Origin: a virus
Taxonomy: Duplodnaviria; Caudoviricetes
Length of the DNA stretch: 64,000 nt
Strand: one strand, 5' to 3'
IMG/VR virus record: IMGVR_UViG_3300035703_000078
Span: 4,288 to 68,287 of that record
How positions within the stretch are numbered: position 1 is the stretch's first letter; every line of letters starts with the position of its first letter. This document shows positions 1-64,000 of this stretch, piece after piece. A model generated the notes under the pieces. The model saw only the letters and a program-made list of their open reading frames with translations, did no database searches and was not told where the DNA came from. A program made the translations under genes and the position numbers.

Positions 1-18
1 ACTGCTGGGCAGTGTAAG

Positions 19-249
19 TCACCGATTACGAGTGTGCGCATTCAATCTCCTTTTAGCATCTTCTTTCCACTGTACAGCTAGGGGAGGAAGCGGCTCTCCC
101 CCATCATCTTGGGGGATAGGAGCATAGACATCAAACTCTCCCTTTAGGTGTAGTTCCTGCCACTTATTGTAGGTAACTTTTCCTTTGTCTCGCAGCACGA
201 CGGGCTTGTTCTCGTCGTTTCTTTTCTTGCTTGGCTTTGAATTTGTCAT
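19..249 (-). CDS. hypothetical protein (76 aa)
   Basis: ORF with AAAGGA Shine-Dalgarno (SD); same strand as neighbours. Confidence 0.6.
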   Translation of the reverse strand: MTNSKPSKKRNDENKPVVLRDKGKVTYNKWQELHLKGEFDVYAPIPQDDGGEPLPPLAVQWKEDAKRRLNAHTRNR

Positions 250-269
250 AATTAAAATCCTTTGTATCT

Positions 270-566
270 TTACGCCTTATGTTCTTCTGTTCTGCCATAA
301 TTTAAATCCTGAATCTCAACAATCATTCGCTTTGGGATTTTATTAACTTGTGCTGTTTCATCTGGACCTACAGTATTGGTTACTGCAAAATGATCAGCAT
401 CCTCATGTAATATAAAACCTACTGTAACCATGATAGGCAAGGGATCTTTAGCATAATTCAAAGCCTTGTTTCTATCAAGCCAGCCTTCACCACCAATAGT
501 TACTGCATCAATCCAACTAATTAAAACTAACTGAGGGATTGTTGGATATGTAATATTATTAGGCAA
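270..566 (-). CDS. conserved phage hypothetical protein (WxDA...TVGF...IPK type)
   Basis: C-terminal part of ORF 270..704; the likely start is TTG at 566, overlapping the RNAP stop; the pattern LISWIDA..GW..TVGFILHED..IPK resembles a common small phage family. Confidence 0.55.
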   Translation of the reverse strand: MPNNITYPTIPQLVLISWIDAVTIGGEGWLDRNKALNYAKDPLPIMVTVGFILHEDADHFAVTNTVGPDETAQVNKIPKRMIVEIQDLNYGRTEEHKA

Positions 567-2997
567 AGAAATATTTAGATCCGAGTACTTCGGAAACATC
601 GAACTCTCCGTCTGGTTTTGGACAGTCGGGAAGGAAGATTTTGTATTTCTTTTCAATTTCTTCTTTGAGGTTTTCAAGCTGATTCTCCTGATGAATTTTA
701 ACAAACTGTTCTCTTAGTATACTGTGCATCTCATCTACATCTGGTGCATATGTTCCAAAGGAATCATGCACCATTGAGAAAGCACACATACCTTGATTAA
801 GCATTTCTCCAATTGTCATAAACATATGAGCTGCATCTAGCGCATGGATAAAGTTTGGAGAAATCGCCAGATATTGTGCCTTGCCGTCGAGATCTTCCGT
901 AACAGTTGAGAATACCAACTGCTGCCTGTTGAATAGTTCGGCATAGGAAACCCTTTCTAACACTTGATTGTACACATGATGTACTTCAAACCCGCTGGGA
1001 GTTGTCCATACAAATGGTTTATTAATACTATTTAGAATGTCTGCAACAGATCGCAACCATTCCTTACCTTTGTTGGGTGACTCCATAGTTTCTCCCAAGC
1101 CAGCTTGAATAGCTCTGCTTAGTTCTACTACAGCACCACCCCTGGATTCCTTTGGAACCCAATCAACATGGCCTTCTTGCTTTACATACTTCTGCATACC
1201 ATAGAATGTAAGTCCATAAGCATCACACATAGTAGGACGCTTGGCTACAGCCCTTGGTAGTTTATTATCCCAGTTAAGTAAGAATACCTGATACCAATTA
1301 TTTTCTTGGTGTTGCTTCATGTATTCTGTACTGGCATCTGCAACAAACTGATACAAATCTTGAGGAGATTCTGAATCAATTAGGTTTGTAAGTACAGCAA
1401 GTTTCTTATTACGCATAATAGCAGACCAATGTTGACCACCATTATTTGCACCATCCATTTGAATATTGAGCTGTGTCATACCATCAGTACGAGCAAACTC
1501 AAAGATAGCAGCAAGACGTTGGAATGATTTATTCTTTTTCTTTGAGGCATCAATCCATTGCTTGTTTGAATAGGGATCAGATGCTATTGCAATAAGCATT
1601 TCAGCATTATCATCTACCCATTTAACACGATCTTCAAATGGAATCTTATCCTGATCAAATAGGTTTGCTAGGTGTACCTTTAACCAGAACAAGCCACGCG
1701 GTGTCTGCTTGCGTGGTGAAGCAAAGTGAACAAGTCCACGATCAAAGTCTACACCTTGAGGTGATAGCAATTCACATACTGAATAAGCTCTACCTCTAAA
1801 GTCTAGTGTATATGGCATGTAAAAGAAGTTCCAATCTAGCATCTTCTTAGCTAGCTGTAGTCTTACAATCATTCTACTTCTAGCTTGTTCTTCTTTATAC
1901 CATTCACCCCATGCTTCATTAGATTCCTGCATCCACTTAGCTTGCTCTTCCTTTGTCCCTCCCTCCGGGTATGGCCTACTGAATGCATAGTCTTTAAAAG
2001 TAAATGCAGGTAGGTTAGCAAGCTTGTAGTCATTCTCAAACATAGTCTTCATTACATCATAGACTTGTTTGTTTACTGACCACTCAGTATGGCTGAGGGC
2101 ATTTAGACCACGGAGAACTAGTTCACTTGGTCGTGAGTCCCAATCCTTTGGGTTTGCACCAACAGGATGATATCGCTTGATCATCTTCTTACGGATCCAG
2201 GGAGATAAGAAACCACCATCTTCCTTTGCTGTGTGCTGGATAGGTGGACAGATCATTGGTCGATATACCAGACATGCTGCTTCAAGTAACTCATGTCGCT
2301 TGCTTAGTTCCTTGAGAATCCAAGGAGCAAAACAAACAAGCAATGACTTACGATTCTTTCCATTCCAATGTACCCTACTTACTAGGATATCACTGGATAG
2401 AGCAATGCGTAGCATGTTATGTCCTAGGTCTTCCTTTTCCTTAGCCTTTAGCTTTGGAATAGATCCGACCTTCTTAGTAAATGCTTTGCACCGCTTGATT
2501 GTCCAGTTCTTAATGAACTTGGATTGCTTTCTCCAATCTTCTGAGAACTTCTTCTTTGCTTGTTGATAAGATACAATGTTAATAACATCATCTGCAATTA
2601 ACTTAGCTACTTGCTGTGCTACTGGTGCATTACTTGGAATGCCCATTGTATCATCGAAGCTTTGAATTGTATTCCTAGTTAGGAATAAGCGCATTACATT
2701 TCTAATAGTAATGTCTGCCATCTTAGCTGCACCAACACAAAGTAATGGTGCTAACCAATCAGGCGACTTACGGTTATTAGAACATGTGTCAATCCACTTT
2801 TGATAGAAAGGTGTAAGATGAATAACTGCGCTTTCAAGTAGTAATTGCTCAGGCTTTCCTTCATCGACAGCACGGTTATATTCCTTCCAGTATTTTTCAA
2901 TACCATTATCTAGCAGATCTTCTTCAAATAACTTTTGATTAGTTACTCTAAATTCTTTTTGTTCTGGTGTTAGTTGATTCCAGGTAGTTAGTTTCAC
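559..2997 (-). CDS. T7-like single-subunit DNA-directed RNA polymerase (canonical, 812 aa)
   Basis: DFRGRAY, motif A MDGANNGGQH, motif B RAVAKRPTMCDAYG, WTTPSG, PNFIHALDA, motif C VHDSFGT, C-terminal YFFA. Confidence 0.98.
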   Translation of the reverse strand: MKLTTWNQLTPEQKEFRVTNQKLFEEDLLDNGIEKYWKEYNRAVDEGKPEQLLLESAVIHLTPFYQKWIDTCSNNRKSPDWLAPLLCVGAAKMADITIRNVMRLFLTRNTIQSFDDTMGIPSNAPVAQQVAKLIADDVINIVSYQQAKKKFSEDWRKQSKFIKNWTIKRCKAFTKKVGSIPKLKAKEKEDLGHNMLRIALSSDILVSRVHWNGKNRKSLLVCFAPWILKELSKRHELLEAACLVYRPMICPPIQHTAKEDGGFLSPWIRKKMIKRYHPVGANPKDWDSRPSELVLRGLNALSHTEWSVNKQVYDVMKTMFENDYKLANLPAFTFKDYAFSRPYPEGGTKEEQAKWMQESNEAWGEWYKEEQARSRMIVRLQLAKKMLDWNFFYMPYTLDFRGRAYSVCELLSPQGVDFDRGLVHFASPRKQTPRGLFWLKVHLANLFDQDKIPFEDRVKWVDDNAEMLIAIASDPYSNKQWIDASKKKNKSFQRLAAIFEFARTDGMTQLNIQMDGANNGGQHWSAIMRNKKLAVLTNLIDSESPQDLYQFVADASTEYMKQHQENNWYQVFLLNWDNKLPRAVAKRPTMCDAYGLTFYGMQKYVKQEGHVDWVPKESRGGAVVELSRAIQAGLGETMESPNKGKEWLRSVADILNSINKPFVWTTPSGFEVHHVYNQVLERVSYAELFNRQQLVFSTVTEDLDGKAQYLAISPNFIHALDAAHMFMTIGEMLNQGMCAFSMVHDSFGTYAPDVDEMHSILREQFVKIHQENQLENLKEEIEKKYKIFLPDCPKPDGEFDVSEVLGSKYFFA

Positions 2998-3149
2998 TCA
3001 TCATCCTCACAGTTATCATAGTTGCATTCGTCATTGTACAAATCTTTTGCACAATTATAACAATAAGAACCAGGTTTATAAGGTGTACCATCCACAAAAC
3101 CACACAGTGGACAATCCATTCTATAGTTTTCTTTGTTTTCTTTTTCCAT
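2994..3149 (-). CDS. small Cys-rich (CxxC...CxxC) zinc-binding protein, 51 aa
   Basis: Hand-translated MEKENKENYRMDCPLCGFVDGTPYKPGSYCYNCAKDLYNDECNYDNCEDDE; stop overlaps the RNAP GTG start. Confidence 0.55.
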   Translation of the reverse strand: MEKENKENYRMDCPLCGFVDGTPYKPGSYCYNCAKDLYNDECNYDNCEDDE

Positions 3150-3178
3150 GTAGTTTATTTCTCTAGCAATATACTAGG

Positions 3179-3895
3179 TTACTGGGAATCAAGCCAACTT
3201 TTCATAGTCAAAGCACACCATGAGTGCTTCATTAAACTTGGAATAAGAGCATCAATAACTTCAGCATAGACTCTAATTTCTTTTTGAGCATGCTTGCTAA
3301 CACGCTGTGAATAGAAACGAGCTAGTGCCGACAGTGATCCAGTCCAATACCATTCAGTATAAGTAGACTGTGGTAGCACAAACCGTGCCTGTTCAGGAGC
3401 AATACCAAGTTTAATCAAACTATTATAGGCATTGTTAGCTACAGTAATTGCATCTTGATATACAGCCCAAGCTGTATTGTAATCTTCAGTAGTAACATAG
3501 CTACCACTACCCTGCTTTACAGAACCTTCTGGTCGATAAGACCATTCGGGAATAAGGAATTCAGGTTGATCATCTACATATCTACGAGATACTTCATTCT
3601 CAACAAAACCAACCTTATGCTTGAAGAACTGAGTCCTGATTGGCATAGGTGCTTTGATGTGGAATGTAAGAGAAGTATGAGCAAATGGTGTCCAATGGTT
3701 ATGCTTGGCTAGATAATTAATCAACCTAACATCCTTGTCACATAGATGCATACTACCCATATCACCATATTCCCAAGAGCTTTCCTTGTTAAAGGAAACT
3801 CTAGCTGCATTGACTACGGATAGATCACTACCCATAAAGTCAACAAGCCGTACAAATCCAGCATTACCAACAGGAATCTTTTTATCTGATTGCAT
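3179..3895 (-). CDS. thyX: flavin-dependent thymidylate synthase
   Basis: VVNAARVSF, HNHWTPFAH, KHKVG..NEVSRRY (RHR-x7-S variant), PEQARFVLP, HAQKEIR. Confidence 0.96.
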   Translation of the reverse strand: MQSDKKIPVGNAGFVRLVDFMGSDLSVVNAARVSFNKESSWEYGDMGSMHLCDKDVRLINYLAKHNHWTPFAHTSLTFHIKAPMPIRTQFFKHKVGFVENEVSRRYVDDQPEFLIPEWSYRPEGSVKQGSGSYVTTEDYNTAWAVYQDAITVANNAYNSLIKLGIAPEQARFVLPQSTYTEWYWTGSLSALARFYSQRVSKHAQKEIRVYAEVIDALIPSLMKHSWCALTMKSWLDSQ

Positions 3896-4346
3896 CTTCC
3901 ATCCTTATGTTATACTTCCGCATCATGTCTTCTGCATTGGTAGTAATAACAGGCATATTAAATAGTTTGTTTAGTACAAGAGAACACTTGTGAACACAAT
4001 CATCCCGCTTAGGTGGAAAGATAAACCTAGTAACAGAACTAGGCCATCTTAGAAACTTCTTAAACGGAGTCATTGGTGGCAGCGTATTTACATACATAAC
4101 AATATTACATAGCTTCTCATCTGTTTCACCAATATAAAAGATAGTAGCAGCATCTTTATCTTTGAATAACATTGATTCACCTTTGAGAGAAACCCAACGG
4201 GGAATTTCAAAATCATCAAAGCAATGCATTACATTGTTATCAAACTGTAGACTGCAATGATTCCAGCTTGTAAAGAGACTCCAATACCACTGCGAGAATG
4301 GACTCAGAGAGTTGTGTAGATTGTAAATTCTTAGGTAAACTTTCAA
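3882..4346 (-). CDS. putative permuted papain-fold (PPPDE/YiiX-like) cysteine peptidase
   Basis: TTG start with AGAAAGG SD; VYLRIYNL, then HCSL (His), later DDCVH (Cys), i.e. His before Cys. Confidence 0.5.
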   Translation of the reverse strand: MKVYLRIYNLHNSLSPFSQWYWSLFTSWNHCSLQFDNNVMHCFDDFEIPRWVSLKGESMLFKDKDAATIFYIGETDEKLCNIVMYVNTLPPMTPFKKFLRWPSSVTRFIFPPKRDDCVHKCSLVLNKLFNMPVITTNAEDMMRKYNIRMEDAIR

Positions 4347-4446
4347 TTGGTATGGCCTTTCTTATTTCTTTGAATGGTAACTGAGGAGCACCATTGATGT
4401 AATCTATTTCTCTAATTGTAATGTCAAGTACGGATATAGTAGGCAT

Positions 4447-4482
4447 AAATAAAAGGGCTACCCCTAGTTAAAGGAGTAGCCC
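4447..4482 (-). terminator. intrinsic terminator after DUF932 gene
   Basis: GGGCTAC...GTAGCCC stem followed by TTTTATTT on the minus strand. Confidence 0.75.
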
Positions 4483-4487
4483 CTGAA

Positions 4488-5417
4488 TCAAACAAGAGCA
4501 AGAGCTGCGTTCATAACATCAATCTTGTACTTGGCGCGATTGCCAAAGACAACATCGTTGAACTTATTCTCTGTCTTCTTGTTACCACGATAGATTTGGC
4601 CGTGGTCCAGCCAGTTGGTCACGGCATTAGCCGCATTCCACATATTGTAACCAACCTGTCCAGCTTCTTCATCGAAGGTGTTAGACCATCGAATCATAAC
4701 AGAAGCAGCACGATTGTTGGCATCAACTTCCTTTTCATTTGAAGGGTTGTTGTGGATGTCACCAAACATGTTCATGTAAACCTGAGTCCAGAACTTCTGG
4801 ACAAACTCAACAGTAACATTCTTATTGGCAAGATCATTTGCCTTGTTGGCAAAGACTTCAGTAACCTTCTGGAACTGTTGAATACCATCAACCAAGGAGT
4901 CAATTCGTTCCTGAACATTACCCGTGTGCTTGATAGAAATACCCATCTTCCTAGTAGAAAGAGCAAGGTTCAGGGTGTTTTCACAGATAACGCGAACTGA
5001 GGTTGGAAGGATATCCAAAGCATGCAGACCATTATGACCACTAGTAAATAGTGTATAAGGTCTGACTTCATCATCGCGCTTGCCAACATTGAAGCTGTTG
5101 CCACGCATGAGATACCAGACACGCTGACCACCACCGAGACAACCAGCGGTTTCAATCTTAACCTTATCGCTGATTTGTTCAGCCATAAAGCCAAGTTCCT
5201 GGTTCTGAATTACCTGGTAGTCTGGGCCAACAATACCAAGGATAGTATCATTGTCAGTACGCACAGTAGCAAAGAAACGATTGGTAGTAACAGAGATTCC
5301 ATTGTTGTCTGCAACAATAGGACTCTTGTTAACTGTCCAATTAAGGTCTGCCTTTTCATTGGCTTCGACCAACGATAGACCATTTACATCTGTTCCAAAA
5401 GAACTAAAGATTGACAT
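4488..5417 (-). CDS. DUF932 / LGT_TIGR03299-like protein
   Basis: LNWTV, LGIVGPDYQVIQN, ETAGCLGGGQRVW, SGHNG, VRVICENTL, IKHTG, WNAANAVT. Confidence 0.9.
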   Translation of the reverse strand: MSIFSSFGTDVNGLSLVEANEKADLNWTVNKSPIVADNNGISVTTNRFFATVRTDNDTILGIVGPDYQVIQNQELGFMAEQISDKVKIETAGCLGGGQRVWYLMRGNSFNVGKRDDEVRPYTLFTSGHNGLHALDILPTSVRVICENTLNLALSTRKMGISIKHTGNVQERIDSLVDGIQQFQKVTEVFANKANDLANKNVTVEFVQKFWTQVYMNMFGDIHNNPSNEKEVDANNRAASVMIRWSNTFDEEAGQVGYNMWNAANAVTNWLDHGQIYRGNKKTENKFNDVVFGNRAKYKIDVMNAALALV

Positions 5418-5592
5418 TTATGTTATACCTTTCAATAAAAACTTTTAGTGGCAACCACTCGTTAGTGTTTGCCTGAAGAACCCAACCATCATCGGTGTAA
5501 TCTACAATCCAAGTATTCTTTAAAAGATACTCAGCCACCGAAGATTCGTGGGTCTGATTCGACTTCGTTTGGTTCGTCATAGTCTGGGACAT
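5404..5592 (-). CDS. hypothetical protein
   Basis: ORF with GGGAG SD in a tight operon. Confidence 0.55.
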   Translation of the reverse strand: MSQTMTNQTKSNQTHESSVAEYLLKNTWIVDYTDDGWVLQANTNEWLPLKVFIERYNINVNL

Positions 5593-5621
5593 TTAGAAAC
5601 TCCCACCAAACCATTTGTTCA

Positions 5622-5822
5622 TCAGTCAGCTGGAGATCGTCCGGCTGCTGGGGGATTTCGGGATTCAAGTTCTGCATTGATTACATCAATTTCAGTAAGA
5701 TACTGGGATGCTTCGGATTCTTTGTGAAACTTATGAAACATTTCACGAACCAAGACCAGCTCATCTACCGTAAAGGTAGACAAGTCTGGCCTAGAGTTCG
5801 TGGGTATCTTAGAAGATATCAT
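5622..5822 (-). CDS. hypothetical protein
   Basis: ORF overlapping the upstream stop. Confidence 0.55.
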   Translation of the reverse strand: MISSKIPTNSRPDLSTFTVDELVLVREMFHKFHKESEASQYLTEIDVINAELESRNPPAAGRSPAD

Positions 5823-6072
5823 CGGTGTCTACACGACCACGATTCATGTTAAGCTCTGAAATGTGTCGCAGAGCATGCCGAAGGTTATCAAACTCAAGTT
5901 CGCTCAAACGGATAGAGATGTTAGTTTCCTCATCTCCATTGGTTTCCTTTACCTTAAGTTCAAAGACAAAGGGAGAGTTGTACTTACTGTTGCTGTCAAC
6001 AAACGAGTGCCAGTTAACAGTGAGCTTAGAGTTGATTTCAGTAGTCTGAGAGAGATTAGTACGAGTAGTCAT
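5809..6072 (-). CDS. hypothetical protein
   Basis: ORF abutting the upstream stop. Confidence 0.65.
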   Translation of the reverse strand: MTTRTNLSQTTEINSKLTVNWHSFVDSNSKYNSPFVFELKVKETNGDEETNISIRLSELEFDNLRHALRHISELNMNRGRVDTDDIF

Positions 6073-6432
6073 TTACTTTACATTCTTAAGGTCGATGCAT
6101 TCCTGCATGTCGGGACCGCCCCAACATTCAGTAATTTCTTCGTTAACAATTTCATTAATAACATGGGCATAGTTTTTGTCTTCCCGAAGGTTAACAAATT
6201 GAATGCCAATGTCTTCCAGTGCGGCTGCCCACACTGGCCAGTTAGAATCAGTGACTTCCTTCAAAGTGAAACCAGCTTCTTCCAACATCTTTCGATTGGT
6301 CGTGATAGGGCTTGCTTGATCTACTGCAATACAAGCCTCAATGCAACCAAATTCAAGATCATGTTCTTCGCAATACTTGCGAATTTTATTCAGTCGTTCT
6401 TCACGCTTTTGTTCAATAAAGTTATAGTTCAT
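6073..6432 (-). CDS. hypothetical acidic protein
   Basis: ORF 6073..6486; the likely start is ATG 6432 (MNYNF), right after the upstream stop. Confidence 0.65.
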   Translation of the reverse strand: MNYNFIEQKREERLNKIRKYCEEHDLEFGCIEACIAVDQASPITTNRKMLEEAGFTLKEVTDSNWPVWAAALEDIGIQFVNLREDKNYAHVINEIVNEEITECWGGPDMQECIDLKNVK

Positions 6433-6434
6433 AT

Positions 6435-6803
6435 TTACCACCATCCGCAAACAACACCGTTGTTCTTGGCAACAATTCCAAACCATTCTGCTAGTTCTTT
6501 AGCAGTTTGTTTATCTATACCATAGATATTACGAGATTCAAACCCAGGTTCAATGACAAACATACGCTCACTAGCAATAGCAAGTTTATCTGCCATTGCC
6601 TTAACATCATCTTCGTCAATGGTTTCTTGATACAATGAAAACCCAGTAACATATTCAATGTAATCATTGTATACTTTACCACGAAATGAGTTACCCATAG
6701 TAGACATGATACCCCCAACCAAATAGTTAGGAACAAACAGGTCTTCATCCATGAGTTTAAACTTATCACCATTCCTGATACATGCGTAAGTGTCAAGACC
6801 CAA
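6435..6803 (-). CDS. phage hypothetical protein (MGLD...WW type)
   Basis: TTG start with GGAGG SD; MGLD N-terminus and C-terminal WW are typical of a common phage family. Confidence 0.75.
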   Translation of the reverse strand: MGLDTYACIRNGDKFKLMDEDLFVPNYLVGGIMSTMGNSFRGKVYNDYIEYVTGFSLYQETIDEDDVKAMADKLAIASERMFVIEPGFESRNIYGIDKQTAKELAEWFGIVAKNNGVVCGWW

Positions 6804-6933
6804 GGGAATCTACCTCCATAATTTCATCTTCAATTGCTTGAAGCTTGGTAATAATATCCTTAATTGGATATTCTTCTTGGTATTCTTCCATAGTTACCAT
6901 GAGATCATTGAACTTCTTAAAGATTTCTTCCAT
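6793..6933 (-). CDS. small acidic protein, 46 aa
   Basis: Hand-translated MEEIFKKFNDLMVTMEEYQEEYPIKDIITKLQAIEDEIMEVDSLGS; AAAGGA SD; fills the gap between genes. Confidence 0.55.
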   Translation of the reverse strand: MEEIFKKFNDLMVTMEEYQEEYPIKDIITKLQAIEDEIMEVDSLGS

Positions 6934-7327
6934 TGTTATCCTTTACTAGGGCTTCAAGAATTACTTCCATGATTTTATACTCTGACTCAGCAAAGTCCAT
7001 ACTTGCGTTCCTAAGAATCTCGGAACTTGTTCTGAAATCCAAAGCTCCAATCTCATATCTATAGCCATCAACAAATGGCTTAAAGATATTATCGGTATTT
7101 TCCCCTCTTTCCTGGACGTTCCAGAATTTTTCTGAGTAAGAATGGAATGTATCACACAAGGCACAAGTGCCTTGGTATACCCAAAGCAAACCATACTTAT
7201 CTTCCTTCTTCAGAAGATAGCAATGGGTAGTTTGGTACTCTCCTTCATAGGTATGGGCAATAACCTTGATACCCAGTTCTTTACAAACTTCATTAATTAC
7301 TTGGGTGTATGAATTATACATTGCCAT
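6917..7327 (-). CDS. hypothetical protein (G-x-C-x-x-C-D motif)
   Basis: AGGAG SD; YQGTCALCD. Confidence 0.7.
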   Translation of the reverse strand: MAMYNSYTQVINEVCKELGIKVIAHTYEGEYQTTHCYLLKKEDKYGLLWVYQGTCALCDTFHSYSEKFWNVQERGENTDNIFKPFVDGYRYEIGALDFRTSSEILRNASMDFAESEYKIMEVILEALVKDNNGRNL

Positions 7328-7330
7328 ATA

Positions 7331-7408
7331 CTCCTAGGTATACCTAGGTAATATTAATACTATAGTAATAATAATACCTAGGTTTAACCCCTAGCTATAT
7401 ACTAGGTT
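7331..7408. promoter_or_regulatory. AT-rich palindrome cluster (possible promoter or origin)
   Basis: CCTAGGTATACCTAGG perfect palindrome, TATTAATA, TACTATAGTA and further CCTAGG/CTAG sites, between a terminator and the middle operon. Confidence 0.4.
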
Positions 7409-7443
7409 AAAAGGGGTAGCCTAGGGATTAACCTAGGCTACCC
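7409..7443 (-). terminator. intrinsic terminator (CCTAGG family)
   Basis: GGGTAGCCTAGG-6 nt-CCTAGGCTACCC 12-bp stem, then CTTTT on the minus strand. Confidence 0.8.
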
Positions 7444-7450
7444 AGTTCAT

Positions 7451-7717
7451 TCAGAACGGAAGAGGAACATTTTCCACAATGTTCACAGTCACACCCTCAA
7501 CGAGGGGCGGGCGATCCAGCTTGGGGCTGGGGCGGCTGATCTTGCCCTTCAGGGCAGGAGCCTTGGGATGGGCAGCATTTTCGTTTGCCCAAACAGAAAC
7601 GGGAACCTTAACGGTTTCCTGACCAATCGTGATGGTCACATAACCGTTAAACTTGGGGGCCTGGGGGTTGGTGGTATTCACCACCCACAGGTCAACTCGA
7701 CACTGATTCACTGTCAT
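7451..7717 (-). CDS. putative ssDNA-binding protein (DUF736-like)
   Basis: Likely start ATG 7717 (GAGG SD); duplicated NPQAPKFNG / HPKAPALKG motif, VSVW, C-terminal PF. Confidence 0.5.
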   Translation of the reverse strand: MTVNQCRVDLWVVNTTNPQAPKFNGYVTITIGQETVKVPVSVWANENAAHPKAPALKGKISRPSPKLDRPPLVEGVTVNIVENVPLPF

Positions 7718-7808
7718 TGTCACTATCCTCAAAAGTTTCTTCGGGAGCCATACCATATTCAGACATCAGCTGCTCCCATTCGCTGACATCATTCCAATTA
7801 TCAGGCAT
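7692..7808 (-). CDS. very acidic 38-aa peptide
   Basis: AGGAGG SD; MPDNWNDVSEWEQLMSEYGMAPEETFEDSDNDSESVSS. Confidence 0.55.
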   Translation of the reverse strand: MPDNWNDVSEWEQLMSEYGMAPEETFEDSDNDSESVSS

Positions 7809-7821
7809 TTGTGCCTCCTGA

Positions 7822-8390
7822 GAAAGACAGTCTACAGGTTTCCCCATAGACTGCCTAGTAACCCTATTAGCTTGCTCTAGGCCAGGGTGGGTTAGGTCCT
7901 TAGCCTAGGTTATTACTACCCCTTATTTACTTTATATCGGGGTCAGCCTACTATAGTAGGGTAACAGTTTGAACAAGCGGTCAGGACTGTTCACTTTACC
8001 TGACGTAGCCTACCCAGCTTTGTGGGACTGTTAGTAAACCAAGACGCTACAGTTTGTTGCGCAACAAAACCGTAGCCGCACTATGCCTAATTTCTATTTA
8101 TACTCGCATAGTCGAGTAATCTAATATATGCCTTAGTATAAACCTTAGATTAGCGGGTTTATACTTATGATCCTGTCTAGTTGGATCCCAGGCGTATTAC
8201 CACAGGGTAGACAACTCCCAGGGCGTTTACTGGATAGGTTGCGGCCTACCCAGTATCCTATTGCGGTCTACCGTCTACCGTCTGCAACGGCTCCGCCAAT
8301 GAGTTTGTGAGTAGTTTCTAGTCATGCTCAGGACTACGAGTCGGGCAACCCGCATGCTGTCCTCTAGGACTATCCGGTTGCTTGCCCCGT
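7822..8390 (-). ncRNA. putative structured ncRNA or array of pseudoknots
   Basis: About 570 nt without an ORF of 60 aa or more; at least four complementary loop-tail pairs forming H-type pseudoknots plus hairpins; ends in a terminator-like hairpin. Confidence 0.55.
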
Positions 8391-8394
8391 TGTG

Positions 8395-8727
8395 TCATCG
8401 GTGTTGGCCGTAGTAGGCCTGTTCCTCCTGGCGGTAACACCTACACAGCTGATCAAGTTCTTCTACCCGCTTTTCGAGCTTCCTGATCTTTTCTGTAATC
8501 CCCACTGAACTGATGGGGAACTGCTTGACCTTTAGATACTGCTTGGAGGATCTAAAGGTCATCCCAAGGTCGTTGTTGTGGTCAATGACCACCTGCTCTC
8601 CGGGCTCAAAATACCGGTCGAACACAAACAACTTAAGTAGTTCCTCTCCCGAGAGTCCCTTTTCAACTACCAAGTACGGTCTAAGGGGAGCATCAGAATA
8701 CTCCCCAATTTCGATTAGAACTAACAT
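8395..8727 (-). CDS. hypothetical protein with C-terminal coiled coil
   Basis: AAGGGG SD; 110-aa ORF. Confidence 0.7.
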   Translation of the reverse strand: MLVLIEIGEYSDAPLRPYLVVEKGLSGEELLKLFVFDRYFEPGEQVVIDHNNDLGMTFRSSKQYLKVKQFPISSVGITEKIRKLEKRVEELDQLCRCYRQEEQAYYGQHR

Positions 8728-8742
8728 TTTATTCCCCTTTGA

Positions 8743-8922
8743 TCAGTGCGGATACCCAAACTTGCGAAGACAAGTGAGAACCAACGCCATGATTACTGGC
8801 ATTGCCACCAAGCAAGTGGGAATGACAAGAAACGGTTCGTTTGTCACAGCAAGGGTGACAAGAAGGAACCCCGTCAAGAATGCCGATAAGTACGCTATCG
8901 GCCAGCACACCTGGTACTTCAT
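8743..8922 (-). CDS. small two-TM membrane protein, 59 aa
   Basis: GAGG SD; MKYQVCWPIAYLSAFLTGFLLVTLAVTNEPFLVIPTCLVAMPVIMALVLTCLRKFGYPH. Confidence 0.6.
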   Translation of the reverse strand: MKYQVCWPIAYLSAFLTGFLLVTLAVTNEPFLVIPTCLVAMPVIMALVLTCLRKFGYPH

Positions 8923-8944
8923 TTTTGACCTCTCTTTGGAAAGA

Positions 8945-9190
8945 AATGAGGTTTTAACTAGGTTATCCTCTACCTAGGCCAATAATCCAAACCGTAAGTA
9001 CTTGCCTGTGACATAGGCTTTCCGTAGCTGTATTCCCTGCAAGGCAATACAGCGGTTATTATGTGTGTCCCCCTATTTATATACCGCCTAGGGGAGGTTG
9101 CTTGCGGTTCTATGGTGGTTGCAGCCACCGTTATACCCCGTTTGGGGTATTAGAAATCGCCACCCGTAGGTTTCCCCAGGGGTGGGAGGA
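8945..9190 (-). ncRNA. second structured non-coding block (hairpins plus two pseudoknots)
   Basis: Stem/loop-tail complementarity at 8948-8977 and 9068-9108; hairpins at 9027-9053, 9113-9129 and 9133-9150. Confidence 0.4.
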
Positions 9191-9197
9191 TCTGGAT

Positions 9198-9464
9198 TTA
9201 CTGTCCCAGTTCAGCCAGTTGGTTCTGGATTACCGTCGCCTTGGCCACAGCTGCGGAGATTGTGGCCTCCGTAGCCTTGGGATTCAAGATGACTCCTCCA
9301 ACCAAGCCGTTGAGCTTGAGCTTGAGCCTGTCCTGTTCCGACAGGGCCTCGCGCCGGGCTTGGCGAGCTTCCGCCTTGGCGAAGTGCTCGCTCACGTTGG
9401 TGGTGATTCCGAGGGAAGCCAGAGCTTCCTGTCGGCTCTTCAACTCTGCATCAGACAAAGGCAT
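9198..9464 (-). CDS. hypothetical helical protein, 88 aa
   Basis: AAGGAGG SD before ATG 9464 (MPLSDAELK); first gene after the N4-like hairpin. Confidence 0.75.
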   Translation of the reverse strand: MPLSDAELKSRQEALASLGITTNVSEHFAKAEARQARREALSEQDRLKLKLNGLVGGVILNPKATEATISAAVAKATVIQNQLAELGQ

Positions 9465-9549
9465 GAATGCCTCCTTGTATTGGGGATGGTTAGGGGTATG
9501 CAACAAGCACAACCAAAGCCAACCCCGACAATGAAAACTTCCGTTTTCA

Positions 9550-9569
9550 CCCACGACACACGAAGTGTG
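9550..9569 (-). promoter_or_regulatory. N4 vRNAP-type hairpin promoter candidate
   Basis: Template (+) strand reads CC-ACGA-CACAC-GAA-GTGTG: CC, 4-nt spacer, 5-bp stem, C(GAA)G triloop. Confidence 0.5.
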
Positions 9570-9594
9570 GCGCGAGCTTTAGGGTATTCGTGGG

Positions 9595-9860
9595 AAAAAA
9601 GCAGGTACACCCAGGTTCATGGGTAAATTTCGGTAAATCCCATTAGAAGCCAGGTAGATTTGGGGCTACCGCAGGGCCTTTTAGGTATTCCGTGGCTTCC
9701 TAGGGCATCCTAGGCCCCTTAGCGTAGGCCCAGGTACTCAGGCTACCCACCATCTAGGTACAAACCGTAGGCCCCCTACTGTAGAACTAGTTAACATCTA
9801 GGTACTACTTGGGGTACTGGTAGGTACGGATGGGTAGGTACAGGTTACCAGGGGGTAATA
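9595..9860. repeat. non-coding tract of short AGGTAC/TAGG repeats
   Basis: Multiple (C/T)AGGTA(C) and TAGGCCC units, strand-skewed, no ORF. Confidence 0.5.
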
Positions 9861-9866
9861 ATAACC

Positions 9867-9900
9867 AAATAGAAAACCCCCCAGGTATTACCTAGGGGGT
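9867..9900 (-). terminator. intrinsic terminator (CCTAGG family)
   Basis: CCCCCCAGGT-ATT-ACCTAGGGGG stem; TTTTCTATTT follows on the minus strand. Confidence 0.75.
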
Positions 9901-9915
9901 AGGGAGAACGGAACA

Positions 9916-10440
9916 TCAGACCAGAACAGTGAATTCTGGCATGCGATGACCGTTCTTGGAGGGAACGATGCGGTGAGCCGGGTACTCCAGTTCCACGGCA
10001 CGCTTGTTCCATGCCGCTGACCAGTAGGCTTCTGCTTCTGCGGGAGTCTGACCCCATTCTCGCAGGCAGGCAGTCAGGTTCCGTTCCCGGCACGGAGCCA
10101 GAAAGAACCTCGACCGAAGCACCAACCTGCCTTCGGCCATCCAGGGAGGAGTGGACCCGCTAGGGTCACGGCTGATGGTAACCCCATTGCTGAGGTACAC
10201 CCAACCGTCCAGATCCGCTCCGTAGCGGGTCTGCATCTCCTGGTGGATCTTGACACCGAACCCCATCTGGATAATGTCCAGGTGGGTGAACTTCGTGCGG
10301 TGTCCACGCACGTCCACGCGCCAGCTGGTGGAGTTGGTCCACACCCGATAGGCGTGTTCCCCCGTGCTGAAGAACATGGGGGCGGAACCCTTGGTAGGGA
10401 CGAACTCGACTGAGCCAAGCACAAACTGTGAAGTTGTCAT
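9916..10440 (-). CDS. hypothetical early protein, 174 aa
   Basis: GGAG SD before ATG 10440 (MTTSQF); GC-rich codon usage. Confidence 0.75.
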   Translation of the reverse strand: MTTSQFVLGSVEFVPTKGSAPMFFSTGEHAYRVWTNSTSWRVDVRGHRTKFTHLDIIQMGFGVKIHQEMQTRYGADLDGWVYLSNGVTISRDPSGSTPPWMAEGRLVLRSRFFLAPCRERNLTACLREWGQTPAEAEAYWSAAWNKRAVELEYPAHRIVPSKNGHRMPEFTVLV

Positions 10441-10497
10441 ATGACATCTCCATATACTAGGTTTAAGGTTATTGGGATACAAACCTAGATAAACTTT

Positions 10498-10536
10498 CCC
10501 ATAAGAAATCCCCCCTAGGGATTACCTAGGGGGGAA
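10498..10536 (-). terminator. intrinsic terminator (CCTAGG family) after the mini-RNAP gene
   Basis: TCCCCCCTAGG-GATTA-CCTAGGGGGGA stem, then TTTCTTATGGG. Confidence 0.8.
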
Positions 10537-10549
10537 GTTGCGGGTAGTA

Positions 10550-12427
10550 TCAGCGGAAGATGTTCTTGGCAGCAGAAACAAACTGCTCTTCCGTCACGTC
10601 CTCAGTGATGTTGGGGAACAACTTTCCCAACTCTTCCTGAAGGACCTGACGGTAGTTGCCAACACACTCGCGGTACATATGACGAGTGTACACTTCCTGC
10701 ACCGTCCTCAAGGCTGGACCAATGCGAACAGTGATCGCATCGTGCCGCGTGGTCGCCACCTGTCCATCCATCTCGTTGATGGTGTTAGTCAGGACATTGC
10801 CATCCTGACAAGTGGTAACTGCAACCAAGGACCCGTTCGGGGTATCAACCCGATTGGGTTCTCCGCTGTCTGACCACGGCACAACAGGCCCGTTGTCATC
10901 AGTGAAGCCCTTGGTGAACGGAGCCATACGCGGCTGGAAGCGCGTAGGCCATCCGTTCTTCTTGCACAGATCCAGCACCGAATGAGGCAGGGACACGGAG
11001 ATCTGAGGCAGATCCCGCATCTTGGTAGCCTCATCAACCGGGAACCATGAGAGCGCGGGTGCGATCTTGAAGTGAGGGAACGTAATCCCACCGTAGGTGT
11101 ATGAGAACACCTCCTCCTTCGCCTTCTGGTGAGCCAACCACAGGTCACCAAACTTGAACAGCTTGCTGTCGTAGCGAAGGGCCGCGTTCACCGACATGGC
11201 AGAAACAGATGCTGCCAGTTCCTTGATCTTGGACTGGGGCCAGTCCTTGATCAGCTCCAGACCAGAGCGGAGCTTGTCAACCTTGATCACAGCATTTGCA
11301 AGGTTGAACGGAGCGAGGACAGAACCATCCTCGTCCTCCAGCTCTCCGCCCATCCCGTAGAGGAACACCTGGCCCAACACACGCCCGGTGTAGTTCGTCA
11401 CGGTAAGGACATTCTTAGCCCACTCGCGTGAACGAACAAACGACTCAACCTCTGACGGCACGATGCCAAGGCACTCCGTAATGCCTTCGTAGACCTTCCG
11501 ACCCATCATAACATCCCGACAGGTGCGGCTCCCACCGATGGCCAAGGAGGTAGCCACCGGACCCTGTGCATGGGCATCATATCCAATATGCCCATGAGAC
11601 ACGCCGGAAGCAACAGCGTCACTGATGTGGTAGCAGTTTTGGATGAACCGCAGCACGTTACGCTTCTTGCTTCCAACTGACTTCAGCTTGCCGATTGGGT
11701 TGGAAAACAAACCCAGAGCAAACTCGCGGTCAGTTGCCACGCGGAACATCTCTTCCCGCGTGACACCGTACTCCTTCTCGACCAGGGTAGACCACAGCTC
11801 AATGTCTTCCTTGGTGACAGGGTTGCCTTCTGCTAGCTGATAGAGAGCGCACACATCTCCATCGTACATCGTGGGCAGAACCAGACCGTCGCGGTTGTAC
11901 GCATAGAAGCGACCGCCACGACGATCTGACGAGTGCCAGAACTTGATCTCGCTTCCCGAAGGAAGCTTGGCCAGGTTCTCGATCTGCCACTTGGCAAGGT
12001 ACTCCATCAGGAACACAGGTTCAATCACGGTGTTTGAACGACCGTTGTGAACCACCTCATAGGGCTTCTTGCCCAGCAGACAGGCAGCATCAATGGCCAG
12101 GTTGAACATGCGCTCATCGCGCACCCAGGTAACCTTGTCCATTGCGGCCATGCCACTTGCGTGGCTAGACCAGCTGCGACACTCAGGCATGAGCTTCAGG
12201 ATGTCCTCAGCCTGCCGCCGAAGCGTCCAAGCCTTGAACACCTGAGATCCACCGCGAACAACCTCGCAGTGCATCTTGTAAGCTCCCGTTGACAGCATCT
12301 TACCAATGATGCCGCCAACAACTGAGAACGATGCCGGGTCGATCCCCGCAAGGACCGCATCCGGCTGAATGAGTGTCACCAGGTCGTGAACAGTGTACTC
12401 ACCCTTACCCAAGAATGGAATGTTCAT
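10550..12427 (-). CDS. divergent, N-terminally truncated T7-family RNA polymerase (625 aa)
   Basis: D168-RRGGRFY, motif A GYD284AHAQG, motif B R334EWAK338NVLTVTNY346, TTCQDGNVL, motif C RH562D563AIT, all in T7 order; GAGG SD. Confidence 0.85.
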   Translation of the reverse strand: MNIPFLGKGEYTVHDLVTLIQPDAVLAGIDPASFSVVGGIIGKMLSTGAYKMHCEVVRGGSQVFKAWTLRRQAEDILKLMPECRSWSSHASGMAAMDKVTWVRDERMFNLAIDAACLLGKKPYEVVHNGRSNTVIEPVFLMEYLAKWQIENLAKLPSGSEIKFWHSSDRRGGRFYAYNRDGLVLPTMYDGDVCALYQLAEGNPVTKEDIELWSTLVEKEYGVTREEMFRVATDREFALGLFSNPIGKLKSVGSKKRNVLRFIQNCYHISDAVASGVSHGHIGYDAHAQGPVATSLAIGGSRTCRDVMMGRKVYEGITECLGIVPSEVESFVRSREWAKNVLTVTNYTGRVLGQVFLYGMGGELEDEDGSVLAPFNLANAVIKVDKLRSGLELIKDWPQSKIKELAASVSAMSVNAALRYDSKLFKFGDLWLAHQKAKEEVFSYTYGGITFPHFKIAPALSWFPVDEATKMRDLPQISVSLPHSVLDLCKKNGWPTRFQPRMAPFTKGFTDDNGPVVPWSDSGEPNRVDTPNGSLVAVTTCQDGNVLTNTINEMDGQVATTRHDAITVRIGPALRTVQEVYTRHMYRECVGNYRQVLQEELGKLFPNITEDVTEEQFVSAAKNIFR

Positions 12428-12481
12428 TGGGTGGTTTCCTCTCTATAAGAAGGAGTTAGGGCTTGACTTATATAGCTCTAG

Positions 12482-12515
12482 CCATGAGCTTGCCCAACAG
12501 TTGGGCTTGGGTTAC
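12482..12515 (-). promoter_or_regulatory. hairpin promoter-like element upstream of the mini-RNAP gene
   Basis: CCATGAGCTT-GCCCAA-CAG-TTGGGC-TTGGGTTA aligns without gaps to 13020-13052. Confidence 0.45.
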
Positions 12516-12520
12516 ATTTA

Positions 12521-12560
12521 ACCCATAAAGAAATCCCCCTAGGTTTTATCCTAGGGGGAA
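12521..12560 (-). terminator. 40-bp terminator repeat, copy 1
   Basis: ACCCATAAAGAAATCCCCCTAGGTTTTATCCTAGGGGGAA, identical to 13269-13308. Confidence 0.85.
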
Positions 12561-12579
12561 AGAGGAGGATTCAATCGCC

Positions 12580-12993
12580 TTAAATCTCGTTAAAGATTCG
12601 GCGATAATTGCCAGTACCTCCGCCGGTGTCGTAGAGCGTAACGCTCCAAACCTCTTCGTAGGTTGGGGCACGCTGACCCAGGTAGTCGCAAATCAAGGAA
12701 TTTCCGTTAACCGACCTAAACTCAAATCGCGACATTGTGCCACGCTTGTAGTAAAGGACATTGTGAAGCCAGTCAACAGAGTTCTCTTGATTGTAGGACT
12801 CAAGAAGAGCGGGAACTTCTTCCGTCAAGGGACCTTCCACGCCAGGACGCGGGAAAACTTCGCGTCCGCCAAATGAGGAAAAGGAGACAGGACACAAACA
12901 TTCTGTTCCCTTAGTGTCCCAAATCTGGTCGGTAAATGCATGCCCAATAGCACACACCGCCTCCCAGCGAACAAGCTTGGTGCTGATCTTCAT
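12580..12993 (-). CDS. hypothetical early protein
   Basis: AGAAAGGT SD lies within the upstream 50-bp repeat. Confidence 0.75.
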   Translation of the reverse strand: MKISTKLVRWEAVCAIGHAFTDQIWDTKGTECLCPVSFSSFGGREVFPRPGVEGPLTEEVPALLESYNQENSVDWLHNVLYYKRGTMSRFEFRSVNGNSLICDYLGQRAPTYEEVWSVTLYDTGGGTGNYRRIFNEI

Positions 12994-12999
12994 ACCACT

Positions 13000-13057
13000 A
13001 ACCTTTCTGGTCCATAGGACCTAGAGTTCACTGAGCCCCAGTGATAGGGTTAGGTAG
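13000..13057 (-). repeat. 50-bp promoter/RBS repeat, copy 2
   Basis: 13000-13049 identical to 13568-13617; contains hairpins GGTCC-ATA-GGACC and TCACTG-AGCCC-CAGTGA plus the SD. Confidence 0.9.
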
Positions 13058-13065
13058 TAAGTCTA

Positions 13066-13101
13066 CCCATAAAAAAATCCCCCAGGGATTAACCTGGGGG
13101 A
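13066..13101 (-). terminator. intrinsic terminator (CCTAGG-family variant)
   Basis: TCCCCCAGG-GATTAA-CCTGGGGGA stem, then a T7 run and ATGGG on the minus strand. Confidence 0.8.
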
Positions 13102-13106
13102 CTTGG

Positions 13107-13244
13107 TCACCACGGGTTGCCAATGATGGCCAGGGGCTGATGCTCTTTAATGAGCTTAGCCTTTGCTGCATCTTGGCTATTCGCCGTGATGGTCACAGTA
13201 ACTTCGTTACCGTGACGATCCACAATCCTGAAGTTATACTTCAT
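13107..13244 (-). CDS. small early protein, 45 aa
   Basis: AAAGGAG SD; MKYNFRIVDRHGNEVTVTITANSQDAAKAKLIKEHQPLAIIGNPW. Confidence 0.7.
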   Translation of the reverse strand: MKYNFRIVDRHGNEVTVTITANSQDAAKAKLIKEHQPLAIIGNPW

Positions 13245-13268
13245 GTGGAATCTCCTTTCTGGGTATAT

Positions 13269-13308
13269 ACCCATAAAGAAATCCCCCTAGGTTTTATCCT
13301 AGGGGGAA
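13269..13308 (-). terminator. 40-bp terminator repeat, copy 2
   Basis: Identical to 12521-12560. Confidence 0.85.
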
Positions 13309-13321
13309 TGTGGTTCAGTAC

Positions 13322-13561
13322 TCAGCTGTTGTTCTTAACAACTGTCAGAGTGACTGAAAGGTCATCCTCGCTACGCCACGCATAAGCAACAAGGACGCCG
13401 TCACCAAGCTCATTGCACTCCCACAGCTCCCAGTTGCGATCCGAACAGGTGTATGCTGCGTTAAACAGCCACTGAAGAGCTTCGTACCAGTTCTTTGTCT
13501 TGAGCGGGCGGTATTCCCACTCCTGTCCGTGGATGTAAGTGAATCGAGTTTGATTTGCCAC
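13322..13561 (-). CDS. hypothetical early protein (probable first gene)
   Basis: GTG start with AGAAAGGT SD in repeat copy 1. Confidence 0.7.
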   Translation of the reverse strand: MANQTRFTYIHGQEWEYRPLKTKNWYEALQWLFNAAYTCSDRNWELWECNELGDGVLVAYAWRSEDDLSVTLTVVKNNS

Positions 13562-13567
13562 AGTACA

Positions 13568-13625
13568 AACCTTTCTGGTCCATAGGACCTAGAGTTCACT
13601 GAGCCCCAGTGATAGGGATAGGTAG
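13568..13625 (-). repeat. 50-bp promoter/RBS repeat, copy 1
   Basis: Identical to 13000-13049, plus shared TAGGTAG. Confidence 0.9.
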
Positions 13626-13639
13626 GGAATCTACCTGGG

Positions 13640-13675
13640 AAAAAAACAACCAGAGAATTATTAGTTCTCTGGTTG
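13640..13675 (-). terminator. intrinsic terminator between late and early regions
   Basis: CAACCAGAGAA...TTCTCTGGTTG stem followed by a T run on the minus strand. Confidence 0.8.
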
Positions 13676-13764
13676 CTTTGTTTGATTGGGGGGGGGATAG
13701 AGGGGGATATCCACCCTCTAATTCCTTACATAACCCCTCAGAAATTTCTGACCCCTAAGTCGAT

Positions 13765-16700
13765 TTACTTCAGTGAGTCTGGAGCTTTAATTGGTGTTGT
13801 TGCTTCTTTTTGTAGAGATGAACTTGTGCTTGGCTTAGGTCCAACCATGACTTCGCTGGTAGAGGTTGTTTCTACTGGCTTCTCTGGTACTGGAGTTTCT
13901 GGAGCTGTTAGACCTAGGTTTGGCATTTGTTTCTTTTTAAACTGATGCATGTATTGCTGAAGTTTATTATTCATTTCAGTTTGATACAATGACTTAAGTA
14001 TAGCCTGTGCTATATTGTTTGGCGTAGGTAGTTGCATGTTTTCGTATTCAGCATAAGCTGTAGCAAATGCTGTATTCATTGGTCTACCTTCGCTATTGCG
14101 TCTTCCAGAATCAAAGGAACCCATTGTTTGTTTCTTTGCTTCTGTAGCTAGGCCCTGATTAATTAAAGTTTTAAACCAAGCTTGATTTAGAATTGGTAGT
14201 AAATATAATCCACCATTGTAAGCTGACTTAATTCTTTCTTCATCTGACTGTGCATTGATAAAGGTATTGGTATTGGTTGCTAGGTTCTTTAGTAATCGTA
14301 CCATAGCAGTAACACCTAGCGGTGCAATCTCTGGTTCTAATCCCTTGTTACCAGCAACTGTATCTGCCAAGAACAAGGAAGTATCCAACAAGAAGTTGCC
14401 CTGTAAAGTAAACATGGGGTTTCTTACTGCTGCTTTAGCAATAAGTTTAATTGTCTTTTCAGATGGTTCACCCCTTAGTAATCTTTCAATTTCGTCCCCA
14501 GCAAGGAACCCGCTGGCTGCTGCAAGCATAGTTTGATACATGATATCGGTAATGGTGTATACCAACATGAGTCCAGCCATCTTTGATGTAGACATTCTGG
14601 CACTGTTTCGTAGTAACATCTGACCAGCAAATAGAATTGAATATGATCTATACAAGCTTAAGAACTTGCTTAATGGGGAGTCATCTGTTACACCATCAAA
14701 AGCTGAAGAAGATATTAATGACTGTTTAACTGCCAAGTCTTGGAACTTTTCAATAGCTCCTACAGCTTGTATTAGCATTTGTTTATTTACGGTAACACCA
14801 TCTACATTAACGCTAAAGTCTTTATCAAGATCTAGGATTTTGTCCATATACTGAGAAATACTAATTGGTCCTGATTGCTTTAAGAACTTAAGGCTTTCGA
14901 TAACCCCAACCTCAAACATACCAGCAGCTTTCATTCGTAGGATTGTTTCAGGTGAAGATAGCTTTCTAAAACCGTTGTTCTTTAGCTTCTTCATCAGAGT
15001 TACATATCCTCTATAGTTACCAGATTCCAATTCACCATCAATAAGCATACGTCTTACTTCTTCTAGGTTGTTAGTATTTAGTTGTCTATTGAGTTGTACT
15101 AATGCAGTTTTAGCCAAAGCTGTTCTTGCAGAGATAGATGTTGACATATTTAGTGCTTGGTTAAAGCTTAAGAATCTACTAGCCAGTCTTCCGGTTTTTC
15201 TAGTAAAGTCTACTTCACCATATAACTTTTCCCATGACTCAACAAAGTTACTGTTAGTATCCCAGAGTATTTCTGCAAAGTCGGCAAAGTCACCACGAAC
15301 CTGGGTTTGTTTCCATCCATCACTAAATGCACCAAAGCTTAATCTAAGTACATCTCCAATGTATCTGCCATAGAAACCAAGTACACCACCAGCACCGCCC
15401 AGCATCATAGCACCAACAGCTGCTGCTGAAGAGTCTACAAGAATACCAGCGGCAATCTGGTTACCACCCCAGATTAGGTGGGCAGCTTGTGTTGTAAACT
15501 TAATTGCATTCTTACCAATGGCATCACCAGATACGGCAGAACGCATGTTCCACATATACTGATACTTGTGCTCCAATACTGTTAAGGCATCACTAAGTAA
15601 CTTGACTTCTGCTTGTGATAGGGGTTTAGCTCTTACGCCTTGTTCGGTTCTTTCAAACTGACCCTGTGATATATGAGATCCAGTTGGTCTATTGGCTCCA
15701 TCAACATATGCCTTTAGAATCCTAATTAGTTTAAGAACATCATACCCCTGTACCCCAGTCATCTTGTAAATCAATGAACTTGATACAGCTTGCTGACCTA
15801 GGCCAGATCCAATTGATTTAATAATAGATCTTATGTCTCTGGAGAAGCCACTACGGATAGATCTCATTTCTTCTACGCCTAGTACTTCAGTAAAGTTATC
15901 ACCAAAGATATCATCTACTGTTAGGTTAATGTCATCCTTATAAGTAATAGCAGCAGAAGAACCAATAGTATTTAAGAAGTCTATTGCTAGTAGTTCTGGA
16001 ATTGTATTTGTAGATGCACTAAAGATATTTCTTTCTTCTTTGATCTTAATTGGGAATCTCTCAGAACGCATAGCTTGAAGCTTTGCTTTCATATTAGGTG
16101 GATTGCCAATATCAGAAGTAATGGTATTCTTTATTGCATTCTGGATTATCTTTACCTGTTCTGGGGTAATACCGGAAGAATGGGCTGTAAGCAATCCAGT
16201 TACAGTAGCTGTTCTACTGGTGCTTGCTTCTAGTAAAGCCTTGTAGCCTTTCTTTAAATCTTTCAATGCAACCGAGTTTCCAACAGTTGCACCCGATCTA
16301 ATCAGATCCTTTTTAGTTGCTAGATCAACAGATCCTTCTTTAACTTGAGCAGCATAAGAAAGAATAGAGTTAAATATAATAGCCTCTACTGAATTTGGAT
16401 TAGTAGATCCACTTGCGTTTCTTTCAATAAAACTAATAAACTCTTGTTCTGAAGACATGTCTGATGAGTTAGATGTCTTAAGTGTTGGTAACCCGGAAGT
16501 CAACATAAATGTAACCGGATGTACTCTATCAAGATCTTGTAACTGTGAAAGTTGTTTTGCTCTGATTAAAGAAGATACAGATTGAATAAACTGCGTTCTT
16601 CTTGTTTGATAACCAGCTTTATTCTTTTCTTCTCTAAACTGATCAATATCTAACTTAAATGCAAGGTAGCTATCATGGAATGGTCTTGATCTATCTTTTA

Positions 16701-19700
16701 GATTAGCATCTGTAATTATTCCATGTAATAGTTCTGAAGACTTACGATATGTATCTCCAAGTCTACGGATAGCAGCTTGTTCCTTTTCATTGAATGAAGG
16801 ATCAATCTTACCGCTGGCTAGGTAACTAAATGACTCTAGGATAATATCTCCAGATCTATTAGTTGCGCCTGGTACTGGGATTGCTGAAGAAAACTCTGAA
16901 ACAATTTGGTTATAAACAGAAGATACTTGATTAACCAATAGATTTACTTGGTATTGGTTTTGTTTAATACCATCCAATCCACCGTTACCTTCAAAGTATG
17001 AATCTACTGTTTGTGCTTCGGCATCAATTAAGTGCGCTAATGATACAATAATACCAAAGGCAGAGTTATAGGTTTGGCCAGATTGATTACCAGTTACAAG
17101 ATAAACAGAAGTAGAAATCTTCTGTAGTGTTTGGATTAATCTATTTCTTGCATGTCCATCGTCTTGCATAGACACAGTGCCTGAGAATAGATTCATCATT
17201 TGTCTAGCTAGATAAGCAGCTGTACCTGGGCTATCGACACGCTTGCCACGAATTTCTGACAGCCTTCTAATAATATGATCTGCCAGTACAATCTCTTCTT
17301 CTGTTGTTTCTGCATAATCAAACTCACGACCTACAACATCATTTCTGTTGCGTAGCCTAGTTAATGTATCATAGTATAGTTCATCAGAGATACCTAAGTG
17401 GTCTACATTGTTCTGCCACTTATCTCTAATAGAGTCTAGTTCTCGTTTAACTCTAGCATATTCTGCCGAGTTTGGATCCAGTGTACTAAGCTCTTGAGTT
17501 AATCTTCTGTACTGATTCTGATTTCTTTCTTGCTCTTCAAGATAAGTAGTACGCTCAGCCAATGTTGAACCGGGATTATAATATACATCCGCATTTGAGA
17601 TAATAAAACTTTCTTCAAGTACATCATCATATACAGCTTTGTCTTCCATTCTAAGATCTGAAGTAGCATCAAAGAATCCGTTAAAGACTCTGTTTACTTT
17701 GTCGGATACACCAACAAATCTACTACCAGTCATTTCATCTAAGAATGTAACTAGATTATTTACAAAGTATTCAATGGATTTAAAGGTTCTCTTCCACCAA
17801 GAATTAACCTTACTAGCTATATTGTTTTCTTCCTCTATAGTCTTTAGCTCAACACGATCTTTACCCATTGCTCTTGTAATAAGCATTTGGCTTCCCCACA
17901 TAACCAAAGCTTCTTCCAAGTTTTGTTGATAGTAAGAAACTAGTTTAGTGATTTCATTTCTAGTTAGCACCCCACCAGCAAAAGCATTAGTAACCATTTT
18001 TTCTATTGCTTCTTGCCCGGTGTCTGTCATTAAGCTTTCAATTGCTTCTTCATAACCAATCCTATCTCTAATCTTAGAATAGTTTAAAGCAATATGAGAT
18101 AGCTCATGTGCTATTACTTCAATAGCTTGTTCAGTTGTTTTGCCAGCAACTGCTGCTTTAATTGTATCTGGAGACTTGGCAAAGACAATATTAAATACAT
18201 CGTTAACCTTACGGATTTTAGCTAATCTATTTCCTTCAACACTATCTATGCTAATAGTCAAGTGACCTTCAAGTTCTGGATGCTTATGTAAAATAAATCC
18301 AACCATAGCTCTATACATCTGTTCTGTCAATGCATCCAACCCTAAAGACTTAATTTGATTATTTAATTGTTCACCTGAATTTACAAATGTAGACAAGAAT
18401 ATTGTTTCATTGCCAAACTTATTGGCTGATTCTTTTGGTCCAGTTCCATAGAATGAAAGACTTAATTGAGAATCTTCTTTTAAGTTTTTAATAGAGTGAG
18501 AAACAGCTAGTCTAACTTTATTCTGTTGTTCTGCATTTAGTTTTTTACCTTTTTCTTCCTGATTAGCAATAAACCGAACAGTAGCATCTAGTTCATTTAG
18601 TTGATCAGTTGGAATATCTAACTGCTGTAAGAAAGCTCTAACTGGTGTATAAAACTCATTAGACTGTGGATCTGTAATGCTTCTAACTACATTTAGAATA
18701 ATTTGGATATCACTAGTTAAAGCATCAACCTTAGCTTTTGAAATACCCTCTCTACTAAACGTGTAATCAACAAGAGCTCTAATAGCATTGAGTTCCATTG
18801 TTGGCTTTGATATAGCCAATGAAATAATTGGAAGTAGTTGTCTAATCTCTTGAGCATTATTATTTAAAGTACTGTTAATAGTATTTAAAGCAGACTTAAG
18901 ATTGTTATTTTCAGCAATTGCTATAGCTCTTTGAAGTGGCATAAGCAAAGCTAGTTCATATGCTTTTACAGTAAATGGTGTAGATCGACTATCTAAATAC
19001 TTAGTAGAAATTAGATTAAAGTTTTCTTTAGCTAAGTATCTAATAGAGTCTAAGATTTCATACTGAACATTATATCGAGCATCATACATACCACCATCTA
19101 AAGTATACAGTGGAGATAGTCCAGCATGAAGAGCCGAGAAAACTGTAGCTTCATCGGCTTTTAATTCTCTAGCCCCATTGTAATATTCTAATGTTCTTTG
19201 CAGATTGCCACGCTCTAGGTTTGATTTCTTTTGACCAATTGATTTATTAGTAGCATAAGCAAGTTCAGCCTGGTTTAGTATAACAGAGTTTCGTAGCGCA
19301 AGTAACAATGAGTTTAACATTTCTGGTGTGAACGCATACTTTGTTTTACTATCATTAACATTTACTTGTGGAACTGGACCAATGGCTGTTTGAATATCCA
19401 TTGTATTAGGTGTTGGTGTATCTACAACAAGTTCAGCTGTATTTTGATACTCATTATAAAGTACATATAGTCCTACGGATCTTATGTCAGCTTCTGTAAA
19501 CTCTGGTCTACTTAGAATTTCTGGTAGCAATGTAACTGCTGCGTTTGCTGGAATTGATTCCGGTATTACCTGACCAGCAGGATCAAACTCGACACCAGCA
19601 ATATTTCTAGCCTTGACAAGTTCAGTGGCTACTTGTTTTACTTTTGTTAGGTTGTAAAGAATAAATACAAGGTTAACAGCATCCATAGCTTGTACGGTTA

Positions 19701-22700
19701 CTGGTAGTGTTCTTGTGTTTTCGTCAATAGGTTGCGAGTCGGGTCCTGCTACTCTAGTTCTTGATGAAACAGTAAGACCATACTTAAGACTTCCTAATTG
19801 TTCTGATGCATCAGACAACATTGTAAGAAGGTTGTAATATGTGGGACTTCCACGCATGCCCTTAAACATCTTTGGATTAAACCCACCAAAGTAATTAAAG
19901 TCTAGCTGTGTTACATCCTTATCCATTGTATTGTGTTGATACTCAATGATATCAAACATGGATGTTAAGAACTTTGATACACCTAAGTTATATTCAGATA
20001 CTAAAGTATTTTCATCTGCATTATAAACCTTACCAAGTTTTCTTAGTAGTGGGTAACCACCTCGGACATGAGCCATTCTAATGAAATGAACAGCAGCCCA
20101 GTTTTCTCTACCTCGCGGTAAGAGATGCATTAATCCATTTTGCTTTGCAAACCTATAAAGTCTGCTTTGAATTCTAGCTTGCTCAACGGCAAGTTTAGTT
20201 GATACATCTGTTAGATTAGTAAGTAAACCCAGTGACATAAGTTCTCTTGGAACATATGGTAAAGATTCTGGGTTTACTGTATGAGTGTAACCTATAGCTT
20301 GTTCTGGAATAATATCTGTTACAGAACTTGGTGCTTTATTCTTCTTACTTGCCCTTACCCAGTTTTCATTTTCTTTATCAATACGGCGTTCAATAGCCAA
20401 TTCTGCTAAAGCGTAAATAGGTAGATCTGTAATATCAATATCGGCAGTCTTGGGTCTAAATGCAAATATACCCATCTTTTGATTAGACTCTTCAAATGCT
20501 TTACTGGTATCCCCAATAACTCGGGATGGAGAAGCAAGGTATCTTAATCCCTGCTCTAGTAGCAAGCCGCGCTTACGGGCTTCTTTAATCCAGTTCTTGG
20601 CGTTAGGTCTTGCACCACCGGGTGTAACAACGGATTCAATCTGAGCCTCTGCCTGGGCTGTTCTTAGGGTTTCTATACTACGCCGTCTGGCATAGAATTC
20701 TCTTTCCTTTTTACTAATGCGCGACCAATCTTCTAGGAATCTTTCAGGTGTCTCTAAAGTTTTATCATTATAGTCATTAGCCATATACTCAGTAGCCAAC
20801 CGTAATTCATATTGCTGTAGGACTAATTGAGTAATGTATCTACGGGCTTCTTCTGGATTTTCTCTTGCTAGTCTAGCAAAAGAAAACTCGTCAATTTCCC
20901 ATAAAGCTGTAGTGTTTACATCGGCTGGATCAAAAGGAGCTGGGGTAGCAACTTGAGAATAAGAAGGACCCTGGTATGAAATACCAGATGGTGTTGTGTA
21001 CATACGACCACCAGCCAAGTCTCTGGCTAAACTCTGGAAGAAAAGATAGTTCCCAGAATTACCAAGATAGTCATTTACATTAACACCAAACTCTTCTGTA
21101 GCTTCTCTAATAGCTTCTTCTCTAATCCTAAGTGGTGTTCTATTAGCAGTGTTTATAGCAGCCAATAGCGGTAAGTCTTTCCAAGCCTGGGGATCTCTAC
21201 CCATAATCTCAGCTAGCTTAATATATTCTCCACGGGTTGTAAGAGTACCACCCTTAGTTCTTACATACTCTCGACCCGCGTTAATTCGGTCAGCCCACAA
21301 TTTAGCAAGACGTTGTTTCTTATTATTAATAGCTGACTCTAAAGATCCAAACTGCATAATATCACTAGGTTTTACCAACATTCTTGCAGCTGCATCAATA
21401 CGAAGATTGATAAGATTAGTTAGTGTTGTATCATCAATGATACCGCGACCAAACTCTGTAGATCTTCCCATTTCTTCAAGAACTGCATGATGTCTTTGTA
21501 TACCATCTTTGTAGAAAAGTTTTTTGTTCCACTCATCTAGTTGTTGTTTTAGTTTAGTTCTACCTTCGACCGAAATATTTATTGTTTCGTCTATTAACTT
21601 AATTAATCCAATAACGCCGCTAAACTCAGCATCCTTTAACAAAAAATTAATATCAGCATTGTTAATAACAATAGATGGGAATGTTTCTTTAAACTCTGGA
21701 TCTTGAGTTTTTTCAAATAGAGCTTGTGAAATACTAGGAATACCGCCCTGATACAAACGAGGTAATACAGCAGCTTTAAAGAAATCTCTAAAGGTTCTCT
21801 TAGATCCTGTTTCATCCATGCTGTTTAAAATAGCATTCCACTTTTCTAATGAATCAAACTTAGCTTGTTCATCTTTAGTTAGCGGTGCTGTTTGTTTTCT
21901 TTCAGATAGTTTAACATACTGCTCTGCAATATTCTTTTGGACTTGAAGAGATACTTGAGTATAAAAGTCATCCTTGTTAGCATCTACAGTTGACCACCAT
22001 TCAGAAAGATTTAGATTTTTTATAAGGTTTGCTACACCTCTAGTACCTACGTCGTTTGGAATATTGTAAGCCAACATTAACATTAACATGTGGTGAATAC
22101 CGTTAAAGTCAAAGTCAAAGTAATCTATATTCTTTAATTGCAGTTTACCAGCTTGAATACCCTTAGCTGTTTCTTCAAGTGATGTTTGAATAGCACCATC
22201 AGTAATACCATATGTTTGATACCAACCCAACTGAGCTACAAGTTGACCGTTGATAATTGATCGTGCAGACCAAGCACCAGGTGATGCTTCTAGTCTGGAG
22301 AATTTTAAACTCTTACCATCATTATCTACAACTACTTTTGTTCTTAAGAATACAGAGTCATGCACTACAGCAACACCAATTGCTGGTAAGTCTAGTAAGG
22401 TTTCTAGAGTTCTATCTAGTGTATCTTCAATTGTTGGAAGCTCATTAAATAACTGTCTGTTATTTACCGTAGGGGTAATATCGGGAATTATTGTTGTTGA
22501 CTTAGCTAATACAGAAACTCTACGCATATACTCAGCCCCACGAATGTCGGCTAGTTTCTTTCGTAGTTCTTCTTCTGACAATCCTTTGTATCTATCACCG
22601 TTTAGAATATGGTTTATTCTTTGCCGTAAAGCCCAGTCATTGTATACTTCTTCATATTGCTTAAGAGATATTGGAGCAAACATAGATACATTTTTTCTAT

Positions 22701-25700
22701 GTGGTTGTCTAACTTTTATAGACTCAGATAGATTCTTTGCATTGTTTTCCAGGTCATTCATTGTAGATAGTGGAGTAACAAATGCTTGCTCTTCAATAAA
22801 TCTAGAATCCATAATACCATCTCGCCTACCCATTGCAATCTGAGCTATAGCATATCCTACATTCCAAGCAGGAGCATAATCAGTATTACCATTACCAAAG
22901 TCTGTTATAGCTTTTGCTTTAACTGATGGCAAGATTACTTCGTTAATAAAAGCTTTAATGTAGTCTGCTTGGGTTTCTGATCCAGTCTTTTCTCTAAATC
23001 CATACTCAACAATCTTTTCATTCATTCGAGAAACTATCTGATCGGCTGGTACTTTATCCCCTGCCATATCTAAGTAGAACTGATTAAATGCTTCAATTAC
23101 TGCTGCTTCATACTGAGACTCAGCTGTTGTACTGGTAGTTGCTTCAATATATTTTGGTTCGCCTTCAATGATTGAAAGAATAAACTTTGGTTCTCCATCA
23201 GAACCAAGTAAAGCTTTCTTTGCTTCAATACCAGCTTGTCTATGTGTTCTCATTAACTTCATCTGAGTAACAAGAACTTCTTGTTCTTTTTTAGTAAGTC
23301 TTTCGGCTTCTTTAATTAAAGTTTCTCCAACTACAGCTGTATCTGGATCTGCTCTTAAAGATAAAGACATATGCAATAGCAACTGATCTCTAACTGCCTC
23401 TGTATTAAATAGCAGTCTAGATGTTCTTTCAGCATTATTAGATTCACCAACAAAGTTATTTATTGCTGGTTGTACTCCAGGTGCATTGTACTCTGAAAAA
23501 AATCCATTAAAGTTACTATTTGTGTTACTGTGGAAAATAGCAAGTTGCCACGTTTGAAGTGGATTACTTAAACTTAAATTTACAGTACTCTTATCTACAT
23601 TGTTTACATTAACAGTAAGATTTCGTGATGGGTTTGATTTTAGGTTTTCAATAATCTCAAATACCAAATCAGAGTCGTTTCTAGAATACTCTAGTGCCTT
23701 TAAAGTTTCTTCTTCTGTTTTTGCTGCAAGTAAAAGATCTACTACACTTGTGCCAGTTACGCCTTTAATCTTTCCTCGACCAAGTGTTGCTGTTGCAAGG
23801 TTGTCTAAATTAACAGTAGCTCCATATTGCATCTTAATCCAAGCGTACATATCGTATGATCTTAAAGCAACCCGAGCGGCTAGATTTGATGATTCTTCTG
23901 TACCGATAGATTTAGCAATACGAGCTAAATCAAATCCAACATTATTAAATCCAGCAACCTTCCATCCCATATTTTGCATTAATTCTAAAGAGCGTAAGAA
24001 TCGCAGTAGATCTTCTTTTGAATAAGCAGTAAAGTTACCAATAGAACCCTTAGCTGGATTTGAAACAAGCTGTTCAATAGAAGGATCAAGTCTTTCTTCT
24101 GTTGCTGAGTGTCTAATAGAAATCATAAAGATCTCATCACCCCTTGTTTCAATATCAAATGAAATAACTCTATCCCAGTTTCTTGCGTACTCATCTGGGT
24201 TTGCTACTTCAGGTAAACCCTTAATTGCCCTTGGATCCATACCTAAATTAGCAAAAGCTTTTTCTAATGCTGGCGGTACAGGTAAGCTAGATAAAGCCGG
24301 AGCTGTTAGTCGTGCTACAGATGTTGCAGTTACAACAGCACTACTAAAATAGATGTCTGGATTTAGTAGGTGTAACTGTGGTCCTAGGGCTGCTAAAACC
24401 ATATCTCTTGACATGTGCTCTGAGAACTGTGGTAGTTTTCTCAGTGTTTCTACACGCTCTAAGGCTTGCTTTAACATTACATAAAGCTTCTTAAAATCAG
24501 TGCCTTCTTTAAACTCTTTAATCTTTTGTTCTCTAGTACTAAGAGTTTCTTCCTTAGCTTTGCTGGCTGTTCTAGCCTTTGGCATAACAGTATCGTTATT
24601 TACCTGGTCTTCGTTTTCAATATCCATGTTATTGCTAGCTGCTTTTAGATTATCTGCTAACATTTGATCTTCTGGTGAAAACTCAAAACCTAAAGCAATG
24701 CCATTTGAAAAAGCCTGATCTATTGCTAGATTAGCTAATGTATTAAAGATAGAAGATAGTGTATTGTTATCTAGTTCAGTGCTTCCCTTTAAGGACTTTG
24801 CTTTTTCTTTTGGATTAACTTTATTGTGGGTATCAATAATTAATTGATCAATAGAAACACCCAAGTCTCCAATTACTGCTTTTAGTTCTGCTACAGTAAC
24901 TTTGCCGCCCTTTTCTTTTCTAATAGCATCCAACAAAGCCTTACTTGTATTAAGCACCTGAATACCCTGTTTGGCTAATTCAAACAATTGCTTATCATGT
25001 TCTAGGGTATTACGAGAATCAATTAGTTCATTTAGAGCAAGGCGGTATGTAGATGAGTTTTTATCAATCTCAGAACTAAGTTCTTTAACTGCTTCATATA
25101 GAGATATTTGACCAGCTGAGTCTGCTTTCTGTTGCTTTCTAAATGCCTTACTTAATAAGATTTCATTTGTTTTTGTGGTAGTTTCTTTGACATTCTCATC
25201 AATCTTTTTTTGAATTTCTTTTTTCTTTTCTGGGTCTGTTTCTCTTTGAAGCTCACCAACTAAAGCAAATCTAGTATTGTTTAGTTGTTTAATTGTCTCA
25301 TTGTTTGAAGCCTCAAATTCATAAGACGCATTAACAGCATTAAGTAAAGCTTTAGTTTTTTCTAGTCTACCTTCAAACTCTATGTTCCTAATAAATCTAC
25401 CAGCATTTCTATTCTGATTTTCGGTTGCTTCTATTTTTCTAATTAATCTATTAAGTGTTCTTGCTTCTTTAATTTTACCTTCACTAAGGAACTTACTCTC
25501 TAGCTTTCTTAGTTTTTTCTTTAGTTCTAGAGTTTCCTTTGTTTTGAATCCCTCGGCAATAAGTACTTTACCTTCCATATAAGCTTGCCACTTAGACCAT
25601 AAAAAAGTAAATTCAGACAGATCATCATTAGTAACTTTAGTTATATCACCCCTAGCTCTTCTAAACTTTGAAATTAGTTTATTAAGCTTATCAATATCTG

Positions 25701-25872
25701 AAGTTGTAAATAAAGAATTAGTAAGGGTTTTTGATACCAAGTCGGCAGATGCATCGGTTTCAACAGACTTTTCAAATAAAGAAACAACAGTATCAATTGT
25801 TTCAGGTTCTGCACCACTTGACTTTAATTCTTCTCGTATCTTGTTTAAAACCTCTTCGCTGCATTTGCCCAT
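13765..25872 (-). CDS. giant internal virion (gp16-position) polyvalent protein: DEDDy exonuclease, T7/N4-family RNAP-like module, HExxH zincin motif
   Basis: 4035 aa; last of the internal virion genes; FD573IE, GFNNVGFD, YSRND; T1135VNNR, D1253FDFNGIHH, R1362DFFK1366AAVLPRLY1374; H2589ELSH; hydrophobic C-terminal region. Confidence 0.75.
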   Translation of the reverse strand: MGKCSEEVLNKIREELKSSGAEPETIDTVVSLFEKSVETDASADLVSKTLTNSLFTTSDIDKLNKLISKFRRARGDITKVTNDDLSEFTFLWSKWQAYMEGKVLIAEGFKTKETLELKKKLRKLESKFLSEGKIKEARTLNRLIRKIEATENQNRNAGRFIRNIEFEGRLEKTKALLNAVNASYEFEASNNETIKQLNNTRFALVGELQRETDPEKKKEIQKKIDENVKETTTKTNEILLSKAFRKQQKADSAGQISLYEAVKELSSEIDKNSSTYRLALNELIDSRNTLEHDKQLFELAKQGIQVLNTSKALLDAIRKEKGGKVTVAELKAVIGDLGVSIDQLIIDTHNKVNPKEKAKSLKGSTELDNNTLSSIFNTLANLAIDQAFSNGIALGFEFSPEDQMLADNLKAASNNMDIENEDQVNNDTVMPKARTASKAKEETLSTREQKIKEFKEGTDFKKLYVMLKQALERVETLRKLPQFSEHMSRDMVLAALGPQLHLLNPDIYFSSAVVTATSVARLTAPALSSLPVPPALEKAFANLGMDPRAIKGLPEVANPDEYARNWDRVISFDIETRGDEIFMISIRHSATEERLDPSIEQLVSNPAKGSIGNFTAYSKEDLLRFLRSLELMQNMGWKVAGFNNVGFDLARIAKSIGTEESSNLAARVALRSYDMYAWIKMQYGATVNLDNLATATLGRGKIKGVTGTSVVDLLLAAKTEEETLKALEYSRNDSDLVFEIIENLKSNPSRNLTVNVNNVDKSTVNLSLSNPLQTWQLAIFHSNTNSNFNGFFSEYNAPGVQPAINNFVGESNNAERTSRLLFNTEAVRDQLLLHMSLSLRADPDTAVVGETLIKEAERLTKKEQEVLVTQMKLMRTHRQAGIEAKKALLGSDGEPKFILSIIEGEPKYIEATTSTTAESQYEAAVIEAFNQFYLDMAGDKVPADQIVSRMNEKIVEYGFREKTGSETQADYIKAFINEVILPSVKAKAITDFGNGNTDYAPAWNVGYAIAQIAMGRRDGIMDSRFIEEQAFVTPLSTMNDLENNAKNLSESIKVRQPHRKNVSMFAPISLKQYEEVYNDWALRQRINHILNGDRYKGLSEEELRKKLADIRGAEYMRRVSVLAKSTTIIPDITPTVNNRQLFNELPTIEDTLDRTLETLLDLPAIGVAVVHDSVFLRTKVVVDNDGKSLKFSRLEASPGAWSARSIINGQLVAQLGWYQTYGITDGAIQTSLEETAKGIQAGKLQLKNIDYFDFDFNGIHHMLMLMLAYNIPNDVGTRGVANLIKNLNLSEWWSTVDANKDDFYTQVSLQVQKNIAEQYVKLSERKQTAPLTKDEQAKFDSLEKWNAILNSMDETGSKRTFRDFFKAAVLPRLYQGGIPSISQALFEKTQDPEFKETFPSIVINNADINFLLKDAEFSGVIGLIKLIDETINISVEGRTKLKQQLDEWNKKLFYKDGIQRHHAVLEEMGRSTEFGRGIIDDTTLTNLINLRIDAAARMLVKPSDIMQFGSLESAINNKKQRLAKLWADRINAGREYVRTKGGTLTTRGEYIKLAEIMGRDPQAWKDLPLLAAINTANRTPLRIREEAIREATEEFGVNVNDYLGNSGNYLFFQSLARDLAGGRMYTTPSGISYQGPSYSQVATPAPFDPADVNTTALWEIDEFSFARLARENPEEARRYITQLVLQQYELRLATEYMANDYNDKTLETPERFLEDWSRISKKEREFYARRRSIETLRTAQAEAQIESVVTPGGARPNAKNWIKEARKRGLLLEQGLRYLASPSRVIGDTSKAFEESNQKMGIFAFRPKTADIDITDLPIYALAELAIERRIDKENENWVRASKKNKAPSSVTDIIPEQAIGYTHTVNPESLPYVPRELMSLGLLTNLTDVSTKLAVEQARIQSRLYRFAKQNGLMHLLPRGRENWAAVHFIRMAHVRGGYPLLRKLGKVYNADENTLVSEYNLGVSKFLTSMFDIIEYQHNTMDKDVTQLDFNYFGGFNPKMFKGMRGSPTYYNLLTMLSDASEQLGSLKYGLTVSSRTRVAGPDSQPIDENTRTLPVTVQAMDAVNLVFILYNLTKVKQVATELVKARNIAGVEFDPAGQVIPESIPANAAVTLLPEILSRPEFTEADIRSVGLYVLYNEYQNTAELVVDTPTPNTMDIQTAIGPVPQVNVNDSKTKYAFTPEMLNSLLLALRNSVILNQAELAYATNKSIGQKKSNLERGNLQRTLEYYNGARELKADEATVFSALHAGLSPLYTLDGGMYDARYNVQYEILDSIRYLAKENFNLISTKYLDSRSTPFTVKAYELALLMPLQRAIAIAENNNLKSALNTINSTLNNNAQEIRQLLPIISLAISKPTMELNAIRALVDYTFSREGISKAKVDALTSDIQIILNVVRSITDPQSNEFYTPVRAFLQQLDIPTDQLNELDATVRFIANQEEKGKKLNAEQQNKVRLAVSHSIKNLKEDSQLSLSFYGTGPKESANKFGNETIFLSTFVNSGEQLNNQIKSLGLDALTEQMYRAMVGFILHKHPELEGHLTISIDSVEGNRLAKIRKVNDVFNIVFAKSPDTIKAAVAGKTTEQAIEVIAHELSHIALNYSKIRDRIGYEEAIESLMTDTGQEAIEKMVTNAFAGGVLTRNEITKLVSYYQQNLEEALVMWGSQMLITRAMGKDRVELKTIEEENNIASKVNSWWKRTFKSIEYFVNNLVTFLDEMTGSRFVGVSDKVNRVFNGFFDATSDLRMEDKAVYDDVLEESFIISNADVYYNPGSTLAERTTYLEEQERNQNQYRRLTQELSTLDPNSAEYARVKRELDSIRDKWQNNVDHLGISDELYYDTLTRLRNRNDVVGREFDYAETTEEEIVLADHIIRRLSEIRGKRVDSPGTAAYLARQMMNLFSGTVSMQDDGHARNRLIQTLQKISTSVYLVTGNQSGQTYNSAFGIIVSLAHLIDAEAQTVDSYFEGNGGLDGIKQNQYQVNLLVNQVSSVYNQIVSEFSSAIPVPGATNRSGDIILESFSYLASGKIDPSFNEKEQAAIRRLGDTYRKSSELLHGIITDANLKDRSRPFHDSYLAFKLDIDQFREEKNKAGYQTRRTQFIQSVSSLIRAKQLSQLQDLDRVHPVTFMLTSGLPTLKTSNSSDMSSEQEFISFIERNASGSTNPNSVEAIIFNSILSYAAQVKEGSVDLATKKDLIRSGATVGNSVALKDLKKGYKALLEASTSRTATVTGLLTAHSSGITPEQVKIIQNAIKNTITSDIGNPPNMKAKLQAMRSERFPIKIKEERNIFSASTNTIPELLAIDFLNTIGSSAAITYKDDINLTVDDIFGDNFTEVLGVEEMRSIRSGFSRDIRSIIKSIGSGLGQQAVSSSLIYKMTGVQGYDVLKLIRILKAYVDGANRPTGSHISQGQFERTEQGVRAKPLSQAEVKLLSDALTVLEHKYQYMWNMRSAVSGDAIGKNAIKFTTQAAHLIWGGNQIAAGILVDSSAAAVGAMMLGGAGGVLGFYGRYIGDVLRLSFGAFSDGWKQTQVRGDFADFAEILWDTNSNFVESWEKLYGEVDFTRKTGRLASRFLSFNQALNMSTSISARTALAKTALVQLNRQLNTNNLEEVRRMLIDGELESGNYRGYVTLMKKLKNNGFRKLSSPETILRMKAAGMFEVGVIESLKFLKQSGPISISQYMDKILDLDKDFSVNVDGVTVNKQMLIQAVGAIEKFQDLAVKQSLISSSAFDGVTDDSPLSKFLSLYRSYSILFAGQMLLRNSARMSTSKMAGLMLVYTITDIMYQTMLAAASGFLAGDEIERLLRGEPSEKTIKLIAKAAVRNPMFTLQGNFLLDTSLFLADTVAGNKGLEPEIAPLGVTAMVRLLKNLATNTNTFINAQSDEERIKSAYNGGLYLLPILNQAWFKTLINQGLATEAKKQTMGSFDSGRRNSEGRPMNTAFATAYAEYENMQLPTPNNIAQAILKSLYQTEMNNKLQQYMHQFKKKQMPNLGLTAPETPVPEKPVETTSTSEVMVGPKPSTSSSLQKEATTPIKAPDSLK

Positions 25873-25883
25873 TTGTATTCTCC

Positions 25884-28640
25884 TTATTTACATGCGTCTT
25901 TGTATTTTTGTAATATATTATTGAATAGATATACTCTATCAATAGTCTTTAGTCTACCAATAATTTCAGTAAGCACGGCTTCTGGGGTAGATTCTATAAC
26001 CTCGGTTGAAGGTGCTACAGCAGGTTCAGCTGCTACAGTTTCAATAGCTTCTTCTGTTATTGGAGCAGCCTCTGTTACAGGGGCAGCTTCAACTGCTGGA
26101 ACTACTTCAGCTACGGGAGCGGCTTCCATTGCTGGTGCTGCTGGTTGGCTGACAGAAGCCGCAGCAACGCTTAAAGCCCCAGCTGTAGCCACACCAAGAT
26201 CACGGGGAAGGCCGGACTCTACCTCAGATTCTGCCATTGCTTGTATTACTTCTGGAGCTGAAGCACCTAAGTCAGTAGCAACTTGTTGCATTTCTTCGGG
26301 AGATAGTAGTTCAGTTGTTGCAGCTACGGTTGCTGATGGATTGATTAAACCCAATAAAGTTTTAACTCTTTCTCTCTTACCTTTACGCCATTCGTAAAGC
26401 TTTGTAGCTAACTCTTCTGCTGACATGTTTTCTACCGTCTTAGCTGAACTTTGTAATGTTTCTAGTTCCGAGGTTTTAATAGCAATCTTAGAAGTCCTAT
26501 CATCTATTTCTACTTGAAGAATATCTTTTTCTACTTGAGAAATCTTTTTTGATCTTTTGGCTAGTTGTTCTACAAGATCTAGTTTTTGATCTTCTAAGTC
26601 TGATATTTCTTTTTGTTTGGTTTCAATTTCTGGAGTACTTCTAAACTCACGATTAAATTGTTCACGCTCAATGCTGTTCCAGAGATTAAAGATTCTTTCC
26701 TGTGTATCTGGATTAACTCTAGAATCGCTAAGCATAGCAGATAATAGCATATTAGATACATACATATCTTGATCTTCGTCTGTTAATACTTCAGTAGATC
26801 CACTATCTTGCAGTTCTTTTTTCTTTCTAGCAAACTCTTCTTTAGCTGTTTTCAAGGTGGTGTTGGCTTTTTCTGCACTTAGTCTACTAGTAGCTACACC
26901 CCAAGCAGCTGCTGTTCTAAAGTTTAGGGTTGGATTTTTTGGGTCAATAACACCAGCAGTACGCATAGCATACATCATAACAACTGAATCAGTATATAAC
27001 TGTAATTCATAGTTATTCATATCGCCCATGTTACCAACTCTAGCTAAAGATGCAGAAGCTTTTAGTACTTCTTTTAGTTCTGTTGGAAGCTTTTCAAATT
27101 GCTTCTTGGCTGCTTTACCAACATAAGATCCAGTGCCTTTGTCTATTAAACCACCTAGCTTAAAGACACCAGCCTGTGCCATAGTGGCTGCACCACCCAA
27201 TCCAAGTTCACCAACTATTTCTAATGCAATATCGTGAGCTAGGTTTTCTGTACTCCAGCGATATGTATCATCATTATCCATATTATTTAACTGGTTATTT
27301 ATATTATACCAAGCACCAGTAATAATACCATTACCAACACTGGTTCCGACATAGCTAGCGGTTTTACCGGTTATTGATGTAGCGTTTTTAGCAAACCTAC
27401 CCGCTATATTATGAGGTAACCAAGAAGTAACAACCTCAGCACCCTTCCTAAATCGCTGGACTGCATTCAATGTTTTTAAACTTGTTGATCCAATTTTACC
27501 AGCCATTAGTGCCGTTCTTGCCCCAACTAAAGCAGCCGTACTAGTACCAGCAGTTAGAGTACCAAGGCCAACAGTCACTGCAATATCTAGAGGAGCATCT
27601 ACTGAAGCAAACGAATCTCTAACTAATGGTAATACTGTTGTCTTCCAAGCATATCCAGCAGAACTCATTTGTTCTATATCTGATGACATAATGCGTTGGA
27701 AAGCATTTGTATCAATAAATTCATTTAGTTCATAAAAGAAATCTAATTCATGCCTAGTATCCTTTAATCTAGATTGAACATTAAATCCATTTGTTTCAAA
27801 CCAGGCTGCTGCGCCTGGGTTTGTTTTAGTAAAAGCTTCCCATGCTTTGTTATAGTTCCAGTTAGGATTAGCTGGCAGGTTAGCGGCTAAATCAAATGGA
27901 TCAGACGAATAATAGTTTCTTCCAAATGTATTAAATCCTTTATACCCAAATACATTTAATACTTCTTCCGCTGCATTAAACCGATCCTCTGGATCTACGC
28001 CAGGAAGAAACTGAACCCAGTTAGCAAGAGCACCATACTCAGCCCACCCTGCCATTCCCTTTAATCTTTCTAATGTTTGCTTTCTTTTTTCTGGATCTAA
28101 TGACATGTTAAGCTTGTTTAATTCTTCATAGAAAGAATCTGTATTAAACTCAGAACCCATCATTCGTAAAGCAACTTGACCAAGGGCTGTATTCTCAAAC
28201 CCAAAGATACCTTCTACATTATCCCTACCCTGTGATACCGTCCACTGTAGTTCATCTCTTGCTGGCTGACCGAATAATAATTTACCAGTAACATTGTTTC
28301 TAAATACCATTGGACCTATGTTATTTAATTCTCTGCTTCTAACTGTAGCTTCATCTGCCAGTTGATCTGTAGAACTAGGATCTCTACCTAAAGAAGATTG
28401 CCACTCTTTAGCTGCTTGCTTTTTCTTTTCTTCTTCTGCACTTTCATCTACTGGTTTAATGTAAGACTCTTTTATATAAGAGTTAATATAATCGTACAAC
28501 TGAATATCATTAGAGTATTCGTTGTATGCTTTTATATCTGCTCTTACTAATTCATTGTCTTCATCCTTAACTACTGGTATAAGTAAAGAAGAAAAATCTT
28601 TAGGATTAAAGGACTCACCTAATAAGTTGTACTGGTTCAT
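25884..28640 (-). CDS. internal virion protein
   Basis: 918 aa; Gly/Ala-rich hydrophobic segments, coiled coil, Ala/Pro/Glu linker; position in the ejection-protein cluster. Confidence 0.65.
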   Translation of the reverse strand: MNQYNLLGESFNPKDFSSLLIPVVKDEDNELVRADIKAYNEYSNDIQLYDYINSYIKESYIKPVDESAEEEKKKQAAKEWQSSLGRDPSSTDQLADEATVRSRELNNIGPMVFRNNVTGKLLFGQPARDELQWTVSQGRDNVEGIFGFENTALGQVALRMMGSEFNTDSFYEELNKLNMSLDPEKRKQTLERLKGMAGWAEYGALANWVQFLPGVDPEDRFNAAEEVLNVFGYKGFNTFGRNYYSSDPFDLAANLPANPNWNYNKAWEAFTKTNPGAAAWFETNGFNVQSRLKDTRHELDFFYELNEFIDTNAFQRIMSSDIEQMSSAGYAWKTTVLPLVRDSFASVDAPLDIAVTVGLGTLTAGTSTAALVGARTALMAGKIGSTSLKTLNAVQRFRKGAEVVTSWLPHNIAGRFAKNATSITGKTASYVGTSVGNGIITGAWYNINNQLNNMDNDDTYRWSTENLAHDIALEIVGELGLGGAATMAQAGVFKLGGLIDKGTGSYVGKAAKKQFEKLPTELKEVLKASASLARVGNMGDMNNYELQLYTDSVVMMYAMRTAGVIDPKNPTLNFRTAAAWGVATSRLSAEKANTTLKTAKEEFARKKKELQDSGSTEVLTDEDQDMYVSNMLLSAMLSDSRVNPDTQERIFNLWNSIEREQFNREFRSTPEIETKQKEISDLEDQKLDLVEQLAKRSKKISQVEKDILQVEIDDRTSKIAIKTSELETLQSSAKTVENMSAEELATKLYEWRKGKRERVKTLLGLINPSATVAATTELLSPEEMQQVATDLGASAPEVIQAMAESEVESGLPRDLGVATAGALSVAAASVSQPAAPAMEAAPVAEVVPAVEAAPVTEAAPITEEAIETVAAEPAVAPSTEVIESTPEAVLTEIIGRLKTIDRVYLFNNILQKYKDACK

Positions 28641-31600
28641 TTATTACTGTCTCCCTTAAAGTGAATCCAAGGATGGCCATAATTAGGATGGCCACGTTCG
28701 TGGATAAAGTTTTCTCTAATGAAATCAAGTTGTCTTTGCATATTCTTTAATTGAATTTGGCTAGCAAAAGAACCAGTTAGTTCTACAGGAAACATACTAG
28801 GATCAAAAGCAATTCTATAACTTACCGGAAATGGTGTTCCATCCTCTGTTGAAACTAGTTGTGTAACTTTAGCATCTTTACCAAAGTTAATTTTAAATGT
28901 TGATGTATCTCTGTTTGATGCAACATCACTAAATATGCCATTACCTACAGCAAATAAATCATCTGGTAGTATTTTAAACCCACTACCTAAAATATCATTA
29001 GCAGTCATTAAAACCATAGCATTTGTTTTTGATCTTGCATCTGAACCACCAGCAAGTCTACTAGCGGAATCATTAATTTTAGCTATAGTTGACGGATCAA
29101 GTTTCTGGCCATTTAAAGCTGAAGTAATAATTTTTGTTAGATCTTCTTTAAAAGCGTCTTCACTTAATCTATTTTTAGAGCGTTCTCCAAATAACCAGAT
29201 AGTAGCATAAGTAGATTCCTTACCGCGCATGCCCGGAATATAACGTTCATCATCAAAAAGAGGATTATCTTTTCTGTCTTCTTCAATAGTATTAGATTCA
29301 GTAAAAGAACCAGGAACGGCTTGAATTGAATCTGGAACAGCCAGCATAGGCATTCTATATTTTTCGTGCTCTGCTGGAATAATTATATTACCTGCTTCCG
29401 CTACCATTGCCGGGTCTGTTCCCCAGTTTAAAGTCTTCCAAGAACCAACCTCATAACTTCTATAGTTTGGAATTACGATATTTCCCCTACTACTACCAAA
29501 GAAAGAATCATAGTCTTGCCAAGTTGATAGGACTTCTACTAGGTTTGTGCTGTTTGGTTCAACGGTACGATGAGCTTCTAAGAAACTAGTAAAGTCCCTA
29601 TTAGTAGAAAGAGATCCTGTTAAGGTTTCTACAATAAATCCAAAGTTATCATTTGTTAGTTCTACTAAACTTAGATTTCTACTATCATCATAAGTTGTCA
29701 TATACAACGATACAATACCATCTTTATTAACATCAACAGGCATACCAGAAGCATTAGCTAATGCTACTACAATAGCTGTTTGTTTTTCTGTTTCTGAATT
29801 ACCTGGAATTTTCCATCCAGATTGTTCCCAATATCCCAAAACAGCATTGCCATCATCTCGTATACTAATAGATGCTTCATCGTTTATAAGTGTTCTAACA
29901 TTAAATGGAGCTAACAAACCAGCAGTAGTAATAAAATCTTGCGTACCCGACCCTCCCCATGAAGTTGATTGTGGTAGCTTGGTAAGATCCATTCCCTTAC
30001 CTCTTATGTTATCTTCCGTATGAAGCATTAAAGATTTAAATAAATATTTAGCTACTTTATCAAGCCTGCTTTGTTCTGCTGTCATTTTATCTGTTAAAGT
30101 TTTTTTAGCTGTACCAGTTAATCTAGCAAATGTATCGTTTGGATTACTAGGAATAAATCTAATACCATTTGTTTTACCAAACTCTGGATTGTCAGCTAAC
30201 TTAAGTTCTACTAGTTTTCTAAGAGTTGGTCTATATGAACTTAAATCAGATCCTACTAAAAGTTGATTAATTCTAGTTTGTACTCTTTGTAACATAACAT
30301 AAGGATCACCTTTAGACTCAATAGTAGCTTTTGCTGCAATGCCATCTGCAACCGCAAATAAATACATCATCTCTTGTTTTGCTGTTTCCATTGTTAATTG
30401 AGCGTTACCATTATTAGAACCCAAGGCTGTAAATGCTTTTCGTAATGTTGGTAAAAACTGTGAATTGCTATCAGATGTTCCACTAGTTACTCTATACACA
30501 AGTCTTGCATAATTTTCTGTATTTGTATTACCTGCTCCATCAACTAATTGAATTGTTGCAACATCGTTATCACCCATGATAGGCGATAAAAAGGGTTCTT
30601 TTGGACTTATGTTACTTGATCTAAATAAAGCAGCATACTCATCTTGAGTTCTTAATATAGTCTCTACCACTTGCCTTAATGCAGCTTGCTGTGATGCTAA
30701 CTCTTCTGGTTTGTTTCCTACTATAGACGGATTGTTAGAAGCCTCCATTAATACCATTTCTTGAACAGCCAAAGTATTGAGTTCAGCCCTAATATCATTT
30801 AGTTTAGCTCTGTATGCAATTGGAGATTCTTTTAATAAGGCATCTAATTCTTTTTGCCTCATATCCGCTATTTCTTTTAGTCTTTCAGTTAGTTGTTTTG
30901 GTAAAGGAATTCCACCAACTCCTTGAGGTATTTCAAAACTATACTGATTATTACCTATTGTTTTACCATAAGTAAATCTACTAGCAGCTTCTACGGTTCT
31001 TTGTGCAATTGAAGCTAAAGCAGGATTATCATGTACAAGCTTAAATACAACTCCCGATCTTTCAGGAAAATTATTGGCTGCTGTAGTTAAATCTCTAAAA
31101 TGATTTTTTTCAAACACACCAGAAAAAGTAGGTCCTCCCGTTTTTGCTACAGCCCTTACAACACTATCTATTGTTTCATTTATTTTTTTATTTAAACTCT
31201 GAGTTAGCTTATCACCTTTAGATACAGAGTCTGATATAGCTTTCATTTCTTCTGTTAAAGAAGGAAGTTTTCCGTACTTAGCAATGACAGCATTCATTTC
31301 TGGTGTTCTAGCAACACCATCGGTATTAGCTGCAATAAATAGTTCATAGTCTTCTGGAGGTAATCCTAAACCAAGTGTCCAGATTTGCAATCCATTTTCA
31401 CCCCGTAGTCTATTGCTTGTATTACTAGATCGCAAAGCTTCTAGTCTTAAGAATGCTGGAGAATTGCCACTCATACCAAGTTGTTTAACCGTAGCATCTA
31501 AAGCAACAGCTAAACCATAGGCTGATTGAGGACCTTCAATTTGCAATGTTTCAAATGGAGCAGTAGCAGCAGTTAGTTGTTCGGAAACACCCTTTGCAAA

Positions 31601-32995
31601 TCTATCATTAGAAGATAAAACACCAGTAACAGCTAGTTCAATCTTATCTCTATTGGTTGATGCAAAGCTAGGTTGATCGTATATCTTTTTTAAATCTTCA
31701 GGAGAAATTGCTGGTGGTGTGGGAACAAAACCCATCTGGCTTAATATTCTTCTTTGAGCTGGTGTAGCCGTTTCCCAAACCTTAATAACTAGATCGGTAC
31801 TAAATGTTGTTGCTTGGTTATAATTAAATCTATTTGCTTCCGCGGTTGTTACTAATGAACTTATTAATGCAGCTGTTGCTTCGTTGCGATCTTTGCCATC
31901 TAATGGATTTATGGTTGCAAGCAAAGCTGTTACTTCGGCTCCATTTTTACTAGGATCTACATTTAATGGAGTCTGGCTAAATGACATTCTAGTATAAGCT
32001 TTATTTGTTTCTTCTTGAACCGCAGTAGCTTTAGCCATTTTTAAACCATACTCTCTTGACAATTGAGTTGATTTAGCTGTAATCAAGTTAGACATTGTTT
32101 GATCAAATGGAGAAAAGATTTCAGAGCTTGAGTTGATATTAAGATTACTTAATAAAACACTTTGAATAACATCTGCTGATGCTCTATTTTCTCTGATTAA
32201 CTGAGCTTGACCGAGGGTTTGTTCAAACTGTGGTAATGACCCCTCAGCTTCAGCTTGCCTTCTAAGTTCTTGCATTGGTATGTTATCACCAAGTTCTTCT
32301 GAAAGCATAGCATCTAAAACATCATTTATATATCCGCTATTTCTTTCTAAAGCTAGTTTACCCTGTGTAATAGCATTTTCATTATTGAAATTTATTACAT
32401 CTCTTTCATAGCCCAGTCTGGTAGAAACAGCTTGTTCATTTCCATAGGATAATTCGTATTTAAAAGTATCTTCAAATTGTCTAAGTCTATCTTCTGGTGA
32501 TAGTGTTAGTGTTTCTTGTTGAAAAGTAGTATAGGCTGATTGAAAAATTCCTGTTGAATCTGGATCTTGGTCTAACCAATCACCATAAAGTTGTGCTTTT
32601 CTTGTTTTATTTGCACCATTGCTGGGAGCTTCATCTAATATTTTAATTAGTTGATTCCTTTTTTCTTCTGCGCTTAAGTCAGAATTATCAAGTATTGCTC
32701 TTCTTTTACTTTTATCCCCTTCCCATGCATCAGCATACCACTCTTGCCAGCTAACATTATTATTAAACTCTACAAGCTGTGCCATGTTTTGTGCTGTATT
32801 TACAACACCACCAGCAATAATAGAAAGATTAGCATATAAAGCTTCATCTCCGCTAGGACCAACGGCTGTTTGTGGAGCACCAACTTGGTATCTACCTCCA
32901 ACCGTTCTACCGGGTTCTGCAACAGAGCCTGGAGTTACATTTAAATCCAAACCACGATTACCACCAATTTTTAAAATGTTAGGATCTATAGCCAT
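28637..32995 (-). CDS. internal virion protein (gp15 position)
   Basis: 1452 aa, helical; follows the gp14-like gene. Confidence 0.65.
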   Translation of the reverse strand: MAIDPNILKIGGNRGLDLNVTPGSVAEPGRTVGGRYQVGAPQTAVGPSGDEALYANLSIIAGGVVNTAQNMAQLVEFNNNVSWQEWYADAWEGDKSKRRAILDNSDLSAEEKRNQLIKILDEAPSNGANKTRKAQLYGDWLDQDPDSTGIFQSAYTTFQQETLTLSPEDRLRQFEDTFKYELSYGNEQAVSTRLGYERDVINFNNENAITQGKLALERNSGYINDVLDAMLSEELGDNIPMQELRRQAEAEGSLPQFEQTLGQAQLIRENRASADVIQSVLLSNLNINSSSEIFSPFDQTMSNLITAKSTQLSREYGLKMAKATAVQEETNKAYTRMSFSQTPLNVDPSKNGAEVTALLATINPLDGKDRNEATAALISSLVTTAEANRFNYNQATTFSTDLVIKVWETATPAQRRILSQMGFVPTPPAISPEDLKKIYDQPSFASTNRDKIELAVTGVLSSNDRFAKGVSEQLTAATAPFETLQIEGPQSAYGLAVALDATVKQLGMSGNSPAFLRLEALRSSNTSNRLRGENGLQIWTLGLGLPPEDYELFIAANTDGVARTPEMNAVIAKYGKLPSLTEEMKAISDSVSKGDKLTQSLNKKINETIDSVVRAVAKTGGPTFSGVFEKNHFRDLTTAANNFPERSGVVFKLVHDNPALASIAQRTVEAASRFTYGKTIGNNQYSFEIPQGVGGIPLPKQLTERLKEIADMRQKELDALLKESPIAYRAKLNDIRAELNTLAVQEMVLMEASNNPSIVGNKPEELASQQAALRQVVETILRTQDEYAALFRSSNISPKEPFLSPIMGDNDVATIQLVDGAGNTNTENYARLVYRVTSGTSDSNSQFLPTLRKAFTALGSNNGNAQLTMETAKQEMMYLFAVADGIAAKATIESKGDPYVMLQRVQTRINQLLVGSDLSSYRPTLRKLVELKLADNPEFGKTNGIRFIPSNPNDTFARLTGTAKKTLTDKMTAEQSRLDKVAKYLFKSLMLHTEDNIRGKGMDLTKLPQSTSWGGSGTQDFITTAGLLAPFNVRTLINDEASISIRDDGNAVLGYWEQSGWKIPGNSETEKQTAIVVALANASGMPVDVNKDGIVSLYMTTYDDSRNLSLVELTNDNFGFIVETLTGSLSTNRDFTSFLEAHRTVEPNSTNLVEVLSTWQDYDSFFGSSRGNIVIPNYRSYEVGSWKTLNWGTDPAMVAEAGNIIIPAEHEKYRMPMLAVPDSIQAVPGSFTESNTIEEDRKDNPLFDDERYIPGMRGKESTYATIWLFGERSKNRLSEDAFKEDLTKIITSALNGQKLDPSTIAKINDSASRLAGGSDARSKTNAMVLMTANDILGSGFKILPDDLFAVGNGIFSDVASNRDTSTFKINFGKDAKVTQLVSTEDGTPFPVSYRIAFDPSMFPVELTGSFASQIQLKNMQRQLDFIRENFIHERGHPNYGHPWIHFKGDSNK

Positions 32996-33013
32996 TATTA
33001 ACCTCCAGGTTTA

Positions 33014-33790
33014 TTATCCTAAAATACCACCACTCATACCAAACAATCCACCTATACCACCACTACCCATAGCATTAGAAAGCTGTGCGCCACCTAGCAT
33101 ACCGCCAAATGCTCCAGAAACACCGGACATAATGCCTTCAAGCAATGGAGAACCAGTATCCTGTAGCTGTGGAGCCGCATCATAACCCTGGAAATCAGCA
33201 ATAAATACATTCTCTGTTCTATTGTTTAGCATATTCTTTGTTTGGGTATTGATATTCTTAACTTGCTGGGCAAATTCCATTTCTTGTCTACCATTTTCTT
33301 CCATCAAAGACTTGGCTTGAGCCATTAACATAGCTGTAGTAGATCCTGATTTAGCAGCTAAACCTCTAGCACCAACTGACGCAGTTAAAGATGCTCTTTG
33401 TGCTGCTGCAAGATTATATGTCTGCTCTTGTTTCATTGTATTAGCAACCTTAGCAGCACCCATTGCATCATAGTTATAAGCAAAAGCTGTTTCGGATATT
33501 TGTCTATTCTTTTTAAGTTGGTTTTCAAACTGCTGTACGGCTTCTAGCTGAGCTTTAGAATTATTCCAAGCTTTCTGTACAGTTGCTGCACCCCATTTAG
33601 CTAGGGCTTCTTCGTTTTCTCTTTCCGCCTTTGCTTGCTTTGCCATTCCGCCCATAACACCCTGAGCTAATGACATAGCTCCAAGGGCAATAGGCAAGAA
33701 GCAAAGATTTTCCGAAGGGAATAAATAATTAACAAGTGAAACAATAGAAATAAACAATACTGAAGCAATAAATTCTTTTACCATCCCCAT
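33014..33790 (-). CDS. internal virion protein (gp14-like)
   Basis: CFLPIALGAMSLAQG start of the hydrophobic segment, Gln/Ala-rich helix, ARGLAAKSGS, Gly-rich C-terminus. Confidence 0.65.
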   Translation of the reverse strand: MGMVKEFIASVLFISIVSLVNYLFPSENLCFLPIALGAMSLAQGVMGGMAKQAKAERENEEALAKWGAATVQKAWNNSKAQLEAVQQFENQLKKNRQISETAFAYNYDAMGAAKVANTMKQEQTYNLAAAQRASLTASVGARGLAAKSGSTTAMLMAQAKSLMEENGRQEMEFAQQVKNINTQTKNMLNNRTENVFIADFQGYDAAPQLQDTGSPLLEGIMSGVSGAFGGMLGGAQLSNAMGSGGIGGLFGMSGGILG

Positions 33791-35442
33791 TGACTTTTAC
33801 CTTTCTTTTTAGGTTTATGATTGGTTGCAATTAACTTGGTAGCTCCGCTATTGGGATAATAGTCACCAGCTCTAAAGTTTTCAGACCAATTCTTTACTCT
33901 CTTTTGCCAAGCTTTCTTTTCTAAATCCTTGGCTGTTTTCTCTGTATCCATTGACATATGGCTTTTATAAAAATCTACAGCAGCAGATAAAGCATCAACA
34001 CGGTCATCGTGACGCAAAGCACCGCGACCACGGTGTAGTCTTGTAATCTGCATTTGATTTTGCTCATCTTTAATAGCCTTTCGGGCTATAACTAATCTAT
34101 GCATAGCCATAACAGGTTCTAAGGTTTCTATAATTCTCAGTTCCTTTTGGCCAGTCACTTTGAATTCTTCTACTCCAACTTTACCACAATGCTCTATTAA
34201 GAATGGAATTAATACCTTAGTAAACAAGCCATCACCAAAGTTAGACTCAACACGAACTAATGGTATTTTATATTCCTTTACTAACTTTGCAATCTTTAAC
34301 AGAGTAGCATCGCTGTACCCACCCTCTATTCCAAGAAGTTCATGTACAAATATCATACCACTTAGAACAGAGGCTATACAAACTCCGGTTTGGTCTGTGC
34401 CTCTGCCGGAAGGATCTATAGTTAAATGCATATGTTGCCACGGCATATAAGAACTAGACACATGCATTGGCTCGGGAATTAAGTCGCCAGAAATACCAAA
34501 CATGGGCATACCCTGTAATCCATTCTGCCCTTGCCATACTAACCTATCCGGCCCTACTTCCGGGTCTATGTCTATAACTAATAGGTCCCGTAACTTAAGT
34601 GGGTATCTATCAGCATCAGCTAGGCTAGTTATCAGACGATACTGTAGGGCATAGGCACTAGGCCCCATTTTAGCCTGTCTGGCGGCTAGCTCGTTTCGGT
34701 CGAACCGCTCTGGCTGTGTAGCGTCCCCTGGCTCTATATCCAAATCTAGGACCCAGGGAGCCACGTCCTCGACCTCATGGGGTATGGTTATATTTGGCAT
34801 CTCTGCTGGGTACTTAATCATGGGATAAGAACCCTTAAGGACATTGTAAATAGAGTCCTGATAATGGGGTGTACCTAGGAAGATAACCCTTGATGGTTTG
34901 TTACGAATAGATTCAAGTTCGTTTAACTTCTTCAGTAGGTTCTCTTTACCTATTGGAGTCTCGTTCTTACCAGCAATCTCGATGTCATCTAAGATAATAC
35001 GATCAGCGTGAAGACCTGTAATCTGCCCTGTAATACCTCTGGCAGCGCAGCTTAAGTCCTGTGTAAACTTGGTTCTAATGGCTACATTAAAACCAAGGGC
35101 ATTGTCCTTATCCGTATCTCCGGGGATTAGATGTACACAATAAGGAACAACAGATAGAATTTTTCTAGCCTGAGAAACAAAGTCAATGGCTTTGCCCTGA
35201 GTATTAGACAGTACAAGGAAAGTACAGTTGGGGTTTTTTAACCACTCCCAACTAGCCAAGCAAGCGGTAATGGTAGACTTACCAGTACCACGGCCTGCCG
35301 CAATGATCTGATCATCGGGGCCTTCTTGTATCTGTCTGGCTAACTCATATTGGATTCGTGTTGGTTCTCCCAGTCCAAGATGTTTAAAACAAAAGTATAG
35401 GTGATTTCTAAAATCGTCAGTTACTTCCTGGGGAACACGCAT
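33778..35442 (-). CDS. terminase large subunit (T7 gp19-like)
   Basis: Walker A AGRGTGKS, GQITGLHAD-IILDDIE, LGTPH, IDPSGRGTD, VESNFGDG, HDDRVDAL. Confidence 0.96.
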   Translation of the reverse strand: MRVPQEVTDDFRNHLYFCFKHLGLGEPTRIQYELARQIQEGPDDQIIAAGRGTGKSTITACLASWEWLKNPNCTFLVLSNTQGKAIDFVSQARKILSVVPYCVHLIPGDTDKDNALGFNVAIRTKFTQDLSCAARGITGQITGLHADRIILDDIEIAGKNETPIGKENLLKKLNELESIRNKPSRVIFLGTPHYQDSIYNVLKGSYPMIKYPAEMPNITIPHEVEDVAPWVLDLDIEPGDATQPERFDRNELAARQAKMGPSAYALQYRLITSLADADRYPLKLRDLLVIDIDPEVGPDRLVWQGQNGLQGMPMFGISGDLIPEPMHVSSSYMPWQHMHLTIDPSGRGTDQTGVCIASVLSGMIFVHELLGIEGGYSDATLLKIAKLVKEYKIPLVRVESNFGDGLFTKVLIPFLIEHCGKVGVEEFKVTGQKELRIIETLEPVMAMHRLVIARKAIKDEQNQMQITRLHRGRGALRHDDRVDALSAAVDFYKSHMSMDTEKTAKDLEKKAWQKRVKNWSENFRAGDYYPNSGATKLIATNHKPKKKGKSQWGW

Positions 35443-35454
35443 CCTTATCTCCTA

Positions 35455-35676
35455 TTAATAAGCAGCCTTATTCATCTTAAACGGGGCTGCATTCTTCATG
35501 GCTAGTTCTACGGCTTCAATAGATTCACTAGGAATCTTATTGACCTGATCCTTATGATCACTAAGGATACCGCGAACTACAGTATAGAAACCAGGAGTAC
35601 ACTTGGATTCATCGCCAAAGTCGGCAATCAATCTGTCAATTAATAACTCCTGTAGCTTACTTAGTTGTTCTTTCAT
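35455..35676 (-). CDS. terminase small subunit (gp18-like)
   Basis: Likely start MKEQLSKLQELL; size and position directly before TerL; C-terminal PF. Confidence 0.65.
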   Translation of the reverse strand: MKEQLSKLQELLIDRLIADFGDESKCTPGFYTVVRGILSDHKDQVNKIPSESIEAVELAMKNAAPFKMNKAAY

Positions 35677-35677
35677 A

Positions 35678-35779
35678 TTACTTGCTACCAAACTTGCTGA
35701 TTGGGAAAATGTGACCGAGAACATAACCAACAACAAAAGCCATACCAGCAAACCAAAGACTACCTAAAAATGATTCCAT
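35678..35779 (-). CDS. 33-aa single-TM peptide in the lysis cassette
   Basis: AAGGAG SD; MESFLGSLWFAGMAFVVGYVLGHIFPISKFGSK. Confidence 0.55.
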   Translation of the reverse strand: MESFLGSLWFAGMAFVVGYVLGHIFPISKFGSK

Positions 35780-35780
35780 G

Positions 35781-36326
35781 TTATTTCTCCTTACTTAATT
35801 TAGTGTAAGCTGCATCAAAAGCTTTATCAGATGCCCGTAATGCAGCAACCATTTCCCTAGGGGTAACTGGATCAGACTCATCTAGCGTTTTCTTAGCTAG
35901 CTCAGCCTGCTCTAGTTTAGCTTTAGGAATAAATAAACCTAAAGAATAGAATATACTCTTAAGTAATGATCCTAACCCAGTATACCATAGTATAAAACAT
36001 ATAGCTATAATACTAAGTGCTACCATTATATAAGATAATAAACTAGCCCACCAAGGAACCTCGTCTTCTACTTTAGTTAACGAAACTAATGTAGACTTTG
36101 TTAAACCAACTATAGTATCTTGTTCATCCATACCAGCCGAGCATTCAGACTGGATCGATGCAACATCTATAACCTTGGTTTTTGTGGCTTCATCAATCCT
36201 AGTAAATCTTTCTTTAGATGATTGAGCTAAAGTTGATACTTCATTAGCATCCTTAGCAATCTGCGCAGTAGGTGATTTACAACCTACAGTAAATAATAAA
36301 CAAAAAAGTAGTATTAGTCTATTCAT
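35781..36326 (-). CDS. lipoprotein with a downstream TM helix (u-spanin-like)
   Basis: Lipobox LFTVG-C, helical linker, TM WWASLLSYIMVALSIIAICFILW. Confidence 0.55.
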   Translation of the reverse strand: MNRLILLFCLLFTVGCKSPTAQIAKDANEVSTLAQSSKERFTRIDEATKTKVIDVASIQSECSAGMDEQDTIVGLTKSTLVSLTKVEDEVPWWASLLSYIMVALSIIAICFILWYTGLGSLLKSIFYSLGLFIPKAKLEQAELAKKTLDESDPVTPREMVAALRASDKAFDAAYTKLSKEK

Positions 36327-36613
36327 TATCGCCTTCTTTCTAGTTCTACAACCCGTGATTTAAGATCTTCTAACATGGCTTTATGTGTGGCATCATTAGA
36401 TGAAATCTGAATCTGAGCTTTAACTAGATCTTGGACAATAACCTTTAGTTCTAATAAATCCTGGTTTTGTTTGTCGAGTTGTTGTGTTCGTTTGCCAATA
36501 TCAACAAAGAATCCACCAACACCAACACTAAGAACTACCAATTGAATCCACTGAATTACTGATGAAACATTTGGCTTTTCGTTTTCCATGTTATTACTCC
36601 TCTGTAAAATCAC
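36326..36613 (-). CDS. holin-like membrane protein
   Basis: One TM helix plus coiled coil; follows the tail fibre (the start may be ATG 36589). Confidence 0.5.
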   Translation of the reverse strand: MILQRSNNMENEKPNVSSVIQWIQLVVLSVGVGGFFVDIGKRTQQLDKQNQDLLELKVIVQDLVKAQIQISSNDATHKAMLEDLKSRVVELERRR

Positions 36614-39600
36614 TAAAGTTAAGATTATCTGGGTCTAAGCTAACAAGTAAACGCTCACATGGATCTGATGTAAGTACAGACAATCTAATCCATAGATTAC
36701 CAGGAATACCAGCTCTTGTAAACTTAACTGCACATTCATTTCTACCAGAAATCATAGGAGCAATTGAAGAAATTCTAGTAGTTCCTAAATCACCCTCAAC
36801 TGAATCCATTGTACCATCACCAAAAGATACAATATCAGCATCAAAAATAGTAGGAGGAATAGGACCAGGTGGTTCGGTATATAACTCAGTTCCAGTAGTT
36901 GTAGATGTATTCCTAAAGTCTATTAAACTAAAGTTCCAAGGACCACCATCTTTTTCAGAATCAGTTCCATTATCATTCCAATTTGGGTAATCTAAATTTA
37001 AATTCTGTGATGTAAATCTTCTAAATACTTTTGAATAACCAATTGATTTAATTCTTGGTGTTTGAATAGCAAGGGTTATAACATATCTAAAAGTACCGTT
37101 ATGATTTTCTATTTGTTCATTTTTAATATATACCTTTAACTTAGAATAATCATATCTTGAAGATGCTCTAAGAGCTTCTATGTCACTTGTGTCTGCAAAT
37201 ATATCTGCAACACTTGAAATAACCTTTGTTGTTCCAGATCCTGGTTGGTTGTTAAGACCCCACTCTAGAATAACAGAGCTGTTTAATACTTCTTTATTAG
37301 GATCTCTAACTAGAGAAGCCACCTCTCCCTTAGAAATAATTCTAAAAACATATTCATCTACGGGATCTGGAATAAAATTAGAAGCCTGTGAGAACAAACA
37401 ATTAGCATCAATATTTAAAAGATGTGTTCCTTGATATCCATGAGTGTCATTAATATGGAATGCTTGCGGCCCACTGGCTGTAGAGGGGTGATCAACATGT
37501 AATTCATTTGATCTATATAACCAAGGTACAAAATATTTACCCTTTATTTGCGATAACTGATTAGCCGCAGCAGATATATTAGATAATGGTGGCATTTTAT
37601 TCCAAGTATTATAATAAGAATTAGTACTTGGTGGGTTAACAGTAATTTGATTATTAAATGAACTTAGATTTGTTTTTTGTATAAACCAATCAATGCAAGC
37701 TTCATTAAAAAATGAATGTTCTAGTGTTCTTGGATTTTGAAAATCTGAATCTCCATCAATAAGTTCAGACCAATTTCTAGACCATGCTTCCCAAAAGGTA
37801 TCAGCTTTAAAGTATAATCCCCCCTGATCACCACCAAATGCTTTAGGTGATACAGTGTCGGCTAATACATTAAATCTTGTACCTCTAACATTGTCTAGAT
37901 AAGAATCACTAACACCAGCAGGTTCATCAATGTTATAAATAAAATGCCGTGAAAGACCCTGGAATCTAACATCTTTTTTTGCATCATCTAATGTGGAACT
38001 TCCTATTGGATCAATTCCAAGAGCTAAAGCAATTTCATTATAATAAATTATTTGTTCAGGTATTCTAAAAGTAATTGGCTTTATAGTTTCATTTGGTATT
38101 TCTAATCGTCTAAATCCGGTGGGATATGAAGGATCGCTACTTATAAAAGTATTCCACCCAGAATAATCTGCTTTTATAGCTCCGGCTTTATAGTACCTAC
38201 TTAAAGTATCTCTATATTGTTTTGTATTTAAACTAACATCATTCTTGAATTGGAACAACTGTCGAGCACCAGCAAAAGCCATATCGCGTAAACCAAGCAA
38301 ATAAAAATCACAGTATGTTCTAGGTGTTCCTATTGCAGTAATAGTTTGCGGATCATTAGGTTCCCAAGAAGAACCTAGTTTATTAATCTCATCAATTACG
38401 GTTTGTTTATTAACTCCAGTAATATCCTGAAAATAAAAATATTCAGTTGTCGATCCTGGTAAAAATACTGGTAATTTTAGAGTTGATGTATTACACTGTG
38501 GGATGCTTAAATAAAATGACTTAATACCATAACCATGAACTTTAGATTTATGGTATATAATACTGTTATCTATATCTTCTAAATCAAAGTCAGTTGGCTC
38601 TGGAAAAGAAGTAGCACCGCTTTCAGTTCTACCTACACCATATACCCAAGGATTGTCAAATCTATGCTTTGTAGAAGTAAAAATAGACCCAAACATATCT
38701 TGAATTTGATCATCCAATCTCTCTTGAATAATAGCGCACCAAAGTGATTGTTGGCTAGAAAATCTACTAAAGTCGTTATAATCGGCAAAAAATGGAACAT
38801 GAATATACCCATACGGAGAATAAAACTCACAGGGATGATCCCAAAACTGTGTATTCTGGCAATTTAGTGGATGGTTTCTGGCTAATTTACATAAGTTGCT
38901 ACCAGATGAAGCACTAGCTTCTCTTTGGTATGCTTGTCTATCTAAGCCAAGATTCCAATAGAATTTCATCTTGGTAGGATTGCCAGTATCGATTATAATA
39001 TCTTCTAAAGTTTCTTGAACCCAGTTAAACCACACTTCTGGATCATCGTGAACTTGGCCAGCTGGTATTAATGTCTTGACTAAATGATATCCAGTAGGGG
39101 CATCTAAAAGAACCCACTGTAATCCTGGTGAAGCAGACTTAAATCTTGTTAAGAAAGACTTACTACTAACATCAATACTTGTAGAATCAGAAGTATATGA
39201 TAAGTCATTACCAATAGTTCTATTCTTGTAAAATACCCTATCTTTAAAGATAAGATTATCTACTGTAATATCTACCGTAGGAACAACATTACGCCATTGG
39301 AGGGGAATTCCACTTACAACCAAGATGCTACCAGGTTCAATTGGGGTTGTAAGAACTGGAAGGAATGTACTGCTTCCACCACCGCCACCACTTGAACCAG
39401 GAACAAACTTATCACCCTGCCATATTAAAGTATCACCAATAGCAATACTATCTAAATCGAAAACTAAAGGACTAACGCCACCTTCTACAGTAAGACCACC
39501 AGTTGAAAAGTATGAAATCTTATCACTTGCGAATTCTTTTTCCTGTATGGCAAACAAAAGTTGGTGGAAAGAAGTATTAAGCTGTTCTGCTGTAAGCTTA

Positions 39601-39917
39601 GCACCATCTACAAACCTAAATAACATTCTATCAGATGGTGTACTTCTTCTAATAACAACCTGACCCGATGTTGGAGCAGTATTGAAAACAATATTGTTAT
39701 TGTCTACATCAAAAACATAGTCTGTATTTTCAATTAACTGAGTCTCTTCAGCTCCAGCAGAAGCTCTAGTATAAACCTTTAGTTGGGAAGTAACAGGAAA
39801 CTCACAAATCCAGTTGATGTCTGAAAAGGAGTAAGTTGCTCCACTAGCTGAATAAACTTTTTCTATGTTGTCGGCATAAAATACGGGATTACCGTCACTG
39901 TAACTATAGCAGGGCAT
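36594..39917 (-). CDS. tail fibre protein with T7 gp17-type N-terminal adaptor
   Basis: IVFNTAPTSGQVVIRRSTP...FVDGAKLTAEQLN..QLLFAIQE; position after tail tube B. Confidence 0.85.
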   Translation of the reverse strand: MPCYSYSDGNPVFYADNIEKVYSASGATYSFSDINWICEFPVTSQLKVYTRASAGAEETQLIENTDYVFDVDNNNIVFNTAPTSGQVVIRRSTPSDRMLFRFVDGAKLTAEQLNTSFHQLLFAIQEKEFASDKISYFSTGGLTVEGGVSPLVFDLDSIAIGDTLIWQGDKFVPGSSGGGGGSSTFLPVLTTPIEPGSILVVSGIPLQWRNVVPTVDITVDNLIFKDRVFYKNRTIGNDLSYTSDSTSIDVSSKSFLTRFKSASPGLQWVLLDAPTGYHLVKTLIPAGQVHDDPEVWFNWVQETLEDIIIDTGNPTKMKFYWNLGLDRQAYQREASASSGSNLCKLARNHPLNCQNTQFWDHPCEFYSPYGYIHVPFFADYNDFSRFSSQQSLWCAIIQERLDDQIQDMFGSIFTSTKHRFDNPWVYGVGRTESGATSFPEPTDFDLEDIDNSIIYHKSKVHGYGIKSFYLSIPQCNTSTLKLPVFLPGSTTEYFYFQDITGVNKQTVIDEINKLGSSWEPNDPQTITAIGTPRTYCDFYLLGLRDMAFAGARQLFQFKNDVSLNTKQYRDTLSRYYKAGAIKADYSGWNTFISSDPSYPTGFRRLEIPNETIKPITFRIPEQIIYYNEIALALGIDPIGSSTLDDAKKDVRFQGLSRHFIYNIDEPAGVSDSYLDNVRGTRFNVLADTVSPKAFGGDQGGLYFKADTFWEAWSRNWSELIDGDSDFQNPRTLEHSFFNEACIDWFIQKTNLSSFNNQITVNPPSTNSYYNTWNKMPPLSNISAAANQLSQIKGKYFVPWLYRSNELHVDHPSTASGPQAFHINDTHGYQGTHLLNIDANCLFSQASNFIPDPVDEYVFRIISKGEVASLVRDPNKEVLNSSVILEWGLNNQPGSGTTKVISSVADIFADTSDIEALRASSRYDYSKLKVYIKNEQIENHNGTFRYVITLAIQTPRIKSIGYSKVFRRFTSQNLNLDYPNWNDNGTDSEKDGGPWNFSLIDFRNTSTTTGTELYTEPPGPIPPTIFDADIVSFGDGTMDSVEGDLGTTRISSIAPMISGRNECAVKFTRAGIPGNLWIRLSVLTSDPCERLLVSLDPDNLNFSDFTEE

Positions 39918-39926
39918 TTTTTCTCC

Positions 39927-42815
39927 TTATTCAATACTGGTATTTCTTGGTCTAAATGTACCAAGTACTTCGATATTTGTTATATTACATGGTGTTGGGT
40001 AGGGTGATTGTATAAAAATACTGAGGTTTTCTGAGAACGCAAGAACCTTAGTAAAGTGCTCCCCAACTTCTGATATCTTTAGATTACCTATTGGTGTTAA
40101 AGGATTATTAAGATCCAATGGATTGAAAGTTGTAACAGACTGAGCTCTATTCTTCCTTGCAATTATAACATCATAGTTACCTGTATTAAAGTGCCTAGTT
40201 GTCAGTCTCTTAATATTTAACACACCTTCGCTAACAGATGAAGAATCATCTGATGATCTAGCAATCAGTGGAGATAGCTCAACATTCATCAAATAAGATC
40301 TACCTATCCAAACAGCGTTTTCTGATATATCACCAGTAACCTTGATTTTGGTTTGACCAGTAATAGGATCAGCAAAGTTTTCTGTAACCTCATAGGCATT
40401 ATAGGCATCATTACCCCAATCTTCGTGAAGGACTACATAATCAATTAGTGGGTCATATACGGGTAAGGTAATTGTAGATTCTTCAGAAATTGAATCATAG
40501 AAAATACTTGGTGATTCAATCTTCTGTAACCAATCTATCATGGGTGTGGTTACTGGAACAGACTCTAAGGATACATAGTAAACAGCCAATCCTTCAGCTG
40601 GACTTAGGCTTGAAGTCTGTCTCTTAGAGATAATGTACATATCTTTTTCATAAGTATTCATAGCAACAACCTTATCATTTTCAGATAGAATCCACCTATG
40701 GAATGCATTCTGAGCTATTGCATTATTATTAACTCTAAAGGTATGAACATATATTTCATTCTTATTTGCACTGTCTACGGCAAATATAGAATTTGTAGCT
40801 GAGCTTGCAGTAATTGCTGAGATAGCATCTGGCAAGTATCCCCTACAATGGAAGCTTACATCTTGACTGGTTGAATACTCATCTCCCATTGATCCACCAG
40901 AAACATAAAGATAGCTTTTCCCATTATCCATAAAGAAAATACTTGTTGCCATCTTTTGGGGAGCAACCAGCTTGGAAGTACTGAAGTAAGATGTGGGTCT
41001 AAACTCTACATTAAATGCAGATATGTTGGTATCTAAAGATCCACCACGAACTTCAAACTGAGTAGATCCAGAGCTAAGAGCAAGCATGATATTCTGATAT
41101 GGTACAATATGACTTAGCTTGTTGTAGGATCCAACGCTTGCTTGAATATCAATAGGATCTGTTTCTGTTATGTTATTAACATCATCAATCCAAAAGTTAA
41201 AGAAAGAATTGGTTTTACTGGCTAATAGATTATTATTAGTAGCAAACCATAATCTATTTTTCCAAATAGCCATAGATTGAATCTTTTCTTTTTTATTAAC
41301 ACAGGATGGACCTGGGTTATTTAAGGATGTTCCAGATCGTCGCGGGAATAAAGGTAAGTGCTTGACGCGCCACTGTCCATCTGTAGCTGTATCCTTATAA
41401 ATAATTAAGGGGAATCTTCTGTGATCAAATACTGTATTTGGGCCTTCAGATCTTACCCGCTCAAAGTAAGGATTCTTCTTATATCTGGTTGCTCTATAGA
41501 AACCAGCGGGGAATGTAAGGTATGGGCTTCTAGCATTGAACACCTTACCAAATCCCCAGTAACTTGTTTCTCCATCACGATCTTCTTGTGGTAATGGTGA
41601 GGTTCTATGATAATGATCTTTAGTCCAGTCAATTACTTCAATACCATCAACCAATGGAATAGGAATATTCCGTGGATTATCTAAATAATGATGGAACATT
41701 CTTACAGCCTGCCAACCATTAGGATCTCTTACAGCATCTGATACACTTGTTTCTGAAGAACCAAGAGAAACTATTTGAGGAATATTACCAAAGTTTTCTC
41801 TACTTTGTCCTTTTTCCACTTCTTCATATAACTCGTTTGATGAATCTACTTCAAATATAATATCATCTCTAACATTATCCCAATAGAAAGGATTTTCCTC
41901 AAACTCCCCACTGGTATTAAATGAACCTAAGATATCTTCTTGGATAGCTGGGGCTGTAACATTTTCACCATTGTAAGCGGGTGGTCTAGCAGAAATCTTA
42001 TAATTAATTACATCTCCAGAGTGAATATATTCATTGTTAGGAATGTTTGAATAAAAAGTAGGGCTTTTAAAACCACCACCACTAGATTCTAAGCTTGCAT
42101 TGTTAGGCATAAAATCCAATGGAACTAGTTTATTCCATAGAATAATACCAACATCATAATCAATAGCACCAAATGTATCTTTCATTGGAGTAGAGCTTGA
42201 TATTTGAATTTCTTGGTTTGCCATTTTATAAGAAGCAAGACCAGTTTTATTACCAAATGTCAAGTACTCAAATACACTTCGGTTAAATCCACTTGTATTA
42301 TTTACTCCTGCACTATTGTCTACTGTTTCTTTAATCCACTCGGTTGGTTCAATTCTATAAACAGAAATAAAATCATCTAGTTTTATATCTATCATTACTC
42401 CAAACCCAGCTGGTTCATAATGAAAACTATTTACAGCAACTGGATCAAACTTATAAGCAGCTCTATTAATAATAATACAATAACGATTAAATCCATCTAT
42501 ATCCAAGAAATGGAAAAACAAATTATCAGTATTAAAGTTTGTTAAAGGACCATCTTGATTTGGGTCAAGAGGATCCAAGAAGTTAGTAAGCGGTGTAGAA
42601 TTCTTAACACTAAGTGGAGAATTCTCTGTTTGACCAAGATATGGTGAACCAGCTTCACAACTAACTTTAGTAAGTGGTGGCCGCTTTTCAACAGACTTCT
42701 CTAATGTAACCAGACAATTATCAATGTTTTGCGCTTCTGACATTAAGCGTTTTGTTGGTGCTTGTCTGCCAACACCACCGCTAAGTGAATTAATAGGAAG
42801 TCTGATAAACGGCAT
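39927..42815 (-). CDS. tail tubular protein B (gp12-like nozzle)
   Basis: LSGGVGRQAP, KRPP, KNRLWF, FFNFW, TDPIDI, QNAFHRW. Confidence 0.9.
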   Translation of the reverse strand: MPFIRLPINSLSGGVGRQAPTKRLMSEAQNIDNCLVTLEKSVEKRPPLTKVSCEAGSPYLGQTENSPLSVKNSTPLTNFLDPLDPNQDGPLTNFNTDNLFFHFLDIDGFNRYCIIINRAAYKFDPVAVNSFHYEPAGFGVMIDIKLDDFISVYRIEPTEWIKETVDNSAGVNNTSGFNRSVFEYLTFGNKTGLASYKMANQEIQISSSTPMKDTFGAIDYDVGIILWNKLVPLDFMPNNASLESSGGGFKSPTFYSNIPNNEYIHSGDVINYKISARPPAYNGENVTAPAIQEDILGSFNTSGEFEENPFYWDNVRDDIIFEVDSSNELYEEVEKGQSRENFGNIPQIVSLGSSETSVSDAVRDPNGWQAVRMFHHYLDNPRNIPIPLVDGIEVIDWTKDHYHRTSPLPQEDRDGETSYWGFGKVFNARSPYLTFPAGFYRATRYKKNPYFERVRSEGPNTVFDHRRFPLIIYKDTATDGQWRVKHLPLFPRRSGTSLNNPGPSCVNKKEKIQSMAIWKNRLWFATNNNLLASKTNSFFNFWIDDVNNITETDPIDIQASVGSYNKLSHIVPYQNIMLALSSGSTQFEVRGGSLDTNISAFNVEFRPTSYFSTSKLVAPQKMATSIFFMDNGKSYLYVSGGSMGDEYSTSQDVSFHCRGYLPDAISAITASSATNSIFAVDSANKNEIYVHTFRVNNNAIAQNAFHRWILSENDKVVAMNTYEKDMYIISKRQTSSLSPAEGLAVYYVSLESVPVTTPMIDWLQKIESPSIFYDSISEESTITLPVYDPLIDYVVLHEDWGNDAYNAYEVTENFADPITGQTKIKVTGDISENAVWIGRSYLMNVELSPLIARSSDDSSSVSEGVLNIKRLTTRHFNTGNYDVIIARKNRAQSVTTFNPLDLNNPLTPIGNLKISEVGEHFTKVLAFSENLSIFIQSPYPTPCNITNIEVLGTFRPRNTSIE

Positions 42816-42818
42816 AAA

Positions 42819-43487
42819 TTAAAACCTCGTTCTTGTAAAGTAAGGATCGTTACTTAGTATACCACGGCGATCTACAGCTGCTTTAGTACCTGGATCACCA
42901 CCAAATATACTACGACGCTTCTTTGAGATATCAGAAGCTCTACCTCTAGCTACATGGAATTGCTCTCTGCTAGCTAAGTACTGATCTACACCAGGATCAC
43001 CCTGCGTTACTGCTTGATATTCTCTTGCTGCGGTTTCCATTATACCGCGCTGCAATGGAGAATCAATATCATTCCATCCATAAGGATTGGATATGCTAGA
43101 AGGATCACCTAGTAGAACAATTACTTCGACCTTTAAAGCCTTGTCAAATACATCTGTCTGCTTGGTAATGTTGAAAAGCCGAGGTGGATTGGACTTAATA
43201 GTAGTATGGATCACCTCCCCCGTCGTAGAATCAAACAACGGCTCGACAACCTGTGCATAGCAAGCATTAGCTGGCAAAAGAATTTTACCATCGACTTCAG
43301 GCTCATATGTATCTACAAACCTATTATTTGCTATACCCCTCATTGTTGCAGACTTGATGGCTTGGTTAAGTATAAACTGAGCTACACTTGTATCTACGCC
43401 TGACTCAGTTTCAATATCACTAACCAGATGCTCACCGGAAGCAAGTAACATGTGGTTTATAGCATCCGTGTACGAATACAAACCCAT
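42819..43487 (-). CDS. tail tubular protein A (gp11-like)
   Basis: DAINHMLLASGE..V; position after the major capsid gene. Confidence 0.85.
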   Translation of the reverse strand: MGLYSYTDAINHMLLASGEHLVSDIETESGVDTSVAQFILNQAIKSATMRGIANNRFVDTYEPEVDGKILLPANACYAQVVEPLFDSTTGEVIHTTIKSNPPRLFNITKQTDVFDKALKVEVIVLLGDPSSISNPYGWNDIDSPLQRGIMETAAREYQAVTQGDPGVDQYLASREQFHVARGRASDISKKRRSIFGGDPGTKAAVDRRGILSNDPYFTRTRF

Positions 43488-43648
43488 TACTTTGATCCTT
43501 TCTTATAGGGTACTAACTTATTCAGCATTTCTTGTCTCTTCTCGCAACCACAACCAGGCTTCTTATCTACACCTAGTTTTTTTAAAACCTTAGCTACGGA
43601 ATCGCCAAGTCCTCTAGACGATTGTTGAATTGGATTATATGGTTTCAT
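43487..43648 (-). CDS. small GLGD...CGC..RQE protein, 53 aa
   Basis: AAAGGAGG SD; MKPYNPIQQSSRGLGDSVAKVLKKLGVDKKPGCGCEKRQEMLNKLVPYKKGSK; TAATG overlap with the next gene. Confidence 0.75.
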   Translation of the reverse strand: MKPYNPIQQSSRGLGDSVAKVLKKLGVDKKPGCGCEKRQEMLNKLVPYKKGSK

Positions 43649-43660
43649 AAATCCTCCTTT

Positions 43661-43696
43661 AGAAAAATACCTAGGGAATCTTTCGACTCCCTAGGC
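43661..43696 (-). terminator. T-phi-like terminator after the major capsid gene
   Basis: GCCTAGGGAGTC-GAAA-GATTCCCTAGGT followed by ATTTTTCT. Confidence 0.85.
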
Positions 43697-43720
43697 ATGA
43701 GTTGTTAGCTAAACGCTAGA

Positions 43721-45067
43721 TTAATCAACAGTGTAAGTACCCTGGATTGCGCCGCAGAGTTCTGGGCGTAGGATACCTGCGCCACCCATGATGCTGCTGA
43801 CGGTGAAGAATGTACCTCTACGGACATCCTTAACAGTCTCAACCTTCATGCCTTGTAGACGCATTGAGCATACAGCATTTCGCTGCCAAATTAGAGCCTT
43901 GACAGGCTTTAATGTGTCGCCAGATGCTAGTACGCCGTCAGAAGCTAGAACGCCTGAGCTAGACTGAGCAAAGTTAAAGTTATACTTAGCATCGCCAAGA
44001 TCGGTAACAATACCAATTTCGTCACCGTCTGCACCAATACCAGTTACTGGAATATCCTTAACATTGGCAGTACCAGCGGTGTTTACCCAAGTATGATCAA
44101 GCTGGCCAAGGTGGTTGCTCTTAACAATCTTAACACCCATGTATTCAAGAGTATCACTTAGACCAAACATACCGGCATTTAGTGGTGAACCAAGACCACC
44201 AGCTTCGGCAACGCCACCGAAGAATGGACGGCCAGCGCCACCAGCTAGATCACCAGCAACTCTAGCAATACCTAGAGCGCGGATGTCGTGGAAAGCCTGT
44301 GGTGTTACGGCGCAGTATACTTCACCGCCCATAACATCAATTTCCTGTAAGTGAACCATGTAACGCTCAAGATAATCTAGAAGTAATAGAGCAGCATTGG
44401 TTCTATTTGTTCTAGCTACAGTTGCGTCTGGATCATTCTTGGTGTTACCGAGAGCATTGAATGTTGCATCGGGTGGTAGAATAAGGTTGCTGCTGTTGTT
44501 CATACCAGCATAACCAGTACCGAAAGGATTGCGGTTATCGGCAAATGCGCCTTGAGCAATCATGCAAGCAATCTGCTTGTCACGGACATTAGCTAGAGCA
44601 AGGCCAGCCTGACGGGCTAGTTCTGCTCTATAGTCCCACTGAGTAAGCATGAGGTGGATATCATCAAGCTCAAAGAAAGCGCACATAGGACGCTGATCGA
44701 GTGAGATATCGAACCAACCTGGGGTTGAAATACCAGTATCACCTAGTAGTTCTTCGCCTGCTTCCCATACACCCTTGTGACCAACGGTTCCGGTAATTGG
44801 GAAACGCTTGGTAGTACCTGATTCAATGGTTTCAGTTACAACCATTGGCTCAAAGATGTTGTACTGATCATAAGCGTGAATAACTTCACCGCTCCAAATA
44901 GGAAGCCAGTAATCGGGATTTGCAGTACCTGAAACTGCTGGAATAGAAGTACCTGAAGCTGCTTGACCGCCCTGTGGCCATAGATTATTAGCGATTGAAA
45001 ATGAACCGCCATCTGGACCTGAATCAAGCGGGAAAATTGATGTAATATTGTCACCTGGAATTGGCAT
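43721..45067 (-). CDS. major capsid protein (T7 gp10-like)
   Basis: WSGEV, TIESGTTKRFPITG, WDYRAELARQAGLALA, YMGVKIVKSNHL, GAGILRPE. Confidence 0.93.
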   Translation of the reverse strand: MPIPGDNITSIFPLDSGPDGGSFSIANNLWPQGGQAASGTSIPAVSGTANPDYWLPIWSGEVIHAYDQYNIFEPMVVTETIESGTTKRFPITGTVGHKGVWEAGEELLGDTGISTPGWFDISLDQRPMCAFFELDDIHLMLTQWDYRAELARQAGLALANVRDKQIACMIAQGAFADNRNPFGTGYAGMNNSSNLILPPDATFNALGNTKNDPDATVARTNRTNAALLLLDYLERYMVHLQEIDVMGGEVYCAVTPQAFHDIRALGIARVAGDLAGGAGRPFFGGVAEAGGLGSPLNAGMFGLSDTLEYMGVKIVKSNHLGQLDHTWVNTAGTANVKDIPVTGIGADGDEIGIVTDLGDAKYNFNFAQSSSGVLASDGVLASGDTLKPVKALIWQRNAVCSMRLQGMKVETVKDVRRGTFFTVSSIMGGAGILRPELCGAIQGTYTVD

Positions 45068-45156
45068 TTTTGTTTCTCCTTAATTAAAGTTTCTCTCATA
45101 ATAAATATACATTGGAGAAACCATTAGTTATTCCGTGTCCATTGGATTATACGGAG

Positions 45157-46092
45157 TTAACGATTTCTAAACCCATACCGTGAAGTATTAATAAGCATTT
45201 GCTCAACAGCCCGTCTGAAATTAGCATCAGTACGATAACGGGGGTCAGCTACAGCAGCTTTTTGTTCTGCCATATTCTTAAATACTTGCACTTGTTGTGG
45301 AACCTGGGAGGGATTAACCCTGTTCTGCAAAGCCTGTGGTTCCTTACTTACTGGCTTTGCTGGTGTAGTTTCAGATTCAAATCTAGCCTTTAAGCCTAGC
45401 AAAACATTTCTGTATGCATTGGTCTGCAAGGCACGGTTTGTGGCATCAACCTCTTCCTTAGAAAGATTGGTTTGCGCCCACTTGAACAATCGCTTTAGGT
45501 TGTCTCCTCCTCCTACAACCGAAGCTGCATCGTCCCATGATTGTTTGGCTAATGCCTTACGACCACGGATCATTTGTTCAATAATCACATCATCAGCACC
45601 CATCTTATCCTTAATTTCCTTACGGGTAGTAGCACTTACGGAACCAGTAGAGTCAATTTCTTTACCCCACTTAGCCCAATCTTCTGTACTAATCCGAGAA
45701 TTTACAGGAGGCTTGGAAGCATCTTGCATTGTGATTTTGAGATCTTCTGGAATACCAGAAAGGTCTTCTGACTTAGGTTCTTCTTGAACCTGATCGACTA
45801 CACCGGATGGCTGGTAAGCAGGGTTGCTAACGCCATTCTCATTGTACTGCTTCTTCAGGGCAGCTACTTCCTGCCTTGCCTGTGTAAAGCCTTTACGGGC
45901 TTCTAACAGGCTGTTAAACCACGCATCCGCATCCTTGAAGTTAGATGGGATCTTCTGACCCTGATCCTTAACGTACTTGTTAAACATAGCACGTTCATGT
46001 GTTGTAACAGGATCTTCAGCTGGGGTTGTATTAACTAATTCCGGCTGAGTCTCGACAGGCTGAGATTGTTCAGCATTATTTTGTTCTAACAT
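45157..46092 (-). CDS. capsid scaffolding protein (gp9-like)
   Basis: VGGGDNLKRLFKWA, DPRYRTDANFR; position before the major capsid gene. Confidence 0.88.
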   Translation of the reverse strand: MLEQNNAEQSQPVETQPELVNTTPAEDPVTTHERAMFNKYVKDQGQKIPSNFKDADAWFNSLLEARKGFTQARQEVAALKKQYNENGVSNPAYQPSGVVDQVQEEPKSEDLSGIPEDLKITMQDASKPPVNSRISTEDWAKWGKEIDSTGSVSATTRKEIKDKMGADDVIIEQMIRGRKALAKQSWDDAASVVGGGDNLKRLFKWAQTNLSKEEVDATNRALQTNAYRNVLLGLKARFESETTPAKPVSKEPQALQNRVNPSQVPQQVQVFKNMAEQKAAVADPRYRTDANFRRAVEQMLINTSRYGFRNR

Positions 46093-46118
46093 TTATCTCT
46101 CCTTACTAAGATTATTGA

Positions 46119-46223
46119 TCACTTACGACCAGTCTTAGGTTTGATTTTTGGTTGAGGTTTCTTAGTATCTGGTTTAGGACCAGTCCTTGTTTTGATATAA
46201 TCTACATTAACTTTAGGTTTCAT
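46119..46223 (-). CDS. Lys/Pro-rich 34-aa peptide
   Basis: MKPKVNVDYIKTRTGPKPDTKKPQPKIKPKTGRK; ATGA overlap with the upstream gene. Confidence 0.5.
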   Translation of the reverse strand: MKPKVNVDYIKTRTGPKPDTKKPQPKIKPKTGRK

Positions 46224-46456
46224 TTTGTTGTTATTTTACCCCCAAAGCCAAGTTTATCGTTTGGACCAAGCTGCATTTTTTTTCTAAGCTTTCTAGAAAT
46301 CTTCTGTGGACTATTGCTATTACCACCTAAAGCAAATTTACCAGTAGATTCACTAGTTCCTGGGCCTTGGTTGCTTTGCATATTGGGACGAGTTTTACCA
46401 CTACCCATACCTGGTTTCTTTTCGGTATTACCTTGTCTTGCAGAATTGTTCATCAT
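46220..46456 (-). CDS. basic disordered protein
   Basis: ORF coupled to its neighbours. Confidence 0.6.
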   Translation of the reverse strand: MMNNSARQGNTEKKPGMGSGKTRPNMQSNQGPGTSESTGKFALGGNSNSPQKISRKLRKKMQLGPNDKLGFGGKITTK

Positions 46457-46680
46457 TGGGGCTTTACTCCAGTAGATCTTTCTGCCATCTTTTTCTTTCT
46501 AAGACTCTTTGATTCTGCTCTACTAGCATTCATTTCTGCTTTTCTAGTAGCCATGGATTTCTTAGGAACTTCGGTTCTTTCTACTTTAATCTTTTTTAAT
46601 GATTCCATTAGAGATGGTTTACCGACTCCTTGAGGACCAGGACCAGCAGCAGCTGCTTTCTTTTTCTTTCTTGCTCCCAT
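46453..46680 (-). CDS. Lys-rich basic protein
   Basis: AAGGAG SD; ARKKKK. Confidence 0.65.
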   Translation of the reverse strand: MGARKKKKAAAAGPGPQGVGKPSLMESLKKIKVERTEVPKKSMATRKAEMNASRAESKSLRKKKMAERSTGVKPQ

Positions 46681-46689
46681 ATATACTCC

Positions 46690-48051
46690 TTACTTCTTAA
46701 GTTTATTCTGTAAAATCATACCAGCTTTTTGGTATCCAATTTCCCAAGCATCTAATAGTGAATCTTTATTTATAGAACCGCCGTATACAGAAGCTAAAGA
46801 TTCTACAGTAGTTCCAGTAATATCAAGAATATTTGTTTTTGTAAAAGCAGAAGAAACACCAGTAATACTAGAAATTGTAGTTTTATCTAGCTTATAACAG
46901 AATATTGATAGATCTAAGCTACCTAAAGTATTTTCTGCTGGTAATCCAGTTACCTCACCGCTGCCTGTATTTGGAACATACTCTAAATAAGAAGCATCAT
47001 TTTCATCAGAGCTTCCTGGTATTTCAAATAAATTCAAATGTTGTCCAAATGATGTAGTTCCCATAAGTACAAGATCGAGAGTAATGGTTCTAGGAACTGA
47101 TGTATCCTCAATAATTGGTGCTGGATCATTTCCACCATCAAATAAACTTGAAGAAGCTACATCTAAGTAGAACTCAAAGTTAACTACACCGCTTACTGGG
47201 TCAATAGACGTCTGCTGTAATACTATCTTGCCATTGTTAATTAATGGATTGACAATACCGACTGTGCCAGTATTAACTATTGTTACTGAGTCACCATCAA
47301 TAAACAAATCATTAAGTAAATTTGTAAATGAGCACGTTGGATGCTCATTTAATGTAGCACTTGGTCCCCAAATTCCCCTACAAAGAGTTGTTTTTAATTC
47401 TGTATTGGTATCTAATGCAGCTAATACTGAATCAAAACCTGGTCTTTTATTAAGAGCAAACTTATGACCACGCCATTGGCTTTTAAAAAATGGCATTTTA
47501 AAACCAGGAGTAATAGGAACAGCTGTAATTCTTACAGTAATTGCTGATTTTCCTGTTCCACCAAAGCTTACATCTGCATCTCTAAAATATACAGTAGAAC
47601 TTATATCTTGTATTTTTAATTTAATTTCTGGATTTATTTCTTCAATTATTGTATTTGCTCTATAAATGTCATTAGAAACTGAATCATCTTCTACTACAGT
47701 ATTACCTACCTGAGGAAGTGTTTCTACTGAAAGTACATCTCTAGCAAATATAAATCTTGATCCAAGCGTATGACCTACTGAATTTAGCGTAGCTACGTCA
47801 GTAATTGTTTTATCGCCTTCACTTAAGTTTACAGTGGTTGTTGGATCAACTAAAGTAAAAATTGAAACAAGACTTTCAGTAGCACCTTCACTATCAATTG
47901 GAACTGTAATTGATTCATTTAATGGTAGCGGGGCATTTAAAACTACGCTGGAGTTTGCTTCTACTGGATTAAATGGAATTAACTGGTTGGTTTCAACGCT
48001 ATAAAATAAACCTCTAGCTAGTGCAAGTTGTTGCTGTGTTGTAATTGACAT
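46690..48051 (-). CDS. putative virion structural protein
   Basis: Beta-rich, acidic; termini resemble those of 48059..51082. Confidence 0.6.
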   Translation of the reverse strand: MSITTQQQLALARGLFYSVETNQLIPFNPVEANSSVVLNAPLPLNESITVPIDSEGATESLVSIFTLVDPTTTVNLSEGDKTITDVATLNSVGHTLGSRFIFARDVLSVETLPQVGNTVVEDDSVSNDIYRANTIIEEINPEIKLKIQDISSTVYFRDADVSFGGTGKSAITVRITAVPITPGFKMPFFKSQWRGHKFALNKRPGFDSVLAALDTNTELKTTLCRGIWGPSATLNEHPTCSFTNLLNDLFIDGDSVTIVNTGTVGIVNPLINNGKIVLQQTSIDPVSGVVNFEFYLDVASSSLFDGGNDPAPIIEDTSVPRTITLDLVLMGTTSFGQHLNLFEIPGSSDENDASYLEYVPNTGSGEVTGLPAENTLGSLDLSIFCYKLDKTTISSITGVSSAFTKTNILDITGTTVESLASVYGGSINKDSLLDAWEIGYQKAGMILQNKLKK

Positions 48052-48058
48052 AAATACC

Positions 48059-51000
48059 TCACTTTAATTTTTTAAGAATTTTCATTCCGGTATAGTGCAA
48101 CTGTTTTTCAACTTCAGTTAATTCACCATCCAGATTAAAATCGCCACCGGAAATACCAGTAGATGTTTGGTTAATTTCAAACTGCTGCAAACCGCTTGGT
48201 GTTTGATCAAAACTTAAACCAGGAATAACTATAAAACCACTAGCTGTACCTGTTTGTAAATCTACAAAGACAGGCTCTGATGGATCAGCTCCTGGTGGAA
48301 GAAAGCCTGGTTTATAAAACTTTAGTGGTGTTGCATTTGATGTAACACTATTAAAAATTCTACTCTTTTTTGTTAGACTTTCTAAGTTTCCATTTGTTTT
48401 AACAAATCCAAGAACTGCTTGATCAGATGTTATTGTAGTAGTATTTCTAGCAAAGGATGGATTTACAAAAAAATCACCTTTACTTCCACCAATAACAGTA
48501 AAGTTACCATTATTACCTAAAATAACTAAAGATTGATTAGTACCAAATCCAGCAGCAGTTAAGCTATCAAACATAGCTCGGCATGTAGTCACAGAAACAG
48601 GAGGAACATAAACATAAGTACTATCACCACCACCCTTACCCTCATTAACATAAGCAAAGATGTTGTTATATAGATCCCTATTAAAAAGGCTATTAGTACC
48701 ATATGTATAAGTACCAGTACCTAGTGGATCTGGGCCAGTCAAAGATCTTTGTTGGATTTTTTTTAACATGTTTTCTAGTATTGTATTGCTTCCCAAAACT
48801 GAATCGGCAAAGCTTACAATCTCTACTTCTTGATATGGAGCAAGATCTGTAGTTTCTCCATTATATCGTGGATTTACAGCAACGCATCCACCAACAGTTT
48901 GATAACCACCAAACATAGAAATAACTTTAAATCTCTGGCCAGAGGATGATTTTGGAATCTTATTTAATAGTGTCTTAATAAAGTTTCTACCGCCACCAGA
49001 TGTTGGTGTTTGCCAAGTATTTGGTAAATGAGTTCTGTATACTTGAGCTAAACCAGAAGCATTTTTACCAAAGTTAGCATCAAGTGGTGCTTTAGTATTT
49101 ATTGTCAGTGGATTAAGATCACCAACAACACTGGATACTAACTCGATACCATACAGTTCTCCTGTTTCATGTAAACACCAAACAACAGTTGGAGTTCCAC
49201 CATAACCACCAGTTGCACATATATCTACATAGTTTTCATTTGGAATTGTAACAGGCAAGCCCTCATCATCTGTTAGATAGCCAGCTTCTAAATCTTCTTT
49301 AGTAAAGTAAACCCACTTTTTTAACCCAACATCGCTATTGTTAGCAACATTACCATTCATAAAAAGAATACGAACAGATCCATTAGAATCTAAAGTAGCA
49401 AGTACTACATCGCCACTTAAATCAACTGATTCAAAGTCAACAGCAACACTGTCAGCTACTCCATCATCATCTAAATCATTTGTAAAAAGCTCACGCATTT
49501 GTACGGAGTTAGTAACGGAATCTATTAAGTTAGGATTTGTAGCAAGAATGGTTGAATTGTTATACTGTTTTCTTACCAACTTAGTAACATTTATCATTGT
49601 ATTTGGGTTGTTAGCATTTGAGTAGACTGTCTGGGGAGCATCAATCTTACCAGAAACATCAACCTGCAATGCTGTAAAGAATCCAGCTGCAATTCTTTTT
49701 TTATTACATCCCTTTACTACACCATCAATAAAATCAAAGTAAGCACATTTATAAGTTTCTATTGGCTTGACTTGACCGAATGTGCCTGCTGGAGATTGAG
49801 CTGATCTACGTTGTGTATCAACTAAATCATACATTGAACCAGGAGAGTTTGAAAATATAGTAGAATACTGGTTAGCAACTGTTACATTTTTAGCACTAAG
49901 CTGAGACTGGAATGTAGAATTGTCATTTCTTCCATCAATAAATATACCAGCCTGACCGGATACAGCTACTGAGTTAGCCAAACCCTGTTCCCAGTATTGG
50001 GTTGTAGCGTTTTTAAGAATAGTAAGAGTTCCATCTAATCCGCCAAAGTCATTAAATTTATTTTCAATGCTTCCAGTAGCTTTTGAGTATGGGTAGAAAG
50101 GATAAATATTATCTATGCTATTAGCATCACTGCAACGTAAAAATATGTTTGTATAGATATCAACATCAAATGTTCTAAATAGTGGCAACGAAATAGGACC
50201 ACTTGTATACTCATAGTTAGTATCTGAAAGCGTTGTAATACCAGAAGTAACTACATTTTCATCATCAATCCATAAACCAAGTGGAAACATATCAACAATT
50301 CTTAAATCATAATTAACTGGTTTAAGATCTTCGTAGTCAGTACCGATGTTATTAAGTCTTCCGCTTGGATATACTGGTCCATTAAATGGATCAAATATAA
50401 AACTATCACATTCCGCAAATCTAGTACCAAGAATATCAATAGCACCATTTGCTTTTTCTATTAGTAAATTATCTCCACTGGCAAAAGCGTATGCTATAAA
50501 CCCATCAGACTCTGTGCTTAAATCTGGATTGCCAAGAGATAGAATAGTAATTGTATTATAGCCATCTCCACTAAGGTGTTCGCCTGTATTTAAATCATAA
50601 ACACTGTTAAAGCAGAAGATATTAACTATATGATCATTATTTATGTAGTTTTTTTCTACTTGCATCCAAGGTTCTGGAGCAAATTCACCATCTTCAGTAT
50701 TAAAAAACTCACCCTGTTGTACAGAAGATCTGTTAAAAAAGCCTGGATCTCCAAAGTAATCATAGTAACTAAACTTGAATGCATTATTAATGGTACTGTC
50801 GTTGCATTTTTTAATATTGTAAATTGAAGGATATTCTCCACCAACTTTTACAGGATTACCAAATCCATATCGCAATTTACCATAACCAATACTGGCAGCT
50901 GATTCCCAAAGTTGAATTTGAAGACCGGCCTTACCGGCTAAAACAATTCCAGTTTCAGATGTTAGTGCATTAAACTCAATTGGTTCAAATGTTATTGGGG

Positions 51001-51082
51001 TAGAAATACCATCAGTAGTAAAGTAGTAGTTTAAACCTTTACTTAAAGCTAATGCTTGTTGAAAAGAAATTGGATTAGCCAT
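48059..51082 (-). CDS. putative virion fibre or adhesin (RCC1-like repeats, DxDxDG motifs)
   Basis: IAAGFFTALQVDVSGKI-type repeats; DLDDDGVAD and GDFNLDGEL Ca-binding-like motifs. Confidence 0.55.
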   Translation of the reverse strand: MANPISFQQALALSKGLNYYFTTDGISTPITFEPIEFNALTSETGIVLAGKAGLQIQLWESAASIGYGKLRYGFGNPVKVGGEYPSIYNIKKCNDSTINNAFKFSYYDYFGDPGFFNRSSVQQGEFFNTEDGEFAPEPWMQVEKNYINNDHIVNIFCFNSVYDLNTGEHLSGDGYNTITILSLGNPDLSTESDGFIAYAFASGDNLLIEKANGAIDILGTRFAECDSFIFDPFNGPVYPSGRLNNIGTDYEDLKPVNYDLRIVDMFPLGLWIDDENVVTSGITTLSDTNYEYTSGPISLPLFRTFDVDIYTNIFLRCSDANSIDNIYPFYPYSKATGSIENKFNDFGGLDGTLTILKNATTQYWEQGLANSVAVSGQAGIFIDGRNDNSTFQSQLSAKNVTVANQYSTIFSNSPGSMYDLVDTQRRSAQSPAGTFGQVKPIETYKCAYFDFIDGVVKGCNKKRIAAGFFTALQVDVSGKIDAPQTVYSNANNPNTMINVTKLVRKQYNNSTILATNPNLIDSVTNSVQMRELFTNDLDDDGVADSVAVDFESVDLSGDVVLATLDSNGSVRILFMNGNVANNSDVGLKKWVYFTKEDLEAGYLTDDEGLPVTIPNENYVDICATGGYGGTPTVVWCLHETGELYGIELVSSVVGDLNPLTINTKAPLDANFGKNASGLAQVYRTHLPNTWQTPTSGGGRNFIKTLLNKIPKSSSGQRFKVISMFGGYQTVGGCVAVNPRYNGETTDLAPYQEVEIVSFADSVLGSNTILENMLKKIQQRSLTGPDPLGTGTYTYGTNSLFNRDLYNNIFAYVNEGKGGGDSTYVYVPPVSVTTCRAMFDSLTAAGFGTNQSLVILGNNGNFTVIGGSKGDFFVNPSFARNTTTITSDQAVLGFVKTNGNLESLTKKSRIFNSVTSNATPLKFYKPGFLPPGADPSEPVFVDLQTGTASGFIVIPGLSFDQTPSGLQQFEINQTSTGISGGDFNLDGELTEVEKQLHYTGMKILKKLK

Positions 51083-51092
51083 TAGTTCTCCT

Positions 51093-51392
51093 TTATATCA
51101 TTATCTGTGCGAATGTTACGGCTTCAGCATCCAAGTCAGAACCCTGTATGGCTGTAGTGCCAGCAACTAAATTACTAAGAGCAATAAATACATTTGTTGG
51201 TAAAGCAATATCGGCTAAAACTGGATCTTCATCTCCTATTTCTTCATAGATGTCAAGATGAGCATGACCTAAATCAGCCTGTGATGAGTGATTTGCTGTT
51301 AACATAATATGGGTAGTTCCTAAAGGAACTAAGGTTTTTACAGCAAGGGTTCCATTACTAATTATTTTAAAGCTTCCATTTGGAGGAATCAT
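51093..51392 (-). CDS. hypothetical beta-rich structural protein
   Basis: GGAGG SD; coupled ORF. Confidence 0.65.
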   Translation of the reverse strand: MIPPNGSFKIISNGTLAVKTLVPLGTTHIMLTANHSSQADLGHAHLDIYEEIGDEDPVLADIALPTNVFIALSNLVAGTTAIQGSDLDAEAVTFAQIMI

Positions 51393-51460
51393 TTCTTACC
51401 TCCACAACCACAGGACATCTTCTTTGATTTACCAGATTTCTTTGATTTCTTCTTAGCCAT
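51389..51460 (-). CDS. 23-aa basic peptide with CGC
   Basis: MAKKKSKKSGKSKKMSCGCGGKK; TAATG and ATGA overlaps on both sides. Confidence 0.55.
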   Translation of the reverse strand: MAKKKSKKSGKSKKMSCGCGGKK

Positions 51461-51696
51461 TACTTCTTTCCTTTCTTGGAAGACCCCCACCGTACTGGCT
51501 TAGAGCTTTTCTTAGCCTTGACACCCTTGGAGGTACATTGTGCTTTGGTTGGTCGGCAAGCGGGATAAGAGCCGCCAGAGCTGGCAGATTTCCGACCACA
51601 GGGGCCACCAGTCTTGCAATTAATCCAGCCCTTACCATTGTTCCGCTTGAACCAACCATGTAATCCGTACTTCTTTTCCTGAGAAAAGTCAGCCAT
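51460..51696 (-). CDS. basic Cys-containing phage protein
   Basis: GLHGWF..W...TGGPCGR..YPACRP. Confidence 0.75.
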   Translation of the reverse strand: MADFSQEKKYGLHGWFKRNNGKGWINCKTGGPCGRKSASSGGSYPACRPTKAQCTSKGVKAKKSSKPVRWGSSKKGKK

Positions 51697-51803
51697 TACT
51701 TCATACCCTTTGTCATCTTCTTCCCGGTCTTCTTAGCAACGGTCTTGGCCATAGCCTTGCCCTTAGCTGTGTATGGGAATGTCTTCTTACCTACCTTTGG
51801 CAT
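51696..51803 (-). CDS. 35-aa basic peptide
   Basis: MPKVGKKTFPYTAKGKAMAKTVAKKTGKKMTKGMK; AGGAGG SD. Confidence 0.7.
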   Translation of the reverse strand: MPKVGKKTFPYTAKGKAMAKTVAKKTGKKMTKGMK

Positions 51804-51804
51804 A

Positions 51805-51945
51805 TTACTTTCCTCCTTTCTTGGTCTTATTGCCCCAGTTTTTGGCCCCTACCTTACGGCATTTGACCATTGCGCCTGAAGCATATGCGCTGTGTTTTCC
51901 TTTATATCTACTCATTACTTTATTGTAACATGCATCTTTTGGCAT
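51805..51945 (-). CDS. 46-aa basic peptide
   Basis: MPKDACYNKVMSRYKGKHSAYASGAMVKCRKVGAKNWGNKTKKGGK; AGGAG SD. Confidence 0.7.
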   Translation of the reverse strand: MPKDACYNKVMSRYKGKHSAYASGAMVKCRKVGAKNWGNKTKKGGK

Positions 51946-51976
51946 ATAATCTCCTGAATAGATTCTAACTGCTAGG

Positions 51977-52144
51977 TTATTTGAAAGACTTAAGAGTTTT
52001 AGCCAAGCTGCATTGACGCTTTGTTCTTGTGTCTAGCTTGCCACTCTTGCAGTATTGAGTAATAGATTTACCAGCAGCCTTGGCTTTCTTAGTAAGTGCT
52101 CCTGGTCTTTTAATTGCGCTCTTAATCCAATTTTTCTTAGCCAT
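51977..52144 (-). CDS. basic peptide (KNWIKSAIKRPGAL type)
   Basis: Likely start ATG 52144 with AAGGAG SD. Confidence 0.7.
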   Translation of the reverse strand: MAKKNWIKSAIKRPGALTKKAKAAGKSITQYCKSGKLDTRTKRQCSLAKTLKSFK

Positions 52145-52152
52145 AACTCTCC

Positions 52153-53805
52153 TTAACTCCAAGGACCAACAGCAGTCATTGTGTCGGAACCATAGGGTAT
52201 AAATGAAATAAAAGATCCCATATTAATAGAATTAGTTCCACCTGGGTTTGCACTAAATGCTATTTGAGGGGTAATTGTAACCGAGTCTACAGTCTTAATC
52301 ATACCTGTAATAACGGCGGTATAAGTATTGTTTGATATAGTAGAACCTGTCATATTACCGCCAGCGGTTGTAGTAAATGACGCACTGTCTTGAGTTCTTG
52401 TAGCCCCACCATTTGTGCTTGGTGTACCTAACACATTAAAACATATTGTTGGTGGGTTAGAAGAAACACTTTCACTAAACCTAAGTGCAATATTTCTAGC
52501 AGCTGTAGTACCCATTGTTAAATGAAGATAACCACGAATAAGATATGTGGTGTTTGCTGCCAGTGTAATAACATCTTGTGGTGTACCGAATATATTCTGG
52601 TTGCCCGTAGAAGCACTGATGGTTCTAGAAGATGTTAATAAACTTGTTTGTTCTGTTACCATTACACCACGACCAGAAGCCGTGTTTGCATAGGTAACTT
52701 GACCATCATATTCTAAAGCACCACCAACTGACGAACTAAGAGTTATTGTAGTCAAGGTAAACTTAGGTGCTTGGAATTCAACTAGGGATTCTAAAACGCC
52801 AGAACTAAGGGTTGTACCTTGGATGGTTGTTAGTCTTGTTCCTGTACCTTTACTTGTCATATCAACTGATAAACCAAAACTACTTGTAGTAGGCGATGGA
52901 GCTAAGTCTACTCTACCATTTACAGTATTCCTAATGCTTTCATTATTCTGTAAAGTAATATTACCAGTAGTATTTAATGTACCAGTTACCAAGTCACCAG
53001 TCTGCCATTCAAAAGCAGAACCATCAATAGTTCCATTAGTTGCATCAATATAAAAATCTAAAGTACCATTGCCTAAAGTAACATCAGCAGAGCTAATAAC
53101 AACACTACCAACTCCGTTGTCAATAGATAAAATGCCGGATCCCGGACCATCAATAGAACCAGTAACATCTAAACCAGCATCAAAGCTTTGTTTAAATGTA
53201 AATGTATTTACTTGATCAACCAATACCGGAGAATACCATACAAGCTGTGCTACTCTACTTACTACAGATTGAATCATTAAAGCATTTTTAGCTATTCCCA
53301 TTGTAGTAGGCCAAATATATTCATGGTCATTAGCTAAACTAGAAGGACAAGAGTGAGCTACGTTTACAGAGTTTGTAAGATTAAAAAGCTTAAGCTTACC
53401 TAAACTTTTTACAGAAATTTCATCAGCTTCCAAGGTTTCTACTATAACATCATCTGGCAACCCAATCTGGTAGTTATTAACGGATAGCACATCTACAGTA
53501 ACTTCATTGGTTGTCCCACTTATAGACACCGGAGAGAAGGTTGCTTCTAGATTTTGTAATCTAAACTCCCAGCTATTAGGATCGCTTGTATCAAACTGAG
53601 CATTAAGCGTATTTGTTACCTTGGATAAACCAAGATTAATAACTTTTAGCTGCGAATTAATAGAAGATACATTAGTATTTGTTAAAGTTTTAAAGGATTG
53701 AAGATCATTATTTAAACTACTAATTACTAAGCTTACTGTATCACTAACATTTACAGCAAGTCTTCTAGCTACCGCAGATTGTTTTCTTTTTTCTAGGTCA
53801 CTCAT
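52153..53805 (-). CDS. putative fibre protein
   Basis: N-terminal coiled coil, Thr/Ser/Gly-rich beta shaft, C-terminal head (LAANTTY). Confidence 0.65.
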   Translation of the reverse strand: MSDLEKRKQSAVARRLAVNVSDTVSLVISSLNNDLQSFKTLTNTNVSSINSQLKVINLGLSKVTNTLNAQFDTSDPNSWEFRLQNLEATFSPVSISGTTNEVTVDVLSVNNYQIGLPDDVIVETLEADEISVKSLGKLKLFNLTNSVNVAHSCPSSLANDHEYIWPTTMGIAKNALMIQSVVSRVAQLVWYSPVLVDQVNTFTFKQSFDAGLDVTGSIDGPGSGILSIDNGVGSVVISSADVTLGNGTLDFYIDATNGTIDGSAFEWQTGDLVTGTLNTTGNITLQNNESIRNTVNGRVDLAPSPTTSSFGLSVDMTSKGTGTRLTTIQGTTLSSGVLESLVEFQAPKFTLTTITLSSSVGGALEYDGQVTYANTASGRGVMVTEQTSLLTSSRTISASTGNQNIFGTPQDVITLAANTTYLIRGYLHLTMGTTAARNIALRFSESVSSNPPTICFNVLGTPSTNGGATRTQDSASFTTTAGGNMTGSTISNNTYTAVITGMIKTVDSVTITPQIAFSANPGGTNSINMGSFISFIPYGSDTMTAVGPWS

Positions 53806-54101
53806 CCCTTACACTTTCTACCTTTAGGGCAGCTTTGCTTAGATCCACCGGGGCCAGCCCATAGGTTCTTACAAGCCCAGTATTTGGCAGAAAGTTTATT
53901 GGTTGCACCAGCGCAGTTGTGCCTAGCTTTAAAACTCTTTCTGGCTTCTGGTGAATAGTTATGACCATATCCCTTAGCACCAAAGTGAATAATCTTTTCT
54001 TGTCCACCAGAACAAGCTTTAACCATTCTCTTTTTACCGGGGGATGTAGAGGATCTAGGTTTATTACAAGGCATTGATTTTTTATCTACTCTCTTAGCCA
54101 T
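53802..54101 (-). CDS. basic viral protein (IHFGAKGY...FKARH...SAKYWA)
   Basis: Motif pattern recurrent in phage and giant-virus small proteins; follows the portal gene. Confidence 0.75.
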   Translation of the reverse strand: MAKRVDKKSMPCNKPRSSTSPGKKRMVKACSGGQEKIIHFGAKGYGHNYSPEARKSFKARHNCAGATNKLSAKYWACKNLWAGPGGSKQSCPKGRKCKG

Positions 54102-54102
54102 A

Positions 54103-55707
54103 TTATACTCCTAAGCTTGGACCTAGAATTTTAAGAGCTTGCTCACCAAACTGTGGTGGAATATTCTTACCACCATTTTGTACAAGATCTTGTTGAGCAG
54201 CACCGCTAACTGTATTAAGAGCAGACTGAGCATACATCTTTTGCATTTCCATTTGCTGCTGCCTGTCTGCTGCTTCCATTTCTTCTTTACGCAATTCTTC
54301 TTCACTCTTTACCCAGTTACTAGGATCAAACCCAAGCGAAGTAATTAATGCTCTAGCATATGATTCCCACTTGAAAGAACTGGCTGCATCTGGTGGTAGA
54401 TTTCTAACCATCTCACCCATCTGCAATAGTTTAGTTAAATCAGATTCTCTTGATAAAGATTGAAGACCTGTTAAAATTTCAATATTAAGAATACCATTGG
54501 TTTCATCAAACTGTTCACGCATTCCTGGATCAATCTCATTGTTTTGCAACATTAAATAGATTGTTCTCTTAACTACAGGAACCATGAAGTCTCTGGCAAT
54601 AGCTGAGAATGTACCGCCTAAGATTGTTTCTAGCTCGTTACCAACAGCACGAACAGCAGTAGCTGTTACTCTGTCACCCGTAGGCATAGATGCGGTCTGT
54701 AGTAGGAAGCCTTGCCCTACTTCTTTACGCATAGATTCTACGGCTGCATTGCCAACTTGTAGTTGTGGATTGATGGTATCACCGGGAGATATAGTAAAGA
54801 CCTCATTCTTACGGGCAGCTACCCATTGACCGTTAACGGCTACGGATAGGTCATCTAGTTCTGTAATACCAGCTGGGTCAACACCCATAAAGAAGGTAGA
54901 ACCTGCACCCATGCCTTGAATTAAAGCTCTTGTGTAAGCCTCTAGTGTTTTAATATCTGAATAGATATCTTCTACATGTGCTCTGCCATAATCTTCACCA
55001 GCCACGCTTGACCAGCGAAGAATAACATATGGCAATACATCGTAGTAACCAACATCAATTATCTCTCCGTCTAGTTCTTTTTCTACTTTCCAGTTGTTAT
55101 CTTCTGTTTGTGAAACACGAATATAAACTGTCTTGTATCCGCTTTGATGTTCCTCACCAGCCATAAAGTCATATGCACTAGCTGGTTCTTCATTGCTTGG
55201 TGAAATAAACTCTAAGTAAATAAACTCTTTTACAGAACCGTTAACATCTCTACGAATAACAAACTGATCTAATCTAACAACTCGATAAGAGAAATCGTTC
55301 TCCATTATAATAAGAACATCACCAACAACAATTAGATGTTGCATAGCAAGGTAAGAAGCTTCTCTTAGGTTGTTTGAAATTAGTTTCCGATAGACCTGAT
55401 AGGATAGCTTGTCTAGATATTCAGCAACCTCTGGGCTAGGTTCTCTACCATTTTTTAACCCAAATGAAAAGAAGGGTGTATCATTTAGTGGTATAAGAAC
55501 ACTAAGGATTTTACTAGCCAAGGAAGTAACTCCACGGGATTGAACAGAGGAATAAGTCTGAAACAGATTATCCTGCTGAGACATTGACTGGTAAGGCAAT
55601 AAAGAGGGAACTGTTATTGCCGAACAAGCCCTAGCTTTGTTTAACTTGGTGTCTCTCTTAGCATGTAAGACAAGCCACCTATCTTTTATGGTCTTTTCGG
55701 ATTTCAT
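54103..55707 (-). CDS. portal (head-to-tail connector, gp8-like)
   Basis: SRGVTSLASK, LRW..VAGEDYGRAHVE, RVTATAV..ELE..LGG. Confidence 0.96.
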   Translation of the reverse strand: MKSEKTIKDRWLVLHAKRDTKLNKARACSAITVPSLLPYQSMSQQDNLFQTYSSVQSRGVTSLASKILSVLIPLNDTPFFSFGLKNGREPSPEVAEYLDKLSYQVYRKLISNNLREASYLAMQHLIVVGDVLIIMENDFSYRVVRLDQFVIRRDVNGSVKEFIYLEFISPSNEEPASAYDFMAGEEHQSGYKTVYIRVSQTEDNNWKVEKELDGEIIDVGYYDVLPYVILRWSSVAGEDYGRAHVEDIYSDIKTLEAYTRALIQGMGAGSTFFMGVDPAGITELDDLSVAVNGQWVAARKNEVFTISPGDTINPQLQVGNAAVESMRKEVGQGFLLQTASMPTGDRVTATAVRAVGNELETILGGTFSAIARDFMVPVVKRTIYLMLQNNEIDPGMREQFDETNGILNIEILTGLQSLSRESDLTKLLQMGEMVRNLPPDAASSFKWESYARALITSLGFDPSNWVKSEEELRKEEMEAADRQQQMEMQKMYAQSALNTVSGAAQQDLVQNGGKNIPPQFGEQALKILGPSLGV

Positions 55708-55716
55708 TTACTCTCC

Positions 55717-56070
55717 TTATTCTGGTCTTGTTTCTTGTTCGTACTCTGGTCTTTCAATTGTTGGAGCATCTAGATTAAAGCCCATGCCTTCATCGTTTGA
55801 TTCTTCTCCAACCTGACCAGTCATTTCAGCAAAGACAGCTGCTTCTTGTTCTTCTTGAGCACGGAGTTCTTCTTCCTTAGCAAGAGCAGCTTCTTGTCTA
55901 CGTTCTGCTTCTTCTTCCTTTTCCTGCTCTCGCTGTACTCTTAGTCGTTCTTCAGCTTCAAGTTGCATTTGCTTTTGTGCTTCTAATGCTTCTCTTTGCA
56001 TGTCTCTTTGAAATTGTGTTTGTTGTTCCCAGCTGGGACCACGACTACCACCTTTACCACCACCACCCAT
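55717..56070 (-). CDS. virion protein (gp6.7/7.3 position)
   Basis: MGGGGKGG start, Glu-rich coil, directly before the portal gene. Confidence 0.6.
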   Translation of the reverse strand: MGGGGKGGSRGPSWEQQTQFQRDMQREALEAQKQMQLEAEERLRVQREQEKEEEAERRQEAALAKEEELRAQEEQEAAVFAEMTGQVGEESNDEGMGFNLDAPTIERPEYEQETRPE

Positions 56071-56072
56071 AG

Positions 56073-56243
56073 TTACTTCCTTTCTTGAGCTTCATAAAGA
56101 ACCTTGATCTTCTGGACTATTTCTAGCTGTCCGTTTTTTACCCCTCTGTCGTAGTCCTTTAGTTTTAGATCGCTCGTCTGTAGAGTTATTATTCTTTCCA
56201 AGTACTGAACTAGTTCCTTGGATATCCTTAGATTTTCTTTCAT
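56073..56243 (-). CDS. T7 gp6.5-like small protein, 56 aa
   Basis: Hand-translated MKENLRISKELVQYLERIITLQTSDLKLKDYDRGVKNGQLEIVQKIKVLYEAQERK. Confidence 0.55.
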   Translation of the reverse strand: MKENLRISKELVQYLERIITLQTSDLKLKDYDRGVKNGQLEIVQKIKVLYEAQERK

Positions 56244-56335
56244 TTGTTACATTCCTATAATCATTAATAACACTCAATGCTAAATAGAGATCGGGATCAC
56301 GAATGATCCCTAATCTCCATTGCGATAAAAGAATC

Positions 56336-56566
56336 TCAAGTCTGTTCATCTGATTCATTTATCATTATGTTTAGCATAAAATTCTTAGGACCTGGTTCTA
56401 TGTGGTTTTCATGTATTGCTTGATGGAAATTATCAAGAAAAATCTTTACCATCTTTTTATTATGAAACCCTACATCAAGAGTTGAGTCAGTTAGCTTGAC
56501 TAGATTAACCGCTTCTTTAACAACCTCATCCATGTCATATTCTGACTCTATAAATCTTGTTGGCAT
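56336..56566 (-). CDS. hypothetical protein
   Basis: AAGGAGG SD. Confidence 0.7.
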   Translation of the reverse strand: MPTRFIESEYDMDEVVKEAVNLVKLTDSTLDVGFHNKKMVKIFLDNFHQAIHENHIEPGPKNFMLNIMINESDEQT

Positions 56567-56575
56567 AAACCCTCC

Positions 56576-58492
56576 TTATGTAAGTTCACAGCCATTAGCA
56601 GTGCATGCCATAGCGTGTGAAGCTTTTGTTGAATCTTCTAATTCATATTTGGATAGTAAGCTCCAGTTTACAGACTTAGGCATAACAGCATCCATCTTCT
56701 CGTACTCAGATAAAGTAATAGATTCAAATGGAGCTTGTTGATAAACATGATCCTCTGATGGTAGGAAAGAAACTCCTGAAACTAGATTCCAGTTTTCCCA
56801 TAGCCAACCACCAACAACAAGGAAATCATCATCTTTGTAGTTAACTGTAACGCTTGGCTTATGATCACAATACCATAACTGATATGCTAACCATAAATTT
56901 AAATGGCCAAGTGCATTGATTTCTTTCTGTGTTACACCAAAATCTGCTTTGATTGGGAATGAAAACACAGCAATATGATCAGGCTTCATTACACAAGGCT
57001 CGTTTGGAATACCAGAATCACGCATGAAATTAGCCATAGGTGAATTGTTTTCCATACGAATTCTTCTTATGTAATAGTGATCATATCTTGGGTGCAGTCC
57101 ACTAGCAGATCCAGCTACACAGGAAGTAGTTCCTTCTGGCTTGATGCATGTAATAGACTTGCTTTCTTCAATCTGAAGTACACTGGCCCATGCTTTGTTA
57201 ATACCGTGTGATACAAATCGTAGGGCTTCAAGTAGTTTCTTTAACTCAGGAGCACCTTGTCCACCATTTGTTAGGGCATTATCAAAGATACCAGTCATAC
57301 TTACACCTAGTAATCTTTCTTCCTTACAGTTATTTTCAAACTCGTAGTTGTTATTACTGCGGAAGTAAGTAAAGTTTGTCATTGCTGATTGAATAGTACC
57401 AAGGATTGTAGCCAACTTAATCTTTTCAATTAGCTGGGGAGCTTGATCATTTGGTTTAACTACTACTGTACTTAGATTACAGAATTGATTTGGTCTTAGA
57501 ATAATTTCAGAACATGGGTTAGTTCCAAACTTATAGTCTGGATTTCTACCAGCCTTAGCTGCAATGTTCTTCATTGATTCTCTATTACAAATACCACGCT
57601 CACCTGAACGTGAATCATAAAGAGAAGACCACTCTTTTAGGAATGTACCCATGTCTGGCTTGGATTCAAATACAGCAGAGTTATTAGCTAAAGATCTTCT
57701 GCCATTCTTTTCCCACCAAGGACCACTCTTAGCATGGGCCATCTCGTAATCACTAAGATCTGAGAGACTGATTAAAGCTGATCGTCTTACGCCACCGCTA
57801 ATAATACTATCAGCAATCTGACAAACAAGATCATGTACTTCAATAGGCTTTAACTTACGACCGCCAGCATTATTAAAGATGTTAGCAGTAAACTTGATGA
57901 GTCTAACAAATGGCTCAGGGCCACTGGCTCTGCCACCAAATGTCTTAAGTCTAGCACCAGCTGGCCGTACTTTACTTACGTCAACAGTAAAATGATTACC
58001 GTTGTATAGTTCTGTAATAAAACATTTGTAAGCTTCAGCCCAGCCTTCTCTGGAATCTTCAACAACAATAGATTCAGATAACTTATTGATTGTTTTTGGA
58101 ACTGGGGGTAGTTTGTTTACTTCTTCAGCTTCTACTGAAAAGCCAACCCCAGTACCACAAGCTAATGTATACAGGATATTAGAGAAAGATTCAACTGAGT
58201 TAACGGCAACATAACAGCAGTTGTATGCGGCAACATCGTCCTTATCTAAGGCCGAACCAGCTGTCATTAAAGCTCGCATTGATCCAAAGATTTCGCGGTT
58301 TATCATCATCTGTTTGGCTTTCTTAAGATCCTCTTTCATTGCAAGTGGGAGGATCTTATTAAGATCAAACCGATGTGTTAAGTAGTCAAAGTATCTATTA
58401 ACAGCTTCTTCCCAAGACTCTCTACGGTTAAGCTCGGGTATCCAACGGCAATACTTGTCTACTGCCACAAAGTCTTCAAATATCTTACTCAT
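56576..58492 (-). CDS. nrdJ: class II (adenosylcobalamin) ribonucleotide reductase, monomeric RTPR type
   Basis: SMRALMTAG, YNCCY, GGVRRSALISLS, TNPCSEI, CIKPEGT, C-terminal ACTANGC; no beta subunit nearby. Confidence 0.92.
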   Translation of the reverse strand: MSKIFEDFVAVDKYCRWIPELNRRESWEEAVNRYFDYLTHRFDLNKILPLAMKEDLKKAKQMMINREIFGSMRALMTAGSALDKDDVAAYNCCYVAVNSVESFSNILYTLACGTGVGFSVEAEEVNKLPPVPKTINKLSESIVVEDSREGWAEAYKCFITELYNGNHFTVDVSKVRPAGARLKTFGGRASGPEPFVRLIKFTANIFNNAGGRKLKPIEVHDLVCQIADSIISGGVRRSALISLSDLSDYEMAHAKSGPWWEKNGRRSLANNSAVFESKPDMGTFLKEWSSLYDSRSGERGICNRESMKNIAAKAGRNPDYKFGTNPCSEIILRPNQFCNLSTVVVKPNDQAPQLIEKIKLATILGTIQSAMTNFTYFRSNNNYEFENNCKEERLLGVSMTGIFDNALTNGGQGAPELKKLLEALRFVSHGINKAWASVLQIEESKSITCIKPEGTTSCVAGSASGLHPRYDHYYIRRIRMENNSPMANFMRDSGIPNEPCVMKPDHIAVFSFPIKADFGVTQKEINALGHLNLWLAYQLWYCDHKPSVTVNYKDDDFLVVGGWLWENWNLVSGVSFLPSEDHVYQQAPFESITLSEYEKMDAVMPKSVNWSLLSKYELEDSTKASHAMACTANGCELT

Positions 58493-59283
58493 TCTTTCTC
58501 CTTCTGTAAGTCTAAAATGTTTCTATCAGTTAGGTTATTAGGACTCCACAAGGTAATTTGCTGTGTTTCCTTATTATAATCGCCACTTCTTAGAATCCTA
58601 ACACACCTTGCTTGAGCCAAAGCAAACTCTTCTCTGGTCATTCCTTCTGGTATTTTATTATCAGGTCTTTTGCCCCAGTCTTCGTTTCTATAAAGATCCA
58701 TAATCACAGAATCCCAAGTTTCCTTGGGGTTGTTTTCTAAAATCTTCTTTGCTTTGGCTGGACCAAACTTCCAAAGACCCCAAATGTTATCAGTAGAATC
58801 TCCAGTAATCCATTGCTGATAGAAATAAGTATCAGCATCTTCCTCTAAAATCAGGACTGATTCTGGTTCTTTGTCAGGATTCCAGTGCCATCCAGGAATC
58901 TGACGTAGATCCTTATCTACCGTAACACCAATACAACGACCCTCTGAAACAAGCATACCTATTAGGTCATCTGCTTCAAGCCTGTCTACACAACGAGTAG
59001 TTAGTTGAGTTTCATAGATACACTCAAGGGCATACTTCATTGAGTCAGGCGGCTTGACATCTTCTCTATGCTTCTTATACTCAGACCAGAAAAGCCTTCG
59101 ATAGTTCTTTTCTCTGGGGCATGACATAGCAATATAAACCTTGTCCATACCAGGGGGAGTCCAGTTACGGATGTCTTGGTCGATTCTTTCTTGCAATGCA
59201 TCAATGCCTTCCTGGTCTGCCCAGAAAGCGGCACGGTAGGCCAGAATATCTCCGTCAAGGATTGCTTCATTTGGCTTATTCAT
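58489..59283 (-). CDS. 5'-3' exonuclease (T7 gp6-like)
   Basis: ILDGDILAY, LEADDLIG, DKDLRQIPG, GDSTDN; likely start ATG 59283. Confidence 0.92.
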   Translation of the reverse strand: MNKPNEAILDGDILAYRAAFWADQEGIDALQERIDQDIRNWTPPGMDKVYIAMSCPREKNYRRLFWSEYKKHREDVKPPDSMKYALECIYETQLTTRCVDRLEADDLIGMLVSEGRCIGVTVDKDLRQIPGWHWNPDKEPESVLILEEDADTYFYQQWITGDSTDNIWGLWKFGPAKAKKILENNPKETWDSVIMDLYRNEDWGKRPDNKIPEGMTREEFALAQARCVRILRSGDYNKETQQITLWSPNNLTDRNILDLQKEKE

Positions 59284-59923
59284 CCTCTTCTGTCCAATCC
59301 ATTTCTTCAATTTCTAATTTACCGAGTTCAATCCAAGCATCAAAGTCAGAGTTAATATCTTCCTTTAGATGCTCAATAGTAGAACCATTGAATAGAATAA
59401 TATCAAACAAGTCTTCATAGTTGCTGTTGATATTACCAAATGATTCTTCAGCTTTGTTAGCAAGCTCTTCGCTTTCGTGGTTTCTCCACTCAGCTTCATG
59501 CTCTGGCAGTAAACGACCACCAGAGTCAATGAAGATTTGAATAGCAGCAAGCTCACGACCTAATGCAATCTCATTCATGTAGCGTACATCATCTTGAATA
59601 ATAACATACTCCCAGAATTCCTTGCCTTCCATTTGATTATCTACTTCCTTTAACATATAGTTTTGAATAGATTCAAATGTTTTATTGATCCAGTAATTAG
59701 GATCTTCCTTACGCTTACCAGCACCAAGTTCTTGACAAAACTTACGATACTCATCTGGATTAGATTCCTTAGAATATCCTAACTCTAGTGCTGCCTTCTT
59801 TAATGAATCAGCAAACGGAAGGATAACAGGAATAAATCCAGCTTCAAATGCTTTCTTCTGTAGCTCTTGAGCTACTGTTGTTTTCCCAACTCTGCCCTTG
59901 CCACTTATCTGAAAAATTCTCAT
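59276..59923 (-). CDS. P-loop dNMP-kinase-like protein
   Basis: ISGKGRVGKTT, FADSLK, DDVRYMNE, HESE. Confidence 0.8.
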   Translation of the reverse strand: MRIFQISGKGRVGKTTVAQELQKKAFEAGFIPVILPFADSLKKAALELGYSKESNPDEYRKFCQELGAGKRKEDPNYWINKTFESIQNYMLKEVDNQMEGKEFWEYVIIQDDVRYMNEIALGRELAAIQIFIDSGGRLLPEHEAEWRNHESEELANKAEESFGNINSNYEDLFDIILFNGSTIEHLKEDINSDFDAWIELGKLEIEEMDWTEEDE

Positions 59924-60059
59924 TCTGTATTTCCTTCCAATTACGAATTATAAAACCAAGTCCAATGTTACCTCTTTGGTATTCAACAACAATTGGATGT
60001 CTTGGATTACTAGCTATAAACTCGTTTACTTGTCTCATAAAGTAAACTGCATCTGTCAT
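59844..60059 (-). CDS. hypothetical protein
   Basis: TAATG coupling to the polymerase gene; overlaps the kinase by 80 nt. Confidence 0.5.
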   Translation of the reverse strand: MTDAVYFMRQVNEFIASNPRHPIVVEYQRGNIGLGFIIRNWKEIQNENFSDKWQGQSWENNSSSRATEESI

Positions 60060-61780
60060 TAGTGTGTCTCCGACCAGTTAGAACCAATCTTATACTCGGC
60101 TTCAATAACACAATTACACTTCATTAGATCTCCAGCTGTAGTTGCTGACTCACAAAGAATGTTGCCAATCTTATGAGCATAGTCTGGATGGCATTCAATC
60201 TGAAGCTCGTCATGCACAGAAGCAACCCAGCCAAACTTATCGGAACCAATCTCAAGCTTTAGTCTATGGTCTGCTACGCATGCCCATGCCTTGGCAATGT
60301 GAGCTCCGCTAGATTGTAATAGTGTATTGAGAGCTGCATGTTCCTTGCGTACTGGAATAGGTCGCCAGTTAAATGGCTTTACAGACCCAGCATTCAAAGT
60401 ATCAAAGCGACAATTATCAATAACTTTCTTAAGTCCGGGGATGTTAGACAGAAGTTTGTTCTTGATTTGCTTGGCTTTGTAGGCAGTACAGCCAACAGTC
60501 TTGCCAAACTTTTCATCACCACCACCATACAAGAAACAATAGATTGCTGTCTTTGCTGTGTTTCTTGAGTCTAGTTCCATAGCGGTTTGGTTGTGAGTAT
60601 GGATATCACCTTCAACTACTACCTTAGAATAAGTGCCGCCATCATACTGATGTAAATAGTGTGCAAGCATTCGTAGTTCTAGACCCTTGAGGTCACAACC
60701 AACAAGCACCCAGCCATCCCGAGGACGGAACAAAGCCCGAGCTCTGGAGTCTGAGTGGACCTGTTGCATGTTGGGTTCTTTGGCAGACATACGACCAGTC
60801 ACAGTACCAAGGGTATTGACATAGCCGTGAATCCTCTTATCTCTGGATTGCTTAGCTCTGGAAACCCAATCAGATACCTGACCCATTAGTTTAATTAGGT
60901 CAAAGTATTTGCACAGTGTCTTAGCTTCAGGATATTCTAGCTGGGATAAGACATCGTGGTCAACCTTTGGATTGCCCTTATCAGTTTCATTGGGTTCCCA
61001 TCCATACTTTTCCTTTAGTCTTTCTGCAATCTGTTGTCTAGAACCAGGATTAAATACTTCAATCTTATCCTTAAGTTTCTTGCCAGTCTTTTCTGAATAG
61101 CGTTCAATTACCTTGTCAGGAAAGATGCGTCGCATTTCATCTTCAATCTGAGACTTTTCAATCAACAGTTCCATCTCAAGGTTTTCAGCTTTGTCAATAT
61201 CAAATGAAAAGCCGTTCTCAACTTGACGCTTAATCATATCAGCTACTACATGTTCCATGCGAATTGCTCTGGAGTATGTAGTAAAGTATGGTTGAGTTGT
61301 AAGATAATTAAACAACTTAGCAGTTACTACTGAGTCTTGAACACAGTAAGTACCCATCTCTTGAGTATAACAATCCCAACCAGATTGATAATTAATCTTG
61401 GGTTCACCAAGATATTCACCCCAAGAAGCAAGTGAATTGCTTTGGTCTGGGGTTGGTGGATTGTCTGGCCACATCATTCTAGCTAGAATAAGTGTATCAA
61501 GAACTTGGGTAAATGGTTCCTTGTTTAGAGAACCATACAACCGCTCAATGAGTGGGATGTCAAACCCATAGATATTGTGACCAACAATACAATCAGCATC
61601 TCGTAGCATTTGAATACCTTCTTCTAGGTTATCCTGCTCAAACAGATACTTTTCTTTTGTTTCAATATCTACAATTGATAGACACCAAACTCGGGTTGCT
61701 TCTTTTAAATATGTTTTCTTCTTACCAGCTACTACTTCATTAAGACCATCTGCTTCAATATCAAATGCTAATGTTGTCAT
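60059..61780 (-). CDS. family A DNA polymerase (T7 gp5-like, with 3'-5' exonuclease)
   Basis: FDIEADG, GHNIYGFD, YCVQD, TGRMS, DLKGLELR, AKTAIYCFLYG, VHDELQ. Confidence 0.97.
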   Translation of the reverse strand: MTTLAFDIEADGLNEVVAGKKKTYLKEATRVWCLSIVDIETKEKYLFEQDNLEEGIQMLRDADCIVGHNIYGFDIPLIERLYGSLNKEPFTQVLDTLILARMMWPDNPPTPDQSNSLASWGEYLGEPKINYQSGWDCYTQEMGTYCVQDSVVTAKLFNYLTTQPYFTTYSRAIRMEHVVADMIKRQVENGFSFDIDKAENLEMELLIEKSQIEDEMRRIFPDKVIERYSEKTGKKLKDKIEVFNPGSRQQIAERLKEKYGWEPNETDKGNPKVDHDVLSQLEYPEAKTLCKYFDLIKLMGQVSDWVSRAKQSRDKRIHGYVNTLGTVTGRMSAKEPNMQQVHSDSRARALFRPRDGWVLVGCDLKGLELRMLAHYLHQYDGGTYSKVVVEGDIHTHNQTAMELDSRNTAKTAIYCFLYGGGDEKFGKTVGCTAYKAKQIKNKLLSNIPGLKKVIDNCRFDTLNAGSVKPFNWRPIPVRKEHAALNTLLQSSGAHIAKAWACVADHRLKLEIGSDKFGWVASVHDELQIECHPDYAHKIGNILCESATTAGDLMKCNCVIEAEYKIGSNWSETH

Positions 61781-63476
61781 GGCGATAAATTATTTCTCCT
61801 TCCGGTGTTACAACGAACGGTACATCAATAAGCTTGGCTGTTTGGTCGTTGTAATACAAAGCAGTAGAGACACCTCTACGGCCACCCTTGCGGTTCTTAA
61901 GTACACGAATGTTGGTAGTATTGCAGATAAGTGGATCGGGATGCTGGGCATTGCGTTCTAGTGCAAACACATTGTCAGAGATCTGAGCAAGTGAGCCAGA
62001 GCCACGAAGGTCATTTAGATTAATGCGATCACCTTCGTCTACATTCTTATCTGTCTTTTTGATATGAGCAATGACATGGATAGTAACTCCAGTACGCTCT
62101 ACCAATTCACGAAGCTTCTTCATTACGGAGTCTAGAACTAGTCGTTCATCGTTACCGTAATCGGTTCCCGCACTAAGTAGCATATTACCCAGAAGGGTAA
62201 TGTGATCAAGAAAGATAATGCGACAGTCAAGACCAACAGCCATATACTCAAGACGATTGATAATGTTACTAATGTTCGCATTACCAATATGATCATAAAG
62301 GAAGAGAGCCTTGCTGCCAATCTCTGATTTTGCAGTTGTGTATTCGTCATCTGTTAGATTATCCTCTACCATATCAACGGTAGGTTTGTTGTTCTTCTTT
62401 CTTAGTTCATTAAGCTGACGCTGTGACATAATCTTACGGACAGGCTTGCCTAGCTTAAGTGAGATAAGGTCATCTACGGTTTGCTCTGGTGATTCTTCTA
62501 GGAATACAGCACCAACATTACGACCATGATTAAGATGATCCATTACCAGTTCACGGATAATGGTTGACTTACCATGACCAGTTGCTGAGGTCCATAGATT
62601 AAGCCGACCAGAATCCTGACCAATCATAAATGTAGTTAGAGAATCCCAAGGATACTCATAGACATCTGAGGATGGCTTGCTTGTATCCGAAACAACCTGG
62701 CTGACATGCAGGATAGAGTCTGGAGAATAAGCCTTGGCATTCCAGTAAGCCTGGAGTAGCTGGGCTGTCTCTGCATTGACCAGCATCTCATTAGGATCCT
62801 TGCGTGGCAGGGACATGATGTATGCCTTGCCGGGTGGTAGGATCTCGGCTACCTCACGCGCTGCCTTCTGGCCAGCCTCATCCATATCAAAGCAAATGAC
62901 AACGGTTTCAAAGGATGAAATAAAACTATAGTTATCCTTTACAGCCTTGACTGCTGAGTTTACACCATTGGGAATTGAAACAACTGGATACTTGTTTTCA
63001 AATACCTGATCCATTGTCAGGCAGTCAATAGCACCTTCAGTAATGCAGATGCGCTTGCCACCACCAGAGAATAGGTGCTGACCATAGAACTGTAGGTTGT
63101 TGGTGTTACCAATCCACGCAAAGTTCTTTCCATTATATCGAATATGCTGGGCTTGTAGTTGGCCCTCAGCATTGTAAAAGTTTTCAATCTCGCTGTTATT
63201 AACACCAGTCATGTAGCCATAGCGTCGTGCAGTCTTCTCTGTAATACGACGATGCTGCAAAGCAACTGGTTGACCAGTTCTAAATGCTGTGTCTACAACT
63301 GGAGTTTCTACTACTGTTTCCATACTAGTCTTTGTTCCTTTAATATAAAACTTACAAGCATAGCAATAGCTATGGCCGTCATCATAGACAGCAAGATTGT
63401 TACCTGATGTATCATTACCCTGTGCAGCACATGCTGGACAACGCTTACGATTAATAACTTTTGATTCTGTTTCCAT
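61761..63476 (-). CDS. primase-helicase (T7 gp4-like)
   Basis: Zn finger CPAC..CYAC, TOPRIM EGAID/FDMD, TGHGKS, FLDHI, LRGSGSLAQISD, KNR. Confidence 0.97.
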   Translation of the reverse strand: METESKVINRKRCPACAAQGNDTSGNNLAVYDDGHSYCYACKFYIKGTKTSMETVVETPVVDTAFRTGQPVALQHRRITEKTARRYGYMTGVNNSEIENFYNAEGQLQAQHIRYNGKNFAWIGNTNNLQFYGQHLFSGGGKRICITEGAIDCLTMDQVFENKYPVVSIPNGVNSAVKAVKDNYSFISSFETVVICFDMDEAGQKAAREVAEILPPGKAYIMSLPRKDPNEMLVNAETAQLLQAYWNAKAYSPDSILHVSQVVSDTSKPSSDVYEYPWDSLTTFMIGQDSGRLNLWTSATGHGKSTIIRELVMDHLNHGRNVGAVFLEESPEQTVDDLISLKLGKPVRKIMSQRQLNELRKKNNKPTVDMVEDNLTDDEYTTAKSEIGSKALFLYDHIGNANISNIINRLEYMAVGLDCRIIFLDHITLLGNMLLSAGTDYGNDERLVLDSVMKKLRELVERTGVTIHVIAHIKKTDKNVDEGDRINLNDLRGSGSLAQISDNVFALERNAQHPDPLICNTTNIRVLKNRKGGRRGVSTALYYNDQTAKLIDVPFVVTPEGEIIYRHDNISI

Positions 63477-63495
63477 AATAACCTTTCTAAATGAA

Positions 63496-63568
63496 TGCCC
63501 CCTGTAGGATTTGAACCTACGACCGATTGATTAAAAGTCAACTGCTCTACCAGCTGAGCTAAGAGGGC
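63496..63568 (-). tRNA. tRNA-Lys(UUU)
   Basis: Full cloverleaf; anticodon loop CTTTTAA; CCA not encoded. Confidence 0.93.
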
Positions 63569-63570
63569 GA

Positions 63571-63652
63571 TGACTCCGGGGGGAATCGAACCCCCACGCC
63601 TTGCGGCGGCAGATTTTAAGTCTACTGCGTATGCCAGTTTCGCCACGGAGCC
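63571..63652 (-). tRNA. tRNA-Leu(UAA)
   Basis: Cloverleaf with long variable arm; anticodon loop CTTAAAA. Confidence 0.93.
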
Positions 63653-63653
63653 G

Positions 63654-63727
63654 CATCCCCAGCTGGACTTGAACCAGCAACCTACAGCTTAGAAGGCTGT
63701 TGCTCTATCCAGTTGAGCTATGGGGAT
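63654..63727 (-). tRNA. tRNA-Arg(UCU)
   Basis: Cloverleaf; anticodon loop CTTCTAA. Confidence 0.93.
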
Positions 63728-63731
63728 ATAT

Positions 63732-63800
63732 TGAGATGGGTAGGGCTTGAACCTACACTGTGTGGTATTGTCTACCTGCCTCTACTTGGGCTACCATCTC
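63732..63800 (-). ncRNA. tRNA-like RNA with aberrant anticodon arm
   Basis: Perfect 7-bp acceptor stem, D arm and T arm (GTAGG-TTCAAGC-CCTAC); anticodon arm is only GGTA-GACAA-TACC. Confidence 0.7.
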
Positions 63801-63806
63801 GTTTGT

Positions 63807-63998
63807 TTATAGTAATCCATTCTCCTGATCAAATTGTGCAAGCCTATCCATTGCTTCCTGTGCATACACTTTCTTGTCAATCATGTCACGGATAGCCTCC
63901 AAGTGACCGTTGCTGTCTGCACCATGTTCAATGCGGCAGTCAATCTCATTGCGAATTTGACCAATCATAAGTAAAAGCCATTCAGCGGATGAATTCAT
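63807..63998 (-). CDS. hypothetical protein
   Basis: ORF at the window edge. Confidence 0.5.
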   Translation of the reverse strand: MNSSAEWLLLMIGQIRNEIDCRIEHGADSNGHLEAIRDMIDKKVYAQEAMDRLAQFDQENGLL

Positions 63999-64000
63999 TT

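What the first reader, a model, noticed from the sequence alone, without database searches (positions are those of the whole stretch)
559..25872. A T7-like phage with three single-subunit RNA polymerases: possible fully phage-encoded transcription cascade
Seen: (1) a canonical 812-aa T7-type RNAP at 559-2997; (2) a 625-aa divergent RNAP at 10550-12427 near the start of the early region; (3) RNAP-like motifs inside the 4035-aa virion protein. Established: T7 uses host RNAP and then one phage RNAP; N4 uses an injected virion RNAP, then RNAPII, then host RNAP. Inference: here an injected polymerase could read the first hairpin promoters, the mini-RNAP could drive the next block including the canonical RNAP, and the canonical RNAP could drive replication and structural genes. 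This would be N4-like logic on a T7-like chassis, possibly independent of host RNAP. I see no sigma70 -35/-10 boxes in the leader repeats of the first genes, which is consistent with this.
Basis: partly seen in the sequence, partly recalled or inferred. Interest (0 to 1): 0.95.

Follow-up and report, generated by a model that had tools for sequence, protein, structure and literature searches.

The report
Marine T7-like phage with extra RNA polymerases
A 68-kb marine T7-like phage carries, besides its normal T7-type RNA polymerase, a compact unannotated second polymerase of the same fold and a 4,035-residue protein with an exonuclease domain and polymerase-like motifs, which points to a mostly phage-run transcription programme that is not yet proven.

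Summary
The three ORFs exist as described. The 812-aa protein is a canonical T7-type RNAP (PF00940, E 1.5e-83).

A long frame lies just upstream of the mini-RNAP gene in all 11 related loci with enough flank. A canonical RNAP is present in 4 of 5 virus records; the fifth is a fragment.

The early-block hairpins look like terminators, not N4 promoters. Two phage RNAPs are well supported. The three-RNAP, host-independent cascade is plausible but untested.

The parts
559..2997 (-). Canonical T7-type single-subunit RNA polymerase, 812 aa
   Evidence: PF00940 E 1.5e-83 and phrog_414 E 8.4e-159. About 28% identical to RNAPs of cultured Autographiviridae. Catalytic residues are invariant in alignment A5 with T7. 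The family has 638 database relatives at E<=1e-10.
10550..12427 (-). Compact divergent single-subunit RNAP ('mini-RNAP'), 625 aa, GC 0.56
13765..25872 (-). Giant 4035-aa protein at the end of the structural/ejection-protein gene block
   Evidence: ORF. Full-length relatives of 4027-4055 aa and more distant ones at 22-23% identity. No Pfam, PHROG or PDB sequence hit.
23485..24213 (-). DEDDy 3'-5' exonuclease-like domain of the giant protein (aa ~554-796)
21610..22470 (-). ssRNAP-like motif region of the giant protein (aa ~1135-1421): R1139, H1171-D1172, D1253-x4-G1258-x-H1260, D1302-x-Y, K1366...Y1374..G1377
7400..13700 (-). GC-rich early block (GC 0.45-0.61) of short genes and non-coding stretches that contains the mini-RNAP gene
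   Evidence: Composition. The same GC jump occurs after the giant gene in relatives L002 and L006.
9876..13307 (-). Five related GC-rich hairpins, each followed by a T-run and a conserved tail ending in TATGGGT (or a near variant). Stems at 13282-13307, 13075-13104, 12534-12559, 10509-10535 and 9876-9900.
   Evidence: Repeat family D1. Terminator-like on the gene strand. Placed right after stop codons. The same element with different stems but the same tail occurs five times in L006 and once in L002.
13731..13767 (-). Unique, strictly conserved element overlapping the giant gene's stop codon, with a 14-bp palindrome flanked by G-runs
   Evidence: Alignment A9 of four phages has an unbroken run of about 26 invariant columns, inside a 37-nt blastn match to L015. 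It is single-copy in the window. Candidate first promoter or genome-end/packaging signal (inference).

Best explanation
The window is nearly the whole genome of a marine, metagenome-derived T7-like podophage.

Shown:
- It encodes two enzymes with the single-subunit RNA polymerase fold. One is an ordinary T7-type RNAP. The other is a compact 625-aa RNAP that has only about 90 residues ahead of the thumb, where T7 has its roughly 315-residue N-terminal domain.
- The compact enzyme keeps the DxxGR-type motif and motif A with glycine at the ribose-gate position, as in T7 G542. It also keeps the motif B lysine and tyrosine and the motif C His-Asp.
- Its gene always lies 0.6-2.5 kb downstream of a roughly 4000-aa gene that closes the structural block.
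- It sits in a GC-rich block of small genes, each ending in a hairpin plus T-run.
- The giant protein has a DEDDy exonuclease domain followed by a region whose invariant residues and spacing resemble ssRNAP motifs.

Inferred: transcription is divided in time among phage-encoded polymerases, in the manner of N4. The early GC-rich block is read first, by an injected polymerase module of the giant protein if that module is active, and otherwise by host RNAP. This yields the mini-RNAP, which reads the next genes, including the canonical RNAP gene. The canonical RNAP then reads the replication and structural genes. The hairpins most likely act as terminators that isolate the early cassettes. The conserved tail after each hairpin may be an initiation or processing site.
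For: Mini-RNAP:
- Fold.
- Motifs conserved in 8-9 homologues at 31-64% identity.
- hhalign gives a collinear alignment over 434 columns. It pairs mini D168..GGR with T7 D421WRGR, D284 with D537, and H562-D563 with H811-D812.

Canonical RNAP.

Co-occurrence:
- The mini-RNAP gene follows the giant gene in 5 of 5 virus records (G000-G004).
- A long frame running off the 5' end lies upstream in 11 of 11 loci with at least 2.2 kb of upstream sequence; 4 further loci were too short.
- PF00940 is present in 4 of 5 records. The fifth ends 835 nt past the mini-RNAP gene.

Giant protein:
- Invariant R1139, D1253, G1258, H1260, D1302, K1366, Y1374 and G1377 at 22% identity.
- The structural match (aa 1302-1421 to T7 569-687) and the profile match (1297-1317 to T7 564-584) agree in register.
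- The exonuclease fold.

The N4 precedent for an injected vRNAP, then RNAPII, and for a vRNAP placed in a three-gene ejection cassette, comes from passages read in PMC4496689 and PMC13434306.
Against: - No activity, timing or virion data exist.
- Sequence-level support for the mini-RNAP is weak: hhalign E 0.1, no Pfam hit even at E<=10, motif B arginine not conserved, and a Ser/Thr where T7 has H784.
- Giant protein: the AF2 model is poor (pLDDT 48.9) and Foldseek gives no match at E<=0.001.
- No motif C could be placed after motif B. The best motif-C-like segment (VVHDS, 1169-1173) lies before motif A.
- hhalign's top local hit instead pairs 1622-1638 with the T7 DxxGR region, which is not collinear with the other motif matches.
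- An ESM-feature search of aa 1120-1700 alone gave no RNAP cluster: best hit 0.76, unrelated. The weak RNAP leads came only from aa 1001-2200, at 0.81-0.84.
- The Pfam N4-vRNAP families and the N4-type ExDGxxxG motif are absent (motif taken from PMC10654107).
- No repeated T7-style promoter consensus was found for any of the enzymes.
- The hairpins fit terminators.
Confidence: 0.45

Rival explanations
1. This is a two-polymerase phage started by the host. Host RNAP reads the GC-rich early block from promoters of an unknown host type. The mini-RNAP is a middle-phase transcriptase and the canonical RNAP is the late one. The giant protein is an ejection or DNA-end-processing protein whose polymerase-like residues are a degenerate or non-catalytic remnant.
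For: The polymerase fold of the giant protein is not shown, and motif C is unplaced. The early hairpins are classical intrinsic-terminator shapes, which host RNAP obeys. T7 itself starts with host RNAP (established knowledge). The exonuclease domain is the only confidently folded part of the modelled stretch.
Against: The RNAP-type residues are invariant at 22% identity, including the glycine five residues after D1253 and the K...Y pair. A remnant would be expected to drift. The fingers sub-domain match agrees in register with the motifs. No sigma-70-like site lies on the gene strand between 8398 and 14380, though this is a weak test.
Confidence: 0.3
2. The mini-RNAP is not a general transcriptase. 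It makes primers or origin transcripts for DNA replication, as T7 RNAP and mitochondrial RNAP do at origins, or it is some other nucleic-acid polymerase of the Pol-A superfamily.
Against: It matches RNAPs better than DNA polymerases. It has glycine at the ribose-gate position and the motif B tyrosine. The gene lies in the early block, far from the primase-helicase and DNA polymerase genes at 60059-63476, and the phage has its own primase.
Confidence: 0.12
3. The GC-rich block with the mini-RNAP is a recently acquired foreign or mobile module. It has no integrated role in the phage's transcription programme, or the mini-RNAP is an inactive pseudo-enzyme.
For: There is a sharp GC contrast: 0.56 against 0.36-0.40, and GC3 0.68 against 0.24-0.33. 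About 0.8 kb at the start of the block is 89% identical to L006 although the flanking proteins are only 31-42% identical, which could reflect exchange of the module.
Against: The block, its position and its GC jump are shared by relatives whose mini-RNAPs are only 31-64% identical, so it is old and fixed in the lineage. The catalytic residues are invariant.
Confidence: 0.08

Closest known systems
Coliphage N4 transcription scheme (vRNAP gp50, then RNAPII gp15/gp16, then host RNAP)
   Same: Both have several T7-family polymerases used in sequence. Both have a giant (3500 against 4035 aa) protein as the last gene of an ejection-protein cassette. Both have a small second polymerase encoded among early genes: N4 RNAPII is 269 + 404 aa, and this one is 625 aa.
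   Different: N4 has no full-length T7-type RNAP and uses host RNAP late (PMC4496689 passages). This phage has a T7-like genome layout. The giant protein matches no Pfam N4-vRNAP family and lacks the ExDGxxxG motif. It carries a DEDDy exonuclease domain, a word that does not occur in the main text of PMC13434306. The mini-RNAP is a single chain and shows no significant similarity to gp15 or gp16 (E 0.13-0.18). The N4 promoter hairpin geometry is not matched by the repeated hairpins here.
T7 and Autographiviridae single-subunit RNAP (PF00940)
   Different: Known T7-like phages carry one RNAP. The mini-RNAP is below detection by PF00940 and lacks most of the N-terminal domain. Short phage RNAPs do exist in BFVD (for example 648 aa in phiEcoM-GJ1 and 673 aa in phiV141), so its size alone is not unprecedented.
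T7 gp14/gp15/gp16 ejection proteins
   Same: The position is similar: a run of large proteins without database matches, with the largest last.
   Different: Here the run follows the terminase gene instead of lying between the tail-tube and fibre genes. The last protein is three times larger than gp16 (size recalled, not from a call). It carries exonuclease and polymerase-like parts. No lytic transglycosylase domain was detected.
Family-A DNA polymerases (3'-5' exonuclease domain followed by the polymerase domain)
   Same: The order in the giant protein is an exonuclease domain and then Pol-A-superfamily-like motifs.
   Different: Motif A has glycine, not glutamate, five residues after the aspartate, as in RNAPs. 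About 400 residues separate the exonuclease from the motif region. The phage has a separate T7-type DNA polymerase at 60059-61780.

Membership tests
T7-type ssRNAP (PF00940): 812-aa protein | Pfam RNA_pol domain above the gathering score | tested here: met
   281.5 bits against a cut-off of 22, E 1.5e-83
T7-type ssRNAP (PF00940): 812-aa protein | Catalytic residues equivalent to T7 D537, D812, Y639, H784 and F882 | tested here: met
   Invariant columns of alignment A5, which contains T7 and the window protein; K631 is nearly invariant
Single-subunit RNAP: 625-aa protein | Right-hand fold superposable on T7 RNAP or POLRMT | tested here: met
Single-subunit RNAP: 625-aa protein | Motif A aspartate with glycine five residues later, and motif C His-Asp | tested here: met
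   D284-x4-G289 is conserved in all 8 rows that cover it. R561, H562 and D563 are invariant. They align to T7 D537 and H811-D812.
Single-subunit RNAP: 625-aa protein | Motif B R-x3-K-x7-Y-G | tested here: inconclusive
   K338 and Y346 are invariant with the right spacing. The arginine is not conserved, the residue after Y is T, and hhalign did not place them on T7 K631/Y639.
Single-subunit RNAP: 625-aa protein | DxxGR motif | tested here: met
   D168..G-G-R173-x-Y aligns to T7 D421WRGRVY
Single-subunit RNAP: 625-aa protein | Recognised by the family's sequence model (PF00940) | tested here: not met
   No Pfam family at E<=10 and no PHROG
Single-subunit RNAP: 625-aa protein | DNA-templated RNA synthesis | not testable with these tools
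   Needs expression and an assay
N4-type virion RNAP: giant protein | Match to the N4 vRNAP domain families or the N4 polymerase-domain sequence | tested here: not met
   No Pfam hit at E<=0.1 on the whole protein or at E<=10 on parts. hhalign to N4 gp50 aligned only 2 columns (E 0.3). tblastn of aa 560-2400 found nothing in 50,697 phage records.
N4-type virion RNAP: giant protein | ExDGxxxG motif used to define N4-like vRNAPs (PMC10654107, passage read) | tested here: not met
   The sequence reads Y-F-D1253-F-D-F-N-G1258. Only the D-x4-G part is kept.
N4-type virion RNAP: giant protein | ssRNAP fold with motifs A, B, C and T/DxxGR in order | tested here: inconclusive
N4-type virion RNAP: giant protein | Packaged in the virion and injected | not testable with these tools
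   Only the gene position is known
DEDDy (DnaQ-like) 3'-5' exonuclease: giant protein aa 554-796 | ExoI DxE, ExoII N-x-x-x-x-D and ExoIII Y-x3-D residues, plus the fold | tested here: met

The most novel reading that the evidence does not exclude
The giant protein is an injected enzyme that joins a 3'-5' exonuclease to an active RNA polymerase. It starts a three-polymerase cascade encoded wholly by the phage (giant protein, then mini-RNAP, then canonical RNAP). This would make a widespread marine T7-like lineage independent of host RNAP. The unique conserved element at the giant gene's stop codon would be the first promoter, and the tails after the hairpins would be re-initiation sites.
Probability: 0.2. 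Interest if true: 0.9.

Novelty: new variant of a known kind. Interest (0 to 1): 0.75.

Why it matters
T7-like phages are the textbook case of one phage RNAP taking over from the host enzyme. N4 is the textbook case of an injected RNAP followed by a second phage RNAP. A lineage that joins both would have a T7-type RNAP, a compact early-encoded RNAP, and possibly a polymerase in the largest ejection protein. That would show these strategies are not tied to separate phage families.

It would also offer a naturally minimal single-subunit RNAP of 625 aa without the T7 N-terminal domain. Such an enzyme is useful for asking how promoter recognition and the switch from initiation to elongation work in a reduced enzyme, and as a possible orthogonal transcription tool.

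The canonical RNAP of this lineage has 638 database relatives at E<=1e-10, many on 65-72-kb contigs from ocean surveys, so the biology may be common. The mini-RNAP and the giant protein are labelled only 'hypothetical protein' wherever a source names them.

Tried and rejected
- Sequence searches of the 625-aa and giant proteins against Pfam, PHROGs, PDB sequences (single sequence and profile) and 50,697 phage records gave nothing useful.
- hhalign of the giant family and the mini-RNAP family against N4 gp50, and of the mini-RNAP family against N4 gp15 and gp16, gave no significant match.
- A second candidate module (DxxGGR at 1618-1623 with D1991 as motif A) was considered because hhalign ranks these segments. 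However, D1618, R1623 and D1991 are not invariant in A6, and I saw no motif B after 1997.
- The AF2 model of giant aa 541-1740 was poor, and Foldseek on it returned only large helical proteins at E>0.1.
- The ESM-feature search of aa 1120-1700 returned no RNAP cluster.
- The N4 vRNAP did not appear among the 50 VIA or Foldseek PDB rows shown for the mini-RNAP. N4-like vRNAP pieces appear only from rank 25 in BFVD.
- The promoter hunt found no consensus. There is no 11-mer on the gene strand with more than 4 copies. A 13-nt core occurs at 3 gene-strand sites but is not above chance at 2 mismatches: 7 found, 3.6 expected. TACTATAGTA is not enriched. Intergenic 10-mers gave only the hairpin family and A/G-rich words.
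- The 112-bp terminal repeat of the record lies inside an open frame that spans the junction, so I treat it as assembly overlap. The true genome ends are unknown.
- Not used: the look-up of sequencing runs, read laying, complex prediction, and the supplementary files of papers.
- Searches for a prior description found no paper on a T7-like phage with a second ssRNAP or a polymerase-bearing giant protein. These searches cover only the held open-access library.
Full report
**What the window is.** The window is bases 4288-68287 of a 68,287-bp virus record. The record's 112-bp end repeat lies inside an open frame, so it is probably assembly overlap.

Nearly all genes are on the minus strand in a T7-like order:
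- primase-helicase (61761-63476) and DNA polymerase (60059-61780);
- exonuclease and ribonucleotide reductase;
- portal (54103-55707), scaffold and major capsid protein (43721-45067);
- tail tube A and B, and the fibre;
- large terminase (33778-35442);
- four proteins without any family match, of 258, 1452, 918 and 4035 aa.

Downstream of the giant gene comes a GC-rich block (7400-13700, GC 0.45-0.61, against about 0.36 in the giant gene). After it come small genes, a DUF932 protein, ThyX and the 812-aa RNAP.

**Canonical RNAP.** The protein from 559-2997 matches PF00940 at E 1.5e-83 and phrog_414 at E 8.4e-159. It is only about 28% identical to RNAPs of cultured Autographiviridae. It has 638 database relatives at E<=1e-10, many on 65-72-kb contigs. 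In an alignment with T7 it keeps the catalytic and DxxGR residues.

**Mini-RNAP.**
- The 625-aa protein has no Pfam, PHROG, PDB-sequence or phage-record match.
- An exhaustive HMMER search found 9 cluster representatives, 6 of them full length at 32-38% identity. One virus contig has a 63% relative.
- In the 9-row alignment A2, S333, W336, K338, Y346, T347, R561, H562 and D563 are invariant. D168..GGR173 and D284-x4-G289 are conserved.
- AlphaFold2 on A2 gave pLDDT 84 and pTM 0.82.
- Every Foldseek PDB row listed is a single-subunit RNAP (human or yeast mitochondrial, or T7). The best is E 5.4e-10, and 73 matches have E<=0.001.
- In BFVD the top rows are phage RNAPs (E 5e-11 to 1e-8). N4-type vRNAP pieces begin at rank 25 and PolA at rank 39.
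- hhalign against a 17-row ssRNAP alignment is weak (E 0.1) but collinear over 434 columns. It pairs D168..GGR with T7 D421WRGR, D284 with D537, and H562-D563 with H811-D812, and it starts at T7 residue 316, the thumb. Only about 90 residues therefore stand in for the T7 N-terminal domain.
- Points against a textbook enzyme: the motif B arginine is not conserved, and T7 H784 aligns to Ser/Thr.
- BFVD also lists phage RNAPs of 648-673 aa, so small size alone is not new.

**Giant protein.**
- Five full-length relatives at 45-98% identity in the searched region, one fragment and two distant relatives at 22-23% identity were aligned.
- The exonuclease residues D573, E575, N643, D648, Y729 and D733 are invariant among the close set.
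- The AF2 model of aa 541-1740 was poor overall (pLDDT 48.9), but its first ~130 residues score 60-87.
- A local hhalign independently pairs giant 1297-1317 with T7 564-584 (E 0.048). That is the same register, and it puts K1366 and Y1374 opposite T7 K631 and Y639 within two residues.
- D1253, G1258, H1260, D1302, K1366, Y1374, G1377 and R1139 are invariant even in the 22-23% relatives.
- Against: Foldseek found nothing. No motif C could be placed downstream. The best motif-C-like segment lies upstream of motif A. hhalign's top hit pairs 1622-1638 with the T7 DxxGR region, out of order with the rest.
- Also against: ESM features pointed weakly to RNAP clusters for aa 1001-2200 (0.81-0.84) but not for aa 1120-1700. 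N4 vRNAP families and the ExDGxxxG motif are absent.
- I put the chance of a real polymerase-fold module at about one half.

**Co-occurrence.** Mini-RNAP relatives were found in 4 further virus contigs and 15 metagenome loci.
- In all 11 loci with at least 2.2 kb of upstream sequence, a long frame running off the locus end lies 0.6-2.5 kb upstream. Four loci were too short to tell.
- In the five virus records, the giant-then-mini order holds in 5 of 5.
- PF00940 is present in 4 of 5. The fifth record ends 835 nt beyond the mini-RNAP gene.
- The GC jump after the giant gene recurs in L002 and L006.

**Regulatory elements.**
- Five related hairpins (9-11-bp GC-rich stems) with T-runs follow the stop codons of consecutive early genes and fit the terminator pattern.
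- The tail after each hairpin is kept word for word in L006 while the stems differ, and it recurs once in L002. This suggests a further sequence-specific role.
- The element overlapping the giant gene's stop codon has about 26 consecutive invariant columns in four phages, and it is single-copy.
- About 0.8 kb at the start of the early block is 89% identical to L006, although the flanking proteins are 31-42% identical.
- No repeated promoter consensus was found.

**Comparison with known systems.** N4 uses an injected 3500-aa vRNAP that recognises hairpin promoters, then a heterodimeric RNAPII, then host RNAP (PMC4496689, passages). Its vRNAP is the last gene of a three-gene ejection cassette, equivalent to T7 gp14-16 (PMC13434306, passages). 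The present phage resembles that logic but has a T7 layout and a full T7-type RNAP. Its second polymerase is a single chain unrelated in sequence to gp15/gp16. Its giant protein adds an exonuclease domain.

I found no paper describing this combination in five searches of the held library.

**Verdict.** Two phage ssRNAPs are well supported, the third is possible, and the cascade and host independence are inference.

Noticed in passing
window 8065-8117 (-): A Pistol self-cleaving ribozyme (RF02679), 43 bits against a gathering score of 34.5, lies in a 640-nt non-coding stretch of the early block on the gene strand. The site is 88-93% conserved over 41 nt in L002 and L015. This suggests that early transcripts are cut by the RNA itself.
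   Followed up: partly
window 13731-13767 (-): A single-copy element overlapping the giant gene's stop codon has about 26 consecutive invariant columns in four phages whose proteins are 22-64% identical. It contains a 14-bp palindrome between G-runs. It is a candidate first promoter or genome-end signal.
   Followed up: partly
window 13000-13814 (-) vs L006 22119-22934: The first 0.8 kb of the early block is 89% identical in nucleotides to a phage whose giant protein is 41% and whose mini-RNAP is 31% identical. This means either strong constraint at the nucleotide level or recent exchange of the module.
   Followed up: no
window 63496-63727 (-): Three adjacent tRNA genes, Lys(TTT), Leu(TAA) and Arg(TCT), lie just upstream of the primase-helicase gene.
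   Followed up: no
window 3169-3181, 7397-7409, 10452-10464 (-): A shared 13-nt core lies upstream of the canonical RNAP gene, after the hairpin at 7420-7437, and after the mini-RNAP terminator. The 7340-7409 copy is 79% conserved over 80 nt in L015. It is a possible promoter class but was not above chance in the mismatch search.
   Followed up: partly
window 12997-13088 and 13565-13656: Two 92-nt leaders, 86% alike, lie directly upstream of two unrelated small early ORFs. Each contains short hairpins.
   Followed up: no
window 3179-3895 and 4488-5417 (-): ThyX (PF02511, E 2.7e-45) and a DUF932 protein (E 1.8e-38) lie between the early block and the RNAP gene.
   Followed up: no

Follow-up and report, generated by a model that had tools for sequence, protein, structure and literature searches.

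Hairpin promoters have been described, in the literature searched, only for N4-like phages. According to one account (PMC4496689), phage N4 has three of them, and the positions that its virion RNA polymerase (vRNAP) contacts or that shape the loop are -9C, -10G, a central purine and -12A, with -8G in the stem being read by the specificity loop. In the N4 genome record, the non-template strand of promoter P1 consists of a 5-bp arm, TTC, a second 5-bp arm, 4 nt and GG. P2 has the same layout with TCC as its loop, and the template strands carry the loops GAA (P1) and GGA (P2) together with a template CC. N4, a coliphage of the Schitoviridae, injects its giant vRNAP, for which P1 and P2 are early promoters; hairpins of this type have stems of 5-7 bp and 3-nt loops on the template strand, head several early operons and need supercoiling and SSB to be extruded. 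For the Pseudomonas phage LUZ7, a report (PMC9163698) describes the early and RNAPII promoters as hairpins with loops of 3-4 nt and G starts 13-15 nt downstream, with nine early (vRNAP) and four middle (RNAPII) start sites mapped experimentally.

Two further systems bear on the locus described here. Phage T7 has promoters just inside both genome ends, of which phiOL and phiOR adjoin terminal repeats and arrays of short repeats. The T7 RNA polymerase binds its duplex promoters through an N-terminal domain, and hairpins have been worked on at the T7 concatemer junction. The mitochondrial light-strand origin is a stem-loop at which a T7-like mitochondrial RNA polymerase makes a primer.

The DNA analysed here, termed the window, is a 64,000-base stretch of an uncultured virus record that totals 68,287 bases and has end repeats of 112 bp. 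It encodes a T7-like gene set consisting of an 812-aa single-subunit RNA polymerase (PF00940), a primase-helicase, a DNA polymerase, an exonuclease and a T7-type large terminase, with a structural part of portal, scaffold, capsid, nozzle and tail fibre. The large genes are all located on the minus (-) strand. No relatives among cultured phages were found by DNA comparison, and the 812-aa polymerase is at most 28% identical to its counterparts in cultured phages. Judged by its sequence, the phage is T7-like and distant from cultured phages. Three adjoining tRNA genes (Lys-TTT, Leu-TAA and Arg-TCT) are situated at 63496-63727 on the minus strand.

Downstream of the terminase are genes of 1452, 918 and 4035 aa, followed by an island of approximately 6 kb (8000-13700) with 49-56% G+C, against about 37% for the genome, and without a DNA match. 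The island is organized on the minus strand into short cassettes, and five of these are closed by strong, similar terminators. It is also present in the related locus L002 and evolves far faster than the core genes. A direct repeat of 92 nt, 86% identical between its copies (12997-13088 and 13565-13656), lies upstream of two small island genes and may be a shared regulatory region. The sequence AACCTAGTATAT occurs in three intergenic copies on the minus strand (10463, 7408 and 3180) and is found in L002 and L015 too; these copies may be a promoter of another class. De novo motif search of the intergenic DNA returned terminators and tRNA T-arms, and nothing else.

Within the island, 6.5 kb upstream of the T7-like RNA polymerase gene, a position like that of the early regions of T7-like phages, a small hairpin follows the gene of a second, much smaller polymerase. 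The elements of this locus are listed below in the direction of the minus strand.

10550 to 12427, minus strand: gene of the 625-aa "mini-RNAP", predicted to have the fold of a single-subunit RNA polymerase but to lack the T7 N-terminal domain; candidate reader of the hairpin
9876 to 9900, minus strand: strong intrinsic terminator with an 11-bp stem and then a T run, one of the five similar ones in the island
9609 to 9875, minus strand: TACC/GTACC short-repeat array, between the upstream terminator and the box
9591 to 9608, minus strand: conserved box GTACCTGCTTTTTTCCCA, which precedes the hairpin by a varying 21-40 nt
9554 to 9572, plus strand: extended stem-loop, with an outer 2-bp helix (9554-9555/9571-9572) beyond a 1x1 mismatch of A9556 opposite G9570
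9557 to 9569, plus (template) strand: inner hairpin, with arms 9557-9561 and 9565-9569, loop GAA at 9562-9564 and closing pair C9561:G9565
9550 to 9552, minus strand: candidate transcription start (G on the RNA), at 9552 by the N4 ruler and at 9551-9550 by the LUZ7 spacing of 13-14 nt
9532 to 9549, minus strand (RNA sense): second hairpin, with a 7-bp stem and the loop GGAA (GNRA type)
9198 to 9464, minus strand: first downstream gene, 88 aa, with ATG at 9464-9462, 88 nt past 9552, and AAGGAGG at 9476-9470

The plus strand at 9550-9569 reads CCCACGACACACGAAGTGTG. The string that an earlier note had reported for this strand is indeed present, its 19 nt beginning at 9551, and the N4 promoter geometry which that note had given agrees with P1 and P2 in the N4 genome record. 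A spacer of 4 nt (9553-9556) separates the stem from a template C at 9552, which by the N4 ruler is 11 nt from the loop centre at 9563. With template C at 9552-9550, the sequence is compatible with a G-start at N4 spacing. An invariant block, GGTGAAA (9551-9545, minus strand), begins 12 nt past the loop centre. The hairpin lies on the template of the coding strand, preceded by a terminator and followed by a gene whose ribosome-binding site is strong.

The likeness to N4 P1 and P2 extends to the template-strand hairpin itself, the 5-bp stem, the C:G closure, the loop of G-purine-A, the 4-nt spacer and CC at +1/+2. The loop is GAA, as in P1, and the GCGAAGC heptamer of P1 is shared with a group of four relatives (L006, L007, L013 and L019). 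A GAA loop closed by C:G is a stable DNA mini-hairpin motif (PMC13037366). N4 has three such promoters, whereas a single copy per genome is found here rather than several copies in early operons, and position -8 is A in the window instead of G. The hairpin here has a conserved 1x1 mismatch and an outer helix, and two lineages carry large loop inserts. Moreover, the phage is T7-like, and a vRNAP homologue was not detected by sequence methods.

By the published description of its promoters, LUZ7 shares with the locus a stem of at least 4-6 bp, a loop of 3-4 nt and a downstream G start, which in the locus is a candidate; there are many mapped sites in LUZ7 and one candidate site here. T7 resembles the locus in that the phage-polymerase promoters phiOL and phiOR adjoin terminal repeats and short-repeat arrays, and phiOR (39229) is followed just before the right end by a small gene (19.5), as the hairpin is by the 88-aa gene. 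The T7 promoters, however, follow a 23-bp double-stranded consensus in many copies, in contrast to the single-copy covarying dyad seen here. The mitochondrial light-strand origin is also a DNA stem-loop present in one copy, and it serves a single-subunit polymerase, as the hairpin would, but initiation there takes place in the loop of exposed single-stranded DNA.

Other element classes fit the hairpin poorly. It is missing from the terminator scan, and its stem is followed by TCGTGGGTG. It is single-copy, unlike a T7-type consensus of approximately 23 bp before many genes, and the repeated AACCTAGTATAT is unrelated to it. A T7 class II pause signal was considered and rejected, since ATCTG is confined to a single lineage. 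The idea of a primase site, GTGTC, was dropped as well; this sequence is common by chance and lies inside the paired stem.

Taken by itself, the occurrence of the hairpin is not significant. The genome contains 84 hairpins per strand with a 5-bp stem and a 3-nt loop. C(GNA)G hairpins number exactly one per strand, with the minus-strand copy located at 13210, inside an ORF. In 300 dinucleotide shuffles, the expectation for C(GNA)G hairpins is 0.34 per strand, with at least one in 29% of shuffles, and it falls to 0.067 per strand when a C is required after the 4-nt spacer. The folding energy is unremarkable at -6.4 kcal/mol (z -1.3). The genome-wide count therefore places the pattern, with its one copy per genome, at background frequency (0.34 expected per strand).

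It is the relatives that set the hairpin apart. A search with the 625-aa protein family yielded 4 viral and 11 metagenomic loci, of which L011 duplicates L005, leaving 14 loci examined. One copy of the hairpin block is found downstream of the 625-aa gene in 11 of the 14, at a distance of 0.12-1.1 kb, and the contigs of the other three (L008, L009 and L010) end short of its expected place. The block is therefore present in every related contig that reaches that place (11/11). When the viral collection was scanned for the pattern, the block turned up only in the two contigs already known. A covariance model run over the window and 15 loci (182,020 bases) revealed no second site, the sole extra match scoring 10 bits (E 5); L016 scored 31.9 bits and L015 gave a partial match.

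The alignments comprise 9 sequences, of which 7 have a 3-nt loop. Every stem cell in these 7 is paired (49/49), the 7 rows representing only three lineages. Two pairs vary on both sides, namely an inner pair (AT, CG or GC) and an outer pair (CG versus GC). The covariation score is 0.354, compared with 0.085 in shuffles, none of the 500 shuffles reaching 0.354, and sliding the alignment reduced the paired cells to 25-61%. A third compensated pair, T-A, occurs in L015 at the loop-closing position. No G-T pairs were seen in the stem cells of the alignments. The 5′ arm has the form CAC-N-C/T, with a complementary 3′ arm. The loop TTC (template GAA) and the sequence GTGAAA are invariant in all 9 sequences, while the G preceding GTGAAA is kept in 8 of 9 and replaced by T in L002. 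DNA folds of all five lineages contain the 1x1 mismatch and an outer helix of 2-5 bp.

In N4 numbering, -9C, -10G, the central purine and -12A are present in all 7 sequences with a 3-nt loop, and the sole variable inner pair is -8/-14. The base at -8 is A in the window, C in L002 and L012, and G only in the group of L006, L007, L013 and L019, whose template heptamer is GCGAAGC. In two of the five lineages, the 3-nt loop is replaced by inserts between the arms, 24 nt long in L016 and 63 nt in L015. A strict N4-type promoter would not tolerate such inserts. The arm-splitting inserts (L016 10560-10600 and L015 4320-4395) are homologous, and that of L016 carries the mini-hairpin heptamer, GCTTCGC on the coding strand.

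Conservation, which the earlier note had proposed to look for, was thus found, with compensatory changes and in a fixed gene context, and on this comparison of sequences the hairpin is conserved beyond chance once the relatives are included. The note's reading of the site as an N4-type promoter holds in part: the geometry and the conservation speak for it, whereas the copy number, the giant protein considered as its polymerase (see below) and the 24- and 63-nt inserts in two lineages do not.

The surroundings of the hairpin are conserved to varying degrees. The window, L002, L012 and L016 have identical copies of the upstream box, of which L015 and the L006/L007/L013/L019 group retain a part. 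The short-repeat array was counted by motif, Tandem Repeats Finder having given no detection. It holds 14 TACC in the 281 nt scanned (9595-9875), or 49.8 per kb, including 7 GTACC. This is a 15-fold enrichment over the 3.3 per kb of the window, with 7.7 per kb in the GC-rich island. The counterpart in L002 contains 13 TACC. The terminator at 9876-9900 closes the cassette of the small polymerase gene and a 188-aa gene.

On the downstream side, the transcript start forecast by the earlier note, GGG followed by TGAAAAC-GGAA-GTTTTCA, is recovered as the complement running leftwards from 9552. In this transcript, 3 nt would separate the second hairpin (9549-9532) from the 5′ end. L002 and L012 retain this hairpin with the loop GCAA and with both arms lengthened by a compensated 1-nt insertion; the other lineages lack it. 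The distance of about 88 nt to a gene with a strong Shine-Dalgarno sequence was also borne out. A small protein gene follows the hairpin in the lineages examined. The 88-aa protein is weakly conserved, with 6 of 8 relatives' ORFs aligning at 18-49% identity to that of the window, and the ORFs picked for L015 and L019 in this comparison were off-frame or wrong. A pattern search for relatives of the small downstream gene found none.

Past the 88-aa gene, a stretch of about 40 nt on the minus strand (9150-9190; TCCTCCCACCCCTGGGG.AACCTACGGGTGGCGATTTCTA) differs by one base among the window, L002 and L016, a degree of conservation that appears to exceed the needs of a plain terminator. Further on, in a long non-coding stretch 1.4 kb downstream of the hairpin and on the same strand, lies a Pistol ribozyme (RF02679; 8065-8117, minus strand; 43 bits against a gathering score of 34.5). 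Pistol matches of 40.5-65.2 bits are found in L007 (10838-10904), L013 (10987-11051), L016 (11857-11909) and L002 (9480-9557). In the L007 lineage, the ribozyme begins 34 nt past the probable terminal-repeat boundary.

The 625-aa protein is rare, with 9 matches among 1.84 billion representative proteins. In an 8-member alignment, a DSRGGR-type motif, D284, K338...Y346 and RHD561-563 are invariant and follow T7-like order and spacing, and the conserved aspartates are likely to be catalytic. The AF2 model has a pLDDT of 76.7. Foldseek matched this model to POLRMT (E 8e-10), T7 RNAP (4e-9) and N4 mini-vRNAP (5e-7), with a probability of 1.00 at E 1e-9. VIA gave Z scores of 15-16 to T7 RNAP residues ~264-883 and 13.8 to N4 RNAPII. 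The best structural matches are mitochondrial RNA polymerases. On the strength of this model, the protein is a single-subunit RNA polymerase that lacks the N-terminal domain of T7 RNAP, given that the structural matches start at approximately T7 residue 264. In this it resembles the RNAPII of LUZ7, which PMC9163698 presents as heterodimeric, small, T7-like and without the N-terminal domain. LUZ7 is a known case in which hairpin promoters are used by a small polymerase of the T7 type.

The polymerase and the hairpin appear to be inherited together. The 625-aa polymerase is 31-64% identical between lineages, while the T7-like RNA polymerase of the same phages is 83-90% identical. There are five polymerase lineages, each with its own stem variant. 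L016 is a mosaic in which the polymerase, the hairpin and the first gene differ from those of the window, while the DNA past the first gene is ~97% identical. Therefore, the hairpin goes with the polymerase and not with the downstream DNA. Mere linkage could yield the same correlation between lineage and variant.

A different protein had been put forward in the earlier note for tests of an N4-like polymerase, the giant product of one of three genes between the terminase and the island.

28637 to 32995, minus strand: 1452-aa protein, 0 cysteines
25884 to 28640, minus strand: 918-aa protein, 1 cysteine
13765 to 25872, minus strand: giant protein of 4035 aa, 1 cysteine

A scarcity of cysteines has been noted for ejected N4-like polymerases (PMC3715699). 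As they have 0-1 cysteines, the composition of the 4035-, 918- and 1452-aa proteins suggests that they are ejected. The polymerase assignment of the giant protein found no backing. It has no match in Pfam, PHROGs or PDB (phmmer), and profile search of PDB gave only E values of 0.66-2.2, to the exonuclease part of family-B DNA polymerases. In hhalign, the probability was 0.4% against the small polymerase family and did not exceed 1% against the DNA polymerase and the T7-like RNA polymerase that the phage itself encodes. An AF2 model of residues 541-1260, built on a 3-sequence alignment, has a pLDDT of 38.7. The N-terminal half reached DNA_pol_A protein-atlas clusters at 0.76, below the level that counts, and the C-terminal half resembles polyvalent-protein clusters (LPD39, LPD38 and LPD1). 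By eye, exonuclease-like FDIET, NNVGFD and YSRND (residues ~573-735) and VVHDS at residue 1169 can be seen. The polymerase that is linked with the hairpin is the 625-aa "mini-RNAP", with its T7/mitochondrial RNA polymerase fold.

The 625-aa polymerase has 10 cysteines, like cytoplasmic enzymes, as opposed to the 0-1 of ejected proteins. It is thus probably made in the cell and not injected, and in that case something else must transcribe its gene first.

The best explanation, held tentatively and at a little under even confidence, is that the hairpin is a promoter read by a single-subunit polymerase of the phage, probably the 625-aa one. Under negative supercoiling, or while the DNA is transiently single-stranded, the plus (template) strand would extrude the 5-bp stem, closed by C:G, with its very stable GAA loop. 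The stem-loop would then be bound by a single-subunit RNA polymerase of the phage, and synthesis would begin with G at 9552-9550, at a distance of 11-13 nt from the centre of the loop. The resulting transcript would carry the GNRA hairpin close to its 5′ end, the 88-aa gene and the non-coding stretch beyond. The likeliest reader would be the 625-aa polymerase, encoded 1 kb upstream, because it is without the duplex-promoter domain and is inherited with the hairpin. Several observations count against a promoter of the N4 type: the single copy, the loop inserts, A at -8, the background frequency of the pattern and the unremarkable folding energy.

An alternative, unlikely on balance, is that the hairpin acts as an RNA structure in the 5′ leader of the 88-aa mRNA, in stability, processing or regulation, with transcription starting further upstream, for example near the box at 9591-9608. 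Stem-loops at 5′ ends are known to stabilize mRNA. Preserved helices combined with loop lengths between 3 and 63 nt are typical of RNA, and in RNA sense the loops of the adjoining hairpin are of the GNRA type. There is also a conserved box upstream, and the Pistol ribozyme 1.4 kb downstream indicates that non-coding RNA of the same strand matters. However, UUC is not a particularly stable loop in RNA; on the complementary strand, GAA closed by C:G corresponds to the stable mini-hairpin motif of DNA (PMC13037366), and template GAA is the loop of an N4 promoter. No stem cell contains a G-U pair, and Rfam has no match at the hairpin. As for a start near the box, its distance to the hairpin varies (21-40 nt), and the sigma-70 scan of 9470-9900 found no site.

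The position of the hairpin raises another alternative, improbable to a similar degree, in which it is a DNA element of the genome end or of replication, that is, a structure-specific site for terminase, nuclease or primer synthesis beside the terminal repeat. The ends of relatives' contigs cluster nearby. Between the two ends of G002 there is an imperfect overlap of ~273 bp, located 470-745 nt downstream; the contig of L018 stops at most 18 nt from the G002 end, that of L019 an estimated 80-90 nt before it, and that of L014 near the G002 start. Upstream of the hairpin, L009 ends at 64 nt and G004 at ~140 nt. Because of this clustering, the physical genome ends are probably near the hairpin. 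The single copy per genome, the place directly after a short-repeat array and the comparable placement of T7 phiOR (39229) and the concatemer junction, with gene 19.5 just before the right end, also suit an end element. On the other hand, the window's own 112-bp end repeat lies away from the hairpin, and this reading would leave unexplained why the geometry fits that of a promoter and why there is a G-start block. The alternative overlaps the promoter reading in part, since initiation by a polymerase at this site could serve the priming or processing of DNA.

That the site is a palindromic operator for a dimeric DNA-binding protein is very improbable. The 13-bp perfect dyad stands in a regulatory region, and half-sites would change together, as the arms do. 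Nevertheless, in L016 and L015 the arms are separated by 24 and 63 nt, respectively, and the invariant loop, with the conserved 1x1 mismatch flanked by an outer helix, favours a folded strand over a duplex site. A chance hairpin without function, in favour of which stand the expectation of 0.34 strict patterns per strand and the energy z-score of -1.3, is scarcely credible, being already contradicted by compensatory changes across lineages in which the flanking protein is only 31-36% identical.

If the hairpin is a promoter, as is tentatively favoured here, hairpin-based transcription start would have arisen or spread beyond N4-like phages, and the locus would offer a compact system in which to study start-site recognition by a polymerase devoid of the N-terminal domain. 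A broader proposal, which is possible but commands less confidence than the promoter role, is that the 625-aa polymerase, which is below all characterised ones in size and is missing the N-terminal domain for promoter binding, makes up with its own single-copy hairpin promoter a co-inherited, fast-evolving cassette at the genome end, the specificity of which would be reset via -8/-14. The five polymerase lineages with their five stem variants would then be candidate orthogonal expression pairs. The locus also raises the question of how infection starts in a T7-like phage with nearly cysteine-free giant ejection proteins (0-1 cysteine). If true, the proposal would establish hairpin-promoter transcription outside the N4 family and provide natural orthogonal pairs of polymerase and promoter.

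What the first reader, a model, noticed from the sequence alone, without database searches (positions are those of the whole stretch)
10550..12427. Minimal, highly divergent T7-family RNAP lacking the N-terminal domain
Collinear matches to T7 RNAP: AAMDKVTWVRD (thumb start), IKFWHSSDRRGGRFY (DWRGRVY), LYQLAEGNPV, GYDAHAQG (motif A), REWAKNVLTVTNY (motif B), TTCQDGNVL, TRHDAIT (motif C). D168 to D284 is 116 aa, the same as T7 D421 to D537. Only about 90 aa precede the thumb, so the promoter-binding N-terminal domain is mostly missing. This resembles N4 RNAPII but as a single chain. It may need ssDNA/hairpin templates or a cofactor, or act as a primase or DNA-translocation motor (inference). Potentially useful as a compact polymerase.
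Basis: partly seen in the sequence, partly recalled or inferred. Interest (0 to 1): 0.85.

Follow-up and report, generated by a model that had tools for sequence, protein, structure and literature searches.

The report
Hidden second RNA polymerase in phage
A freshwater T7-like phage that already has a normal T7-type RNA polymerase also carries a much shorter, very diverged second polymerase of the same fold in its GC-rich early-gene region, which points to an unrecognised extra step in how such phages take over transcription.

Summary
Pfam, PHROGs and PDB sequence searches find nothing. Three other lines place it in the T7 single-subunit RNA polymerase fold:
- A 20-sequence family profile aligns to a T7-like RNAP profile (hhalign 95.6%, E 1.2e-8).
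- ESM features point to viral PF00940 clusters.

The catalytic residues D284, K338, Y346 and D563 are kept in every homologue that covers them, and dN/dS is 0.10-0.22. About 255 N-terminal residues and part of the thumb are missing.

Beyond the finding:
- The phage also has a canonical 812-aa RNAP at 559-2997.
- The short gene sits in a GC-rich island and uses none of the three codons read by the phage's own tRNAs (0/35 AAA, 0/52 TTA, 0/35 AGA), so it is probably an immediate-early gene.
- It diverges far faster than the canonical RNAP.

Its template, promoter and any cofactor are unknown. I class it as a new variant of a known kind.

The parts
10550..12427 (-). Gene for the 625-aa (69.6 kDa, pI 6.6) diverged single-subunit RNA polymerase ('mini-RNAP')
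11903..11926 (-). Residues 168-175, DRRGGRFY: the T/DxxGR motif with a one-residue insertion
   Evidence: Pairs with T7 D421/R423/R425/Y427. D168 kept in 17 of 18 (one E), R170 and R173 in 18 of 18, Y175 in 17 of 18.
11561..11584 (-). Residues 282-289, GYDAHAQG: motif A with catalytic D284 and G289
   Evidence: D284-D537 and G289-G542. Both kept in 18 of 18 sequences that cover them.
11387..11428 (-). Residues 334-347: motif B / O-helix (R334-x3-K338-x7-Y346-T347)
   Evidence: Y346-Y639. The profile against N4 RNAPII aligns the R, K and Y without gaps. K338, Y346 and T347 kept in 20 of 20; R334 in only 12 of 19. The model has a helix at 334-346.
10916..11056 (-). Residues 458-504: the most conserved block of the family. 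It lies where T7 has its specificity loop and is about 15-20 residues longer.
   Evidence: Invariant F462, P463, R471, S477, P481, R496, Q498, P499, A502 and F504 in 20 of 20. W461-W727 and R496-R756 pair in the global hhalign only. The alignment in this stretch is uncertain.
10730..10750 (-). Residues 560-566, TRHDAIT: motif C with catalytic D563
   Evidence: H562-H811 and D563-D812. R561, H562 and D563 kept in 20 of 20. In the model D563 sits between strands 557-561 and 564-568.
12428..12533 (-). Leader upstream of the gene, with a GAGAGG ribosome-binding site and a TTGGGC-17 nt-TATATA element whose spacer is a hairpin
   Evidence: Sequence. The element is kept in the 63%-identical relatives L001 and L008, with a paired change in the spacer stem (AGCTC/GAGCT becomes AGCCT/AGGCT). 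It does not pass the sigma-70 scan rules.
12534..12559 (-). Terminator-like hairpin (CCCCCTAGG-loop-CCTAGGGGG followed by a T-rich tail) just upstream of the leader
   Evidence: It is one of 5 such hairpins in the island. In other samples, contigs join different sequence at this point.
10509..10535 (-). Terminator-like hairpin just after the stop codon
   Evidence: The same CCCCTAGG...CCTAGGGG hairpin follows the gene in L001, L008, L004, L002, L003, L012 and L005, but not in L009 or L011.
9916..10440 (-). orf174: a conserved gene of unknown family directly downstream (candidate partner, not shown)
   Evidence: Correct frame and homologues found (94% in L005, 51-53% in L001/L007/L008, 24% in L004 and L011). 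All lie directly downstream of the polymerase gene. Alignment A6. No Pfam, PHROG or PDB match. No homologue detected in the L002/L003/L009/L012 clade.
7400..13800 (.). GC-rich island (48-62% GC against 34-40% elsewhere) that holds the gene
   Evidence: The homologous genes in relatives are also GC-rich (51-56% against 33-39% in the flanks).
13647..13675 (-). Strong terminator-like hairpin followed by T7, between the 4035-aa gene and the island
   Evidence: Read on the minus strand. The scan listed the site on the + strand.
559..2997 (-). The phage's canonical 812-aa T7-type RNA polymerase (context)
   Evidence: phrog_414, E 8e-159. PF00940, 277 bits.
63496..63727 (-). Phage tRNA genes Lys(TTT), Leu(TAA) and Arg(TCT) (context for the codon argument)
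   Evidence: The same three tRNAs occur in the relative G002.

Best explanation
The gene encodes a catalytically competent DNA-dependent RNA polymerase of the T7 single-subunit fold. It belongs to a small, very diverged subfamily that has lost roughly the first 255 residues of the T7 architecture and part of the thumb. By recalled T7 structure, the lost N-terminal part holds the promoter-binding elements.

It is a second phage polymerase, made in addition to the canonical 812-aa enzyme. It is most likely made first, in three inferred steps:
1. The gene lies in a separately terminated, GC-rich early island.
2. Its codons need only host tRNAs.
3. It is therefore translated before the phage's own tRNAs and AT-rich middle and late genes come into play.

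Once made, it would transcribe a subset of phage DNA. The next gene class is the likeliest target, which would also help draw the genome in. Because it lacks the N-terminal melting and recognition elements, it probably depends on a cofactor or on a pre-opened or structured template, as N4 RNAPII does.

Shown: the fold, the conserved catalytic residues, purifying selection, coexistence with the canonical RNAP, and the codon contrast. Inferred: RNA rather than DNA synthesis, early timing, the target genes, and the need for a cofactor.
For: Fold:
- hhalign of A2 against T7-like A3: 95.6%, E 1.2e-8, 477 columns; 96.8% in global mode.
- The AF2 model reaches pLDDT 88.1 and pTM 0.85 with the 20-row alignment.
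- Foldseek against the PDB gives 73 matches at E<=0.001. All rows listed (ranks 1-50) are mitochondrial or T7 RNAPs, best E 3.2e-10.
- The top BFVD hits are phage RNAPs.
- The nearest ESM Atlas clusters are viral PF00940 clusters, score 0.95.

Active site: D284 18/18, G289 18/18, K338 20/20, Y346 20/20, H562 and D563 20/20, R170 and R173 18/18. The penultimate F624 pairs with T7 F882. From recalled knowledge, G289 sits where PolA enzymes have the steric-gate Glu and T7 has G542.

The gene is functional: dN/dS is 0.10-0.22 in 8 of 9 informative pairs.

It is a second polymerase:
- The canonical RNAP is at 559-2997.
- Both genes occur together in G001, G002 and G003. The canonical RNAP was found in 3 of the 4 related records searched.

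Early class:
- Codon use is 0/35 AAA, 0/52 TTA and 0/35 AGA, with GC3 0.68. The canonical RNAP has GC3 0.33 and the 4035-aa gene 0.24, with 31-65% use of those three codons.
- The phage tRNAs read exactly AAA, TTA and AGA.
- In 5 of 7 family members examined all three of these codons are absent; L011 lacks AAA and TTA but has 3/43 AGA, and both members of the L002/L003 clade use all three at low levels.
- A strong hairpin followed by T7 separates the island from the upstream late genes.

Small contigs matching the gene occur in two metatranscriptome runs from two studies. This is a weak hint only.
Against: - No sequence-level method recognises it. Pfam gives 0 families at E<=1. PF00940 is silent at E<=10. 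PHROG hits are all at E>=0.26. PDB sequence hits are at E>=0.13. Identity to T7 RNAP in structural alignments is only 11-14%.
- Two T7 nucleotide-handling residues are not kept. The R627 position is Arg in only 12 of 19 sequences. The H784 position is Thr or Ser in all 20.
- hhalign leaves K631 unpaired. K338 is assigned by ungapped register from Y346 and from the N4 RNAPII alignment.
- No activity, template or promoter is known. I found no repeated promoter-like motif outside the island.
- Timing rests on codon usage and position only. The physical genome ends are unknown, because the 112-nt end overlap only shows a closed assembly.
- The island follows the late genes on the same strand.
- The TTGGGC-17-TATATA element fails the sigma-70 scan rules.
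- RNA-library contigs may derive from DNA.
Confidence: 0.7

Rival explanations
1. It is an active RNA polymerase, but its job is not general transcription. It primes phage DNA replication or acts mainly as a motor that pulls the genome into the cell. This is what T7 RNAP does at its origin and during entry, and what mitochondrial RNAP does as a primase.
For: The fold and catalytic residues are the same as in the main reading. The position in the island fits an entry role if this end enters first. The truncated thumb (hhalign gap opposite about T7 378-400) would favour short products. These roles of T7 and mitochondrial RNAPs are recalled knowledge, not from a call.
Against: The phage has its own primase-helicase (61761-63476, phrog_239, E 8e-158) and DNA polymerase. 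It also has a canonical RNAP that could do both jobs. Nothing in the calls marks an origin next to the gene.
Confidence: 0.12
2. It is cargo of a mobile early-region cassette. It serves competition between phages or against host defences (for example transcription that is insensitive to an inhibitor) and is not a fixed step of the phage's programme.
For: - It diverges far more than the core genes: 63%, 34% and 32% identity where the canonical RNAP is 90%, 83% and 83%.
- Neighbouring island genes are shuffled. orf55 is 96% identical in L004, whose polymerase is only 32% identical.
- Hairpins bound each gene.
- Contigs from other samples join different sequence at these hairpins.
Against: The gene is present at the same place in every related record that covers the region. 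It is under purifying selection. It is the only island gene shared between G000 and G002, apart from a 101-aa ORF at the island's edge. That pattern looks like a conserved core function with fast-evolving specificity.
Confidence: 0.1
3. It is a polymerase of the same fold that makes DNA or adds nucleotides without a template, rather than an RNA polymerase.
Against: - Gly at motif A +5 and Tyr at the Y639 position are kept.
- hhalign to the phage's own DNA polymerase gives 0.13%.
- There is no exonuclease domain.
- A separate DNA polymerase is encoded.
Confidence: 0.04
4. It is a catalytically dead relic kept for a structural or regulatory role.
For: Extreme divergence, with two T7 substrate-contact positions changed.
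Against: Both metal-binding Asp residues, the motif B Lys and Tyr, the T/DxxGR arginines and the C-terminal Phe are kept across homologues only 31-36% identical to the window's protein. dN/dS is 0.10-0.22.
Confidence: 0.04

Closest known systems
T7-like phage single-subunit RNA polymerases (T7 gene 1 protein; Pfam PF00940)
   Different: - Identity is 11-14%, and there is no PF00940 or PHROG hit.
- About 255 N-terminal residues are absent. By recalled structure these hold the AT-rich recognition loop and the intercalating hairpin.
- About 23 thumb residues are deleted.
- The R627 and H784 positions are not kept.
- The specificity-loop region is longer and is the most conserved block of the family rather than the most variable.
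- It coexists with a canonical enzyme in the same genome.
N4 RNAPII (gp15 + gp16), the middle-gene polymerase of phage N4
   Same: - It is a second, small phage polymerase of the T7 family: 673 aa in all, against 625 here.
- It has a truncated N-terminal domain and a truncated thumb.
- It is encoded among early genes.
- N4 RNAPII binds only ssDNA and needs gp1 and gp2 (PMC4496689, passages read). That is the model for the cofactor idea here.
   Different: - N4 RNAPII is a heterodimer split between T/DxxGR and motif A. This protein is one chain.
- N4 gp16 is found by plain tblastn to match T7-like RNAPs. This family is not.
- The profile against gp16-like proteins gives 7.6%, over motifs A-B only.
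- There is no gp1 or gp2 homologue in this genome (tblastn E>=0.08).
Short single-chain phage RNAPs such as phiEcoM-GJ1 (Chaseviridae, 648 aa) and Vibrio phage phiV141 (673 aa)
   Same: Similar length and a similar structural match to the model (Foldseek E 1.3e-9 and 3.1e-10, TM 0.50-0.51 normalised by query length). They show that RNAPs of about 600-670 aa of this fold are already annotated.
   Different: Those proteins are annotated as RNA polymerases in UniProt. In Chaseviridae they are described as the phage's T7-like RNAP (abstracts seen in the listing). I did not fetch or align them, so their N-terminal limits relative to T7 were not compared.
Mitochondrial RNA polymerases (POLRMT, Rpo41)
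   Same: Best Foldseek E-values (3.2e-10). They depend on separate factors for promoter melting (table quoted in PMC4496689).
   Different: They are much larger (about 1200 aa), with N-terminal extensions. They are eukaryotic, and only the C-terminal polymerase domain aligns (for example model 68-625 against POLRMT 642-1230).

Membership tests
T7-like single-subunit RNAP (PF00940) | Match to the Pfam RNA_pol model at its gathering score | tested here: not met
   0 Pfam families at E<=1 for the protein. A six-frame PF00940 search of the whole genome at E<=10 hits only the 812-aa RNAP.
T7-like single-subunit RNAP (PF00940) | Palm-fingers-thumb fold superposable on T7 RNAP | tested here: met
T7-like single-subunit RNAP (PF00940) | T/DxxGR motif | tested here: met
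   D168-R-R170-G-G-R173-F-Y175 pairs with T7 D421/R423/R425/Y427, with one inserted residue. Kept in 17-18 of 18 sequences.
T7-like single-subunit RNAP (PF00940) | Motif A and motif C catalytic aspartates | tested here: met
   D284-D537 and D563-D812. Kept in 18/18 and 20/20.
T7-like single-subunit RNAP (PF00940) | Motif B R-x3-K-x7-Y-G on the O-helix | tested here: inconclusive
   K338 and Y346 are kept in 20/20, and the model has a helix at 334-346. Arg is at the R627 position in only 12/19, Thr replaces G640, and hhalign leaves K631 unpaired. The N4 RNAPII profile aligns R, K and Y without gaps.
T7-like single-subunit RNAP (PF00940) | His at the T7 H784 position (role in ribose contact is recalled) | tested here: not met
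   Thr or Ser in 20/20.
T7-like single-subunit RNAP (PF00940) | N-terminal promoter-binding domain (AT-rich loop and intercalating hairpin; positions recalled) | tested here: not met
   The alignments start at T7 257 or 264. Only about 90 residues precede the thumb. Neither flanking ORF resembles the missing part. One VIA row reaches T7 195 (1cez_A), so a remnant hairpin cannot be excluded.
T7-like single-subunit RNAP (PF00940) | Specificity loop that reads the promoter | tested here: inconclusive
   Residues 458-530 occupy the place and are highly conserved. The local and global alignments disagree there, and no residue-level superposition was available.
T7-like single-subunit RNAP (PF00940) | DNA-dependent RNA synthesis | not testable with these tools
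   Needs a biochemical assay.
N4 RNAPII | Heterodimer of two gene products split between T/DxxGR and motif A | tested here: not met
   One uninterrupted 625-aa ORF here and in all full-length homologues.
N4 RNAPII | Truncated N-terminal domain and truncated thumb (PMC4496689) | tested here: met
   The alignment starts at T7 257. There is a gap of about 23 residues opposite T7 378-400.
N4 RNAPII | Sequence relatedness to gp15/gp16 | tested here: inconclusive
   A2 against the gp16-like profile A4: 7.6%, E 0.0046, 85 columns over motifs A-B. Single gp15 and gp16 sequences give only motif-sized matches.
N4 RNAPII | Cofactors gp1 and gp2 encoded by the phage | tested here: not met
   tblastn of N4 gp1 and gp2 against the whole genome gives best E 0.08 and 0.76. 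This was a sequence search only, so distant analogues are not excluded.
N4 RNAPII | Coexistence with a virion-packaged giant RNAP | tested here: inconclusive
   A 4035-aa protein with 1 Cys lies next to the island. No polymerase similarity was detected in it. No fold was predicted for it.
Family A DNA polymerase | Closer structural or profile match to PolA than to RNAPs, with a steric-gate Glu in motif A | tested here: not met

The most novel reading that the evidence does not exclude
The protein founds a new subfamily of T7-fold RNA polymerases that is self-sufficient at about 70 kDa. Promoter recognition and opening have moved from the lost N-terminal domain to the enlarged, invariant block at residues 458-504, which reads structured (hairpin-type) early promoters. 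The enzyme forms the first tier of a phage-encoded polymerase cascade (mini-RNAP, then canonical RNAP) in an otherwise T7-like phage. This would make the phage independent of host RNA polymerase almost from entry. The fast divergence of the gene would then reflect co-evolution of polymerase and promoter alleles exchanged as cassettes.
Probability: 0.15. Interest if true: 0.85.

Novelty: new variant of a known kind. Interest (0 to 1): 0.68.

Why it matters
T7-like phages are the textbook case of 'host RNA polymerase first, then one phage polymerase'. A second polymerase of the same fold, probably made earlier, would add a tier to that scheme in a widespread freshwater lineage. It would give a natural experiment in how little of the T7 architecture is needed.

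The family cannot be found with Pfam or PHROG models. Similar polymerases are therefore probably missed in phage annotation, and the 20-sequence alignment here can seed a new model.

A 70-kDa single-chain polymerase with its own, probably orthogonal, specificity could be useful for in-vitro transcription and synthetic circuits. That holds only if it proves active without a cofactor.

The codon contrast also gives a simple, testable marker for temporal class in phages that carry tRNAs. Early genes avoid exactly the codons that the phage's own tRNAs read.

Tried and rejected
- **Sequence-level identification failed.** Pfam, PHROGs, PDB by single sequence and by profile, and tblastn against 50,697 phage records all gave nothing. 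The word-index protein search gave only 2 close relatives. Genome contigs gave 0 of 104 candidates.
- **Single-sequence AlphaFold** gave an unusable model (pLDDT 34.6). Only the model built on the alignment was used.
- **Missing N-terminal domain as a separate subunit.** Neither orf137 nor orf174 resembles T7 residues 1-260. orf137 is not conserved.
- **orf174 as a binding partner.** Complex prediction (A2 + A6) returned no answer (score 0.00, mark 0.32, partner fold uncertain). It says nothing either way.
- **Polymerase module in the 4035-aa protein** (earlier notes e1-6247195 and e1-6247196). There is no Pfam or PHROG hit. hhalign against T7-like RNAPs gave 1.1-1.6%, against N4 mini-vRNAP 0.3%, and against A2 0.2%. 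The PDB profile search and ESM Atlas gave nothing.
- **Repeated phage promoters.** The 19-nt leader core occurs only twice. The TTGGGC leader motif is not enriched (17 matches against 14.4 expected). A 9-mer count over 21 intergenic stretches found only the hairpins.
- **A sigma-70 promoter for the gene** does not pass the scan rules.
- **Reads.** All runs were contigs, so no starts, ends or strands could be read. Parts of the stretch without cover in X19 and X20 mean nothing.
- **Literature.** Searches found no paper describing two T7-type RNAPs in a T7-like phage. This is weak evidence of absence. PMC11880802 had no passage on truncated or multiple ssRNAPs.
- **My own error.** In some searches the ORF downstream of the polymerase was read from 10441 instead of 10440, which is the wrong frame. 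Those rows for 'orf188/orf175' are void and were replaced.
Full report
**What is there**

The window is most of a 68,287-bp phage genome, a single contig that the source classes as complete with terminal repeats. Its two ends share 112 nt. Nearly all genes lie on the minus strand. The gene set is T7-like:
- primase-helicase, DNA polymerase, exonuclease and ribonucleotide reductase;
- portal, scaffold and capsid;
- tail tube A and B and a tail fibre;
- large terminase and ThyX;
- an 812-aa RNA polymerase at 559-2997 (phrog_414, E 8e-159; PF00940, 277 bits).

The closest cultured phages share under 31% identity in the RNA polymerase and portal.

The finding's ORF, 10550-12427 on the minus strand, encodes 625 aa, 69.6 kDa.

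**Checking the observation**

All seven quoted strings are present, in order. On its own the sequence matches nothing. Pfam gives 0 families at E<=1. PHROG hits are all at E>=0.26. The single PDB hit has E 0.13 and is to an unrelated enzyme.

The family is small:
- 9 proteins at E<=0.001 among 1.84 billion representatives. Six are full-length (624-657 aa) and three are fragments.
- 2 clusters in the word-index search.
- 4 loci in viral contigs, out of 29 candidate stretches.
- 10 loci in metagenome contigs, out of 121 candidates.
- None in 185,579 prokaryote genomes, out of 104 candidates.

I aligned 20 of these sequences (A2).

**What it is**

Three largely independent lines agree.

1. *Profile.* A2 against a profile of 10 diverse T7-like RNAPs (A3) gives 95.6%, E 1.2e-8, over 477 columns. 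My own hhalign runs give 85.9% in local mode and 96.8% in global mode.
2. *Structure.* With A2 as input, AlphaFold gives pLDDT 88.1 and pTM 0.85. The single sequence gave 34.6.
   - Foldseek against the PDB returns 73 matches at E<=0.001. Every listed row among ranks 1-50 is a mitochondrial or T7 RNA polymerase.
   - Against predicted viral structures, the top hits are phage RNAPs.
3. *Language-model features.* The nearest ESM Atlas clusters are viral clusters carrying PF00940, score 0.95.

The landmark residues are collinear and conserved:

| Residue(s) here | T7 partner | Kept in family |
|---|---|---|
| D168 / R170 / R173 / Y175 | D421 / R423 / R425 / Y427 | 17-18 of 18 |
| D284 and G289 | D537 and G542 | 18 of 18 |
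| Y313 | Y571 | not counted |
| K338 and Y346 (spacing 8, as T7 K631-Y639) | K631, Y639 | 20 of 20 |
| D542 | D787 | 19 of 20 (one E) |
| H562 and D563 | H811, D812 | 20 of 20 |
| F624 | F882 | not counted |

dN/dS is 0.10-0.22 in eight of nine informative pairs. The ninth pair differs at only 10 sites. So this is a maintained, probably active polymerase.

**What is missing or changed**
- The alignments start at T7 257-264. About 255 N-terminal residues are therefore absent. By recalled T7 structure, these hold the AT-rich recognition loop and the intercalating hairpin.
- About 23 thumb residues are deleted.
- The R627 position is Arg in 12 of 19 sequences, and the H784 position is Thr or Ser in all 20.
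- The block at 458-504 lies where T7 has its specificity loop. It is the most conserved part of the family, with ten invariant residues. Its alignment to T7 is unstable.
- Neither neighbouring ORF resembles the missing domain.

**Context**

The gene sits in a GC-rich island at about 7400-13800, with 48-62% GC against 34-40% elsewhere. The homologous genes in relatives are GC-rich in the same way. This is a long-standing property, not a recent import.

The codon contrast is sharp:
- The phage encodes tRNA-Lys(TTT), tRNA-Leu(TAA) and tRNA-Arg(TCT), as does the relative G002.
- The mini-RNAP gene uses 0 of 35 AAA, 0 of 52 TTA and 0 of 35 AGA, with GC3 0.68.
- The canonical RNAP has GC3 0.33, with 20 of 70 Lys codons as AAA.
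- In the 4035-aa gene, 31-65% of the corresponding codons are these three, with GC3 0.24.
- In 5 of 7 family members examined all three codons are absent. L011 lacks AAA and TTA but uses 3 of 43 AGA. The two members of the L002/L003 clade use all three at low levels.

On the minus strand, a long hairpin followed by seven T separates the island from the 4035-aa gene. Five terminator-like hairpins with a shared CCCCTAGG...CCTAGGGG core bound the island's genes.

I infer that the island is an immediate-early unit translated with host tRNAs only. The mini-RNAP would then be made before the canonical enzyme.

**Evolution**

Between this genome and three relatives, the canonical RNAP is 90%, 83% and 83% identical. 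The mini-RNAP is 63%, 34% and 32% identical. Other island genes are shuffled: orf55 is 96% identical in a genome whose mini-RNAP is only 32% identical. In other samples, contigs join different sequence exactly at the hairpins. Apart from a 101-aa ORF at the edge, the mini-RNAP is the only island gene shared between G000 and G002.

A 174-aa gene of unknown family (9916-10440) follows the polymerase gene directly in five lineages. No homologue of it turned up in the L002/L003/L009/L012 clade.

**How it most likely works**

It is an early, second RNA polymerase with a complete active site but without the T7 elements that bind and open a promoter. The closest functional precedent is N4 RNAPII. That enzyme is small, has the same two truncations, binds only single-stranded DNA and needs gp1 and gp2 (PMC4496689, passages read).

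This protein is not a member of that group. It is one chain. It is far more diverged from T7 than gp16 is. The genome has no gp1 or gp2 homologue.

Other single-chain phage RNAPs of about 600-670 aa are already annotated. The size alone is therefore not new.

**Expression**

Two metatranscriptome runs from two studies hold small contigs 95-99% alike to the gene. DNA carry-over cannot be excluded, so this is a weak hint.

The stretch, or large parts of it, occurs in runs labelled freshwater, lake water or wastewater. Twenty rows from 17 studies hold it, one of which may be the source sample.

**Verdict**

The finding is a new, Pfam-invisible subfamily of the T7 polymerase fold. It serves as a second polymerase in a T7-like phage and is probably made earliest. 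Function beyond the fold is inferred. My searches of the literature found no description of such an arrangement.

Noticed in passing
window 13765-25872 (-): The 4035-aa ORF next to the island has a single cysteine (residue 4). It has no Pfam or PHROG match, a DIET-type exonuclease-like motif and an HExxH motif in its translation. Relatives have 4027-4183-aa homologues at 22-98% identity, and residues 960-2249 are the best conserved. A Cys-poor giant protein recalls N4 vRNAP (passage in PMC3821669), but I found no polymerase similarity.
   Followed up: partly
window 9876-9900, 10509-10535, 12534-12559, 13075-13104, 13282-13307 (-): Five terminator-like hairpins share a CCCCTAGG-loop-CCTAGGGG core and a TTTCTTTATGGGT-like tail, one after each island gene. 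The core is kept in relatives whose polymerase is only 32-35% identical. Contigs from other samples switch sequence at these points. They look like boundaries for cassette exchange as well as terminators.
   Followed up: partly
window 12997-13088 and 13565-13656: A 92-nt repeat (86% identical) forms the leaders of orf137 and orf79. It contains an identical 19-nt core with a small hairpin (CACTG-GGGCT-CAGTG). Only two copies occur in the window. It could be a promoter or an RNA element.
   Followed up: partly
L002, L003, L012, L009 upstream of the polymerase gene: The other clade has a different structured leader with two hairpins. The second shows a paired change between lineages (CTACTA/TAGTAG against CTACCA/TGGTAG).
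   Followed up: no
window 7800-9900: About 2 kb of the island has no convincing conserved ORF. ORFs there overlap on both strands, and only orf118 (9198-9554) and orf101 (7451-7756) have homologues in relatives. It may hold non-coding RNAs, as earlier notes suggest. I did not test this.
   Followed up: no
whole genome (codon table): Use of AAA, TTA and AGA rises in steps. It is 0% in island genes, 0-35% in the RNAP, primase-helicase and DNA polymerase, and 31-81% in the 918-, 1452- and 4035-aa genes. The major capsid gene uses no AAA. This gradient may mark temporal classes.
   Followed up: partly
window 25884-32995 (-): The 918-aa and 1452-aa proteins upstream of the giant gene have no PHROG match (Pfam was not run on them) and almost no detectable similarity to the corresponding genes of G002, whereas neighbouring genes are 55-90% identical. 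The whole block from the 258-aa gene to the island is hypervariable.
   Followed up: no
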